Positions 1-64,000 of a stretch of 64,000 nt of DNA are shown in pieces. Origin of the DNA: Macrostomum lignano (Eukaryota). Position 1 is the stretch's first letter. Each line of letters opens with the position of its first letter. A program made the position numbers and the translations under genes. Below the pieces are notes generated by a model. That model was not told the origin of the DNA and made no database searches. It worked only from the letters and a program-made list of their open reading frames with translations. The DNA is taken from NCBI GenBank assembly GCA_002269645.1, contig NIVC01000240.1, forward strand, positions 1 to 64,000. Direction: 5' to 3'.

Positions 1-23
1 CCTCCATGTCGCGGCGGATGTAC
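1..23 (-). CDS. CSE1L: CSE1L coding exon 3 (truncated by window edge)
   Basis: Acceptor cgcag|G TAC ATC CGC CGC GAC ATG GAG completes E-Y-I-R-R-D-M-E, the conserved EEYIRRDxEG motif. Phase matches exon 2. Confidence 0.85.
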
Positions 24-96
24 CTGCGCAACGAAGGGGTGATGGTAGCTGTGTAGGTTCGTCTCGATGCACTCAAGTGCTTGTCTACTTGTCTAT

Positions 97-1232
97 AGGA
101 GCGGAATGAAGTGTAGTTTAGTAGCGGAATGAAGTATTAAATTAGTAGCGAATGAAGTATTAAATTAGTAGCGGAATGAAGTATTACCTTAGTAGCGGAA
201 TGAAGCATTAAATTAGTAGCGGAATGAAGTATTACCTTAGTAGCGGAATGAAGTATTACCTTTGTAGCGGAATGAAGTATTACCTTTGTAGCGGAATGAA
301 GGATTACCTTAGTAGCGGAATGAAGTATTACCTTAGTAGCAGAATGAAGTATTAAATTAGTAGCGGAATGAAGTATTACCTTAGTAGCGGAATGAAGTAT
401 TACCTTTGTAGCGGAATGAAGTATTACCTTTGTAGCGGAATGAAGGATTACCTTAGTAGCGGAATGAAGGATTACCTTAGTAGCGGAATGAAGGATTACC
501 TTAGTAGTAGCGCGAATGAAGTATTACCTTAGTAGCGGAATGAAGGATTACCTTAGTAGCGGAATGAAGGATTACCTTAGTAGCGGAATGAAGGATTACC
601 TTATTAGCGGAATGAAGTATTACCTTAGTAGCGGAATGAAGGATTAGCTTAGTAGCGGAATGAAGGATTAGCTTAGGAGCGGAATGAAGATTAGCTTAGG
701 AGCGGAATGAAGTATTAGCTTAGGAGCGGAATGAAGTATTAGCTTAGGAGCGGAATGAAGGATTACCTTAGTAGCGGAATGAAGGATTACCTTAGGAGCG
801 GAATGAAGTATTAGCTTAGGAGCGGAATGAAGTATTAGCTTAGGAGCGGAATGAAGGATTAGCTTAGTAGCGGAATGAAGGATTAGCTTAGTAGCGGAAT
901 GAAGTTTTACGTTAGTAGCGGAATGAAGTATTAGCTTAGCGAGCGGAATGAAGTATTAGCTTAGGAGCGGAATGAAGTATTAGCTTAGGAGCGGAATGAA
1001 GCATTAGCTTAGGAGCGGAATGAAGTTTTACCTTAGTAGCGGAATGAAGTATTAGCTTAGGAGCGGAATGAAGTATTAGCTTAGGAGCGGAATGAAGTAT
1101 TAGCTTAGGAGCGGAATGAAGCATTAGCTTAGGAGCGGAATGAAGTATTAGCTTAGGAGCGGAATGAAGTATTAGCTTAGGAGCGGAATGAAGTATTAGC
1201 TTAGGAGCGGAATGAAGTATTAGCTTAGGAGC
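97..1232. repeat. 24-bp minisatellite filling CSE1L intron 2
   Basis: Unit AG(T/G)AGCGGAATGAAGTATTA(C/G)CTT repeated head-to-tail. Confidence 0.95.
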
Positions 1233-1284
1233 TAGATAAGAAAGTACAGGATTGAAACAAAAAATAACAAAACCAAGCACTTAC

Positions 1285-1768
1285 TCTTCGGCGTTGTAAT
1301 GAAACAGCTCCTCATCAGACGGTCTCAAATGCATATTAGGAATAACAATTCGTTCGCACAGCTGTCTGAGAGTTTCCGGCTCGCCAAATAGCTGCTTGTT
1401 TTGCGGTCGTTCGGCCACGCTAGCAAGAATTTGATAGCATTGCTAACTAGCAGGTCGTATTTAGACTGCGGCCCCGTGGCCAGTAGCAAGCTCCAGACGT
1501 CCTTGACAAAGTCTGGCAGATAGGGGGCGAATTCTTCATCGTATTTGCAAGCGTATAGGCTGACAATTTCGCAGATCTGCGAGCCGATCTGCTCCAGAAT
1601 TCCGGCTTCGTCAGGATCGGCGGATTCCAACAGCGGGCTGCGCAGCTGCAGCAGCTCCCGGAGGCGGGGCATCCATTTCGGCATGTTGTCCTCGAAGAAT
1701 TCCGGAATGTCCTGGTAGTTTAAGCTGTAGAATATCTTGCAGATTAGCAGTAGGCAGCCGCACACGGT
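1285..1768 (-). CDS. CSE1L: CSE1L coding exon 2 (apparent 1-nt deletion at ~1424)
   Basis: Acceptor ctccctcag|ACC. KIFYSLNYQDIPEFFEDNM...LYACKYDEEF...KYDLLVSNAIKFL, then in the shifted frame SVAERPQNKQLF...IVIPNMHLRPSDEELF. Donor GA|GTAAGT at 1284. The exon is 484 nt and phase logic needs 485. Confidence 0.9.
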
Positions 1769-2049
1769 CTGAGGGAGGCAGCGTGAGTATTGAAGAGAGG
1801 GAGACGGTAATGCGAGCGAATCGATGTGCCTGTATGACCCGCTTTGACAATTTTCATGTATGCCCCATTTAGAACCTAAACACCAATTTTGGAACCTAAA
1901 TAACCCATTTTGGCGCCAAAGATACATCTCAACCCCCGCCTCCCAGATCCACCTATGAACCTATGCGTATATTCATTAGACAACATTCATACCTATTTTG
2001 AAAGCTCAATATGACTCATTTCAGCCTCCGTATGACGCAATTTAGCATC

Positions 2050-2935
2050 GACATGACCCAACTCAAGTCTCAATATAACCCAAATCCAGCCCCAAGATGA
2101 CTCAAATCCAGCCCCCACATGACCCCTCAAATCCAGCCCCCACATGACCCTCATCCAGCCCCAACATGACCCTCATCCAGCCCCAACATGACCCAAATCC
2201 AGCCCCAACATGACTCAAATCCAGCCCCAACACGACTCAAATCCAGCCCCAACACGACTCAAATCCAGCCTCAACACGACTCAAATCCAGCCCCAACACG
2301 ACTCAAATCCAGCCCGAACATGACCCCCAAAATCAAGCCCCAAAATGACCCAAATCCAGCCCCAACACGACTCAAATCCAGCCCCAACACGACTCAAATC
2401 CAGCCCGAACATGACCCCCCAAAAGCAAGCCCAAAACGACCCAAATCCAGCCCCAACACGACTCAAATCCAGCCCCAACACGACTCAAATCCAGCCCCAA
2501 CACGACTCAAATCAAGCCCCAAAACGACCCAAATCCAGCCACAACACGACTCAAATCCAGCCCCAACACGACTCAAATCCAGCCCCAACACGACTCAAAT
2601 CCAGCCCCAACATGACTCAAATCCAGCCCGAACATGACCCCCCAAAATCAAGCCCCAAAACGACTCAAATCCAGCCCCAACACGACTCAAATCCAGCCCT
2701 AACACGACTCAAATCCAGACCCAAGACGACTCAAATCCAGCCCCAACATGACTCAAATCCAGCCCCGACACGACTCAAATCCAGCCCCAACATGACTCAA
2801 ATCCAGCCCCGACACGACTTAAATCCAGCCCCCACATGACCCAAATCAAGCCCGAACATGACCCCCCAAAATCAAGCCCCAAAACGACTCAAATCCAGCC
2901 GCAACATGACCCAAATCCAGCCCCGACATGACCCA
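2050..2935. repeat. 22-bp minisatellite in CSE1L intron 1
   Basis: Unit CACGACTCAAATCCAGCCCCAA with variants. Confidence 0.95.
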
Positions 2936-2982
2936 GCACTATAGAGTCAAATTTAGGCAGTCGGAACCCCGCAGACGCAGAC

Positions 2983-3588
2983 CTGCAGGCCATCCTTATT
3001 AGACGCGCTGGCCTGAGCGGCGGCATAGTCCATAGCGGCCAGAAACAGGTCCGTAAGCGGCTGGGCAAAATTCTGCAGCACGTATTTGATCTCCAGCCAG
3101 AGCCGGTCCGATCGGGACTCGTACCGATAGCGCCGGAACAGCGAGTGTGCAGTTTTCAATACGCCATTGATTGCGTGAAAATCGCCCGAACTAAATCTGG
3201 CCACCAGCTGGCCAATCAGGCCCGGCCAACGGTCGGGGAAATCGGCCCGACCAATCAGGGCGATCACGTCGGACAGCTGGTTCTGCAGGGCGGCCGGGCT
3301 GGACAGCATGGCGTCGACTAGTTCGACCTTCAGGCGTTCCCGATCGTCGTGAGCAATGGAAGTGTCAGCGGCTTCATCGTCGCGCCAGTGCTGCTTGACG
3401 CTGTTCTTCAGCAGCACCGCGGCGGACAGGCGGACTGTGCTGGACAGGTTCGGCTGGCAGACAATGTGCAGCAGAGAGAGCGGGAAGCCCGGCTGGCAGG
3501 CCGAGGACTGGAGGTGCTGCTCGCTTGGCTTGCGAACAGCCGGATCGGGTGAGACCGTGTTCTCAATGTGCTTCACAATGGCTTCCAT
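2983..3588 (-). CDS. CSE1L: Exportin-2 / CSE1L, first coding exon (importin-beta N-terminal domain)
   Basis: MEAIVKHIENTVSPDPAVRKPSEQHL...DFPDRWPGLI...GDFHAINGVLKTAHSLFRRYRYE...LWLEIKYVL resembles the CSE1L N-terminus. 606 nt, phase-0 donor CAG|GTCTGC at 2982. Confidence 0.93.
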
Positions 3589-3945
3589 TACTATTATATA
3601 TAGTTTCAAGTCGGCTTAAGTGTCTGTGTTGATTTGGGCGAAGTTGTTCTTATATCAAGCATGAAATTCGATTGAGGAAGTACAATTATGGTATTAATTT
3701 GAAACGTGAAATTCTAATCATAACAGATTATTGCAGTAATTAGGCCAGGGGTCGGCTACCTTTTTTTACCTTCAAGGGCCGGATAAAGAATCCAGCTTAT
3801 GGCTGCAGGCCAGATGGGAGAAGGAATAGAATATAATAGAATGAGGAAAAGGAAAAATTAAAAAGCACTTTTCTAAAAAACCAATTCCTTCTTCAGTTTT
3901 AAAAATCACCTTATTCAAGTAAAATTTCACGGACAAAGATGTTTG

Positions 3946-4380
3946 CTATGAAGCTCTTTCTTTTCTAAAATTAGCTCTTAACAAAGACGACAAAATAAAG
4001 CTTTCACAAAAAATAGACATTCCCCCTAAATAAAAATATAACCAAGATAGCAAGCATCCCCCAGACAGCAAGCATCTCCCAGACAGCAAGCATCCTTCAG
4101 ATAGCAAGCATCCCCAGATAGCAAGCATCCCCCAGATAGCAAGCATCCCCCAGATAGCAAGCATCCCCCAGATAGCAAGCATCCCCCAGATAGCAAGCAT
4201 CCCCAGATAGCAAGCACCCCCAGATAGCAAGCATCCCCCAGATAGCAAGCATCCCCCAGATAGCAAGCATCCCCAGATAGCAAGCATCCCCCAGATAGCA
4301 AGCATCCCCAGATAGCAAGCACCCCCCCTTTTCCAAGAATAAGCAACCGCAGATAGCAAGCATCCTGAAGATAGCAAGTA
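3946..4380 (+). repeat. Dispersed repeat carrying a 17-18-bp array (GATAGCAAGCATCCCCCA)
   Basis: Tandem array plus unique flank (AAAATAAAGC...GACATT). A reverse-complement copy lies at ~23640-24070. Confidence 0.8.
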
Positions 4381-6605
4381 GAAGATGATAGATGATAGAG
4401 GAGAGAAGAGGAGAGAGAGCTGAGAAGAGACACCAACCTGGAACGGGACGGATTGCTATTGTGAAGTTTCAAAGGACCCGGAGGGCCGGATATAGAGAGG
4501 CTCAACAACATTCCAGCTCAGTATTGGCTTTTGAATGACGCAACTTGCGCCACGGGACGCAGAGTTGGGCTGGGTGAGGAGGGATTGGGAAGAGCGGAGG
4601 GCAAGGATTTGACGGATTGAAGCTTCCGCCGGGTTTTCATTGTTTTTTTTCAAGCATTTTTTCATATCAAAATGGTTTAGCAAGGTGATAGACGCTGGTC
4701 GAAAGACACTGCTCATTTGGGGCAAAGGGTGGCGACTTTTCAATGTTTGCTGAGTATATGTCAGGCTTGCGGGCACCTTGACCCAAAGTCTTCGGCGACA
4801 TCGTCCAACAACCAGCGTACTGTACTGTACGCAGGTACACGCTCACACAAGGTGTACAGCGAGCGGCCCTTGACTTTCGATACTAATGTGCCTTGGGGGG
4901 TTGGCCCTCCTGCAGACGCACAGGAACAGAAGGCAGACACACGAAAAGTGTTAAGAGGGAAATTATCAATTTAATCCAAAAAACAAACCAAAGAAACTCT
5001 AAACGCTTTTTCATTAAATTGAATTCTTGAATTTCCATGAATTTCAACAACTGAATTTTCGACCAATTTCTAACCCAAACCCAGAATCTATCTCCCGCAA
5101 ACGGTTGCTCACCCGAGCATTATAGAGCATAAGCCATGCTTATCTCTGCCCAGCAGGCACTCAAAAAAATAGCATGCACCGGTCTCCCAAAAACTGAAAC
5201 TTGACACCATTTTCTTCCATCTGTCTCTCATTCTCACCCAGCAGCAGAGGACAAACACGTGGAGAATAGTGTATACAATAATAATAAAAAGTACACAGTT
5301 CACCCAGCTAACCTTATACACTTACTCAACACATTATAATAGCAATAAATTTGCTAATCACACTATAAAGGGTGCCCGCCTATTATCTATGAATAGTTGC
5401 GTACTAACCACGTGTTAAAACTGTCAGAAATATCACAGTAAAAAGGGGTAAATAACTTGAAGAAGAGAATACTGTGTTTTTACATAATAAAAGAGGAAAT
5501 ATATGTAATGTATATGTATTCTCAAACCATGGAGATTATTAACCAGCACGGAATTAGAAAAGTTTCTCGAAAATTAATTAGAGAAAAATAAGTGAGGCCT
5601 GAGCTCACACAAGAAAGAAGGCGTCAAATTCTCTGTTAAAGCTACTGCTGAACAAGAAAATTAGTTAATAAAAAGCTCTTTCACACGAGAAACCCATTAA
5701 AATATGAATGATGAAAATGAGGCCCTTATCGAGCAGGAAAGAGTGCCACTTTGGGCAATATGCCAGAAGTTCTATTAGTCTCACACCTTGATGGTCACGG
5801 ATAGAAATGGAATCATGATATAACTGTTAAATATAGAAACAATCTTTTAATATTGCGCACAAAACGGAACATAAGAGAAGAAATGCTGCAACATGAAACA
5901 GACCAAAGATAAAGCCAGCAATACAGGAAAAAGCAATTAACAAAAACCCACAGTAAATATGGGATCTGAGATCACGCTGTTGCTGAGGAAAAAAGTAAAT
6001 AAAAAAGTGACAGAGAGAACTCACTACATTAGAGCTGATGGTATGCAAAGAGATAAGAGAAATGCTTCTAAAGCAAAATTGCACGACACAAATTGTGTAA
6101 CAATAAAAACGATAGCGCTTCTTAATCGAAATCTTTGTTTAACTATTCTAGTTTCTAAGAAAGTAATATTTCTCGGCTTAAAAATATTGATGCAATAAAA
6201 CAAGTTGGGGGGAGGAATGGGTGTGGAGTGAGGAAAAGTTAAAATAGGACGCATGTGCAAACATCTTTGAATAAGTATAAATGCGGCCGATATTTGCAGA
6301 CAGTTAATAAAGGAATGACGCGTAGCGTAACCATTGCGCGTTATTGTAAAACCATATAAAAGCAGTTTAAAGCAAAAAGCCTAACGTCACAAACAATGTC
6401 TAACTAGAGTGCTAACTACAGAGAAGCAATGCGGACATGGACATTGCGTGAACGGTAATATTAATGAGAAGAGGAACATCATCTATAGCCACAATGACAA
6501 TGTGGATTTAGAATCACTGTGTGGCATTGTGACAGGGCAGTCTCTGTGGGTCTGAGATTGCGGATGGTAGCCCTACCCAGGCAATGAAGGTGACGGCCCA
6601 GACAC

Positions 6606-8036
6606 TGAGGATCTGAGAGGCTGGCCCAGCAATTGAGGATCTGGGAGACTGGCCAAGCAATTGAGGATCTGGGAGGCTGGCCCAGCAATTGAGGATCTGA
6701 GAGGCTGGCCCAGCAACTGAGGATCTGGGAGACTGGCCAAGCAATTGAGGATCTGGGAGGCTGGCCCAGCAATTGAGGATCTGAGAGGCTGGCCCAGCAA
6801 CTGAGGATCTGGGAGACTGGCCAAGCAATTGAGGATCTGGGAGGCTGGCCCAGCAACTGAGGATCTGGGAGGCTGGCCCAGCAATTGAGGATCTGGGAGG
6901 CTGGCCCAGCAACTGAGGATCTGGGAGGCTGGCCCAGCAATTGAGGATCTGAGAGGCTGGCCCAGCAATTGAGGATCTGGGAGACTGGCCAAGCAATTGA
7001 GGATCTGGGAGGCTGGCCCAGCAACTGAGGATCTGGGAGGCTGGCCCAGCAATTGAGGATCTGGGAGGCTGGCCCAGCAACTGAGGATCTGGGAGGCTGG
7101 CCCAGCAACTGAGGATCTGGGAGGCTGGCCCAGCAACTGAGGATCTGGGAGGCTGGCCCAGCAATTGAGGATCGGGGAGGCTGGCCCAGCAACTGAGGAT
7201 CTGGGAGGCTGGACAACAAATGAGGATCTAGGAGGCTAGCCCAAACACTGAGGATCTGGGAGGCTGGCCCAGCAACTGAGGATCTGGGAGGCTGGACAAC
7301 AAATGAGGATCTGGGAGGCTAGCCCAAACACTGAGGATCTGGGAGGCTGGCCCAGCAACTGAGGATCTGGGAGGCTGGACAACAAATGAGGATCTGGGAG
7401 GCTAGCCCAAACACTGAGGATCTGGGAGGCTGGCCCAGCAACTGAGGATCTGGGAGGCTGGACAACAAATGAGAATCTGGGAGGCTAGCCCAAACACTGA
7501 GGATCTGGGAGGCTGGCCCAGCAACTGAGGATCTGGGAGGCTGGCCCAGCAACTGAGGATCTGGGAGGCTGGCCCAGCAACTGAGGATCTGGGAGGCTGG
7601 CCCAGCAATTGAGGATCGGGGAGGCTGGCCCAGCAACTGAGGATCTGGGAGGCTGGACAACAAATGAGGATCTAGGAGGCTAGCCCAAACACTGAGGATC
7701 TGGGAGGCTGGCCCAGCAACTGAGGATCTGGGAGGCTGGACAACAAATGAGGATCTGGGAGGCTAGCCCAAACACTGAGGATCTGGGAGGCTGGCCCAGC
7801 AACTGAGGATCTGGGAGGCTGGACAACAAATGAGGATCTGGGAGGCTAGCCCAAACACTGAGGATCTGGGAGGCTGGCCCAGCAACTGAGGATCTGGGAG
7901 GCTGGACAACAAATGAGAATCTGGGAGGCTAGCCCAAACACTGAGGATCTGGGAGGCTGGCCCAGCAACTGAGGATCTGGGAGGCTGGCCCAGCAACTGA
8001 GGATCTGGGAGGCTGGCCCATCAACTGAGGATCTGG
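6606..8036. repeat. 28-bp minisatellite with 3-unit higher-order structure in its right half
   Basis: Unit GAGGATCTGGGAGGCTGGCCCAGCAACT. The variants GCTAGCCCAAACACT / GCTGGCCCAGCAACT / GCTGGACAACAAAT alternate at ~7200-7960. Confidence 0.95.
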
Positions 8037-8087
8037 TAGGGTGGCGGATAAACCTGGCAGAAAAATCTGCCCCCAACCAGCTCAGAA

Positions 8088-8846
8088 TCAATCATTCCGT
8101 CCGGCAATAACGCCTTCGCGTCCCGTCGAACTGACCACATGTAGATAGTTGCGGCGCCCATTGTGCAGTCTCTCGTGCCTGGCCAGCAGCTCTCGAGAAT
8201 TGAAACCGGCATGGCAGAGTCCGCAATGAAACGAATAGCTGGCTCCGCACACGTTGGATTCCGTCGAATGACAGCGACGGCAGTGCTTGCTCAGGCCGGA
8301 CGGGCTGGTGTAGACCCGGCAGCACAGGCCGCATCGGTATCTGGGCCGCTGGGTCAACGGCAGATGCGACTGCTGGTGCAGCTGACAGTTGCGAGAATTT
8401 GTAAACGTCCTATCGCACAGCCGACAGGTGAACATCCGACACCTGTCCCGGCTGTTAGTTGCTGCTGTTGATGAGGAATGAATCGAAGACCGACTTTGAT
8501 GAAGTGGCAAAGGGAGCTGAGGATGCCGAAGCAGGGCAGGCGGCGGTGGCGACGGCAGCTGAGGCTCAGACGACAAGCTGGCAGGCGTAGCCGACACGGT
8601 GGAATTCGAGGAGGCCGGACTGGGGCGGCAGCTGGAAAAAGTGGCCGCAGCAATGCCTCCAGCAGCCGCCGACGCCGCCGTTGCCTCTTCGGCGTCGGCC
8701 AGAATGACGCAGACAGCGTCGTCCGTCTCCTTGACGCCTAGAGGGATGATATTAGTGAGGCGAAGCCGGCCAAGGTCATCGGCAGCCGGCACCAGGACTC
8801 CGTCGCGTCGACGCCGGATGTACAGCTCGGTTCGCTTGCCGACCGA
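8088..8846 (-). CDS. Terminal exon of a C2H2 zinc-finger protein (3 fingers); 5' exon not located
   Basis: CRLCDRTFTNSRNCQLHQQSH, CGLCCRVYTSPSGLSKHCRRCH and CGLCHAGFNSRELLARHERLH. Acceptor ttcttctattccag|TCG at 8847, stop at 8088. Confidence 0.8.
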   Translation of the reverse strand, partial: SVGKRTELYIRRRRDGVLVPAADDLGRLRLTNIIPLGVKETDDAVCVILADAEEATAASAAAGGIAAATFSSCRPSPASSNSTVSATPASLSSEPQLPSPPPPALLRHPQLPLPLHQSRSSIHSSSTAATNSRDRCRMFTCRLCDRTFTNSRNCQLHQQSHLPLTQRPRYRCGLCCRVYTSPSGLSKHCRRCHSTESNVCGASYSFHCGLCHAGFNSRELLARHERLHNGRRNYLHVVSSTGREGVIAGRND

Positions 8847-8861
8847 CTGGAATAGAAGAAC

Positions 8862-9920
8862 CAATAAGGCATCAGTGAGGCAACTAGAGAGACAGTCAAT
8901 AAGCCACCAGTGAGGCAACTAGAGAGACAGTCAATAAGCCACCAGTGAGGCAACTAGAGAGACAATCAATAAGCCAGTCAGTGAGGCAACCAGAGAGACA
9001 ACCAATAAGCCAGTCAGTGAGGCAACTAGAGAGACAGCCAACAAGCCATCAGTGAGGCAACCAGAGAGACAACCAATAAGCCAGTCAGTGAGGCAACTAG
9101 AGAGACAACCAATAAGCCAGTCAGTGAGGCAACCAGAGAGACAACCAATAAGCCAGTCAGTGAGGCAACTAGAGAGACAACCAATAAGCCAGTCAGTGAG
9201 GCAACCAGAGAGACAACCAATAAGCCATTCAGTGAGGCAACTAGAGAGACAACCAATAAGCCACTCAGTGAGGCAACCAGAGAAACAACCAATAAGCCAG
9301 TCAGTGAGGCAACTAGAGAGACAGTCAATAAGCCATCAGTGAGGCAACTAGAGAGACAACCAATAAGCCAGTCAGTGAGGCAACGAGAGAGACAGCCAAT
9401 AAGCCATCAGTGAGGCAACTAGAGAGACAATCAATAAGCCATCAGTGAGGCAACTAGAGAGACAATCAATAAGCCATCAGTGAGGCAACTAGAGAGACAA
9501 CCAATAAGCCAGTCAGTGAGGCAACCAGAGAGACAGCCAATAAGCCATCAGTGAGGCAACCAGAGAGACAACCAATAAGCCAGTCAGTGAGGCAACCAGA
9601 GAGACAACCAATAAGCCATCAGTGAGGCAACTAGAGAGACAACCAATAAGCCCACCAGTGAGGCAACTAGAGAGACAACCAATAAGCCAGTCAGTGAGGC
9701 AACCAGAGAGACAGCCAATCAGCCAATAAGGCATCAGTGAGGCAACCAGAGAGACAACCAATAAACCAGTCAGTGAGGCAACCAGAGAGACAACCAATAA
9801 GCCAGTCAGTGAGGCAACTAGAGAGACAGCCAACAAGCCATCAGTGAGGCAACTAGAGAGACAACCAATAAGCCAGTCAGTGAGGCAACCAGAGAGACAA
9901 CCAATAAGCCCACCAGTGAG
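8862..9920. repeat. 35-36-bp minisatellite upstream of the zinc-finger exon
   Basis: Unit CAGTGAGGCAAC(C/T)AGAGAGACAACCAATAAGCCAGT. Confidence 0.95.
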
Positions 9921-10458
9921 ACAGCAAGTGAAGCAAGCGCAGAGACAAGTTAACGAGAAATCGATATTACAGAACCTACGCTCGTATAAAACTAATAGAA
10001 AATAAATTTAGCAAACGCCGTATTTTAACAAAAATCGCATCAGCAATTAGAATTGTATTCAACAACTCATCATGATATTTTGCCATTTTAAGTGCAAACA
10101 ATCAGGCCATTGACTTGCTTAATTATAGATATCAATTGATATATACCGAATAGCAATTCAAAAAGGTCAGTATTAAATAGATTTATCAAATATAAAAATC
10201 AAAGTTCATTCGAAACAAACAACTTATTAAATAGAATCGTAAGAGTTTAATAAATAATAACATAAAATACTGCATAAGCGCATGCATGGCTACTCAATAT
10301 AGTAGATGCAGATACAAACAGAGAAGCATGCAGTGCAACTAAAGCAGTGCGGGATTATCAGCATATTGAAGGGAGAGACGAGATTAAATGGCAACAAACA
10401 GGGGGGGGGGGAAGGCGTGATCAAAGAATTTCGCCTCTCTGTATGAGGCGGCTGCGTT

Positions 10459-10586
10459 CTAATAATCGTCATCATCAGAGCTTTGCTCAGCGTCTTTTTG
10501 CTGCATCGATTTAGCGGCTAGTCTGGGATCCGCCTCAAGCTCCGTCTGCAGCACTCCGCCCTCCTTGCCGAGCATCCATTCAAGAG
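10459..10586 (-). CDS. PDCL3: Phosducin-like 3, exon 4 (terminal)
   Basis: Acceptor ctcgcag|CT, phase 1 matches exon 3. ALEWMLGKEGGVLQTELEADP...SDDDDY* resembles the PDCL3 C-terminus. Confidence 0.85.
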
Positions 10587-10666
10587 CTGCGAGGGTTAGG
10601 AATATTATTAAATAGTTAAATAAATATTTTGTTGACGCACTGAACTTGCTGAATTTGACGCGTCTC

Positions 10667-12094
10667 AGCAATTCCCATTGAGCATTGGTATCTCAGCAAC
10701 TCCCATTGAGAATTGGCTTCTCAGCAACTCCCATTGAGAATTGGTATCTCAGCAACTCCCCCCCCCTTGAGCATTGGCATCTCAGCAACTCCCATTGAGA
10801 ATTGGCATCTCAGCAACTCCCCCCCCCCTTGAGCATAGGCATCTCAGCAACTCCCCCGCCCTTGAGCATTGGCATCTCAGCAACTCCCCCCTTGAGCATT
10901 GGTATCTCAGCAACTCACATTGAGCATTGGTATCTCAGCAACTCACATTGAGAATTGGTATCTCAGCAGCTCCCATTGAGCATTGGTATCTCAGAAACTC
11001 CCATTGAGCATTGGCATCTCAGCAACTCACATTGAGAATTGGTATCTCAGCAGCTCCCATTGAGCATTGGTATCTCAGAAACTCCCATTGAGCATTGGCA
11101 TCTCAGCAACTCCCCTTGAGCATTGGCATCTCAGCAACTCCCATTGAGAATATGGCATCTCAGCAACTCCCCTTGAGCATTGGTATCTCAGCAACTCACA
11201 TTGAGCATTGGTATCTCAGCAACTCACATTGAGAATTGGTATCTCAGCAGCTCCCATTGAGCATTGGTATCTCAGAAACTCCCATTGAGCATTGGCATCT
11301 CAGCAACTCACATTGAGAATTGGTATCTCAGCAGCTCCCATTGAGCATTGGTATCTCAGAAACTCCCATTGAGCATTGGCATCTCAGCAACTCCCCCCTT
11401 GAGCATTGGCATCTCAGCAACTCCCCCCCCCTTGAGCATTGGTATCTCAGCAACTCCCATTGAGAATTGGTATCTCAGCAACTCCCATTGAGAATTGGTA
11501 TCTCAGCAACTCCCCTTGAGCATTGGCATCTCAGCAACTCCCATTGGGAATTGGCATCTCAGCAACTCCCATTGGGAATTGGTATCTCAGCAGCTCCCAT
11601 TGAGCATTGGTATCTCAGAAACTCCCATTGAGCATTGGCATCTCAGCAACTCCCCCCTTGAGCATTGGCATCTCAGCAACTCCCCCCCTTGAGCATTGGT
11701 ATCTCAGCAACTCCCATTGAGAATTGGTATCTCAGCAACTCCCCTTGAGCATTGGCATCTCAGCAACTCCCATTGGGAATTGGTATCTCAGCAACTCCCA
11801 TTGGGAATTGGTATCTCAGCAACTCCCATTGAGCATTGGCATCTCAGCAACTCCCATTGGGAATTGGTATCTCAGCAACTCCCATTGAGCATTGGCATCT
11901 CAGCAACAACTTGAGCATTGGCATCTCAGCAACAACTTGAGCATTGGCATTTCAGCAACTCCCCCTTGAGCACTGGCATCTCAGCAACTCCCCCTTGAGC
12001 ATTGGCATCTCAGCAATTCCCCTTGAGCACTGGCATCTCAGCAACTCCCCCTTGAGCATTGGCATCTCAGCAACTCCCCTTGAGCCTTGGCATC
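10667..12094. repeat. 28-bp minisatellite filling PDCL3 intron 3
   Basis: Unit CATTGG(T/C)ATCTCAGCAACTCCC(ATT/CCTT)GAG with a variable C-tract. Confidence 0.95.
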
Positions 12095-12115
12095 CCTAAA
12101 AACTGCCAAACTCAC

Positions 12116-12263
12116 CATCGGGTGACGCCTTGCTGCCGCCAAAACTGTCCAATCCAATCCACTGTTTAATAAGTCCGTCATTCTTATACAGCAATATAGT
12201 GGGCACGTTCTTGTCCGGATAGTTCGGTATGCAATTGTCGGCCTCCCCGCGTACGAATTTCAC
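12116..12263 (-). CDS. PDCL3: Phosducin-like 3, exon 3
   Basis: VKFVRGEADNCIPNYPDKNVPTILLYKNDGLIKQWIG (CIPNYPD.N.PTI motif). Bounded by cag|GTG and G|GTGAGT. Confidence 0.93.
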
Positions 12264-12598
12264 CTGTATAGGAGAGTTGTAGAATAAGATTAAAACTATT
12301 ACAAACAATACTGTACTAATGCAGCAATCAGAGACTTAAAAAGGTTAAAATAGTTCATGGCTACTTAGTAAGAAAGTAGTATAATACATGGATTTGTGAC
12401 TGAAAGGGTCATAACTCCGAAGTAAAGGATAAATTGTAAACTCCTTTTTTAACGAAGACTTATATTGACTAGACTATAGTGACCTAGAGTGACTTTAACA
12501 AAGTCACACATCCTAAGAGTGACTTCAGCAAAGTCACACCTCCAGAGTGAACTCCAAGTGAAAACAACTAAACAATGCCGGAATAACTTGTACTTTAC

Positions 12599-12889
12599 CT
12601 GGGGAAACTTAGCCGCCAACCGCCTGTGACAATCTTCGAGCAGTTTAGAGCCAACCAGCCCCTGCCGAGTGATGAGCACAACAACCGGCACATCTTGGCC
12701 AGCCTCGTTTACCTCGCGTTTCCAATCGGCCCGGGAGATTTCGCGCACCTGTCCGAATCGAGACTTGGCGGCGGCGTCGCGCATCTCGGCCAGCCGCTGC
12801 CGGCGATAAGCTTCGAGAAATTTCTCGTCATCGCTGTCCACGTCATCCTCGGCCGCGGCGAGCTCGTCAAGGTTCATGTCGGCCAGGTC
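12599..12889 (-). CDS. PDCL3: Phosducin-like 3, exon 2
   Basis: DMNLDELAAAEDD...FLEAYRRQRLAEM...SRFGQVREISRADWKREVNEAG...LAAKFPQ. 291 nt, canonical AG/GT. Confidence 0.93.
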
Positions 12890-13034
12890 CTGAGTTTTAT
12901 TTTGTTTCATAAATAATAATCTCTGTACCAAAGCGATTATATACTACTTACCGTACTTTCATCATTAGTAGTATTGATGATCGAATGTTATGCAGCAGGA
13001 TTTATTCGGTGATTTACTGTCATCTTAACAATCT

Positions 13035-13324
13035 GTAGGGGAAAGGGTTGTAGCCTAGTGGTCAGGGCGTCGGAATCGCGACTGAAAGGTCGGGGGTTCG
13101 ATGCTTGACCCAGTCGGAACAGTTTGTGTCCTTAAGCAAGAAACTTAACTCTGCATTGCTTCAGTTCACCCAGCCATAAAATGGAGAATCAACATTAGCT
13201 GGGGTAATTGAGGGTGTGTGTGACGACCCTCCAGCCGTACGCAGCCTTCAGATGCGCCGCGCAATATCTGGGCGGAGCTGTCGGTTTCACATCTGCCCAT
13301 TAGTGCAGGTGTAATCACTTATTA
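13035..13324 (+). mobile_element. tRNA-derived CORE-type SINE, copy 1 (CpG intact)
   Basis: A-box TAGCCTAGTGGT, B-box GGTTCGATGC, MIR-CORE-like GTGTCCTTAAGCAAGAAACTTAACTCTGCATTGCTTCAGTTCACCCAG..TAAAATGG, (TTA) tail, 10-bp TSD TTAACAATCT (13025-13034 / 13325-13334). Confidence 0.85.
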
Positions 13325-13541
13325 TTAACAATCTTGAAAACTAAGCACACCAATGCTAGTTATGCTAGTCAATAACTAGCTAGTTAATATGGCAATAGCA
13401 ACCAAAGAGATATCTAAACTTGCTTGAACTTTTGATAACCTATGAAATTCTGAGGTTCCAGGAACAATCATATCTCGGAATATCAAAAGTTCAAATTCAA
13501 TCCAATTTGTAATCCCATTAAAACTATGAAAAAACGCTCAC

Positions 13542-13709
13542 CTTTTTGCCTGATGCGGCAGCAGCAGCAAGTTTCTCTTCCACTGTCTGGTCAACAACCT
13601 CTGCCAATTCATCTTCCTTGATATGAGGATCTAAGATGCCCTTCTTGCGCAAGATTTCTTCCCATTCAGTGCCCCTGTCTGATTGGGGTGCACAGTACTG
13701 CCAGCTCAT
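13542..13709 (-). CDS. PDCL3: Phosducin-like 3, exon 1
   Basis: MSWQ...TEWEEILRKKGIL (TEWxDILRKKGIL motif). Donor AAG|GTGAGC. The four exons give 244 aa. Confidence 0.9.
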
Positions 13710-14370
13710 ATGTGTTCTTTTAGTTATAAATTTAAAAATTTATACACAATAGTATAAAACACTCAGTAGCTGTAAAACAGATTGAAGGTGTTGCATTTAT
13801 AATGCACAAGTAATTATATTTAAATATTACTATTAAGCTATTTAGTAAAGTTTCTTATAACTAGGATTTAAGGATTTTTACTTCTAAAAATATTAAGTAT
13901 AATTTATTAAAAGTAAAAAAATAAATAAAATATTACTATTCAATGTTACTTTGATGCTCAAAAATTATATACTTTTCCTTTTAATATCCATAGTAGAATA
14001 GTGAAGTGCCTAATTAAGCACATTTTTTATTTAAAACTATAAACTAAAAAATCTATTATATACTAAATATGGTTTATCTATGTGTGATCAGTTTTAGCAA
14101 AAATGGCCTAACTGATTTTCTTCAAACTTGCAATAGTGAATTTTGATTTTTTTGTTCTTTTTCAACTCATTTTAAATGCCCACTGTTGTCTAAAACAAAA
14201 AAGAGCTTCATTCTATCCCAGATATTTCAAAGTAAGACAAAATACTCTAAAATGCTTTAAAAGCCATTTTGCAACATATTTTATAAAGTTAAGAAAGTGC
14301 TAACTAAAAACATTAAGCAATATAGATTTTTGATACCATATGCATATGGTCTTACTAGTATTATAAATCT

Positions 14371-14672
14371 GAGGTGGTTAAAGTCTAATGGTTACTGTTG
14401 AACTCATGACTTGAAGGTTAGGGTTCAATTCCCAATCCCACTGGAACAATTTATATACTTGAGCAAAACACTTAACTCTACATTGCTTCAGTTCACCTAG
14501 CTGTAAAATGGGGAATCAGTATTAGCTGGGGTAATTGATTGTAGTATATATTTCAACCCTTAGCCATTGGACTGAACAGTCATATGTAGCCTTTAGATGT
14601 GCCATCCAATAGCTGCAGATGAGCTATTAATTACACAACTGGCCCAATTAGGGTAGGCATAATCTATTATTA
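14371..14672 (+). mobile_element. CORE-type SINE, copy 2 (no CpG left, TpA-enriched)
   Basis: Colinear with copy 1 over its full length (CTTAACTCTACATTGCTTCAGTTCACCTAGCTGTAAAATGGGG). Confidence 0.8.
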
Positions 14673-17600
14673 AAGATAGTTTTCTTCTAATATTTTAAAT
14701 CTGAACTGTCTATCTATCTAAGCAATTGATAGCTCAACCTATTTGAACAAAACTTGCATCATTTGATAACAACTTTGTCAAATCAATACACATATATTGG
14801 CTGAGAATTTGATTGAATTGATTATTTTTTATATTTGAAATGGAAAATGGTTGATTCAGTACAAAACATTAACTGACTATTTTAGGCTTTTGTTGTAATT
14901 GGTCACTATTATTTTCTTGTGAATGTTAACAAAATAGTTTTGAAATTAAAATTGGTTTATCATTTTAAAATGGATAAACTTTTTAATATACATGTAATAC
15001 CTTGGCATATTTTAAAATTGTTATTTGAATAGGATCACATTAGCAATTTCAATGTATTCCATATACCTGACTATTAGGCTTAAGAGCAGACTAGTCATTA
15101 TTTCATTATTAATATATATTCATCAATGCATATAAAAATATTGTGTATATAAGTATGAAGCCAGGCCAAGCCAGGCCTAAATAGCTTGCATAAACCATAA
15201 AAAACTTGCTCAATAGCTAGGGCAGAGCACAAGCACCTATACCACAAAGATGCAAGATTGCAAGAGCATAAGAAAGGCAAAAACATATAACATAGAGAGC
15301 AAGCAAACTTCCTATAGAGGGCCAAAGGGAATGGCTCCCTAATATTTAGTTTAGTTGTGCATTATGTACATGCTTTCAATGCTTTGCTTTAAACATAACT
15401 GGCTACCTTTTAATCAAGGCTCAGTTATATTGCCTTGAAATAAGCAACCAAGTTATATGACTCATGGACATAGACAAAAAAGAATAGGTATAGACTATGT
15501 AATTACTAAAATTGGCCAGATTTGATTGTTGTATAAATGAGCCTTAAGTCTTGGCTAGGTTTATTCATAGGAATGTGTACTGCTAAAATTGCTATTTAAT
15601 TTTTATGCATGTATGAATTTAGCTTTTTTATGGATTTTTAGCCATAATTATTGCAAGCTATATATATATAGCTTGTGTATTAGTTAATGAGCCATTTAAG
15701 AGCCAGGTAAATTTTATTTTGTTATTTAAAGAAGCAAAATTTGAATCATTTGAAAAATGAAACAAAAGCAATGGTCATAGCATCAAAGTGCCTTACTTTG
15801 AGTCACAGTATTGACTTGCCTTATGAGGAAAATATGTATGAAAAATCACGTATTATAAACATTTCAAAAAGGGCAAGAAGGGGTCCTAACTAAAAAGCCT
15901 AGCAAGACAGGTTCCTGAATAATTATACTGCTATAATTTAGAATTTTATAGTATTAGATATCATCAGTGTCCTTGTGCAGTCTAGCTGCAGAAAAATGAT
16001 GACACATAATTACAAAAAGCCACTATGATAATGGCTAATAAATTGGCAAAAATGAGAGTCTACAATTTTTGGAAACTTCTATAGACTAAATAGAACATTG
16101 GCAAAAAGGCAAAATTATTTTGCTAAAAATGCAACAACTAGCAGGTATAGAGGCATCTTGCATATATAATGCTTCCAACATATTTGCTATTAACAAAACT
16201 AAGGTACCTAAGGCTGGAGGTTTGCAAGCCTAGTTTGAGGAGTGACAACCTGTTGTAGCAATTTCATTGACATATCTTGGCTCTTAATAAGAATTCAAAA
16301 TAGTTGTAGATTACTATCTAATTGCCTGTAAGGATAGCTGTTGTCCAAATTAGAAGCAGAGATCGATCAGCTAGGATTTTATATTTTTATGTCAACTAAT
16401 ACTTTTAACACTCTTATTGTGAGGTTATGATTAAAAGCAAGTGGCACAAAAGACTGGCAGACGCGGCCCAGAAAGGGGAAACGAACCCCTTAAGCGACGA
16501 AATATATTGTTTTTGTTATTTAAAAGAAAATATATATTTGCCAAAAATACGCCGACTTAGCGGCCACGACGCGTGACTAAATAGCACAGAGCGGAGGGGG
16601 AGGCTGCCCTAAGCCCTGCACGCACGCAGAGCACCAGCCCCCACCAACCCACCAAAGTAAGGCCAGGCCGGCGCGGGTTGGGGGGGGGAGGGTTTAAAAC
16701 CAGTTAAAGTCAGATACCTGCCTCAAACTGACGTATTAAACCCCAAAAGACTAACGCAGAGTAAAAGCAAGTGGCACAAAAGACTGGCAGACGCGGCCCA
16801 GAAAGGGGAAGCGAACCCCAACACCAACAGAAAGAGGGAGAAAAATAAATTCAACGAGCCGCAGAAGAAATTAAAACCAAGATAAAAAAGCCATGTCAAA
16901 GCATTAGCTCTAAGACTCGCACCTGAGCTTGGGATCTGCTTCAGCCGTCGCAGCTCGCTCCGCTCGAGAACCGCGCCAGAGACCGGGGCTCAGCGCGAGC
17001 GACGCCTGCTCAAGCAACCGGGCTGCCGTTGACTCGACTCATTGAGGCAGGCCCTGCGCAGATCTTCCGGCTGCGCCTTGGCCCGGCCAAAGTAGCGCAG
17101 CAGAAACAGCAGCATGTGGCGGGGATGCGTCAGGCAGCGCGACAGCGGGTCGCTCAGCAGCTGCCAGGACCCCGGCATATGGTCGTGCCTCAGACTCTGC
17201 CAGAGTGGCCGTTTTGAGCAGGGTCATGATGATTGGGTTGCTGGAGGCACCGCGGTTGATGGAGCCGACCGCCGCGCTGCTGTCGACGTAGCCAGGCCAC
17301 CTTGCCGCCGGCCAGCTGCTCCTGGAACAGAATGATGGCGAGCAGCGGCAGTACCGTCTCCTTGGCGTTGATGTGCTCGCTCAGGAAGATGCCACCGGCG
17401 TCACTGCAGAAGTCGACGAGGCGGAACTCGCGCTGGCCATCAGAGGTGCTCAGGATCATGCCACTGGCACTGACGCAGGCGTCCGTCTCGACCGCTGCCA
17501 GCACTCGGGCACGCCGCCACAGCTTGTCGGTCGGGAACACTGGGATTTCATGCTGCCTGAACTGCAACTGGGCCAGTAGCTCGCCGCGCACCGGTACTCG

Positions 17601-17690
17601 ATGATGCTGCTCAGGAATAGCGATGGTAATCTCCAGGAGCGCGCGAAGCAGGGCCTTTGCAGGTTTGGCCACTTTGCAGAACCAGTTCAG

Positions 17691-18620
17691 TTAGCCGACT
17701 AGGTGCTGAAGGCGACGTTTTTGCAGGCTCTTCGAGTTGGCGCAGTCCTGGAGAAGTTCTTTAAGGCCGTCCATCTTCTCGGTGGGCAGTGACAGCAGGC
17801 CAGTCAATGTGTCGATCCGCACACCCAGGAAAGTGACCGAAGTGGCTGGGCTCTGCGTCTTGGCCCAGTTGATCTCAAAGCCGAGGCGCTGCAGGGTGGC
17901 CAGCAGAAAATTGTGCAGCTGCAGGCAGACCTCGTAGTCCCGGGCAGCTATGCAGAAATCGTCGAGGTATGCGATGACGACGAATTTGGACAGATGCGAG
18001 ATTTTCCTGTACATGAAGCGCTTGACAGCTTGCGTTAGGCGGTGGAAAATGTTGATTGATGCCGCCGCACCGAATGGGAGTCGCGTGTCAACCAGGTAGG
18101 TTGGCTGACCGTCCAGCTCGAACGTCCACCGGAGCCCCTGTCGCCTGATAGCAGTCTGGGTGCACCTGAACGCTTCGGTAGGCGTGGCGAAGGTCGACCT
18201 TGCTGAGAAACCAGCCTGGTGCCAGCTGCCTGGTGAGATCCTCGACATTAGCAAACTTCATCTTCTGGCGGGGCTTGTACAGATCGTTGAGGCTGTTGCC
18301 CTGTGGCGCGGACGCGTCGTGAATCAGGTGGATGGCGCCGTATGCCTTCGGGACGGCGCCCAGTGGGCTGATGATGGTCGGCCTGGCGATGCCCAAGTCA
18401 GTTGCGCTGATGTACGGTACATCATGTACCGGCCACCCACGACCTCCTCTCTGATCTGCAGCTCAACGGCATGCCGATTCGCCTCGCAGCGGGCGGATGC
18501 ATGATTTTCGAGCTGGGATTCGCTGGTCGGAGCCGCGTCGGTGATGCAAAAGCCATCGCGAATTCCCGCGATCAGAAACTCCGCGTCCGAGCCTCCGAGC
18601 TGGACTGGTGTCCAAGCAGC
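17691..18620 (-). pseudogene. Reverse transcriptase of the Ngaro-type element (frameshifted)
   Basis: EFLIAGIRDGF...IHLIHDAS.P...FLSKVDLRHAYRSVQVHP...YLVDTRLPFG...AYLDDF...LGFEINWAKT...FLGVRID, spread over three frames. Confidence 0.88.
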
Positions 18621-18699
18621 AGTTGACAGCGGCCAACGTTTTTGGAGTGCAGCCACCGGGCCGGCAACAGGGCCGGCAGCAGGGCCGGCAGCAGGGCCA

Positions 18700-19708
18700 G
18701 CGGCAGGGCGAGTGGCAAGGTGTGTTGTGTTGAGCTGTGTTGCAGATGCGGCAGATGTGGGCGAAATTGCAGGTGTGTCTGTGGCAGCCTTTTTTGCTAT
18801 TGAACAGGCCGCAGATGACTTGTCCAGCGGATGACAGCTGGCCCTGCTACGGTGACCCTGGACTCCTTGACCAACCGCCACTGGGCCAGCAGCTCGCAGG
18901 TTTTTAGGCGCCGTCATATGCTTGATGATGAGGTTCAGATCAGGGCTGTCCCAGTCGCGCTGTCGCGAGTGCTGCTGCAGCCTCATGTCCTGGTCGTACT
19001 GGAGCACCACCTTCCAGTCGTAGCCTGCGTCGATCAGCTCGCCGATGTGGATGTTAAAGTTGAGGTAGGCGCTCAGCCTCTTGCAGTCGGGCTGTCCATC
19101 CGTACCGGGCGCCACCAGCTGGCCGGTCTTCAGCAGTCGCTGCATGATCCGCGTGTTGGCAGCCACCCACTGGCCGAAGTTGACTCCGGACAGGCTCGGC
19201 GTTGCGCCTTTCAGAGTCAGGCGACCATGTTCCTGTGTCAGCCATCCTCCCGACTGCTGCCTCTCGTCCAGAAAGTCCGGGATGAGCAGCGCTGATGGGG
19301 GCCGCTGGGCTCCGGCCGAATCAAACCTCGGTTGTCAGCTCTGGTCCCCGAACAGGCTGGCGTAGATGTCCAGCCCTCCTCTGGCCAGCGGGGGCGATGC
19401 GGTGCCACTGCAGATCGACTGCACTTCATCCCGCAACTGGGCCTCAGCCTTCTGCAGTTTCAGCAGCTCGATCCTCTTCTGAGTCTGCCGAATCTGCACT
19501 TCTGTGGCCTCCTTCGCTGGCGCAGCCTGGCGCACGTCATCTTCGTCCTGGTCATTGTCACCATTGTCGTCGCTGGGAGCTTGTTTGGCCTGGCTTGCAG
19601 CAAGCAGGCGGCCTATCAGCTCTTCTTTATTGCCACTTGTAGTAAGGCCTTCTCGCGTAAGCCATCTTTGAGGGCCTGCATGGTCATGCTGCCTAACGTA
19701 GAGTCCAT
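18700..19708 (-). pseudogene. Gag-like ORF of the Ngaro-type element with N-terminal SAP motif and C-terminal Cys/His finger
   Basis: MDSTLGSMTMQALKDGLREK(G)LTTSGNKEELIGRLL after restoring one G. In-frame TGA at 19335-19337. LLIPDFL and YDWKVVLQYD segments. Confidence 0.7.
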
Positions 19709-20479
19709 TGTGATTGCAGTGCTTGGCAAATTAGGCAGGCTAAAAATATTTTGCCAAAAATATGCCAAATCAGCGGCCACAATGCGTGACTAAATAGCAT
19801 AGAGTGGAGGGGGAGGCTGCCCTAAGCCCTGCATGCATGCAGAGCACCAGCACCCCACCAACCCCACCAAAGCGAGGCCAGGCTGGCGCGGGGAAGGGTT
19901 TAAAACCAGTTAGAGTCGTATACCTGCCTCAAACTGACGTATTAAAGACTCCAATTTTGCCTTGTGCTTCTATGCAATAGTCTATAATATCCTTTGAAAT
20001 AGAATAATTAAAGGAACACTCAAAGTATTATCAAGCTGACAATATTCCCATTGGGTTAATCAGTATATATGCACTTTCATAAATGGAAAAAAGGGACTAA
20101 AATTATTACCTCTTAAACTAATTTATTTGCTTGCAATTTTAAACATAATAAATAAAAGGTTACCACTTATGGAAAATTAATTTATCAAGTTGCTTTTTAA
20201 TTATTAAAAAATGGCAAAATTTACATTTATACTATTATAAAAAATTTTATAATGGGATAATAACAAGATTATTATAGTGCTACTTTGGAGAGTTTTCCAT
20301 TTTGAGTAAGCAGCCGATAGGGGCATAGCCTTCTATTAAGCAGATAAGAACCAAAATAAAGGGTCTAAATTCTACAAACTAGTATCTTATAATAATATAA
20401 TTTGTCAACTTTAGAAATAACTTGCCTAATAGATAATAAATTAATATACCTTTTAATACTTTTTATATAAGTGAAGTTT

Positions 20480-20762
20480 TATTTAGTCTTTAGCTAGCTT
20501 AGTCCTAAAAAAAGAGTTTTGATTTAGTAAGAACTTGGGTTTACTATAGATGTGACTTACATGTAAAAGAAACCCTAAAGCAAAATTAACGCTACTTTGG
20601 GTAAACAGCAGGAGTAATTATGACTGTCTTAATAAGGCAAAATGCCTCATCATCTACTTAGTAATACTTGGGTAATTCAGGTAGGCATTTTTGTGACTTC
20701 CTTGGTTGGCTGCCAAATTGGTTGGCCATATTGGCCAACTTTGCCAACTGTTGCACATGTAT
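20480..20762 (-). mobile_element. Decayed copy of the hAT-like MITE at 23298-23594
   Basis: The reverse complement of 20548-20762 aligns to 23298-23517 with mostly CpG transitions. The left end is degenerate. Confidence 0.75.
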
Positions 20763-21339
20763 AATAATATATTTAGTCAAGTTAGTTTTTTTTTTCTCTT
20801 CCTAAATAGCAATAGGCTGGATTGCTATTAGAATTAAAGTTAGGCCTAACTTAAATGAGTGTTCAGTGTCATTGATTAAAGCAATAAATATTTTAGGCAT
20901 TAAGTTATAAGCCTATAGCTATACATTGTATAGTATAATAGAGATAGGTTAATGGGGATTAAAGTTAAGAAAAATGTTTTTATCTTTAATATAAAAGGAA
21001 CTTTCTACTTAGGTTAAGAACTCAAATAATAAAGATTGTTAAGGCTTTATACATATTTGTTAAGTAGGATATAATAGGCACTAAAAGTAGACCTAAGATA
21101 AATGTTTTTTAATGAGAATAACTCCTAATCCTTATTAGAATTATACTTAAATAATAGGCCCTAAATTATAAAGACTATAAATATATAGTATACACTTTAG
21201 ATATTTTGGATAAAAGACTGAAATGAAGATCCACAGTTCAGAAGGCAACACATGCAACATGTATGCCAGGATTTCCTAACATATAATAAGGAAAGGTACT
21301 TGCCATTTTCAGCATATTCCAATATACTAAAAATCAAAA

Positions 21340-21440
21340 CTTCCTATATACTAAAAATGAGTTGTCTGTAGGTAGGTAGGTATGCGATAGATTTCAGAAA
21401 AAAATGGCTCAACTGATTTTCTTCAAACTTGCACCATTCG
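21340..21440 (+). mobile_element. Possible Helitron/DINE-like non-autonomous 5' segment (related piece at ~14040-14130)
   Basis: CTATATACTAAAAATGAG, (GTAG)n microsatellite and AACTGATTTTCTTCAAACTTGCA core, shared between the two loci. Confidence 0.35.
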
Positions 21441-21944
21441 ATCAGAAATTTTCCTGGGATGGTACATGCATCTTGGCTAAGAAATTGCTCAATGTTAAAG
21501 GGATTAAATATTCGAAAAACATGCTTTTTTGCAAAGGTCAAGCAGCTCTTTTGACCTGGAATGCATTGTAAGAATGCTAAAGAAAAAACTGACTGGCTGA
21601 ATTCCGATTATGATAAAGATTGCATCACAACAAGTTGAAAACAGTGTCGAAGAAATGCACACACGACTTGATAAAAATTGCATAACCATATTGCTAACTT
21701 AAATTGAGACTGATACTGGCTGACTGAGAAATTGATTATGTCATAACTTTTTACTTCAATTGACTTGCTGTAAGAATTGAATTATAAGGGCCACAATTCA
21801 TGTTCTCCAATTGAAAAGAGATAGCCAAGATGCAAACAGACTGGAATGCTAATGTAGCGACCTGGGTTCAAATCTTAGTAGTGTAAAAAGAAAAAGATTT
21901 TTTTATCAAAATACCTTAAAAACACAAAACTGCTAAACATAATA

Positions 21945-23115
21945 GAAGCGCAATGTCAAACATAGAAGAGCCACCATGTCGAACAATAAAGAGCCAACAT
22001 TTCGAATATAAAAGAGTTACCATGTCAAACATAAAAGAGCCACCATGCCAAACATAAAATAAGCACTATGTCAAACATATACGTGACTCTATGTCAAAGA
22101 TTAAAAAGTCACCATGTCAAACATAGAAGAGCCACCATATCAAACCTAAACAAGCCACCACGTCTAACATTTAAGAGCCACCACATCTAACATTAAAGAG
22201 CCACCATGTCAAACATTTAAAAGCCACCATGTCAAACATTTAAGAGCCACCTTGTCAAACATTTAAGAGCCACCATGTCAAACATATATGTGACTTTATG
22301 TTAAACTTTAAAGAGCCACCATTTTGAACATTAAAGAGCCACCATGTAAAATATTTAAGAGCCACCATGTCAAACATTAAATAGCCACTTTGTCGAACAT
22401 TAAAGAGCCACCGTGTCAAACATAAAAGAGCCACCATGTTAAACATTAAAGAGCCACCATGTCAAACATAAAAGAGCCACCATGTCAGACATTAAAAAGC
22501 CACTGTATCAAACATAAAAGAGTTACCATGTAGAACAAAAAACAGCCACCATGTCGAAAATAAAAGAGCCAGCCACCATGTAGAATATTAAAGAGCCACC
22601 ATGAAGAACATTAAAGAGCCACCATGTCAAAGATTTAAAAGCCACCATGGCAAACATATATGTGGCTTTATGTCAAACATAAAAGAGCCACTATGCCAAA
22701 CATAAAATAAGCACTATGTCAAACATATACGTGACTCCATGTCAAAGATTAAAAAGCCACCATGTCAAACATTTAAAAGCCACCATGTCAAACATTTAAG
22801 AGCCACCATGTCAAATATATATTTGACTTTATGTCAAACATTAAAGAGCCACCATGTCAGACATTAAAAAGCCACCATATCAAACATAAAAGAGCTACCA
22901 TTTAGAACAAAAAACAGCCATGATGTCGAACATTAAGGAGCCACTTTGTCTAACATTAAAGAGCCACCATGTCAAAGATTTAAGAGCCACCATGTCAAAT
23001 ATTTAGGAGCCACCATGTCAAACATAAAAGAGCCATCATGTGAAACATATACGTGACTCAATGTCAAACATTAAAGAGCCACCATGTCAAACATTAAAGA
23101 GCCACCTTTTTAAAC
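21945..23115. repeat. Degenerate 23-bp minisatellite
   Basis: Unit TTAAAGAGCCACCATGTCAAACA, with GTCGAAC / GTCAAAC / GTCTAAC variants. Confidence 0.9.
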
Positions 23116-23297
23116 AAAAAGGGACCCTATTTTAAACATAAAAGAAGTGTCATGCCAAACAAAATGGAACCATTATAAAGCTAAGGAAATTGTTGCACTA
23201 GCTACTTGTTCTCTGGTGGATGCTTGCTATTTAAGGATGGATACTTGCTTACAAGGGGATGCTTGCTCTTGTGGGTGGAGGGTACTTGCTATCTGAG

Positions 23298-23594
23298 CAT
23301 ACATGCGCAACAGTCGGCCGAGTCGGCCGATCCGGCCGGCTGATTTGGCAGCCAACCAAGGAAGTCGCAAAAATGCCCACCCAAAAAATACCCACGCAGT
23401 AGTACTAAGTAGCTGACGAGGCATTTTTGCCTGATAAGACAGTCATAGTTACTCCCGCCGTTTACCCAAAGTTGCGTTAATTTTGCTTTAGGGTTTTTTT
23501 ACATGTAAGTCGCATTTTTGGCCAAAAACTACGTCGCATTTTTGTTAAAACTAAGTCGCACGGCCGACCGAATTTTGGACGTTGCGCATGTATG
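23298..23594 (+). mobile_element. Young hAT-like MITE (297 bp)
   Basis: Perfect 14-bp TIR CATACATGCGCAAC / GTTGCGCATGTATG and perfect 8-bp TSD TATCTGAG (23290-23297 / 23595-23602). Confidence 0.9.
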
Positions 23595-23639
23595 TATCTG
23601 AGAGGGGGTTGCTAGATATCTATAAGGTATCTTTATATC

Positions 23640-24070
23640 CAGGTTATGCTTGCTATCAGGGGTTTCTTGCTATCTGCGGGATGCTTGCTATCTAGGGTTG
23701 CTTGCTATCTGGGGATGCTTGCTATCTGGGGTTGCTTGCTATCGGGGGATGCTTGCTATCTGGGAGAATGGGGAGATGTTTGCTATCTGCGGGATGCTTG
23801 CTGTCTAGGAGATGCTTACTATCTGGGGCCTGGGGGAATGCTTGCTATTTGGGGATGCTTGCTATCTAGGGAGTCTTGCTATCTGGGGTTGCTTGCTATT
23901 GGGGGGATGCTTGCTACCTGGGGAATGCTTGCAGTCTGGGGGATGCTTGCTATTTGAGGATTGATGCTTGAATGCTGTCTGAGGATGCTTGCTGTCTTGG
24001 GATGTTTTGTTTTTAGAGAGAATGTCTGTTGTTGTTTTTTGAAGGCTTTATTTTGCTGTCTATTTGTTAT
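23640..24070 (-). repeat. Inverted copy of the 17-18-bp-array repeat at 3946-4380
   Basis: GCTTGCTATCTGGGGGAT units plus shared flank. Confidence 0.75.
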
Positions 24071-24539
24071 TTTTAAAGAACAAGGATTCTATCCAGATGT
24101 CCCCCATCGGGGGGCGAAGATTGCTAGTTATATCAACTAATCAAATAAATCAATGTATATCATGGCATATTCCGCATATATGATATAGTTAGGCCTAAAA
24201 CATTGTGTCAGTGACATATTTTTAGTCCTAGCATACAAATGAGGTCTTATACTTTTTTTCCTGACCAGACCTACCATATACTACTAGACCTAATACAAGA
24301 TTTAATTCCAAACTAGGGGCCTATGGGTTAGGCCTAAGATGAATGCTTTTATTTTTATCATAAAAAACTTATAAAGACTTGAAGGCTAAATCCTTGTGGC
24401 CAAGAAAGCATAGGCCCCCAAACTAGTTTCCCATTCTAAATTATTTTCTAGATTTTTTAAACTTTTGCTTTTAGTCTTATAATATAAAAGTAAAAATAAA
24501 ATGTCACAGTGTAAGATAGCATTCATTATTTTACCATTT

Positions 24540-24850
24540 TAGTGATGCGTGGCGGAGGAAGAGCTTCGTACCCCTGTATGAATCAACATTCGATTTATTA
24601 ATTTTTAAGGCTTTAGTAAAATGGTTTAGCAAAAAACTCTTTGCTGTTGTCTATGCCTTTACTTACTAGTTTTTGCCTTAAACGGGATCTTAAATGTACT
24701 CCTTGTTAAAATTTATTTAATTCCACGAAACTATATCGCGTTATATAAGTTGACGCTTGGAAGTTGGAGAAATCAAGGAGGAATTTTAATAGGCTTGCCT
24801 AGTTTTAATTTGTGACTGCGGTAAAGATTCTCTAGACGAAAACCAACAGA
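24540..24850. promoter_or_regulatory. Candidate CpG-retaining (bidirectional) promoter between PDCL3 and ARFGAP1
   Basis: Non-repetitive CpG-containing patch inside a CpG-poor domain, ~450 bp upstream of the ARFGAP1 ATG, with a TATATAAG at ~24743. Inference only. Confidence 0.35.
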
Positions 24851-25299
24851 CAACTTAGCTTAACTACTTAGTTTACCATATTTTAGGAGTTTAAAATTGC
24901 AATCTCCAATCCAATCCTATTCATTTTATTCCAGTAATAAACATTTGTAAATTAGATTTAGACCTAGTTGTAGGCTACTGGATGTTGTTTTTAAGTGTAT
25001 TTTTTTATTTGAAAATGAATGTTTTTATTTTGAGTTAAACAGAGTGCCCTGTACATACCTAACCTACCATACTGATTTAACTTAACTTAGGCCTGCATAG
25101 TCATTCCTTTATAAGTTTATTTTAGTTTTAGCCTAGCCTTGGCTTATCTTGTCTATTCTGATAAATATCAGATTAGTTGCTAGGCCTATACTTATATAGT
25201 TAGAGACTAATTTAAAGGCTGAAACTTGTGTATTAGGGGCTCTTATTAATATCATATTGTTATTGGTCTAATAAATTAACCTTTTTTAGTTTAGCCAAC

Positions 25300-25359
25300 A
25301 TGGCAAGTCCAAGGACACGTAGAAGTCTTGCAAAACTAAAAAATCAAGATGGAAACAGT
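25300..25359 (+). CDS. ARFGAP1: ADP-ribosylation factor GTPase-activating protein 1, exon 1
   Basis: MASPRTRRSLAKLKNQDGNS followed by donor GTAAGT. Matches the MASPRTR start of ArfGAP1 and joins in phase 0 to TCFEC at 43434. Confidence 0.88.
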
Positions 25360-28300
25360 GTAAGTTTTGAATTTTTTCAATTTAATTTGTTTTTAAGATA
25401 TGACAACTCTAAGTTTTTTAAGCATAAGGTGCAAAGAATTGTTTAAGTCTATGGCATATAAAGAAAAAACTAGGGAGAATTAATTTCTTATATATGGTGC
25501 ATCTTCTTGATTATGTTTTTGGGATATGTCATATTTATTTTAGCACCTAGCAACTAAATAGCAATTTAAATAGGAAATTAAAAACAAGCAATAAATAGAG
25601 ACAAAACAAAAGAAATATTTTTTGAAGGAGGTAACCAAAATAGTGCAATAAATAAAGTTTTGGGTAATCATTTGCTGATAATTGAGATATTTATGATCTA
25701 TCAAAAATGTATAAAATGGTACAAAACTATACAAAAATGCAACTAATATAGTTTTCTACTAAGTATTTAGTGGTATTGACAATACTTTTCTGTGAGTAAA
25801 TGCACTAAGGGACCTTATATATATATTATATATATATAGTATTTGCAAGTAAACATATATAAATAAAATTTAAAATGACTATAACTTCAAATTGAAAGAA
25901 TGGCATCTTAATTTTTTGTTATTTACTTCTAGTGACAAAATTCCAGTGTGTGGATCATGTATCTGTATATGCTGGACCAAATTTAGGCATTGTAGACTTT
26001 GTATGCCAGTGTACACTAACCAGGTTCCAGTTTTACGCCAGTAGAGCAACCAGGAAGGGATGTACTATTACGGGTCTAACATCAAAAGATTATTTTAGGA
26101 TCTTAACCCTAACCCTAAAGATGTTTCTTTCACTTTTCTTGCTTAACAGTGCAATGAGAGCATTTTTATTTATTGAAGGTATTCTTCACATAGTTACAAA
26201 GACATGTGATGCATGTGACATGTCATATGATACACTAATTATGGTCTTACTTTTTAGTTGCCAAAAAAGCATAGAAATTTGAGAAAAGCATGGATAAAGT
26301 GCATATGGCCCAAAAAAATAAACCTAGGTGACAAAACTGTTAAGTAGCCTCAAGTGCCATGCTGACAAAGTTGCATTTCAAGGTCTCTTTTTTGCACCTA
26401 TTGAGTACCTTACTGTCCGTGTAGGTCTTGGTGTGCCTGCTTGTAAAAGGGTAACCGGTGCCTCTGGCCAGGGGTATCGCTGTAGCCTTTTAGATATAGC
26501 GGAATGGCATTGTCTAGCAGGCACTCGCACGTGTCGTTGCCTCAAACTAGACAGACATCAAACAAGTCCTAAAGGTCACGGCCAAAATCCCGGAGTGGAA
26601 ACAGATAGCGGAGGTAGGGTAGACAGCTGAATATTAGATTTCAATAACATCCTACTTACAATACCTCTAAACGCTAGTCTTACGTGTCTATTAACATACT
26701 ATCTGGATGCAAAATACTTATGCAAAGAACCTACAAGCAACTGTGTCCATAACTTACTTTGCTACAAAAAAATAGACATGACGTTGCACTTACTTTCCAT
26801 GGCAGATCTGACCCATGTCGCACTTGCATACCAACAGCAGATAGACCATTGTTTCAAAGTGGTATGCACCAGTCGCTGTCTCAATGCCTGCGATGGAACA
26901 GTGCAAGAGGTTGCAAACAATCTCCAATCCTTGCCACTCTCACTCGTCTAACAGCCAATAGTCGTTCACTGCTCAGTGGTGCTCTTTACAGCAATGGACA
27001 TGCTGTGCCACATTGTATTGGAAACGGGTGAAAGCCTTGGCATCGGTCAGCAGGGTTGTTATACGCTTCTCAGGGATTCGAATCCTGGTGGCCAATGTCC
27101 CTTTACCTAGGGGATTCCTGCATGTGATGGGATTTACTTTTTTGTGCGAATGGTATTGACTATGTGTATTATCCTTGACACTTTAGCTTGTCACTGAATG
27201 TTTTTAGTGCATAAAAACTGAACCCTAATTGACTTGGTCTTGGTCTTAGAAATTCTTACAAATATGCCAATGTCAGAATAAAGGCAGTTTAAACAACCCT
27301 CAAAGGAAACACTCATCCAGATGCAAAAGGCAAGAAACATATGAAACTCACATGGAGCAACGAGCCTTGGCAACTGAGCATCGGCTAGGGAGTTTACCTT
27401 GTCTCCTCTGCTCCTTTATCTTCAGGCACATGTATGGCATACAGTATATCACTGTGGCTTCACTGCATGGGACCAAATCCAGGCATTCATGGGTGAGCAG
27501 GTCCTCAAGGCTTTTGGCGTCAGTGCAATTGAACTTCCCTGTGGCGCCTGCATAGCAAATAAAATTATGAAAGAGTAATAGTTACTTTCGGCCCTTATCT
27601 TAGACTTGTCACAACAGCCTAATACCAATTTAGTAGCCAGAAACTAGATACTAAATAGAAAAGTAAAGTATAGAAGAAAAGGGCATTTAAAGTCTCTGAA
27701 TGCTACCCACCTGTAATCCTCGCTGCAGCTGCACTGCTGTCATCAATGACTGCCAGATGCGCTGCCCTGCTTCTGCAGCAGGCTGTTTAACATCACCGAA
27801 TACCTAGCCTGCTGTTACACCATTTGCTGCAGCACACAAAGTAGGTCTTTTGAGGCTATCTCTCCAGATTCCGGCAAATCAGGCAATGGTAGGCAGGGCA
27901 ATACTGGTAGAAGTGAGGGAAAACCAGAGCGCTGGAATGGTAAAACAGAGGGTAGCAACAGAGATGCGGAGGGCAGCAATGGTGATTCAGGTGGCAGCAA
28001 GGGTGAAGCCGGCGGCAGCAAGGGTGAAGCCGGCAGCAGCAAGGGTGAAGCCAGCGGCAGCAAGAGTGAAGCCAGCGGCAGCAAGGGTGAAGCCAGCGGT
28101 AGCAAAGGTGAAGCTGGCAGCAGTGAGGGTGAGACAGAGGGCACAGACATTAAAGGGAAGGGCAGCGACAGTGCAATAGATGCCTCTAGAGCCTTGGCAA
28201 AGTCAGCACTGCCAGTGACTTCAGACCTGCTATTCAGGTGTCCCTGGACACAGCGTGTTTCTCAAGGAAAAAATGAATGCCTGAATGCTGTCCTTGATAC

Positions 28301-29460
28301 TTCCTGTTAAATATGGGTTGATAGTAGTTAGGCACATGTAGACACAATAATTACTGCCAGCAAGTGTTTTATATTTATATATTAAAAAAAAATATATATA
28401 TTATATATTTACCTATTTATATGCCAGTTTCGGGAGCTTGGGTCATTGTGCAAGATTGAGCACTCTGCAGTTGGCAGCCCATCTTCCAGGCAAGACAGAT
28501 AGTAGTGTTGGTCACGTACTGTCTGCCTTCTTGCACTTGGGTGGCTGGGTGCTGGCAAACTGGGCTATGGAAATTTGGCTAAGCAGTCTGGCTGAATTTA
28601 TTCAGTAGGAAGCCTCTTGGCCTTGCTGGATGCGCCCATTTTCATCATTAGTGCTTCCCACTAGGCCACATTGTTACTACTACTAGTAGTACTAGCACCC
28701 TGCAGCAGTGGCTATGCTGGAGCTGCACCTATGGTGTAATTGGGATAATTAGGATACTAGTATTATAACTTGAATAATAGTAAAACACATTTTTAGTATA
28801 TTCTAATTACAATAACCAACAAGAAAAAATTCTAATTTACAATTATAATAAAAACCACTTAAAGCAGTGTATAAGTTACAATAGTAATAATTTTACTAAT
28901 ATTATTTACTAATTAACTAATATGATATATTATTACATAGTTAAGTAATAAAGGAACAGAAACAGACTACAAAACAGACATAAGGTGTTGTCTCTTACTG
29001 TCACTGTTGATTTTGTCTTCAATGACAATTGGATTTTCTCCTATGGCTGTGGATTACTCTCTTGTTGCCATTGTTCGTTATAAGCTCAAGTTGTCACTCA
29101 CAACACAAATTACACAACAACGAGTAGTTAGTGAAAGTTTTTTGAACCAACTAACCAAAATAGATAGAACAAAGCTATAAAAAGCAATCTTATATCTAAA
29201 GCTGAGCAGACCAATCAATCGATCGACTGGCCGGGTTTAACACGTATCTCCTCATAATTGGCTGGCTGGCTAAATGGCTCCTCCTAAATGCGAGACTTAT
29301 ATATATCAATCCAGAATTTTCCTATGCAACAAATAGGCTATTTTAATGTTGAAATTTTCAAAATTAAGTCCATTAAAAAAGCAGAAAACTGTTTTCTTAA
29401 CCTTCTTTGGCCACATTGCCTCTCCAGTGGAGGGGTAGTGGCATAATTGTAAAAACAACC

Positions 29461-29910
29461 ACCCCAACCTCCTCCCGCGGGTCGCTATGTTTTGGAGGGA
29501 TGGGTGACGCATATTCTGGGTTCAATGCTAATAAAACCCCTGCGTGTGTGGGGTGCAGTAAAATTTAATGATTCCTCCGGAATAGGGGGGTTGGTTTGGG
29601 CTGAGTGTGTACATAGCAATATACTGTGTAAACAGATAGATAAGGACTGTGTTGAGATTCAATTGGTTTTATTATCGGCGTCTTCACCCCAACCTCCTCC
29701 CGCGGGTTGCTGTGTTTTGGAGGGGTGGGTGACGCATGTTCTGGGTTTAATGCTAATAAAACCCCTGCGTGTTGGGGGTGCAGTAAAATTTAATGATTCC
29801 CCCGGAATAGGGGGGTTGGTTTGGGCTGAGTGTGTACATAGCAATATACTGTGTAAACAGATAAATAAGGACTGTGTCAAGATTCAATTGGTTTTATTAT
29901 CGGCGTCTTT
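29461..29910. repeat. 225-bp tandem duplication in ARFGAP1 intron 1
   Basis: Two colinear copies, 29461-29685 and 29686-29910. Confidence 0.9.
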
Positions 29911-32004
29911 CAAAAGGCTGTGTATTAGCTGGGCAGCTAAATTCAATGAATAAACTTGCGATCCTCTTACTAGCAGGCAGTGAATGTACAGTCGATACTT
30001 CAATGCTTTAAATTGGGAAGTTCAAACGTAACTGTTCCTTCACTAATTGACCAAAATTGCATTGAATTACAAAAAATTACAAAGAAAATTACGTAATTAT
30101 TGTCAATTTATTGTAATTATTTACATGCTAATAAATTGCAATTTTTTAATGTAGCAATAAATTGTAATTAATTGCAAGCTAATAAATTGCAATAATGGCA
30201 ATCTATTGCCATTCAGATCCTAGGCAATCCAATGAGTAACACGTCTACATGTATTGAGGTATTTTCACCAGATGCCCAACATACCCACTATAGAAAAATG
30301 AATTACACTATAAAAGCAAATAAGCCAATGTAATAATTTGTTTCTTTTAAATCATGAAGATGTAAAAATTGTATGAGTTTGTATTTGTATTCCAATGGAA
30401 GAACAAACCGGTACAGTTCCCGGAGATGTAAAACTACTAGGTCGGACATACCCAAGTGTATCGTCATGAGGTTTCAGATCTCAACACGAACTGTATAAAA
30501 ATGAATACATAAAACAAAAAACTGTAAATAAAAAACTAATATAATATTAAATAAAACAGCACCTTTTAACATTTAATAACAGATACAAGAGTTAACCAAT
30601 GCAATGTACTCAGCAACATTGAAAAATCGCCACTCAATACCCCAGTGAGCAATTTCTCTTGGACTATTCTGGAATAAAAGATACAATAAAACTGATCGGG
30701 GCAGCTTTAATTTGTCCAACCCTTGCACACTGCTCCCCCCACTTTATTCCTCAACTCAAGTCTGCCGTGGCGTAGCCGAGTTGCGTCAATCGCAAAGAAG
30801 AGACTTTACCTGCACTCTTAAAAGTTCACAGATGGATCTTCTGCAATGGCGACTTTATGATGTTGCTGAGTAAAATTAATGAAAATAAATGATTGTGCAC
30901 AAACAAAAAACCAATAATTACTTGAGCAGTCAAAATTCATGTAACACGCAGCTTAAGAAGTTCATTTTTTACTTACTTGCAAAATTTGGAAACTAAAATA
31001 AAAATTAGGATCCAACTAATGAAAATCAGAGATAAAATCAACTTGCAGTTGACACACTATCGCTAGAAGCTCCTTGGACTGCATTTGGCGCACTAGTGAT
31101 AGCAGCTCCTAGGCCAGTTGAACAGTTGCCTCTTAGGCCAGTTGAACAGTTGCCGCTTGAGGAAGCGACAGTTAGGGGGGCTGATTGAGATTGCTCCTGT
31201 GCCTCAGCTCTGCGCTTCAGCATGTACTGATGCATGTAAATGCAACGCTCCTGTTTTGATTTCTCCTCATCATCCATATCGCCGAATGGGCTGGTGATAA
31301 TTTTATGCTAATAATTTTATGCTAATTAAATGCTAATAATTTTAGCATTTATGCATTTAATTTTTGTGGTTGTTGAAGTGTACTACGCAAAAATATACTA
31401 ATGCCTAAGCATATACATTCGTATATACACGACTTTAAATTGCTTTGAGTACGATTTTTCTAGCACCTGATTTCTATGAAAGCACCCCATCGAGATGGAG
31501 TTTTTAAAATTAACTTTCAACAACAATTTCTGCCATAAGTTTTAACATTCCTACAATTACACCTATGTTTGATAAATCCACATAAATAATTAAAGTCAAT
31601 GGAATAGTGCACAATCACAACTGTCTTTACTGATGTATTTTAAAACTAATAATACAGCACACATATTACATAATATAATACTGCAAAAAAGTTAACCGAA
31701 GAAATATGACCACATAAAATGCATCACGGTGACAAAAAGGGTCTGTGACCGTTTCACTTGTGTCCATAACACTGCTGACCACTTAATGTGAATTCTTATT
31801 TGTGACAATAGGGTCACATGTTACTATTAACTATTACTATTAACCATGCTTTGTGAACGTTCTGTTCAGGGTCACATTGTTACCTGTAAACTGTGACCAT
31901 TTTGTTCAGGCTCAAAAGTAGTAACAGGAAACTAGTCCGTACAGTTGAATGAATAAACTTGTTATAAGTCATTATAAAAAATTCAAACGGTTACCTGTTT
32001 GACA

Positions 32005-32485
32005 GCTGTGGGACAGCCACCGCCGCCTTGGCAACGCCGTTTCAAAATTGAAAGCTACTTGACCATACAACTGAAGAAGCTCCAATGAAGAAGCGCCACC
32101 GCCTCCTGTGCGACAGCCGCCACCTGTGCGGCAGCCGCCACCGCCACCTTGGCAACGCCGTTTCGAAATTGAAAGCTACTTGACCATACAACTGAAGAAG
32201 CTCCAATGAAGAAGCGCCGCCGTCTCCTGTGCGACAGCCGCCACCTGTGTGGCAGCCGCCACTGCCGCCTTGGCAACGCCATTTAGAAACTGAAAGCTAC
32301 TTGACCATACAACTGAAGAAGCTCCAATGAAGAAGCGCCGCCGTCTCCTGTGCGACAGCCGCCACCTGTGTGGCAGCTGCCACCACCACCTTGGCTACGC
32401 CGTTTCGAAATTGAAAGCTACTTGACCAAACAACTGAAGAAGCTCCAATGAAGAAGCGCTGCCACCTCCTGTGCAACAGCCTGCT
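32005..32485. repeat. 121-bp tandem repeat (~4 units), CpG-rich
   Basis: TTGGCAACGCC recurs at 32028, 32149 and 32270 (period 121). Confidence 0.9.
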
Positions 32486-35400
32486 TTGAGGAGTGGGGTT
32501 GTCAAAATTGAGTAGTGATAAACTGGAATATGAAATTGATGTATAATATTCCTTACTCACTTCGTAAAAAAGAATACCTGACATCTGAAATACTGTACGA
32601 TATTTACGGAATGGTAGCATTGTGGTCCTGAACAAAATGGTCTAAATGTGGTCAATGTGAAGGGTAATAATGTGACGCAGAACAAAACAGTCCCAAAATA
32701 TGGTAATAGGTGACCATGACGGTTACAAAACAGGTTACAGCCGGCCATTTTTGTGTCCATTCCGTTTTATACAGGTACTTGCAAAGGGCGTACTGCAGCT
32801 GTTCATGAAAGGTTTGAAAATCGGGTTTCAGTCGTGCAAAAATTGGTACAAAAAATCTCAGACAGCCAGACAACTTTCTGGACAACAAAAATTGTGTCCT
32901 AAAGGGTTAAAAGGTAAAGGAACCAACATAAACAGGCTGTGAATATGTTCCCGTTCCTTTGTATTGTATCATAGCACAACCCATTGATTGTCAGCTGTGG
33001 CATTTAGGCCATAGCAACTAATCTTTTTTGGTTTTTGTTGAAGGGATTTCTGAAAATTCAATAGAAATAATGTAAGAAATGATATTAGAAGCTATTTCAA
33101 AAAAGACTAATGAGACTATAATTAAGTCCTATTTTAAAAAATAAAAAATTCAAATGAATAAAGAACTTTACTATGTTTATATATAAAATACATAATAATA
33201 TTAAAATGAGTAGAATATACCCAAAAGCTCAGCTACAGCAATTGTGGGATATATCTAAAGGCTATATATGGCTGTTTGGTCTTAAGACTAAAGGGTCACT
33301 ATTTATTAGCTCCTTAATCTATTTAATACTTAATATATAGATACCTTAATTATCCTAAGCTTTTTGACTAATGCTAGCACCCATTCAATAGCTAAGTAAG
33401 CTAAAGCAATATAGAATTAAGCATTTTATTCAAAAACAAATTATTTTAAATCAGAATGGAACCCCCAACCTTTTAGCCAAGTTAACCAAGCATTCTTATT
33501 ATACTATGCTATAACCCTTTGGCTTCGTCTAATAATGATATAAATAATCTTTTAGATAGTAACATGCAGCAGCCAGACAGTATGCGACTAGCAGTACCAG
33601 TTTGACTTAGCTAGCTAACTTCTACCTCAAAGAGAACAAATAATTCTGCATTTAAAATTTAAACTAAAGTATAAGCCTAAACTATGTAATATGCATGATT
33701 AATGCTTGCATATTCAATTTCTAATAAATACAATGGTTAATAAAGCCATTGTGTAATATTTTTTTAAAATAAAAAATAGCTCAAACTTTACTTCTAACTT
33801 AAATAATTTTGTCATTACTTTTATTAATATAATAATAGATTTAAAATGAGGTACACAAAGTGCAAGCCCCTTTAAAGTTTAATTCTTTTATTTTTTTATC
33901 TAAAAATATTACACAATGGCCTTATAAACCATTACATTAATTATATATTAAATATGCAAGCAATATTCATGTTTATTAAATAGTTGGAGGTAGATCCAGA
34001 GGGGGCAAGTGAGCCATCCCCCCTTAGCCATGGCCAAAAAATTTTGGTCATACTTTTTGGCCTGCTACTATACCAGGTCTATTTTCCAATATAGGGCTAT
34101 AGGGCTTAGTAATAGCTTGGCCCCTCCTCAAAAATTTTCTGGATCCACGCCTATAAATAATTTAGACTTCTACTTTAATTTAGATGCAGAATTATTTCTT
34201 CTGTTACTAGGGCCAATATAAAGATTATTAATTCATATATCATTATTAGACAAAGCCAAAGGGCTATAGCCTAGTAATAAGAATGCTAGGTTAACTTCGC
34301 TATAAAAGGCTAACTAGGCTAAAATTAGGCCTAGGCTTAAAGGCTAAAAGCCCAGTAAAAGGTTGACTTGGCTAAATATACCTTATAGCTTGGTCAATTA
34401 TAGTTCCTATCTAATTTTTTTGAATTTTTATATAATACTAAAAAACAAAAGTATCAAGACAAAAAAGTTCATGAACTTGTCTTGAGCAACTATAAAATAT
34501 AAATATTTATTAATTGTAATAACTCTATATTTATTTTCCAAATAGGCCTAATCTTTAAATTTCAATAAATAGCTAGCTACTAATATTTTCACTATCATTG
34601 GCAATTAAACAGCTTAAACTAATATAAATTATCTAACTACAATACATTTATAGTCTTTTAAAACTTAAAAGCAATTTATCAATTTAGTCTATTATTCTTT
34701 GCCTTACTAAGGTCAAGGGCTTGGCTATTACTTAAAATTGTTAATTTTAATTTTTGCATTATATTTTAATTAAAATTATTTCTTTAAAGTCTAGGCAACA
34801 TCTTAAAGGCTGGCTAAAGTCAAAGATAAGTCTAAGAGAAGTTGTAAGACCATTCTTGACTTAGGTAAGCAAATAAAAGTATAAAGAATTTCTAGACCAA
34901 ATAGCTAACATCAAAGTATTTTCTAGTTTGTTACGAATGTGAAGAGGGAAATCAAGAACTAGGCCTATTCCTTAAAAAAGCCAAAATGAGAAGTTTTGGT
35001 TAGAATGGAAACATAACTAAAGGTGATAATTGCATTATTGCTGAAAATTAGTCAAGCTTTTCTAATTCTAATAAAAATTTATATTATATTTACAATAATA
35101 ATATTAACAAAAATCTAGACCTAGCTGCCTAGCCTATATTCAAAACTAAAACTTTTAGACTATAGAATAAGTCATTAAAATAGCCTTTTTCTTTGGCTTT
35201 TATCTAATTAGTATTGATATAATTCAACTGATTCGAGCCTAGACACCCTGTATTGAATACCTGTAGCCTATAGGCCCTAAGGATAGCCAGCCATAGTCCA
35301 TATAATAATATAGGCCCTTGCCCAACAATATATAAATAATCTCTAAATTCCTCTGAGTCCTAGGCTAATTTTGAATATCACACATTGAGAGTCACACTGT

Positions 35401-37004
35401 TTCACACTAAGAGTTTGCATCGAAGTCGATATGTAGGGGAGCTTAAATATATATTTAGCTAAAATAACTAAAATTGGCTAAAAAAGCTAAAAGTTGCGCA
35501 ACTACTGTATCACTTACTCTTGTATAGCATAGCATTCTGTCATCTAAATCATTTTACTATATTTACTATCGTTAAAATACTCATAATCACCAGACTTTGA
35601 TCAAAGACAGCAGGCCATAATAGTTTAAACAAATATTTCCAAATCAAGTCTGTAACCAAATATTATTACAAGTATTTTGCTAAAAGATATATACTATCTA
35701 AATAACTTGCATTTAATCTGTACTTGACAAAAGAGAAGAGGCTCATTCTATATAAGATGGACATTTTTGGAAAATAGAAAAAAGTCAATATTTTTGCTTG
35801 CCATTGCCTTATCAGCCAATTTTTTTACCAAATGTTTTTTATGTGTAATATCTACAATCTAAGAATAAATGAATGATAAAATGTTAGATTAGTATGCTAT
35901 CAAGTGGCAAAAAGTCATTTTTGTAAAAATTTAGACATTTTTCTAAGCAAAAGACATCATTAAGTTTGTGTACCTTTTAAAAACAAATAGAAAGCTTTGG
36001 AAGGTTGAAACAAACTATAGATAAAAGTATAGTACTTGCATCATCAGATAAAAGTATTGGTGACCAAATAATCTATTATATTTTTAATATATTGGTACCT
36101 CAAAGTTACTGAATTGACAGAAAAAAATATGTTACGACCATAATGTTATGACCATAAGGCTGCCTTTTCTTTTGTATCTTTGTTGCCTTTTTGAGTTTAT
36201 ATATTCTACAAAAAGAGTATGATTACTAAAGATGTTCTGAGTCAAATTTTAAAAAATGTATTGCAAAATATCAAAAATAAAAATGTTATAAGACTTTTAC
36301 CTTTTAGTTTCTATATGTCAAAAATCCTGTTGTTACGACCATAAGTGCCTTTCAAGGTTTAATAGCATCTATACTAATGATGATATCTACATGAAACTCT
36401 ATAAAAATATTTTTTACAAAATTATCTTTCATTTAAAATATTGGTTTAGTATATTCTATTATTATATTTCATTTTATAAGTAAAAATAGCCTGTCATGTT
36501 ACGACCATGCTTATATGGAATGAGCCAAGAATATTCGCCACTATAACATTAAAACTTTTAAATAGCAACCAATGTTCATTAATTATAATTAATTATACTC
36601 TAATAAATGCCAATTTTGGCATGCTCCTAAGAAATTGTAATTTTTATACTTCACTGACAATATCTTGTAATTTTTATACTTCACTGACAATATCTTGTAA
36701 TTTTTGCAAGAAACTATGCAATTTGGTCAATAAGTGTTGAGTTTTAAGTTTTAAGAGAATTTATATTGCTGGAAAGATCCCCAAGAGTTTGGGGATATAA
36801 GTTATTTGCTTTAAATATGAAAACAAAAAGCACAGCATTAAAAAAACGATTTCCATACTTTTAAACTTTCTGCCAAGATTGTAGTTGGGGGGAGGTTGCG
36901 TACACAAATTCAAGCCAGCTATCATTTGAGTAATTTCAGTAATGGAGGAGGCGGTGACAAATTTCAATTGGTTTGATTATCAGTGCTTTCAGTCCATCAG
37001 ATAA

Positions 37005-38600
37005 GAAAGTAGAGAGAAGAGATTTCAAGGAGAAGAGAGGATAGAAAGATGATAGAAAAGACAGTAGATATGAGAGCTGTGAGATTAAAGACGAGTCGAT
37101 GACAGAGGGGAGAGAAGAGGGGAGTGAGGTGGGAATGATGAAGAGGGAGAGCGAAGAGAAGAGAATGTAGAGGGAAGAAAGGAGGGGAGAGAGGAAAAAT
37201 GAGAGAGCAAAGGAGGGAGGAAAGATGGGAGGAGAGAGGGATAAGAGAGTACAGAGGAGAGAGAAGAAAGATGAGACAGGAGACGGTAGAGAGGAGAGGG
37301 GAAAGATGAGAGATGATTAAGGAGAGGGTAAGAGAGAAAATAGGAGTATGAGAAATGAGAGCAGAGAGAAGAGACGAGAGAGAAAAGAGAAGAGAGAGAG
37401 AGGGCAGGGTGGAGGAGAGGCAATAGATAAGCGAGTAGAGATGAGAGATGGAAGAGAAGAGGAGAGATAAGAGAGAATTGAGAGAAGACAGGAGAGAAGA
37501 CAGGAGAAAGAGAAGCGAGAAGAGAAGAGAGAGAGCAAAGGGGAAAGATGAGAGAATAGAGATAAGAAAAAAGAGATAAGAGCGCAGAGAGGAGAGATGA
37601 GAGATAGGAGGTGATTGATAAGAAAGTAAGAGTAGAGATGAGAGAGATGAGAGCAGAGAGAAGAGATTAGATAAAGGAGCAAAGAGGAGAGAGGAGACAG
37701 GAGAGAGTCTCAGTCTGGACCTGGCAGTCAATTTTTGCAAACAGGGAAAACATGCTATGATATTTCAGAGGTTTTATAGAGGATTTTTTAAATTTTTTGA
37801 CGTATATCCAGACAAGTAAAAAGCATATTTTATAGACTTTAGTTTCATAGTCTTGAGTGACTGAAATTTGATAGAGATAATATTTTTTTAATTGATGGAT
37901 TGTAGCTTGAAGGAGATGATACATGCTGGATTGCATTTAACGGAGATGATTTTGATGATATCTGTTTGATAGAAAGGATGAAATGGCTAAATGAAAGGGA
38001 ATAGAGAAAAGAGAAAAGGAAAGAGTGGATAAAATATTAGATGAAAGAGAACATGAAAAGAGAGAATCAAAAGGGACAGATTAGAGAAAAGAAAAAGAGA
38101 ATAAAGGCGAGAGAAGAGATGAGGGAATTAAGAGGAGAGAGGAGAGGGGGTAAGAGAGGAGAAAGAGGAGACAGGAGGGAGTAGAGCCAAAAGACGAGAG
38201 AGAAGAGATAAAAGAGTAAAGATGAGGGGAGAGAGAGGAGAGGGGAGAAAGTAGAAAGATGAGAGAGCAGAGAGGAGATAAAGGAGAGGAGAGTGAAGAG
38301 ATAAAAGAGAAGAGAGGAAAAAGTAGAGGAGAAAGTAGTGAGGAGAAAGAAGAGAGTAGATATGAGAGTGCAGAAAGGAGAGAGTAGAGAGTAGAGATGA
38401 GAGATAAGAGATGAGATGAGAAATGATTGATAAACGAGCAGATGAGAGCAGAGAGGAGATAGGAGAGATTAGAGATGAGAGAGCAAAGAGGAGAGAGGGA
38501 CAGACGAGAGTCTCAATCTGGACAATGGCAGGCAGTCAATTTTTGCAAACAGGTAAAACAACATGATTTTTGGGGGGTTAATAGAGGATTTGGAGAGGAT
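37005..38600. repeat. Two purine-rich (AG) low-complexity tracts, each ending in a shared ~90-bp terminus
   Basis: GAGAGTCTCA.TCTGGAC...GGCAGTCAATTTTTGCAAACAGG.AAAAC at ~37705 and ~38505. Confidence 0.8.
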
Positions 38601-39199
38601 TTAGACAATGGGATTCGTGTCATTGGATTCAGCTGATGGATTTCAGGGAATGAAATTCTGGCGATAGGTGTTAAATTTGTGTTAAATTTCTAGTTCTATA
38701 TATATTCCATTTCCACATAGCTCATAGTTGCTATTTATAAATTCTAAGATAAATGAACATAGCATACTAAGACTAAGCTAACTAAAGCATAGCATAGCAC
38801 AATGGCACAGACAGCATAATTCAATTGCATAAACTATTATTATAATTACTATGTTATATTGATGCTAATGCATGATATGATGGTCATTTTTTCACCAGTT
38901 TTTCTGTCTTAATGTCTAGTCAGAGTTTTAAAAAGTCTGTAACATTTTATATATAATTATAATATTATAAGATTACTAAATACCTTCTACAAATCTTTAT
39001 AGAATAATACTTACTAAGTTATTAGCATAATTTTACCAAAATTTCTTTTTTTTTAGATTAGATAATAAGATAAAGATACCAAGTTAGTCGAATTTGATTT
39101 AGTTTAGTAATAAATAATATCCCCCTTTATGTCTTATTCATTTTCCTTAGTCATTAGTAGCTTAGTTAGTAGAAAAAAACAGAAAAAGAAAGGGGATTT

Positions 39200-41640
39200 T
39201 AATTTGCTTTAATCTGATGCACAAATATATCTGCATATATCTGTCTATTGTTCTGCTTGTTTATGTTTAGTAAACTCACTGGTTGCTTTCTGCAGTTGTA
39301 GCTGAGCCTTGACTGTGCATTCATGGTCATTAGCTTGGAGTACAAACAGAGCTGCATCCACCTTAACAGTTCTCCAAAGCCTGCCATAGAATGCCACCTC
39401 ACTGATGCAAATCCAGAGCTTAGCAGCATAGGCCTGTTTCTTCCACTTGCTCTCTTTCAGCTTTACAGCAAGCAGCTTATCCTGCCTTAGTTGAATATCA
39501 TCTGTTTGCTAGCTTGCCAAACACCAGTGGTATTCAATGTGCAGCACTAAACAATGGGTGTTTATAAAACAGTGTGTCATCATTTTTAGTCTTTTCCTGT
39601 AACCACTCTGTGGTGCTGTTCTGACCAAATAGGATAATGAACTCTTGAGCCAGAGAGCATATATTTGGCTTGTTGCAAATAGTCCAGTCCAAAATACCTG
39701 CTTGCAATAGATATTGTCCTTTGGCACTAAAGCAGCCAGTATATTGCCTTTGCTAACAGTTTACAAAGACATCTACCAGGTAGGTGGTCCTGCATTTCCC
39801 TCTCTAGAAGCAGTAGCATAGCACCATCAAGAACCTAAGCGAAATAAAGTAGGTTGTAAAAATTAGTTTTCTGCATTTAAACATTTTGTTTTTTATTCTA
39901 ACCTGTTTTATTTGTCTTTGAAATCTTACTTGCATAGCCTAGGCAGAAATTGCATTTTTTGCAGCCAGAATCTTTGCTATTAGGCAGTCCTAGACCTCTA
40001 TGGATTCTGGCTCCTTGTGAATCTCTGCTTTTAGATTTGGGAATAACCCTTGGATGCCACCAATTACACAATTTGTATTAGTCACTATGTCCTAGACTCT
40101 TCAAATCAGTTAATTTAGACCACTCCAATATATATAGGCATAAAAGGCAATGTTAAATGTGGTAAATTTAAGTGAGCTATGGGTAGAATAAAAAATACAT
40201 CATCAATACATAAAAAAATACTTAACATTCATACTCATAAATGCATATACATATATAAGCAAGAGTTAGCTAAGATTCTTTTCACATTGCCATAAAGTGT
40301 GTCACTTAACAAATTGTGGATTTCAAGTCTAAGCAAGCCTCTAGCTTCAACATGACTGGCTAGGCTAACCATGTGCCAGTGCTATATTCATTCTAGAATC
40401 AGAAGCAATTTATCTGCAAGTGTATATGATGCTTACTCTAGACATATACTAAATTTGTCTGGGTTAATAAGCTGTGCATTGATGCTGACTAGCTGTACCT
40501 GTGTGCAAAAACTTAGCAAGCTTATAGAAGCTATTGTGCAGACCTTGCATTTAGTTTTCTGATATCTTTCTAGCTCTTTGTTTATACATATAACCTAGTT
40601 GAGTACACTGACTTGTCTAGATGGCATGATGCAGTCAAGTGTTCTTGGCATACTGGCAGAGGTCTTATAGCTGATTATTGTCAGTATTGCTACAAAGCTA
40701 CTTAAGATTAAGATAATGATCCATGATACTTGCTAGCAAGAAGCTAAAGGACATTAGCTTGCAGCAGAAAAATATTAATTGACTATAGCTTGATATATGC
40801 AGTTTGAACGCTATGGTCAACCACTTTTCAGTGCACTGTCTACAATAAATGAAAATTGCAGCCTCAAAGCTAGACTGCTAGGTAGACCTAGCACAGTGCC
40901 CATTAGACCTTCACTTCAAAATCACCAACATAGTGAGTTAATATTGCATTAGGCACAAAGTTGCTAATGGCTTTAAAAACTTCTCTAAAGTTGGCTTTTG
41001 ATTTTCCTAACATCAAGACAAATAGAGTAAAGGTGCCTACTTTATGCAGCTATCACATTCTAGGAATCTATAAATGGAATTAATTTATTTTAATAGCTCA
41101 CTGACAATGTATAGTGCTATTATAATGAACTATTTTTTGTATTTATGTAGCACTGTCAGTTGCATATCAGTGTCCATTACAATGTGTCAACAGGTTGGCA
41201 GCCTAATGTTAGCATACAAACTGAGCTAGGATGAAATTGTTATTGATTTCAAAATTCAATTCCACAAATGTTGCCACACTCAATTGACATTCCTTGTCAT
41301 TTAATGCTCAGTAGACAAATTTATTTGGCTTGCCATTGACTGAATCATTTGCTTGCAGCAAGTGCTACTTGATAAGCTTGAGTGCTAGCCTACTTGCAAT
41401 GCATAGCATGATTGAGTTTTTGCCTATCAGTTGCATTTAGTACATTTTGACAGGAGTGCAAAACTTCTCCTTGGTATTACTAATGATCCTTATTAATCAG
41501 GGTCGCCTTGCAGTCTACCTAAGAGTTTCTTATAGTACATTGTCAATACATGGTTCTGTCACATGTTCTTTGATATGCATAGGTCTAGCCATCAAGTATC
41601 TAAATACCTGAGGAATGAGGAATATATGAGGAATACTAAC
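39200..41640 (-). pseudogene. Possible heavily mutated non-LTR retrotransposon RT remnant
   Basis: Minus-strand translation near 40960-40700 gives FEVKV*..GTVLG...FSFIVD and a degenerate xAxx-L-LLAS, resembling RT motifs, with many TAG/TAA stops. Weak. Confidence 0.3.
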
Positions 41641-42108
41641 ATATTTAAATAAAAACAAGTATGTATGGCATATGTGCCATTATATCCTCTTAGACAATAA
41701 TCTACGAGTACAAGATTAGTAATATAATTTTGTCTTTATTTCAAGCTTAGTTTCAGTAACTATTGTTAGCTTCAGCTAGAAGAAAAAGTATCATAAACAA
41801 GCTAGAAATATAAATTAATGCCACATTTAGCATATGAGAATGGAACCATGGCATGAGTACCTGTTCAAGATATGCATGTTCATACAATAGATAATTTATT
41901 TTGATAATAAAAGTAATGCTTGAGATATTTTAGAACCAAAATGAATTATAAAACAAAAAAACTTGCTAAAAAATATTTCACTACAGTGCTCAAATTTGCT
42001 CCATATTGCTCAAGTATTGCCATAGTCAGGGCTTGCATCCTGTATTTGAAACCTAGCTGTCAAAGCAACTTTTAGCCGCCAATGCAATCCCAATCCCAAT
42101 GGAGCGTC

Positions 42109-43254
42109 TTCATGATGTTTTTGAACTCATTCAAGCTTCTTCCGGTGAAGAAAAGACCTGACCCATTCAGCATCTCCTTGACCGGCAAACAGAAAAAAGT
42201 CCACGGTGCCAGGTCTGCACTATACGCAGGGTGAGTCATCAGCTGGACCCCACAGTCAGCCAGAAACTCAGAGTTTGAGCCGCCGTGTGCTCGCTGGCGT
42301 TGCATCTGGTTGACATGGCAAGCACCCCGCCCATGGCACGCATTCCTTGGGCACCTCTGCTCACAGCAGAGACTTTGGGCAGGCAAACCGTTGTGTACCA
42401 GTCAGCGGTGACTGTCTGGCGATCTTCAAGTGAAACGGAAGCCACATGCCCAGTGCGCATGAAGAAACAGGCCACCATCTGCTTGCCGACACTCCGGCTG
42501 CGTCGAAACTTGGTGGGGCTGTCCTCGTCTCCAAAGGTCCACATGGCTGACTGGCGCTTGCTTTCGGGGTCGTATTGATAAATCCAGGTCTCATCGCCCG
42601 TGAGGATGTCCCGGATACGCCGGCTGGTCCCAGATTCGAATTTCTGCAGCATGAATCGGCACCAAGCCACCCTGGTGTCCTTCTGCACGTCCGACAGCTG
42701 ATGGGGGATCCACCGGGAAGCCAGCTTCCGCACTCCAAGGTGTTCGTGCAGAATGGCGTGCACACTACCCGATCCAATACCGATCTCCTGCTGGATCTGC
42801 TGGTCGGTCACTCGCCGGTCAGCAATCATGCTGGACACAGCGCAGATATTTTCTGGAGTCACTGCGTCACAGGGTCTCCCGGATCGATGTTCATCTTCGA
42901 GGCTTTCTCGACCTCGGCGAAACTCAGCGAACCAGTTTTTGACGGTTGCGTATGAAGGACATACATGGGTAAAAACGTTCTGTAAAGTTTGATACGATTC
43001 GGTCGGCGACTTGCCTTGCTTGAAGTGCAAGTAAATCATTGCTCTGAAGTCGCGATTTTCCAGCTTCATTGTTGAATTGAAGAACTCAGGGGGTGAACTG
43101 ACTTTAACTCGCTGCAGTGGACTCAAAAGTGGCTGCTTCTGTTTGAAATTTTGTTGCAATACTTTTAAAAGTTGGTCTTTACCATAGACAAATTTCATGC
43201 TTCTACGTCTCGTGGATCCTACTCAGGCTAAAGACTTTCTGAGTGACCCTCGTA
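42109..43254 (-). mobile_element. Mariner (DD34D family) transposon, 3' end truncated/frameshifted
   Basis: 5' TIR TA|CGAGGGTCACTCAGAAAGTCTTTAGCC at 43254. ATG at 43069: MKLENRDFRAMIY...EDEHRSGRP...RWIPHQL...TGDETW...HPAYSADLAP. Confidence 0.92.
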
Positions 43255-43433
43255 TTTTATATGAACTCAAAATGAATTATAAAACTAAAAAAACTTGCAT
43301 AGAAAAATATTTCATGTTCTATCAGTGTCAAATTTGCTTTGCTTATATTGCTCAAGTATTGCCAAGTCAAGCTTGGCTTGCTCCCTGTATTTGTAACTTA
43401 AACCTAGATCTGTGTTTCAATGCGAACTTTTAG

Positions 43434-43543
43434 ACCTGCTTCGAATGCAATGGTCCCAATCCACAATGGGTCAGCGTCACATATGGCATCTGGATCTGTC
43501 TGGAATGCTCTGGCAAGCATCGTGGACTTGGTGTGCACTTAAG
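43434..43543 (+). CDS. ARFGAP1: ARFGAP1 exon 2 (C4 zinc finger of the GAP domain)
   Basis: tttag|[36 protein letters not shown]. The donor appears to lack one G (TTAAG|TTTTG). Confidence 0.9.
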
Positions 43544-43582
43544 TTTTGTCTAAGATATCTAAGATACCAGCGTCCTCTTTTA

Positions 43583-45003
43583 ATCCCTGGCATCTCAGCA
43601 TCTCCCCCTTGATCCATGGCACCTCAGCATCTCCCCCTTGACCCATGGCACCTCAGCATCTCCCCTTGACCCATGGCACCTCAGCATCTCCCCCTTGACC
43701 CATGGCACCTCAGCATCTCCCCCTTGACCCACGGCATCTCAGCATCTCCCCCTTGACCCATGGCACCTCAGCATCTCCCCCTTGACCCATGGCACCTCAG
43801 CATCTCCCCTTGACCCATGGCACCTCAGCATCTCCCCCTTGACCCATGGCACCTCAGCATCTCCCCCTTGACCCATGGCACCTCAGCATCTCCCCCTTGA
43901 CCCATGGCACCTCAGCATTCCCCCTTGACCCATGGCACCTCAGCATTTCCCCCTTGACCCATGGCACCTCAGCATTCCCCTTGACCCATGGCACCTCAGC
44001 ATTCCCCTTGACCCATGGCACCTCAGCATCTCCCCCTTGACCCATGGCACCTCAGCATCTCCCCCTTGACCCATGGCACCTCAGCATCTCCCCCTTGACC
44101 CATGGCACCTCAGCATCTCCCCCTTGACCCATGGCACCTCAGCATTCCCCACTTGACCCATGGCACCTCAGCATTCCCCCCTTGACCCATGGCACCTCAG
44201 CATTTCCCCCTTGACCCATGGCACCTCAGCATCTCCCCCTTGACCCATGGCACCTCAGCATCTCCCCCTTGACCCATGGCACCTCAGCATTTCCCCCTTG
44301 ACCCATGGCACCTCAGCATCTCCCCCTTGACCCATGGCACCTCAGCATCTCCCCCTTGACCCATGGCATCTCAGCATCTCCCCCTTGACCCATGGCACCT
44401 CAGCATCTCCCCCTTGACCCATGGCACCTCAGCATTCCCCCTTGACCCATGGCGCCTCAGCATCTCCCCCTTGACCCATGGCACCTCAGCATCTCCCCCT
44501 TGACCCATGGCACCTCAGCATCTCCCCCTTGACCCATGGCACCTCAGCATCTCCCCCTTGACCCATGGCATCTCAGCATTCCCCCTTGACCCATGGCACC
44601 TCAGCATCTCCCCCTTGACCCATGGCACCTCAGCATCTCCCCCTTGACCCATGGCACCTCAGCATCTCCCCCTTGACCCATGGCACCTCAGCATCTCCCC
44701 TTGACCCATGGCACCTCAGCATCCCCCCTTGACCCATGGCACCTCAGCATCTCCCCCTTGACCCATGGCACCTCAGCATCTCCCCCTTGACCCATGGCAC
44801 CTCAGCATCTCCCCCTTGACCCATGGCATCTCAGCATCTCCCCCTTGAGCCCATGGCACCTCAGCATCTCCCCTTGACCCATGGCAACTCAGCATTTCCC
44901 CCTTGAATGACCTCAGCATCTCCCTTGACCCATGGCAATCAGCATCTCTTGACCCATGGCAACGGTCAGCATATAATGGCACCTCATCTCCCTTGACCCA
45001 TGG
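43583..45003. repeat. 29-bp minisatellite filling ARFGAP1 intron 2
   Basis: Unit CCATGGCACCTCAGCATCTCCCCCTTGAC. Confidence 0.95.
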
Positions 45004-45006
45004 CAG

Positions 45007-45579
45007 CATTTTGTCCGGTCAGCAACCATGGACATGGAAGGACATCGAATTAGAGAAGATGCGCGTAGGCGGCATGGCAAGCGCGCGAATTTCTATCCAA
45101 GCAGCCGGACTGGAATCAGCACGCCAGCCTGACGATCGCACAATAGCCGACTGGAAGCCGAGCCGGCCTTGGAATGAAGCCTTCGGCTGCTAAAATGCAC
45201 AGCTTCCTGTGGCCACTCAGTCCTTCAGCCTGCACCTCGCCTCCTTGCATGAGACTACAGCTGCAGCCGGCGGACCGGCACCAGATCGCCGGCATGCCAT
45301 CCAGAGCCTGGCTAAACGACGAAGGCGTCCGCAGTCGTAAAGACGAATTCTTCAATAGCAGGTGAACCTCCCCTAGTCAGGTCCGGTCGTAACAGGCTGG
45401 AAGCACGCCGACGACCGCCTGGCGGCTTCGGCAACACGCCGGACCCGCTGGGCACGGCTACACTGCAGACTCTGCGTGGCCTCCAATCGGGCTGGTCGGT
45501 GTTCTCTAGCGGAGCTACCCGATTGGCCAGCGCGGCGGCTAAGAAAACTAAGGAATTATCGGCTAATGTTAATGAGAAG
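45007..45579 (+). CDS. ARFGAP1: ARFGAP1 exon 3 (multiple apparent indels in its 5' two-thirds)
   Basis: FVRSATMD.WKDIELEKMRVGG..AREFL, RKDEFFNS, GGFGNTP...SGWSVFSSGATRLASAAAKKTKELSANVNEK|GTTTGT. Frame is broken several times. Confidence 0.75.
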
Positions 45580-45699
45580 GTTTGTTTGGTGCCCAATGTT
45601 AAAATTAAACTTTCTTCCTTTTCTGTGTTGTAAATATTGTCTAAATCTAGATTCATAGTTTATTTATAGCGTACCTCTTTTACTTGTTTCAATTTAATT

Positions 45700-45889
45700 A
45701 GAGGGTTGTAGCCTAGCAGTTCGAGCGTCGGACTCACGACTGAAAGGTCGGGGGTTCGATTCTCGACCACTCGGAACAATTTGTGTCCTAAAGCAAGACA
45801 CTTGTAACTCTGCATTGCTTCAGTTCACCCAGCTGTAAAATGGGTAACCAGCATTAGCTGCGGTAATTAAGGGTGTGTGTGGTTACCCC
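45700..45889 (+). mobile_element. CORE-type SINE, copy 3 (3'-truncated, CpG intact), in ARFGAP1 intron 3
   Basis: Same A/B boxes and CORE as copy 1. Confidence 0.8.
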
Positions 45890-46062
45890 CCACTCATTCT
45901 TGATCTCTGTTGTAATTATTGTCTCAATCTACATTCATAGCTTATTTATTATAACTTGCCTCTTTTACTTTGCTTTATTTTACTTAGCAGAATTTTACAG
46001 GCTTTTAATGTTGTGCTATATTCGTGCTCTCACAAGTGCGCATGCACTTCTGAATTTTTCAG

Positions 46063-46122
46063 GTGAAAGATGGCACACTGCTCAACAGTGTTGGCAGTGG
46101 TGTCTCTAACGTGGCTAGTAAA
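46063..46122 (+). CDS. ARFGAP1: ARFGAP1 exon 4
   Basis: tttcag|VKDGTLLNSVGSGVSNVASK|GTAAGT, like VKEGKIFDDVSSGVSQLASK of vertebrate ArfGAP1. Confidence 0.85.
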
Positions 46123-46419
46123 GTAAGTTGGACAACTTTTTGTAAACCATTTTTATGAATGCAGTGTCTGAGCCTTTGGATCCGCTATTTGCTATCTATT
46201 GGTACGTATTTGCTGATTGCAGTACTGTAATACGCTAATTATGCTAAAAATTTCACTCCAGATTGGCTTGATTAATAACTGTTTTAATTTGCTTTGTAAA
46301 ATACTTTGTGTCTACTGTTAGTTCAGTAGTAGGGAAGTATGTGTAAGCTATTCTATAAAACTTCCCCTAAAAATATGCTGATTGACTGATTGACTAAAAA
46401 CGAATACTGTACATCTCAG

Positions 46420-47022
46420 GTGAGCTTGGCCGGCACTAAGAGCTGGAAGAGTATCGAACAGTACTGGCACGGCGGCGGCGGCGGCTGTGGCGGCGACTAC
46501 GGCGATCCCCACGAGGGTACAGCGGCCGCTGCGGCTGCCGGTGGCTCGTCGGCATCTGGGTCCATGGCTGCGCACGCGGGCAGCGGCGGCTACGGAGCAT
46601 TGGGCGGCTCCTACCAAGGAGCCTATCAGGGCGCTTATCAGCAGCCGCCCCAGCAGCAGCAGCAAGGCGACGACAGCTGGGCAGACTGGGGCAGCTCCGG
46701 CTGGGACAGCCCGGCCAGACAATCGGACAGTCGCAATGGCAACGGCGGCGGCGGCGGCGGCAACTCAGCGCAGAAGAAGTCAAAACAACCGAAGCCGCGA
46801 CAGTCCGAGCCGGACGGCTGTCCGACTGGCGACTTGCTGAACCTGAGCCTCGGCGGCGCCGAGCAGCAGCAGGAGGAGGAGGAGGAAGAGCAGCTTGACG
46901 AGGAGAAATGGGCCGAGGAGGACTCGGACTTTGAGTCCTGGGAGCCCATTGAACAGCAGCGACAGCAGGCGAAGCAGAAGAAGTCCAAGCAGCAGCAGGC
47001 CAAGGGCAAGCGGGCTTCTTAG
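46420..47022 (+). CDS. ARFGAP1: ARFGAP1 exon 5 (terminal, low complexity)
   Basis: ctcag|VSLAGTKSWKSIEQYW... Gly/Gln/Glu-rich tail with W-D motifs (DDSWADWG, GWDS), stop TAG. Confidence 0.8.
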   Translation: MSLAGTKSWKSIEQYWHGGGGGCGGDYGDPHEGTAAAAAAGGSSASGSMAAHAGSGGYGALGGSYQGAYQGAYQQPPQQQQQGDDSWADWGSSGWDSPARQSDSRNGNGGGGGGNSAQKKSKQPKPRQSEPDGCPTGDLLNLSLGGAEQQQEEEEEEQLDEEKWAEEDSDFESWEPIEQQRQQAKQKKSKQQQAKGKRAS

Positions 47023-47136
47023 AATCGCATTGATTATCAATAGAACTGTCAGCAGAGTGTAGCTGGCAAGCAAACCTTTTTCTATTCGTGTTGGCAAGTT
47101 GCCTGTTGGCAAGATATTGAAGAGGGTTCGGCAAAC

Positions 47137-47600
47137 TTTTTCTCTCTCTATCTATCTCTATCTCTGTCTCCTCTCACACTTCTCTCTCTCTCTGTATCTC
47201 CTCTCACTCTCACTCTCTTTCTCTCTCTATCTCTATCTCCTCACACACCTCTCTCTCTGTATCTCCTCTCACTCTCACTCTCTTTCTATCTCTATCTCTA
47301 TCTCCTCTCACACTCTCTCTTTCTCTCTTTATCTCTATCTCCTCACACTTTCTCTCTTTCTCTATCTATCTCTATCTTTGTCTCCTCTCACACTCTCTTT
47401 CTCTCTATCCCTATCCTCTCACACACTCCCTGTATCTCCTCTCACTCTCACTCTCTTTCTCTCTCTATCTCTATCTCCTCTTACACTCTCTTTCTCTCTC
47501 TATCATCTCTATCTCCTCTCACTCTCTCTATCTATCTATCTCTATCTTCTCTCCCCCCTTATCACCCGTCTTTTCTCTCCCCTCTCCTTTCCTCTCTCTC
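47137..47600. repeat. CT-rich low-complexity tract
   Basis: (CTCT/CTAT/CACA) mosaic downstream of ARFGAP1. Confidence 0.9.
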
Positions 47601-48782
47601 ATCTGGCCCTTAGGTTAAAAGAGTTTACCGACCCTGATGGCATACGAGTGTGTAGAACAATATTGAAAACAAGATCAATAGACGGTTGACCCATCTGTTC
47701 AAAGCAGAGAAAGTTTTTATCCTCAAAAAGAGATGCCCTATGGCTGCTCCTTTAAGACTGCAGAAACGGTTCTTGTAGCTAAAATGAATTCCAAAATTTA
47801 ATATATAAATGTTCAGTTCCAACTCTATCATCGGCAATATTCTATAAATAATATTAATATGTCATTCTGGTTTTTTGTTGGTAACAAGTGTTATATACCT
47901 TCCCCAGGCGCTAACAGCACAGACCAGACATTGTGATTTCCAATTTTTTAGACATTGTACGTTTTGCTTAATATCTGGTAGTAATAAGACATCTATTATA
48001 GGCTATAGTAGTGTTCGTCCCCTAAAATTGACGTCCTTTGTGGCTTGTCCTCACAATTCTCTTTTGAAATAATAATTATTATTGTTGTTAAACATTAATT
48101 TATATTTTAAATTGTACTTCTAGACCGTAATTTACTCGTATATCCTGTTTTGCGGTAGTTACAAGTAATTACCGAATTTATTTTGTGTTTTCTCCATCTC
48201 TGTTAAAAACACTGCTCCTTTCATGGTTATCGGGTGTTTTACTTACTCATTTCCCTTTTATTATTGCGCATCTTTCACTGCTACTAATCGCATAAATATA
48301 TGTGCTACTGTCTACTAATTTTACTCGCTAGTAGTATGTTGTGAGTATTGTACGGTTCGCCTGCCCTGTGATATAAGCTATCCGAATATAACAGAGTAGT
48401 GAGCGTTGCGGTGTTGTGTTGTGTGTGCATTATTATTATTACTGTTCTAAGCTGTCTCGTGTCATGTTGGCCCGTGTCTGGCAATTCAGCCTGCTTAAAA
48501 TATTAATGCACATGTCCAAAGCTTATATTTAGTTTTATGCGAAATTCCTTCTATTAATATGAGTAACAGAGGTAAGTTATACTTCCCGAGCCGCTTGCTT
48601 GTTGTTGCAAAATGCGTGTCACTTAACTATTCATAAATTGTTGGTTGTTGATTAAATATTGATTAAAAATATAAAATAAAATATCAAGTTGTTATCTATT
48701 GAGCACGATGCTTGTCTGTGTTATGTGTCTTATTCAGTTTGGCGTATGGCAGGCTGCACCTGCGACCCTGAAAACAGCTGGC

Positions 48783-48814
<32 letters not shown>

Positions 48815-48815
48815 G

Positions 48816-48846
<31 letters not shown>

Positions 48847-48847
48847 G

Positions 48848-48898
<51 letters not shown>
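48783..48898. repeat. (GATA)n microsatellite
   Basis: Near-perfect TAGA array. Confidence 0.97.
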
Positions 48899-49122
48899 AA
48901 CGCCGTAGGCACTGTGCACTAATTTGATGACGATGCATTCGCCCTTTGAAATACGGTAAATTTGCTCCAGCTTTTTACCTACTTAAAGTAGTCAAACGTT
49001 TTTCTTTCACTTGAATTTCTACTCCGCTCCCCCTCCTTTGTCTTGCAGGCTGTGCAGTTAAAGTCCCGTGTATTGATAGAGAGAATTAGACAGCAGACAG
49101 ACTGAATAAAGTCGGCAGCCCA

Positions 49123-49661
49123 ATGTCGACTACGCGTCGCTATTCGCTATCTTCGGCGGCAACGTCGCCTTTGGCTGGTTATGCGGATCCATTCGAACTA
49201 GGGCCGATGCAGCATCATCAGCATCCTTATCTTCATCAACAGCAGCAGCTTCGATTGTCGCTACGCCGCGGCCCGGATTCGTCGCTTCGTCATCTCGACC
49301 AGGAGCTGTCGGTGCTCGGCCTGCCCGGCCTGTTTCTGACGGCATCGGCCGACGAGCTGAACGTGTCGGCGCTGGCGTCGGCCTGCCAGCAGCTGGTGGC
49401 GCTCTATCATCGGTCGCGGGACGCTCGCGAAGCCCTGGAAGATAAAAACCGGCGCTTGGAATCCGAGCTGCGCGACTCTCGCCGGGCCGAGCAGCGACTG
49501 CAGGAGACGGCGCGCGATGCGGCCAGCCAGTCGGCCGGGCTGCGCGAACGCGAGCGCCGATTGGACGAGCGCGGCCGCCGGCTTAACGATCAGCTTAGAG
49601 AGGCTCGCGACGAGGCGAAGCGATTGAACCAGCAGTTGCAGCAGCGGGACACCCAGCACAG
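49123..49661 (+). CDS. SSX2IP: Afadin- and alpha-actinin-binding protein (ADIP/SSX2IP)-like, exon 1
   Basis: LRHLDQELSVLGLPGLF...ELNVSAL...coiled coil...RDTQH, like SYLDQELTTFGFPSLY...ELNIVAV. Donor AG|GTGCGA. Confidence 0.8.
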
Positions 49662-50563
49662 GTGCGATTGTTTGTTTTACTGGCTGCAAAATTCACTTAA
49701 AAATTGACTTTGAATTTGCAATCTCCCTGACACTGAGAAAATCGCCATGCCACTGATACTCGTAGAATCGCCCTGACAAAGCGCAAAATAACTGGTGTTT
49801 TATTTTAGGTATGTTATTTGAGGATTAGAGAGCGTTTGAGTATATAGGATATGTGCGCGATCATAAATGAAGGACAATTAATAGCTTACCATAGCATCAA
49901 ATGCCTCATCGTCGTCGGCCAGCATGTTGGCAATTGTGACGGCTGGGTCCGCAAGCTAGCTGCTTTATTTTCTTTGTAATGGCGTCAATCAACGCGGTTG
50001 CGCCATTTTACAGCGTCTAAACAGATCATGTCGCAGGTTGTCAATGAGTACAGATCATCCGCCGAAATCGAAGCTACTGACGCCGCAGCCTCGGTGCAAG
50101 TTGCACCCCGGGTGTAGACGCGGCGCACGCTTCCAAAGCCTGCGGTCCAGTCGCTTGCGTTACGGCGTTTAATGAGTTCCTCGTTTTGCTGCGTCAATTG
50201 ACACAGCTGATCCCGGGCGCTTTCAAGCCACAACGCAAGCTCCTTTCGCTCGTACTCACTCTCGAAGTTCTTCCTCGAGAGTTTTATATGCAGCATCTCG
50301 CTTAGCCATGGCGACAACATACGACACACACTGCGGAAACGTTTTAGGTGTTGGCACCGTCGGTAAATGAGCACACGTGCGCTCATTTCGACGTGCGCTC
50401 ATTTCGCTTGGCCTCGGCATACGTCTAGTAAGGACCCTTTCTAATGTGGGCTTCGCACCGCGTACCACGCTGTTTTTCGTCCGCCGTGACCACAACAACG
50501 CGAGCATCGAGACTCTACTCAGCCGCCAATAGCGCAGGAGTCGGGGCAACGATGCAGTCCTGA

Positions 50564-51250
50564 TTGTTGTTGTTGTTGTTGTTGTTGTTGTTTCCGGCCG
50601 GTCAGTCCGTGGTCGGGTCTGTGCCCCGACCTCCTTCAGGAAGTCTACCACCCGCCTGCAACTGTCACTGAGCGCTTGGAGGCTCGGGTTTTTGCCGAGG
50701 TGCCGGTCTCTGGCTTGTTGGTGAGTACGGCATGACTTAATAAAATGCTCCAGGTCCTCATCGGCTTCGCCGCAGCGCGGGCACGTAGGGCTGTCGGCTT
50801 GGCCGATGCGGTGGCGATACTGCTGGAGCAGGGGAGATTGGCCGGTGCGGAGTTGAGCGAGGGTAACCTCGTCTTTTCTGGTGAGCGGTCTTTTTGGTCT
50901 GGCGCCGTTTCCTGTGGTCAGGCGGTGCGTGATGCAGTGCGGGTCCGCGCTGTAGTCTGCTTTGAAGCGAGACTTAGCGGAGCGGTCGATCGCCGCTAAA
51001 GCTTTAGCCGCAGCCAGTCTGATCTTAGCGTGGGTCTGATCGAGAGCCGGGCCGGCTTTGGCAGTCACGTCCGCCAGTTCGTTGAGGAGGAGCCCAGCGT
51101 GGCCTGGCACCCATTGCAGGTCGATATGCGTAGAGACCGAGATGGAGAGGAGAAGCTCCCAAATCGCGCAGCAGTCTGGAGAGCGCGCTTTCGCAGGCCC
51201 TTGTTGAAGGGATCGAAGAAGCGATTGGGAATCAGTGAGGCACCTGATGC
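50564..51250 (-). mobile_element. 5'-truncated non-LTR retrotransposon 3' end (RNase H + CCHC; I-group-like)
   Basis: CLTDSQSLL...IDLQWVPGHAGLLLNELADVTAK (RNase H), QLRTG...CPRCGEADEDLEHFIKSC, (ACA)n tail at 50564-50592, short foldback at the 5' junction (~51235-51265). Confidence 0.85.
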
Positions 51251-51508
51251 CTCACTGAGGCATTTATAACTGTGCCAAACGGCATAGCTGTGGCACAACT
51301 GGTACAATTGTGCAAAGTGTGCCAAAAAGGACATACAAAGACAATTATAACTCTGTCAAAGGGCATATTTGTGGAAGAACTCGCAGTGGAAGTGACACGA
51401 CCTACTGTTTTTCAAAGGACAAATCTTTTCGGTCGGGAGAATCGCCCTGACGCTGATAGAATCGCCCTGACACTGATGAAGCTACTCAAACTCTCAATTC
51501 GCTCCCAG

Positions 51509-51794
51509 GCACGAGCGCCGCAAACTCTCCAAAGAGGCTGACCGGCTGCGCGAGCGCCTCCAGGCCGGCTTATCCAACAGCCTGGGCCCGGTCCGCCTGT
51601 CCTGCATCGAGGTGCTGAACCAGCTGCCCAGGGCGGACGGTCGCCGGGCAGCCTGGGCTCGAGTCAGCTCCACCAACGCCGCTGCGGTGGCTCCACTGAG
51701 CAGATTAACCGCCAGCGACGATCGGGCCCACTATAGCAGCCTGCTGGCCCAGTCTGACCAGGCGCAAATTCCTAAGTTTCAGCGCAATTATCAG
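51509..51794 (+). CDS. SSX2IP: SSX2IP-like exon 2
   Basis: cccag|G HERRKLSKEADRLRERL...IEVLNQLPRADGRRAAW (cf. DILNYVGRADGKRGSW). The 3' donor CAG|GTTGTT is less certain. Confidence 0.78.
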
Positions 51795-51889
51795 GTTGTT
51801 AATTGGTGTATTAATAATGCTTTGCATGCCTTGCAAACCAATATAATACTCTGCTAGAAGCTGTAACAGTTTGAGTTAAATAGCACTAA

Positions 51890-52585
51890 AGAATCGCCCC
51901 TTAATCTCCGCTAAGAATCACCCCTAAATCTCCGTCAGCAATCGCCTCTAAATCCTGGCTAAGAATCGCCCCCAAATCTCCGCCAAGAATCGCCCCTAAA
52001 TCTCCGCCAAGAATCGCCCCTAAGAATCGCCCCTAAATCTCCACCAAGAATCGCCCCTAAATCTTCGCCAAGAATCGCCTCTAAATCCCGGCTAAGAATC
52101 GCCCCTAATCTCCGCCAAGAATCGTCCCTAAATCTCCACCAAGAATCGCCCCTAAATCTCCGCCAAGAATCGCCCCTAAATCTCCACCAAGAATCGCCCC
52201 TAAATCTCCGCCAAGAATCGCCCCTAAATCTCCACCAAGAATCGCCCCTAAATCTTCGCCAAGAATCGCCCCTAAATCTCCACCAAGAATCGCCCCTTAA
52301 TCTCCACCAAGAATCGCTCCTAAATCTCCGCCAAGAATCGCCCCTAAATCTCCACCAAGAATCACCCCTAAATCTCCACCAAGAATCGCTCCCTAATCTC
52401 CACCAAGAATCACCCCTAAATCTCCGCCAAGAATCGCCTCTAAATCTCCGCCAAGAATCGCCTCTAAATCTCCACCAAGAATCGCCCCTTAATCTCCACC
52501 AAGAATCGCTCCTTAATCTCCACCAAGAATCGCTCCTTAATCTCCACCAAGAATCGCTCCTTAATCTCCACCAATAATCGCCCTA
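51890..52585. repeat. 24-bp minisatellite filling SSX2IP intron 2
   Basis: Unit AAGAATCGCCCCTAAATCTCCGCC. Confidence 0.95.
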
Positions 52586-52666
52586 TTCGACTCTCATAGC
52601 TCGAAAATTCCTGTGCAGCTGCCCTGCTGTCGCCCCATCATAAATCAGTGTGCTTCACATTCGCAG

Positions 52667-53119
52667 GCTCAGTTGGAGTCGCGTCAAGCGGAGCTGGCAG
52701 CCGAGAACCAAGAGCTACGCGACTCTTTGTTCCGCGTGCACCGCCAACTGCGCGAGCTCCAACTGTTGTCGTTGGCCAGCGCCGAGCAGGACGAGAACGC
52801 CGAAGCCGATGCCAACGGGGATCCCGCCGACGAAGAGGAGCTGCACGAGAATCTGCTGAAGCTGCCCTACCAGCTGCTGAAGGACCGGCTGGACAGGCAG
52901 CTGAAAGCCGGCTGCGATCGCCTGCGGACTCGCCTTGGCCAGCCGGGCGCCAGGGGCCGCTCAGCCGACGGCGGGGGCGGTCCCGCGGCTGTTGCCGGCG
53001 CTGGAAGCTCCGCCTCCAACGGCGAGGATTCCGTGATGATGCAGGAGCAGATGCGACAGCTCAAGGAGCGGCTGAGCTCGTACGAAGAACTCATGCATCG
53101 ACAGGAACAGCTTATTAAG
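52667..53119 (+). CDS. SSX2IP: SSX2IP-like exon 3
   Basis: tcgcag|AQLESRQAELAAENQELRDSL...LPYQLLKDRL...QEQLIK|GTAGAT. Confidence 0.8.
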
Positions 53120-53209
53120 GTAGATTTTTTAATCATAAGTTCTGTTTTGAGTTATTGTATTGATGCTGGCAAAGTTAAACCATTCTTTACATAGCACACC
53201 ATTGGCCCC

Positions 53210-54437
53210 TTCTGTAGCTGCACTGCAACCCCATTCTGTAGCGGCACTGCAACCCCACTCTGTAGCGGCACTGCAACCCCACTCTAGCTGCACTGCAACC
53301 CCATTCTGTAGCTGCACTGCAACCCCATTCTGTAGCTGCACAGCAACCCCACTCTGTAGCTGCACTGCAACCCCATTCTGTAGCTGCACTGCAACCCCAT
53401 TCTGTAGCTGCACTGCAACCCCATTCTGTAGCGGCACTGCAACCCCACTCTGTAGCGGCACTGCAACCCCACTCTGTAGCGGCACTGCAACCCCACTCTG
53501 TAGCGGCACTGCAACCCCACTCTAGCTGCACTGCAACCCCATTCTGTAGCTGCACTGCAACCCCACTCTGTAGCTGCACTGCAACCCCATTCTGTAGCTG
53601 CACTGCAACCCCATTCTGTAGCTGCAATGCAACCCCACTCTGTAGCTGCACTGCAACCCCACTCTGTAGCGGCACTGCAACCCCATTCTGTAGCTGCACT
53701 GCAACCCCACTCTGTAGCTGCACTGCAACCACATTCGTAGCTGCACTGCAACCCCACTCTGTAGCTGCACTGCAACCCCATTCTGTAGCTGCACTGCAAC
53801 CCCATTCTGTAGCTGCAATGCAACCCCACTCTGTAGCTGCACTGCAACCCCACTCTGTAGCTGCACTGCAACCCCATTCTGTAGCTGCACTGCAACCCCA
53901 TTCTGTAGCGGCACTGCAACCCCATTCTGTAGCTGCACTGCAACCCCAATCTGTAGCTGCACTGCAACCCCACTCTGTAGCTGCACTGCAACCCCATTCG
54001 TAGCTGCACTGCAACCCCACTCTGTAGCTGCACTGCAACCCCATTCTGTAGCTGCACTGCAACCCCATTCTGTAGCTGCACTGCAACCCCATTCTGTAGC
54101 TGCACTGCAACCCCACTCTGTAGCTGCACTGCAACCCCATTCGTAGCTGCACTGCAACCCCATTCGTAGCTGCACTGCAACCCCATTCTGTAGCTGCACT
54201 GCAACCCCATTCGTAGCTGCACTGCAACCCCACTCTGTAGCTGCACTGCAACCCCATTCTGTAGCTGCACTGCAACCCCATTCTGTAGCTGCACTGCAAC
54301 CCCATTCTGTAGCTGCACTGCAACCCCACTCTGTAGCTGCACTGCAACCCCATTCTGTAGCTGCACTGCAACCCCACTCTGTAGCTGCACTGCAACCCCA
54401 TTCTGTAGCTGCACTGCAACCCCACTCTGTAGCTGCA
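53210..54437. repeat. 24-bp minisatellite after SSX2IP exon 3
   Basis: Unit CTGTAGCTGCACTGCAACCCCA(T/C)T. Confidence 0.95.
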
Positions 54438-54443
54438 AGGCAG

Positions 54444-54536
54444 GAATCAATTGATCAAATTTTCTCCAGTCTTGAACAACCCCGCACTCTTTCGAATTTC
54501 AGCGCAGTCTGGCCGCCTCATCCGGCACCTGAATGA
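54444..54536 (+). CDS. Tentative SSX2IP-like terminal exon
   Basis: gcag|ESIDQIFSSLEQPRTLSNFSAVWPPHPAPE* in phase 0 directly after the array. No homology recognised. Confidence 0.3.
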   Translation, partial: ESIDQIFSSLEQPRTLSNFSAVWPPHPAPE

Positions 54537-55617
54537 GTTCCAGCGTCACAGGATGATTGATAACATTAATATTTAATTAGGTAAAAATCTCGTCTATGTC
54601 TGCCTTTCCTCCATGTGCCAGTTGCTGCCCCTGCCCTGTCTCCGACTGAAGATTGGCCCGATGCCTAGATCTACTTACTTATAAGTAGTATAACTCTTTA
54701 AGTTGGCTGTGCAGGGCAAAACAGCCTTATAAATTAAGTGTATCAGTGTTGTATTCACTGTCAGTTGCTGTGATTTTTCGTATAACACTTTATTTTCTGC
54801 ACTCCCAGTGTACATAGATTGCACCTGAAACGATTATGCATCAATTGGTGCTTGAAAATTAAATGGAAATAATGAATGTTTACTGTATATTTTTGGTGCC
54901 ATTGTGCTTAATATGCTACTTATTTGGTCACAACTGTATGCCTGTTCAATCAATCAAACTGGATTCTTCCCTGTTCAGAAAACTGCAGGACATGACAGGG
55001 CCAGGACTGTGGGACTTTTTCTCTGCAGGTTGCGCGTCTTTCTTATCATATATTCCTTATTAATTATGCTAATTACAATTCACAAATTTGATTGAAATTC
55101 CAGTTTTGGTTTTTGTTTCTCAACTTCTAGCCCTATCTATATTGCACCAGCGTCTTCCTCGACTGCACCTTTGGCTCTTACATATATTTTGTTACTAAGT
55201 ATTGCTATTAATGAACAATATATCTGTACCTTAGTTGCTGATTTTAGACATTCCCTCCACCGCCTTGCGCGCTGTTTTTTTTGTACCCGCTACTGCTTTC
55301 AGTAGTGTGTTCCGCATTCAAGTTCGCAGTTTAATATTTGCTCATTCGCCGCTGGGCACTTATTGTTTTATTTTTTTTTCGATTTCGTTAATATTGACTT
55401 GATCATTCTTTATTAATATCGCTTTTGACGATCTAAAAGAGACTACCGCAAGGGAAAATTACGGAGAGGGAATAATAGACATAGTCAATAACAGATCATT
55501 GATTGATTAGGAATTGTTGCTATATGCATCCGCTTATAGGATCACCACCGAGTTTTTAAATAAATCGGTTAGTTTCCACTCATACCCATCCCAGTTTTAT
55601 TTTCCATTGTTAATCTA

Positions 55618-56083
55618 TGGCTTATACTGGCGTTTAGGTATAGTTTATGGCACATACTGGCCTATAGTCTATACAGCTTATACTGGCGTATAGTGTACGG
55701 CTTATACTGGCATATAGTCTATAGCTTATACTGGCGTGTAGTGTACGGCTTATACTGGCATAGTCTATAGCTTATACTGGCATATAGTCTATAGCTTATA
55801 CTGGCATATAGTCTATGGCTTATACTGGCATATAGTCTATGGCTTATACTGGCATATAGTCTATGGCTTATACTGGCATATAGTCTATGGCTTATACTGG
55901 CATATAGTCTATAGCTTATACTGGCATATAGTCTATGGCTTATACTGGCATATAGTCTATGGCTTATACTGGCATATAGTCTATAGCTTATACTGGCATA
56001 TAGTCTATGGCTTATACTGGCATATAGTCTATGGCTTATACTGGCATATAGTCTATGGCTTATACTGGCATATAGTCTATGGC
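55618..56083. repeat. 24-bp minisatellite
   Basis: Unit GGCTTATACTGGCATATAGTCTAT. Confidence 0.95.
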
Positions 56084-56679
56084 TTTTCTTAACATCGCTC
56101 GTGAGTCGTGCTGGTTGATATGGGAACCGTCTGGAGTCTCATTTTGTTTGATTAAAGTCTCGTTTTGTTCGTCAAAAACAAAACCATATATCATTAGTCT
56201 ATTCCCTAATTAGCTAAGTAAATTTCAAGTGTATATGCTTAATTTTTACTACACACAAAAATGCACTGGCGGCTCAGGTGGCGTTCTGAATAAGATTGTT
56301 TCATTTCAAATAGACACAGGTTTTTGTCCAGAGAATTGCTCGAATAATTAACTTTATTGAACCTCTAATTGAGCTGTGCTGCTTGAGTCAATCTTTTATA
56401 TTTTTAACGGCAGAACTGGAAAAATTAGCTTTTGTTGATCAGAATAAGCCTCGGGGAAATTGGGACGGCTAATTTAATTAAAAAATCAGAGAAAAGGCTT
56501 TATGAGAGAGTACCTAAGTTATCGTCTCCTTTATGTGTTAGTGTGTGTTTGCAGAGTAGTGAGGCTGCAATGTTCTGAGGGATTAGCAGAAAATTATTTT
56601 AAGGACAACAGCAATAACATACTCAAAAGTTGTGCAAGTTGTAGCATAATTTTTCTAAAATAGACCAGTCCTGATACTG

Positions 56680-57217
56680 CAAGAATCGCTCTGGCACTGA
56701 TGGAATCTTTCTGACACTGATTGAATCCCCTTGCCACTGATAAAATCGCCCTGACACTGACAGAATCGCCCTGACACTGCAAGAATCGCCCTGGCACTGC
56801 AAGAATCACCCTGATACTGCAAGAATCGCCCTGACACTGATGGAATCGCCCTGACACTGATAGAATCGCCCCGACACTGACAGAATCGCTCTGACACTGA
56901 CAGAATCGCCCTGACACTGATGGAATCGCCCTGACACTGACAGAATCGCCCTGACACTGATAGAATCGCCCTGACACTGATGGAATCGCCCTGACACTGA
57001 TAGAATCGCCCTGACACTGACAGAATCGCCCTGACACTGATAGAATCGCTCTGACAATGACAGAATCGCCCTGACACTGACAGAATCGCCCTGACACTGG
57101 TAGAATCGCTCTGACACTGACAGAATCGCCCTGACACTGATAGAATCGCCCTGAAACACTGATAGAATCGCCCTGACACTGATGGAATCTCCCTGACACT
57201 GATACAATCGCCCTGGC
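56680..57217. repeat. 20-bp minisatellite
   Basis: Unit GAATCGCCCTGACACTGA(T/C)A. Confidence 0.95.
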
Positions 57218-57525
57218 ACACTGACGGATGGTTGTTTTAGGTAAAGGGTTTGGGTTAGGTCGGGTTATGTTTTAGTTCAGGGCTTAGGCTAAGGCTAGAA
57301 TTAGGATTTAGGGTCTACAGTCAAATTGCCACTATACTGAAAGTAACATACGCGCAAGTATGCTGAATGGATACAGCTGTTAAGTCTGTAAGTATTGTAC
57401 GAGCGATGGCTCTAAGACTTTACTGCTACCAGCCTGTCAGCTCCACAGGTACAACCAGAGGTATAATATAAGAAAATCAGAAGCCTAACAAACTGATTGA
57501 TAGGTCTGCAGCAATCGTTTCTGGC

Positions 57526-58020
57526 TCATTTCTTATTGTCAAAGAACCGATCGATGGCCTCCTTGGCCTCCCGCACGCTGCCGTACTCCACCACGGTGAC
57601 CGGAGCGCCGCGAATCATACGGGACAGGTTGTCCGGCGGCGCGAAGTCATCGCCGTTGAAGACGCGGTACAGGCAGAGGACGGGGATGCCACTGGCGATG
57701 GCCATGCCGATCTCCATGCCGACTCCGTGCGACAACCGGCTGACCTCCGCCACCACGTGACTGCTTTTCAGCACCCCGTCTGTGACGGAGTAGGTGTACA
57801 CATCGTTCGGCTTGTTGTCTCCCTCGCTCGTCTTTTTCAAAACATCATCCCAGAGATCTGGGTTGGTCACCTCGCCTTTGGTCTTGATATGCTCGTAGAG
57901 TTCCGTGCGCCACATGTCCTTCTCTGGCCTGATACCACCCTTGCCAGCCTCCAAATGCTGGATGGTGGCCGACACAGCCGCGGCAAAGTAGATCTTGTTG
58001 GTGCCAGCAGCGCTTGCCAT
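57526..58020 (-). CDS. DNPH1/Rcl-like nucleoside 2-deoxyribosyltransferase-fold protein, copy 1 (164 aa, intronless)
   Basis: VVAEVSRLSHGVGMEIGMAIASGIPVLCLYR and LSRMIRGA match DNPH1 VVAEVTQPSLGVGYELGRA...ILCLFR and LSAMIRGA. Confidence 0.85.
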   Translation of the reverse strand: MASAAGTNKIYFAAAVSATIQHLEAGKGGIRPEKDMWRTELYEHIKTKGEVTNPDLWDDVLKKTSEGDNKPNDVYTYSVTDGVLKSSHVVAEVSRLSHGVGMEIGMAIASGIPVLCLYRVFNGDDFAPPDNLSRMIRGAPVTVVEYGSVREAKEAIDRFFDNKK

Positions 58021-58191
58021 GTATTTTCTCCGCCTATCGGTCGTCCGTACGGTTATCTGACTCGTGAGTTGACATTTTATCACAGTTTTACGACAGTTAT
58101 AAGATAAGGGGAAGCTATAATTAGTTTTCTAGACCTGTAAAGTGATTAGTACCGGTATGTATGTATTTTCCGCCAATGTAGCTTTATAGAG

Positions 58192-58461
58192 CTGGGGTTG
58201 GCAAACTGCGGCCCACCAAGCCTCTCTCCCGGCTCTTGGTACTTCTAAAATTTCACAATAGCAATCTGGCCTGCTCAAGGTTTGTGTCTTCTCAGCTCTC
58301 TTCTCTCTAATCTCCTCTCTGTTCTCTCCTCTATTCTACGTCGTAGCTTCTCTTCTCTCCCTTTTCTCCTCTCCTCTCTCCCCTCCTCTGGCCCCGCAGT
58401 ACCTCATGCGCTACATTAGATTCTTCATCTGGCCTTTGTAGAAAAAGTTTGCCAACCCCCA
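58192..58461. mobile_element. hAT-type MITE
   Basis: TIR GGGGTTGGCAAACT / AGTTTGCCAACCCC and 8-bp TSD TTATAGAG (58184-58191 / 58462-58469). Confidence 0.85.
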
Positions 58462-59574
58462 TTATAGAGTTTAGCGCACCTAGAAGCTTGTATAAGCATG
58501 CAATATGTAGATTCATAATATTGTAACATTGCATCATGGACAAATGCAGGCAGTAGGACGCTACACGTCTCTATTTTCTTAGAAATGAGATGGACTCTGG
58601 CGATGAAGGTCGTATTTTTCGTATCGCTAGTGCATTTAGTGTGCTCTAGAGGACGCATAGCGCTGAATGGGGTTTCGCCAGAGACAAATTCAGTTGAGAA
58701 AGATCTGATTTCTCGAGAGAATAACTAGCTGCACTAACGATACGATAGATGTAGCGTTTCTAAGAAACTCGAGCGTAGCGTCCTACTTCAGCTGTCCACG
58801 AGATGCATGCATTGAACTATAGATAGCAAAAAATGCACTTACATTTTCCGTTCTAATTATTTATAGTTTAAGCCACGAATCTGCAGATCTGTGTAACGAA
58901 GAAGTAACCTGCATACACCTTGTAGCTAAATACGCGTCTAGTAGTGCCAGCAGAATCGCATGCAATAAATGCACAGGTTTTGTTTATAGCTATTGCAATA
59001 ACCACACGTATTTTTTAAAACACAGCTTAAATCCTGCTTTACGCCTTGCATGTACACTGCGGCTGCAATGCATGGACGGTGCTTTGCAGAGATTACGAGT
59101 AAAGCTTTCAACCAAAATCTGATAATAGCTCCGCGTTGTTAGCGTTTGGTGAAGTTTGTAGCTGGTGAATTGCCTTTGCAGCACTGTTACTGGGCACTTT
59201 ATGACTTATGAGTACTATAACAAACTACGTTTTGTGTCTCAGAAGCAGTGCCACTTTTGCGTTTAAAACTGATTCTAATGGAACACTTAACTGGGAAGCG
59301 CAACATTATGAAGCGGCACAATCTAGAAACATACTGACCTTAGAATTTTGAAAATCGAACAAATACATCCAGGTACGCTCGTATTTGGAGGTGCAAATTC
59401 ACCTTGTTGTAGAATACGATCTGCACTTTATCCGATGGCAGTCGATTTAACTCAATTGCCAGAACCCTAAACTCTAACCCCCTGTATCATAATATTTATA
59501 CAATCTTGTCAATGCGCTCGTGGTCCAGATACACAAATTACTCAACGGTGTCTTCGACGATGCAGTGGAACAAT

Positions 59575-60069
59575 TCATTGCTCAAAGAACCGATCGACGG
59601 CCTCCTTGGCCTCCCGCACGCTGCCGTACTCCACCACGGTGACCGGAGCGCCTCGAATCATCCGAGTCAGGTTGTCCGGCGGCGCGAAGTCATCGCCGTT
59701 GAAGTCGCGGTACAGGCAGAGGACGGGGATGCCATTGGCGATGGCCACGCCGATCTCCATGCCGACTCCGTGCGACAACCGGCTGACCTCCGCCACCACG
59801 TAACTGCTTTTCAGCACCCCGTCTGTGACGGACATCTTGTACACGGCCTCCGGTGTGAGGTCCACTTTGCTAACATTCTTCATCACATCCTCCCAGACTT
59901 CAGCATTGGTCACCTCGCCTTTGGTCTTGATATGCCGGTACAGGTCCGTGCGCCACATGTCCTTCTCCGGAGCGATGCCCCGCCTGCCAGCCTCCAAATG
60001 CTGGATGGTGGCCGACACAGCCGCTGAGAAGAGTATCGTTCGTTTGTTCGGCTCGGTAGAGGTGAACAT
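59575..60069 (-). CDS. DNPH1/Rcl-like protein, copy 2 (164 aa, intronless)
   Basis: Paralog of 57526-58020 with a near-identical C-terminal half. Confidence 0.85.
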   Translation of the reverse strand: MFTSTEPNKRTILFSAAVSATIQHLEAGRRGIAPEKDMWRTDLYRHIKTKGEVTNAEVWEDVMKNVSKVDLTPEAVYKMSVTDGVLKSSYVVAEVSRLSHGVGMEIGVAIANGIPVLCLYRDFNGDDFAPPDNLTRMIRGAPVTVVEYGSVREAKEAVDRFFEQ

Positions 60070-60484
60070 TTTTGTTAATAGCCATGCAAGTTGTATCGAG
60101 TAAAGTCGGTGTTTTTATACGGCTGCTTTTTTCTCTTAAATGCCGGGCTCATCTTGTTGCTACAAGCTTAAGTAACCACCCCATTTTAGCGACGCTCGTA
60201 GCTTCAAATATGCCCATGGTTTCTAACCATTAGTTTGTGCTCTTTGCATCTAAACGTTCTAGCCACAAACAAAAGACAAAAAACACCGGTGGGAGCGAGA
60301 GCCGCGAATGACTGGCACTATATTTATACTCAGCAACAGTCAAAAGTTCCACCCCACTACGCGAGATGATTTTTTCACTTATTGCGAGTGACGCAACCTA
60401 CGGCACGCGCAAAGCTTATTGCCGCTTGGGGGTGGCTTGGGTCTGCTTAATGGTCCAGGCCTGGACATTAAGCAGACCCAAGCC

Positions 60485-60810
60485 CAGGAACAACGCCCCG
60501 CCACACCAAGCCGATGCTGTTAGTCAACTGAAGGAACAGCTACAGCTGCGCACTCTGCGCTGGCCTTCCCGGTCCCCAGACATGAATCCCATCGAGCATG
60601 TCTGGGACTTCCTAAAACGTAGCATTCGAAAAGAGAATCCACCATAGAATGTTGCGGAGAGCTCTGCGTCATGCCATTGAAAACGCTTCGGAGCGGCTTC
60701 CCCAGGACTTTCTGCGCCGCCTCATCTTTGGGTTGCCCCGCAGAGTCGTCGCACTTCTGCGTGCGAGGGGATCCCACACGCATCGCGATTCTAACTGAAT
60801 ATTGCATAAA
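60485..60810 (+). mobile_element. Tc1-like transposase C-terminal fragment
   Basis: NNAPPH...WPSRSPDMNPIEHVWDFLKR...LPRRVVALLRARG, with stop/frameshift. Confidence 0.85.
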
Positions 60811-61255
60811 AAATTTATGATTTTACTACGAGTATTGATAGTCAATCAACTTTCCCTTCCTCGCGGCGGCTTAGTTGCGTAACTTGAGGGTTGAATTGTG
60901 AGTGTGAAGTTTTTCGCAATTTGGAGGGTGGAACTTTGACTGTTGCTGAGTATAGCATGGTACAATATACTGTTAGCCAACCGGACCAAAAGGAGCAAAG
61001 AGCTGAGGACGCAGGGGTGGCGGCGAAAAAGCGGCCGAAACGAGCCCAGCGAGAGAGAGTGTATTTTATGCGAAATAGAAGGGGTACAAGCAAAGGGGTA
61101 AAAGCAGAGGGATAAAAGCAGGGGTGTAAAAGGTAAGCACACAAGAAAAAAATTTCAGCCATGCACGCCAACGCTGAGGGGCAGAATACGCGAATAAAAC
61201 GGCCAGCGCGACCCCAACCCAACCACCTCACACCACACACAACGTACATCTCAAC

Positions 61256-61575
61256 GAGGGGGTTTCACAAACTCGAAATTTCACAACGCCGGAAGCACCT
61301 TCTTTCACAAGATCAAAATTTCACAAGGTCGGAATTTCACAGCATCGAAAACTTCAGCAAGAGACTTCATAAGGTCGAAATTTCACAAGATCGAAATTTC
61401 ACAACGTAGAAAACTACTGCATAGTTCGTTATATTAAGTTTTCGACGTTGTGAAATTTCGAGTTTATGAAGTTTCGACATTGTAAAAGTGGCTGCTATTC
61501 AAGTTTTCGACGTTGTGAAATTTCGACGTTGTGAAATTTCGACGTTGTGAAATTTCGACCTTGTGAAAGCACCCC
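61256..61575. mobile_element. 320-bp foldback MITE with internal inverted 16-bp repeats
   Basis: Imperfect 15-bp TIRs (G.GG.G.TTTCACAA), arms of TTTCACAACGTCGAAA units facing each other, 8-bp TSD ATCTCAAC (61248-61255 / 61576-61583). Confidence 0.85.
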
Positions 61576-61902
61576 ATCTCAACCCTACCCCCACCCAGCC
61601 GGCAAAGGCACAGGCTCTGCGGTCAGCTAAAACCGATTACAGAGCCAGTAAAAACCGGCCCTGAAATTATGAAATTAATGACATTGGTGACTTTAGGTTA
61701 GATATGAAGAGCCACAGACATAAATTTAAGTCTCTACTATACAAAATTAATTGCAATACTTATGCCGCTTTTGTTCTCAAACTATATATATTGTAGATTA
61801 TGCAAGTAGTTCATACAAATTCAAACAGATGAATAATAGATTAGATACTCGTAGCAATTAAAAACAGCGCTTGATTTCTTCCTGCTTCAAATTTAGCAAC
61901 AC

Positions 61903-61907
61903 ATGTC

Positions 61908-61943
<36 letters not shown>

Positions 61944-62216
61944 CGTCATCGAGTCAAACTACTTCGACCACTGGTGCCGAGAGGTCAGCCGTCAACCGTA
62001 TCGACAGTTCCTGCGCCACCGGCCCCACTATCGGCGCCTGCGCGCAGAGTATCGCGAGACGGTGACGCCGCCGCAGGCGCCGCTGTTGAAGCACAAGCCA
62101 CCGGATCGGCTGGGCAGCGTGACGCTGCTGCTGGATCTCGAGGGGACTCTGCTGACCAGTAAACGGCTGACAGAGTCTGGCGGTGACGACTGGACTGGCT
62201 GGGAGGCAATGCAAAA
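61903..62216 (+). CDS. SCP/FCP1 (NIF-domain) HAD phosphatase-like protein, exon 1
   Basis: Poly-Q start, PLL...TLLLDLEGTL (cf. LVLDLDETL). Donor AA|GTGCGT. Confidence 0.78.
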
Positions 62217-62296
62217 GTGCGTTCTGTTTGTCTTGCTGGGATGGGCGTAGCCAGGGAGGCAGGGAGGAGCCGTGCCCTCCGAATAGGCTCGCAAAA

Positions 62297-62627
62297 TGGT
62301 GCTGGCGGCCTTTGGTGCTGGCGGCCCTTGGTGCTGGCGGCCCTTGGTGCTGGCGCCTCTTGGTGCTGGCGCCTCTTGGTGCTGGCGGCCCTTGGTGCTG
62401 GCGCCTCTTGGTGCTGGCGCCTCTTGGTGCTGGCGGCCCTTGGTGCTGGCGCCTCTTGGTGCTGGCGCCTCTTGGTGCTGGCGCCCCTTGGTGCTGGCGC
62501 CTCTTGGTGCTGGCGCCTCTTGGTGCTGGCGCCTCTTGGTGCTGGCGCCTCTTGGTGCTGGCGCCTCTTGGTGCTGGCGCCCCTTGGTGCTGGCGCCTCT
62601 TGGTGCTGGCGCCCCTTGGTGCTGGCT
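62297..62627. repeat. 16-bp minisatellite in phosphatase intron 1
   Basis: Unit GGTGCTGGCGCCTCTT. Confidence 0.95.
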
Positions 62628-63001
62628 CTCCAATAAAAAATCGTGGCTATGCCCCCTGCTTGCTGGGGATCAATGGATAGAATAGAAGGAAGGATACAAG
62701 ATACTATCAGGTAAAGTGGCTCGCTTGATGAAGAGTAGATAAATAAAGGTAAATATCAACATGAAGCATCGGCAACTTAAATAAGTAAATAACTAACTTC
62801 ATGTTGATATTTACCTTTATTTATCTACAAGATACTATGAATACTTGGCGTTTTGCGTCTAAATTGCCTCCCTTAGCGACTTCAAATTATGGTTTTTGTT
62901 CTACGCACGGGTCCCATTCGAGTGTCAGCAGATCTACCGTTGATTTTTAATCGCCCGAAACTCACCATGTCTCACCATCAGCTCCTCCGTACCGTTCGCA
63001 G

Positions 63002-63185
63002 GCACCACGGCGCCGACCTGATCCTGCTGCTGCCGGAGACGCCGGCCAGCTTCAAGCGGCACAAATATGTCGTTTATAAACGGCCCGGCCTGGACCGCTT
63101 TTTGCTCGAGCTGGACCGGCTGGGATTCGAATGCGTGGCCTACAGCTCGGCCACACTGCAGCTGGCCTCGTGTCTAGTGTCCCAG
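63002..63185 (+). CDS. SCP/FCP1-like phosphatase exon 2
   Basis: ttcgcag|G ...KYVVYKRPGLDRFL...FECVAYSSA. Donor CAG|GTGTGT. Confidence 0.82.
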
Positions 63186-63193
63186 GTGTGTAG

Positions 63194-63723
63194 CTACCGG
63201 GAATCCGGTACCGGTTACTGGGAATCGGGTACCGGTTACTGGGAATCGGGTACCGGTTACTGGGATTCGGGTACCGGTTACTGGGAATCGGGTACCGGTT
63301 ACTGGGAATCGGGTACCGGTTACTGGGAATCGGGTACCGGTTACTGGGAATCGGGTACCGGTTACTGGGAATCGGGTACCGGTTACTGGGATTCGGGTAC
63401 CGGTTACTGGGAATCGGGTACCGGTTACTGGGATTCGGGTACCGGTTACTGGGAATCGGGTACCGGTTACTGGGATTCGGGTACCGGTTACTGGGAATCG
63501 GGTACCGGTTACTGGGATTCGGGTACCGGTTACTGGGAATCGGGTACCGGTTACTGGGATTCGGGTACCGGTTACTGGGAATCGGGTACCCGTTACTGGG
63601 AATCGGGTACCGGTTACTGGGATTCGGGTACCGGTTACTGGGAATCGGGTACCGGTTACTGGGATTCGGGTACCGGTTACTGGGAATCGGGTACCGGTTA
63701 CTGGGAATGGGGTACCGGTTACT
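63194..63723. repeat. 21-bp minisatellite filling phosphatase intron 2
   Basis: Unit GGTACCGGTTACTGGGA(A/T)TCG. Confidence 0.95.
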
Positions 63724-63887
63724 TCAGTACCTAAGGTATAGCAGCTATACCTATACCTAAAAAGCTAGGTTTCCTCCAAAAGGATGTTGCTCTTCATTCA
63801 AAATCACCTCAACCTCACTGCTTCAAGTGAAACATAGCCATTTGTTTTTGCGTCGAAAAATGATCAGCAACTAATTATGTTAATTAG

Positions 63888-64000
63888 GTCGACCGAGACG
63901 GCATCATCGCCAGCGTGCTCGCCCGTAAGGCCTGCACCTGGACCGGCCCCTCCGCCCAGCCGCTGCTATTCAAAGACATTGACGCCATCGGGCGCGACCC
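63888..64000 (+). CDS. SCP/FCP1-like phosphatase exon 3 (truncated by window edge)
   Basis: attag|VDRDGIIASVLARKAC...FKDIDAIGRD (cf. LD....RLFRESC...KDLS.LGRD). Confidence 0.82.

What the first reader, a model, noticed from the sequence alone, without database searches (positions are those of the whole stretch)
13340..45000. A ~31-kb RIP-like C-to-T hypermutation domain (CpG and CpA/TpG converted to TpA) in an animal genome
Seen: non-coding DNA here is AT-rich and TpA-rich with almost no CpG (by eye about ten CpGs in 33000-36100), while flanking intergenic DNA (e.g. 58-61 kb) keeps abundant CpG. Four internal paralog comparisons (SINE trio, Ngaro A1/A2, MITE pair, 225-bp duplication) show polarised CpG->TpG/CpA and, to varying degrees, CpA->TpA and TpG->TpA. 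Known: ordinary 5mC decay hits CpG, whereas CpA->TpA is the hallmark of fungal RIP (RID/Masc1-type methylase) and a side activity of DNMT3. Inference: a repeat-targeted germline methylation/deamination system that mutationally inactivates TE-dense domains and has sharp borders.
Basis: partly seen in the sequence, partly recalled or inferred. Interest (0 to 1): 0.85.

Follow-up and report, generated by a model that had tools for sequence, protein, structure and literature searches.

The report
Ordinary CpG-decayed, transposon-rich non-coding tract
The AT-rich, CpG-poor stretch is real, but it is a patchwork of old and young transposon insertions lying between and inside two housekeeping genes of an invertebrate-type genome, best explained by ordinary decay of methylated CpG plus general AT-biased mutation rather than a fungal RIP-like hypermutation system.

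Summary
The compositional observation holds. With repeats, young transposons and exons masked, 13.7-43.4 kb has GC 33% and CpG o/e 0.30 (median 500-bp window 0.16), against 0.86-0.94 in the flanks (p=4e-10).

It is not one uniform domain. It comprises the first exon of a phosducin-like gene, an 11.5-kb intergenic spacer, the 18-kb first intron of an ARFGAP1-like gene and that gene's second intron. CpG-free old blocks alternate with CpG-normal young insertions (Ngaro, mariner) and minisatellites.

Paralog comparisons confirm polarised CpG loss: MITE 12:0, Ngaro repeats 8:3, and the 14-kb SINE has lost every CpG.

The CpA-to-TpA claim mostly fails:
- A fourth, hidden SINE copy shows that six of the nine "private" TpA states in the trio are shared with it, alongside an indel.
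- Pooled CpA versus CpC/CpT odds ratio is 1.5 inside (p=0.10) and 1.3 outside.
- The RIP substrate index is 1.47, where RIP needs 1.03 or less.
- Young repeats are not hypermutated, and the exons checked (PDCL exon 1, ARFGAP1 exons 1-2) read intact.

One residue remains. One old SINE copy and about 5.5 kb of the oldest blocks fit a 2-3-fold CpA preference.

Verdict: a known phenomenon, of low interest.

The parts
12117..13709 (-). 5' part of a phosducin-like (PDCL3-like) gene: exon 3 at 12117-12263, exon 2 at 12590-12925, exon 1 with the start Met at about 13539-13709. The left border of the CpG-poor tract lies at exon 1 (last CpG at 13648).
   Evidence: Pfam Phosducin E=2.1e-11. Exon 1 translation and CpG positions.
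13030..13341 (+). SINE copy '13k' (tRNA-derived head), in PDCL intron 1. It retains 7 CpGs and has GC 0.49.
13710..16400 (.). Old CpG-free block with the classic 5mC-decay signature: GC 0.29, CpG o/e 0.02, CA/TG o/e 1.23, TpA o/e 0.96.
   Evidence: It matches simulation model A, which has CpG decay and no CpA effect.
14360..14688 (+). SINE copy '14k': all CpGs lost, GC 0.37. It shares an indel and 9 non-CpG states with the 33k copy.
16429..19946 (-). Young Ngaro (DIRS-order) retrotransposon. Layout on the minus strand: A1 19946-19742, one reading frame 19334-17190 with 3 in-frame stops, B1 16819-16759, A2 16740-16528, B2 16489-16429. GC about 0.6, CpG o/e 0.8-0.95.
   Evidence: RVT_1 E=6.9e-14. 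Repeats. Reading frame. Composition.
19951..21300 (.). Old block with a CA/TG deficit (o/e 0.90), TpA 1.10 and CC/GG 1.59. It contains MITE copy 20520-20800, which has lost 12 CpGs relative to its partner.
21953..23106 (.). Decayed 23-bp minisatellite (50 units, 76% match), used as the in-domain mutation spectrum. C>T at CpA is 25/249, CpC 8/100, CpT 10/100; T>C is 22/700.
23270..23552 (-). MITE copy that retains its CpGs; partner of the copy at 20520-20800.
24520..24850 (+). CpG-retaining patch (11 CpGs, o/e about 1) lying 450-780 bp upstream of the ARFGAP1-like ATG. Inferred to be an unmethylated promoter.
   Evidence: Searches show the sequence and CpG positions. The promoter reading is inference.
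25300..25362 (+). ARFGAP1-like exon 1 (MASPRTRRSLAKLKNQDGNS, followed by a GTAAGT donor).
25363..43436 (+). ARFGAP1-like intron 1 (18 kb), which forms the right-hand two thirds of the 'domain'. It is a patchwork of partly decayed sequence (25.9-32.9 kb, CpG o/e 0.3-0.8), old blocks, a GA-rich low-complexity tract (37.0-38.6 kb) and the mariner.
29460..29909 (.). 225-bp tandem duplication, 95% identical. There are 9 transitions and 2 transversions; the CpA-type transitions are unpolarised (2:3).
33001..35400 (.). Oldest-looking block: GC 0.28, CpG o/e 0.12, CA/TG 0.83, TpA 1.10, GpC 2.04. RIP substrate index 1.24.
33189..33534 (-). Fourth SINE copy, heavily mutated by transitions (GC 0.29, TpA count 27). 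Ordinary blastn misses it. A 5' fragment lies at 34247-34302 (+).
   Evidence: RY-coded self search, nhmmer E=1.5e-64, alignment, counts.
38601..41900 (.). Old CpG-free block with the classic 5mC-decay signature: CpG o/e 0.07, CA/TG 1.31, TpA 0.97.
42112..43263 (-). Young mariner-family transposon (319-aa ORF, CpG o/e 0.8-0.98), flanked by a direct repeat of about 150 bp.
   Evidence: HTH_48 E=1.9e-12 and Transposase_1.
43437..43550 (+). ARFGAP1-like exon 2 (zinc finger), intact and 89% identical to human.
   Evidence: Pfam ArfGap E=3.4e-16; PDB 3dwd E=1.3e-20.
43588..44948 (.). 29-bp minisatellite (47.6 units) in ARFGAP1-like intron 2. It is CpG-free only because the repeat unit has no CpG, so it is not evidence of decay.
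45010..47022 (+). Downstream ARFGAP1-like exons: 45010-45330, ALPS-motif exon 45424-45609, 46060-46125, terminal exon about 46390-47022. SINE copy '45k' (45690-45929) retains 9 CpGs. This is the CpG-normal right flank.

Best explanation
The span is ordinary non-coding DNA of an invertebrate-type, mosaically methylated genome.

Its layout is the promoter side of a phosducin-like gene (minus strand), an 11.5-kb spacer to a divergently oriented ARFGAP1-like gene (plus strand), and that gene's 18-kb first intron and second intron. The whole stretch is filled by nested transposon insertions and minisatellites of different ages.

The non-coding sequence here has evidently been CpG-methylated in the germline for a long time. 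That is inferred from sequence, not measured. As a result CpG has decayed to TpG/CpA at ten or more times the background rate. The general AT-biased transition spectrum, with C>T about 4 times T>C per site both inside and at the borders, has drifted the oldest pieces to 25-30% GC, which is near mutational equilibrium.

Young insertions (Ngaro, mariner, 121-bp tandem) still carry their CpGs. Exons and a small promoter patch are preserved. The flanks are exon-dense and unmethylated. Together these produce the apparent sharp borders.
For: Gene map:
- Searches place three host exons and a GTAAGT donor inside the span.

Compartments:
- Median CpG o/e is 0.16 inside and 0.96 outside, p=3.6e-10.
- TpG/CpA is in reciprocal excess inside (1.16 against 1.07-1.08), and reaches 1.23-1.31 in the two largest CpG-free blocks.

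Polarised CpG loss:
- MITE 12:0 and Ngaro 8:3.
- SINE_14k has 0 CpG, against 7-9 in copies with similar transversion divergence (2.5% against 2.0-3.4%).

Non-CpG spectrum is the same inside and at the borders:
- Site-pattern counts give a C>T to T>C ratio of about 4-5 in all four SINE copies, with total divergence ordered 33k > 14k > border copies.
- The in-domain array shows C>T of 8-10% in every context against T>C of 3.1%.

Simulation:
- Forward simulation of flank sequence under CpG x15 plus a 4:1 AT bias, with no CpA effect, reproduces the blocks at 13.7-16.4 and 38.6-41.9 kb (CpG 0.06, CA/TG 1.18-1.27, TpA 0.94-0.98 at GC 0.28-0.33).

Age structure:
- Ngaro keeps a frame of about 715 codons with 3 stops and CpG o/e of 0.8-0.95.

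Literature:
- Mosaic methylation of gene bodies and, in some invertebrates, of transposons, especially those in long active genes, is established (PMC8857917, PMC11292947).
Against: - No methylation data exist and the species is unknown, so methylation is inferred from CpG decay alone.
- The pattern is not classical gene-body methylation. The PDCL gene body and the 3' half of the ARFGAP1-like gene keep their CpGs, while the intergenic spacer and intron 1 do not. No CpG survives upstream of PDCL exon 1.
- Three old blocks (19.95-21.3, 24.1-25.9 and 33.0-35.4 kb, about 5.5 kb) have CA/TG o/e of 0.83-0.95, TpA 1.02-1.10, CC/GG of about 1.5 and CT/AG of 1.13-1.31. These fit a model with a 2.5-fold CpA preference better than the plain model.
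- The SINE copy inside one of these blocks shows C>T at CpA 11/18 against CpC/CpT 12/48 (p=0.009).
- GpC o/e of 1.6-2.0 and the TAGGCCTA excess are not reproduced by any simulated model.
Confidence: 0.78

Rival explanations
1. One reading: a RIP-like, repeat-targeted system methylates or deaminates cytosines in CpG and CpA contexts across a 31-kb TE-dense domain and so inactivates it.
For: - SINE_33k private C>T: CpA 11/18 against CpC/CpT 12/48, p=0.009, and symmetric on both strands.
- Three sub-blocks have a CA/TG deficit and a TpA surplus.
- TAGGCC occurs 27 times inside and 2 outside, while CAGGCC occurs 6 inside and 22 outside.
Against: - Whole-span substrate index is 1.47, and even the best sub-blocks give 1.08-1.24. 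RIP needs 1.03 or less, and real RIP gives about 0.3-0.9 (PMC6110257).
- Pooled CpA preference has an odds ratio of 1.5 (p=0.10) inside and 1.3 outside.
- The in-domain array shows no CpA preference.
- Six of the nine trio 'CpA>TpA' events are shared with the 33k copy, together with an indel, an A>G change and a transversion. This points to subfamily ancestry or parallelism.
- T>C (8-10%) and transversions (about 7%) accompany the C>T changes in the 33k copy, so it is simply old.
- Young repeats (Ngaro split repeats, 225-bp and 121-bp tandems, 95%-identical minisatellite, mariner) are not hit.
- The host exons checked inside the span (PDCL exon 1, ARFGAP1 exons 1-2) read intact.
Confidence: 0.04
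2. Ordinary CpG decay plus a weaker germline non-CpG (CpA) methylation by a DNMT3-type enzyme. This would add a 2-3-fold CpA>TpA bias that becomes visible only in the oldest blocks.
For: - Simulation model B (CpA x2.5) reproduces CA/TG of about 0.94, TpA 1.16, CC 1.22 and CT 1.35 at GC 0.28, close to the three old blocks.
- The SINE_33k rate ratio is about 3.
Against: - Other equally CpG-free blocks (13.7-16.4 and 38.6-41.9 kb) show no such effect (CA/TG 1.23-1.31).
- The in-domain array shows none.
- A similar weak CpA>CpY tendency is seen outside (OR 1.3), so it may be a genome-wide neighbour effect.
- The starting composition of the blocks is unknown, and G+C clustering alone depresses all mixed dinucleotides there (AC/GT 0.67, GA/TC 0.70).
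Confidence: 0.1
3. APOBEC/AID-like editing of retroelement cDNA or RNA before or during insertion produced the heavily mutated copies.
For: The hypermutated look is element-specific: SINE_33k is much more mutated than SINE_14k.
Against: - The changes are strand-symmetric: C>T 15/37 against G>A 13/43 in the 33k copy, and 5/25 against 6/34 in the 14k copy.
- There is no significant 5'-neighbour preference.
- The non-retroelement sequence around the copy has the same composition.
Confidence: 0.02
4. No methylation is involved. The AT-rich CpG-poor blocks simply reflect the intrinsic composition of the transposons that built them, or a regional lack of GC-biased gene conversion.
For: - Adjacent old blocks on either side of the Ngaro insertion differ in dinucleotide signature (CA/TG 1.23 against 0.90), which shows that origin matters.
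- The equilibrium GC implied by the 4:1 bias is about 20-28%.
Against: - Copies of the same SINE and MITE families differ in CpG specifically, and in a polarised way, according to location.
- The simulation without CpG hypermutability keeps CpG o/e at about 0.92-0.96 at any GC (model D).
Confidence: 0.05

Closest known systems
Mosaic (compartmentalised) CpG methylation of invertebrate genomes, with 5mC-driven CpG depletion of the methylated compartment and, in some taxa, methylation of intragenic and intergenic transposons (PMC8857917, PMC11292947, PMC8857923, PMC4378273)
   Same: Bimodal CpG o/e in multi-kb blocks. Reciprocal TpG/CpA excess. Polarised CpG>TpG/CpA in transposon copies. The transposon-rich long first intron of a housekeeping gene is affected. 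A small CpG-retaining promoter patch is present.
   Different: The depleted block covers an intergenic spacer and a first intron, while the neighbouring gene bodies stay CpG-normal. The pattern therefore looks transposon- or region-directed rather than classical gene-body methylation. Actual methylation was not measured.
Fungal repeat-induced point mutation (RIP) and the AT-rich isochores it creates
   Same: AT-rich blocks with abrupt edges next to GC-richer gene-bearing DNA. C>T and G>A occur on both strands. TpA/ApT is about 1.0-1.3 in the old blocks.
   Different: The substrate index (CpA+TpG)/(ApC+GpT) is 1.08-1.54, where RIP requires 1.03 or less. CpG, not CpA, is the dominant target. T>C changes and transversions accumulate in step with C>T. 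Young duplicates are untouched. Host exons inside the span survive.
Age-dependent CpG decay of Alu and L1 copies in vertebrates, and mutagenic repair around deaminated CpGs (PMC3999860; PMC3218846)
   Same: Older copies lose all their CpGs and drift AT-ward. Rates depend on local context and GC content.
   Different: Here only part of the genome behaves this way, because the flanks keep CpG o/e of about 1.
APOBEC3-type editing of retroelements
   Same: Dense C>T / G>A changes in a retroposon copy.
   Different: There is no strand asymmetry and no significant 5'-neighbour signature.

Membership tests
Fungal-type RIP | [quoted passage not shown] | tested here: not met
   The whole span gives 0.92 and 1.47. 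The old blocks give 1.0-1.21 and 1.08-1.54. 4 of about 105 inside 600-bp windows pass both thresholds, against 12 of about 108 outside.
Fungal-type RIP | C>T strongly preferring CpA over CpC/CpT | tested here: inconclusive
   One SINE copy gives 11/18 against 12/48 (p=0.009). The array gives 25/249 against 18/200. Pooled OR is 1.5, p=0.10, and 1.2 without that copy. Outside OR is 1.3.
Fungal-type RIP | Almost exclusively G:C>A:T transitions, without matching T>C changes or transversions | tested here: not met
   SINE_33k also carries T>C at 8-10% and about 7% transversions. Array 21953 has T>C at 3.1% and many transversions.
Fungal-type RIP | Duplicated sequences are the target, including recent duplicates | tested here: not met
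   The Ngaro A repeats differ mainly at CpG (11 of 15 transitions). The 225-bp and 121-bp tandems are 93-95% identical. The 29-bp array is 95% identical with 0/284 CpA changes. Ngaro and mariner keep CpG o/e of 0.8-0.98.
Fungal-type RIP | RID/Masc1-type cytosine methyltransferase encoded in the genome | not testable with these tools
   The species is unknown and no genome is available. The protein search returned nothing.
Invertebrate mosaic CpG methylation with 5mC decay | Bimodal CpG o/e in long blocks | tested here: met
   Median is 0.16 inside and 0.96 outside, p=3.6e-10. The histograms barely overlap.
Invertebrate mosaic CpG methylation with 5mC decay | CpG deficit mirrored by a TpG/CpA excess | tested here: met
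   CA/TG is 1.16 inside against 1.07-1.08 outside, and 1.23-1.31 in the two largest blocks. The feature is not met in three smaller old blocks (0.83-0.95).
Invertebrate mosaic CpG methylation with 5mC decay | Location-dependent, polarised CpG>TpG/CpA in copies of one repeat family | tested here: met
   MITE 12:0, Ngaro 8:3. SINE CpG counts are 7 and 9 at the borders and 0 and 0 inside.
Invertebrate mosaic CpG methylation with 5mC decay | 5-methylcytosine actually present in germline DNA of the block | not testable with these tools
   This needs bisulfite, EM-seq or nanopore data from the species.
APOBEC-type retroelement editing | Strand-asymmetric G>A (or C>T) with a 5'-neighbour preference | tested here: not met
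   C>T 15/37 against G>A 13/43, p=0.36. GpC against other 5' neighbours, p=0.28.
Ngaro (DIRS-order) retrotransposon, for the element at 16429-19946 | Split direct repeats A1-ORFs-B1-A2-B2 plus reverse transcriptase | tested here: met
   The A pair is 19946-19742 and 16740-16528. The B pair is 16819-16759 and 16489-16429. RVT_1 E=6.9e-14. No tyrosine-recombinase domain was detected by Pfam.

The most novel reading that the evidence does not exclude
Besides ordinary CpG decay, the oldest blocks (about 5.5 kb at 19.95-21.3, 24.1-25.9 and 33.0-35.4 kb) record a germline process with a 2-3-fold preference for CpA, hitting both strands. One candidate is DNMT3-type non-CpG methylation followed by deamination. 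This would be a weak, RIP-reminiscent mutational footprint in an invertebrate.
Probability: 0.08. Interest if true: 0.55.

Novelty: already known. Interest (0 to 1): 0.15.

Why it matters
A true RIP-like system in an animal would be a new kind of genome defence. The evidence here says instead that the window shows the familiar consequence of compartmentalised CpG methylation plus AT-biased mutation acting on transposon insertions of different ages.

The practical lesson is methodological:
- Small paralog trios can mimic context-specific hypermutation when subfamily structure, copy age and parsimony polarisation bias are ignored.
- Purine/pyrimidine-recoded self-alignment is a cheap way to find the missing old copies.

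Tried and rejected
- Rfam and tRNA scans of the window found nothing.
- A protein homology search with the ADIP exon, meant to identify the species, returned no hits. The species remains unknown and no genome-wide test was possible.
Ten long ORFs from GC-richer in-domain segments had no Pfam domain. The host exons were found only after recognising ARFGAP1 motifs by eye and running tblastn with remembered human sequences. They were then verified against Pfam and PDB. The query contained one lysine that the window does not encode.
- My first polarised counts suggested that border and in-domain SINE copies have equal T>C but a four-fold difference in non-CpG C>T. Site-pattern counting showed this was a parsimony artefact: homoplasy patterns had been scored as T>C in the border copies. 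The C>T:T>C ratio is similar everywhere.
- The APOBEC hypothesis was rejected on strand symmetry.
- 5'-neighbour (GpC protection) and UV-type effects were not significant.
- The extra pairs 4529-4762 / 30601-30795 and 14000-14142 / 21294-21443, and the 18-bp-array element, were too diverged or too short to be informative.
- The three in-frame stops of Ngaro (TGA, TGA, TAA) are too few to assign a context.
- A literature search for RIP outside fungi found only fungal papers.

Full report
**What the window is**

The sequence is a gene-dense animal locus with a strongly mosaic composition: 500-bp GC ranges from 0.24 to 0.67. It carries very many 16-36-bp minisatellites. CpG o/e is about 1 over many kilobases of the flanks. 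This, with only 37-39% identity of the phosducin-like exon 2 and the ARFGAP1 ALPS exon to human, indicates an invertebrate-type, partly methylated genome. The species could not be identified.

Recognisable genes are:
- a C2H2 zinc-finger ORF at 8.1-8.9 kb;
- a phosducin-like gene on the minus strand;
- an ADIP/SSX2IP-like exon at 49.1-49.7 kb;
- a NIF-phosphatase-like ORF at 62.9 kb.

**Gene map of the 'domain'**

That gene therefore starts at the left border and runs leftward.

Motifs seen in ORFs at 45.0-45.6 kb led to an ARFGAP1-like gene on the plus strand:
- exon 1 (MASPRTR...) at 25300-25362, followed by GTAAGT;
- exon 2 at 43437-43550, 89% identical to human (Pfam ArfGap E=3.4e-16; PDB 3dwd E=1.3e-20);
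- further exons at 45.0-47.0 kb.

A 330-bp patch with 11 CpGs lies 450-780 bp upstream of the ARFGAP1 ATG. It looks like a protected promoter, though this is inference.

**Checking the observation**

CpG depletion is real and large. After masking arrays, young TEs and exons, the inside is 20.7 kb with GC 0.330 and CpG o/e 0.30. The flanks have CpG o/e 0.86 and 0.94. Median 500-bp CpG o/e is 0.16 inside against 0.96 outside (p=3.6e-10).

The span is nevertheless a patchwork:
- CpG-free old blocks at 13.7-16.4, 19.95-21.3, 24.9-26.0, 33.0-36.5 and 38.6-41.9 kb;
- partly decayed sequence at 26-33 kb, with CpG o/e 0.3-0.8;
- CpG-normal young insertions.

The young insertions include a structurally complete Ngaro element (A1-ORF-B1-A2-B2) at 16429-19946, with an RT domain and one frame of about 715 codons containing three stops. 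They also include a mariner at 42.1-43.3 kb. The 'sharp borders' are insertion boundaries and gene 5' ends.

**Is CpA/TpG converted to TpA? Composition**

- Overall CA/TG o/e is higher inside (1.16) than outside (1.07-1.08), as expected when CpG decays into TpG/CpA.
[quoted passage not shown] The whole span gives 0.92 and 1.47. The old blocks give 1.0-1.21 and 1.08-1.54.
- Only 4 of about 105 inside windows pass both thresholds, against 12 of about 108 outside, where most are tandem arrays. Real RIP in the cited fungal paper gives 1.3-1.8 and 0.3-0.9.

**Is CpA/TpG converted to TpA? Paralogs**

In the Ngaro A repeats, 11 of 15 transitions are at CpG (8:3 toward the 19.8-kb copy), and CpA-type changes are 1:1. 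In the MITE pair, 12 of 19 transitions are at CpG (12:0), and CpA-type changes are 3:2. In the 225-bp duplication, CpA-type changes are 2:3.

Changes private to the 14-kb copy were CpG about 6.5/16, CpA about 9.5/26, CpC 4/26 and CpT 2/27.

Recoding the window to purine/pyrimidine and self-aligning it exposed a fourth SINE copy at 33189-33534 (minus strand). It is heavily mutated by transitions and ordinary blastn had missed it (nhmmer E=1.5e-64). The four-way alignment shows that the 14k and 33k copies share:
- a 15-bp indel;
- an A>G change;
- a transversion;
- six of the nine 'CpA>TpA' states.

Most of the trio signal is therefore subfamily ancestry, or at best parallelism. It is not independent in-situ hypermutation of the 14k copy.

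**What remains after that correction**

Changes private to the 33k copy are CpA 11/18, CpC 6/22, CpT 6/26 and T>C 9/108 (Fisher test, CpA against CpY, p=0.009). They are equally distributed on both strands: C>T 15/37 and G>A 13/43. This excludes cDNA editing.

That copy is simply old, with about 7% transversions and T>C of 8-10%.

My first comparison seemed to show equal T>C but four-fold more non-CpG C>T inside than at the borders. Site-pattern counting showed this was a parsimony artefact. With homoplasy patterns assigned properly, the border copies have C>T of about 5-9% and T>C of about 0-3%. The 14k copy has 11-24% and 4-5%. The 33k copy has 35-47% and 9-11%. The AT bias is thus about 4-5-fold everywhere, and only the ages differ.

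What truly differs by location is CpG. The border copies keep 7 and 9 CpGs, with no transitions at the 24 CpG-associated positions scored. The 14k copy has similar transversion divergence and keeps none.

**Larger polarised samples**

Minisatellite units compared with their consensus give, for the decayed in-domain 23-bp array, C>T at CpA 25/249, CpC 8/100 and CpT 10/100, with T>C 22/700. This is AT bias without any CpA preference.

A Mantel-Haenszel pooling of all in-domain strata gives a CpA versus CpY odds ratio of 1.53 (p=0.10), or 1.20 without the 33k SINE. Outside strata give 1.31. Array variants are not independent events, so these figures are indicative only.

**Simulation**

I evolved masked flank sequence forward with a 4:1 AT-biased transition spectrum and 15-fold CpG hypermutability.
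- At GC 0.28-0.33 this gives CpG 0.06, CA/TG 1.18-1.27 and TpA 0.94-0.98. That matches the blocks at 13.7-16.4 and 38.6-41.9 kb.
- Without CpG hypermutability, CpG o/e stays at about 0.92-0.96.
- Adding a 2.5-fold CpA preference gives CA/TG 0.94, TpA 1.16, CC 1.22 and CT 1.35 at GC 0.28. That is closer to the three small old blocks at 19.95-21.3, 24.1-25.9 and 33.0-35.4 kb, which show CA/TG 0.83-0.95, TpA 1.02-1.10, CC about 1.5 and CT 1.13-1.31.
- An 8-fold, RIP-like preference overshoots.

In those three blocks C is followed by A 30-33% of the time, against T 40-47%. TAGGCC is 27-fold and CAGGCC 6-fold represented inside, against 2 and 22 outside.

It is modest, confined to about 5.5 kb, and confounded in two ways. 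The starting composition is unknown. G+C clustering there is strong and depresses all mixed dinucleotides (GpC o/e 2.0, AC/GT 0.67, GA/TC 0.70), and no model reproduces it.

**Repeat targeting and inactivation**

The youngest repeats in the span are not hypermutated. These are the Ngaro split repeats, the 225-bp and 121-bp tandems, the 95%-identical 29-bp array (0/284 CpA changes) and the mariner. The host exons checked inside the span (PDCL exon 1, ARFGAP1 exons 1-2) read through intact. This is the opposite of what a duplication-triggered, domain-wide inactivating process predicts.

**Conclusion and comparison with known systems**

The best explanation (confidence about 0.78) is a long-methylated, transposon-rich intergenic-plus-intronic tract in a mosaically methylated invertebrate genome. 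Its sequence layers differ in age. CpG decays fast through 5mC deamination, and everything else drifts under the genome's ordinary AT-biased spectrum.

This is a known phenomenon. Mosaic methylation of gene bodies, and in some invertebrates of transposons, notably those in long active genes, is documented (PMC8857917, PMC11292947, PMC8857923, PMC4378273).

It works unlike fungal RIP in target (CpG rather than CpA), trigger (location and age rather than duplication), spectrum and outcome. It fails the RIP index test.

The deviation from textbook gene-body methylation is worth noting but cannot be interpreted without a methylome: the spacer and first intron are depleted while the neighbouring gene bodies are not. 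The weak CpA signal in the oldest blocks is also unresolved. I give about 8% to a real non-CpG component.

Noticed in passing
window 43437-45330: In the ARFGAP1-like gene the conserved segments FVRSATMD, (K)WKDIELEKMRVGG and REFLSKQ lie in three different reading frames. The lysine codon is reduced to a single A, and an in-frame stop follows. No canonical GT..AG pair cleanly joins exon 2 to exon 3. The locus may be a decaying paralogue, or the assembly may carry small indels.
   Followed up: partly
window 20841, 24190, 24329, 25181, 34326, 34543, 34960: The palindrome TAGGCCTA occurs 7 times where about 0.2 is expected. Three of these are GTTAGGCCTAA. The flanks are non-homologous, and the occurrences are confined to the three old blocks with a CA/TG deficit. 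It is either a survivor or product motif of CpR-biased decay, or an unrecognised functional or TE motif.
   Followed up: partly
window 13710-16400, 33001-35400, 38601-41900: GpC o/e is 1.8-2.0 in these three CpG-free blocks (1.4-1.7 in the other old blocks), against about 1.3 in the flanks. None of the simulated mutation models raises GpC; they give 1.2-1.3. The 5'-G protection test was not significant.
   Followed up: partly
window 24520-24850: This 330-bp patch keeps 11 CpGs (o/e about 1) inside otherwise CpG-poor DNA, 450-780 bp upstream of the ARFGAP1-like start codon. It is probably an unmethylated promoter. By contrast, no CpG at all occurs for 2.2 kb upstream of the phosducin-like exon 1.
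   Followed up: no
window 16528-16740 vs 19742-19946: Within one Ngaro element the 5' A1 repeat has lost 8 CpGs and the 3' A2 repeat only 3. This suggests heavier methylation of the element's 5' (promoter) end.
   Followed up: partly
window 41933-42075 and 43264-43415: A direct repeat of about 150 bp flanks the mariner-bearing segment just upstream of ARFGAP1 exon 2. It is a local duplication associated with the insertion.
   Followed up: partly
window 45563-45703 and 45858-45989: A direct repeat of about 140 bp flanks the 45-kb SINE copy.
   Followed up: no
window 10663-12094 and 43588-44948: Two long 28/29-bp minisatellites, one at the 3' side of the phosducin-like gene and one in ARFGAP1 intron 2, are related to each other (about 71% identity). 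Minisatellites with 16-36-bp units make up roughly a fifth of the whole window.
   Followed up: no
window 57523-58020 and 59567-60069: A 500-bp direct duplicate outside the domain is 88% identical and GC-rich, with ORFs. Its differences are unusually rich in transversions (31 tv against 20 ts).
   Followed up: no
window 33675-33990: An AT-rich inverted repeat (hairpin or foldback, arms about 95-150 bp) lies next to the hidden SINE copy. A SINE 5' fragment at 34247-34302 is in inverted orientation to it.
   Followed up: no
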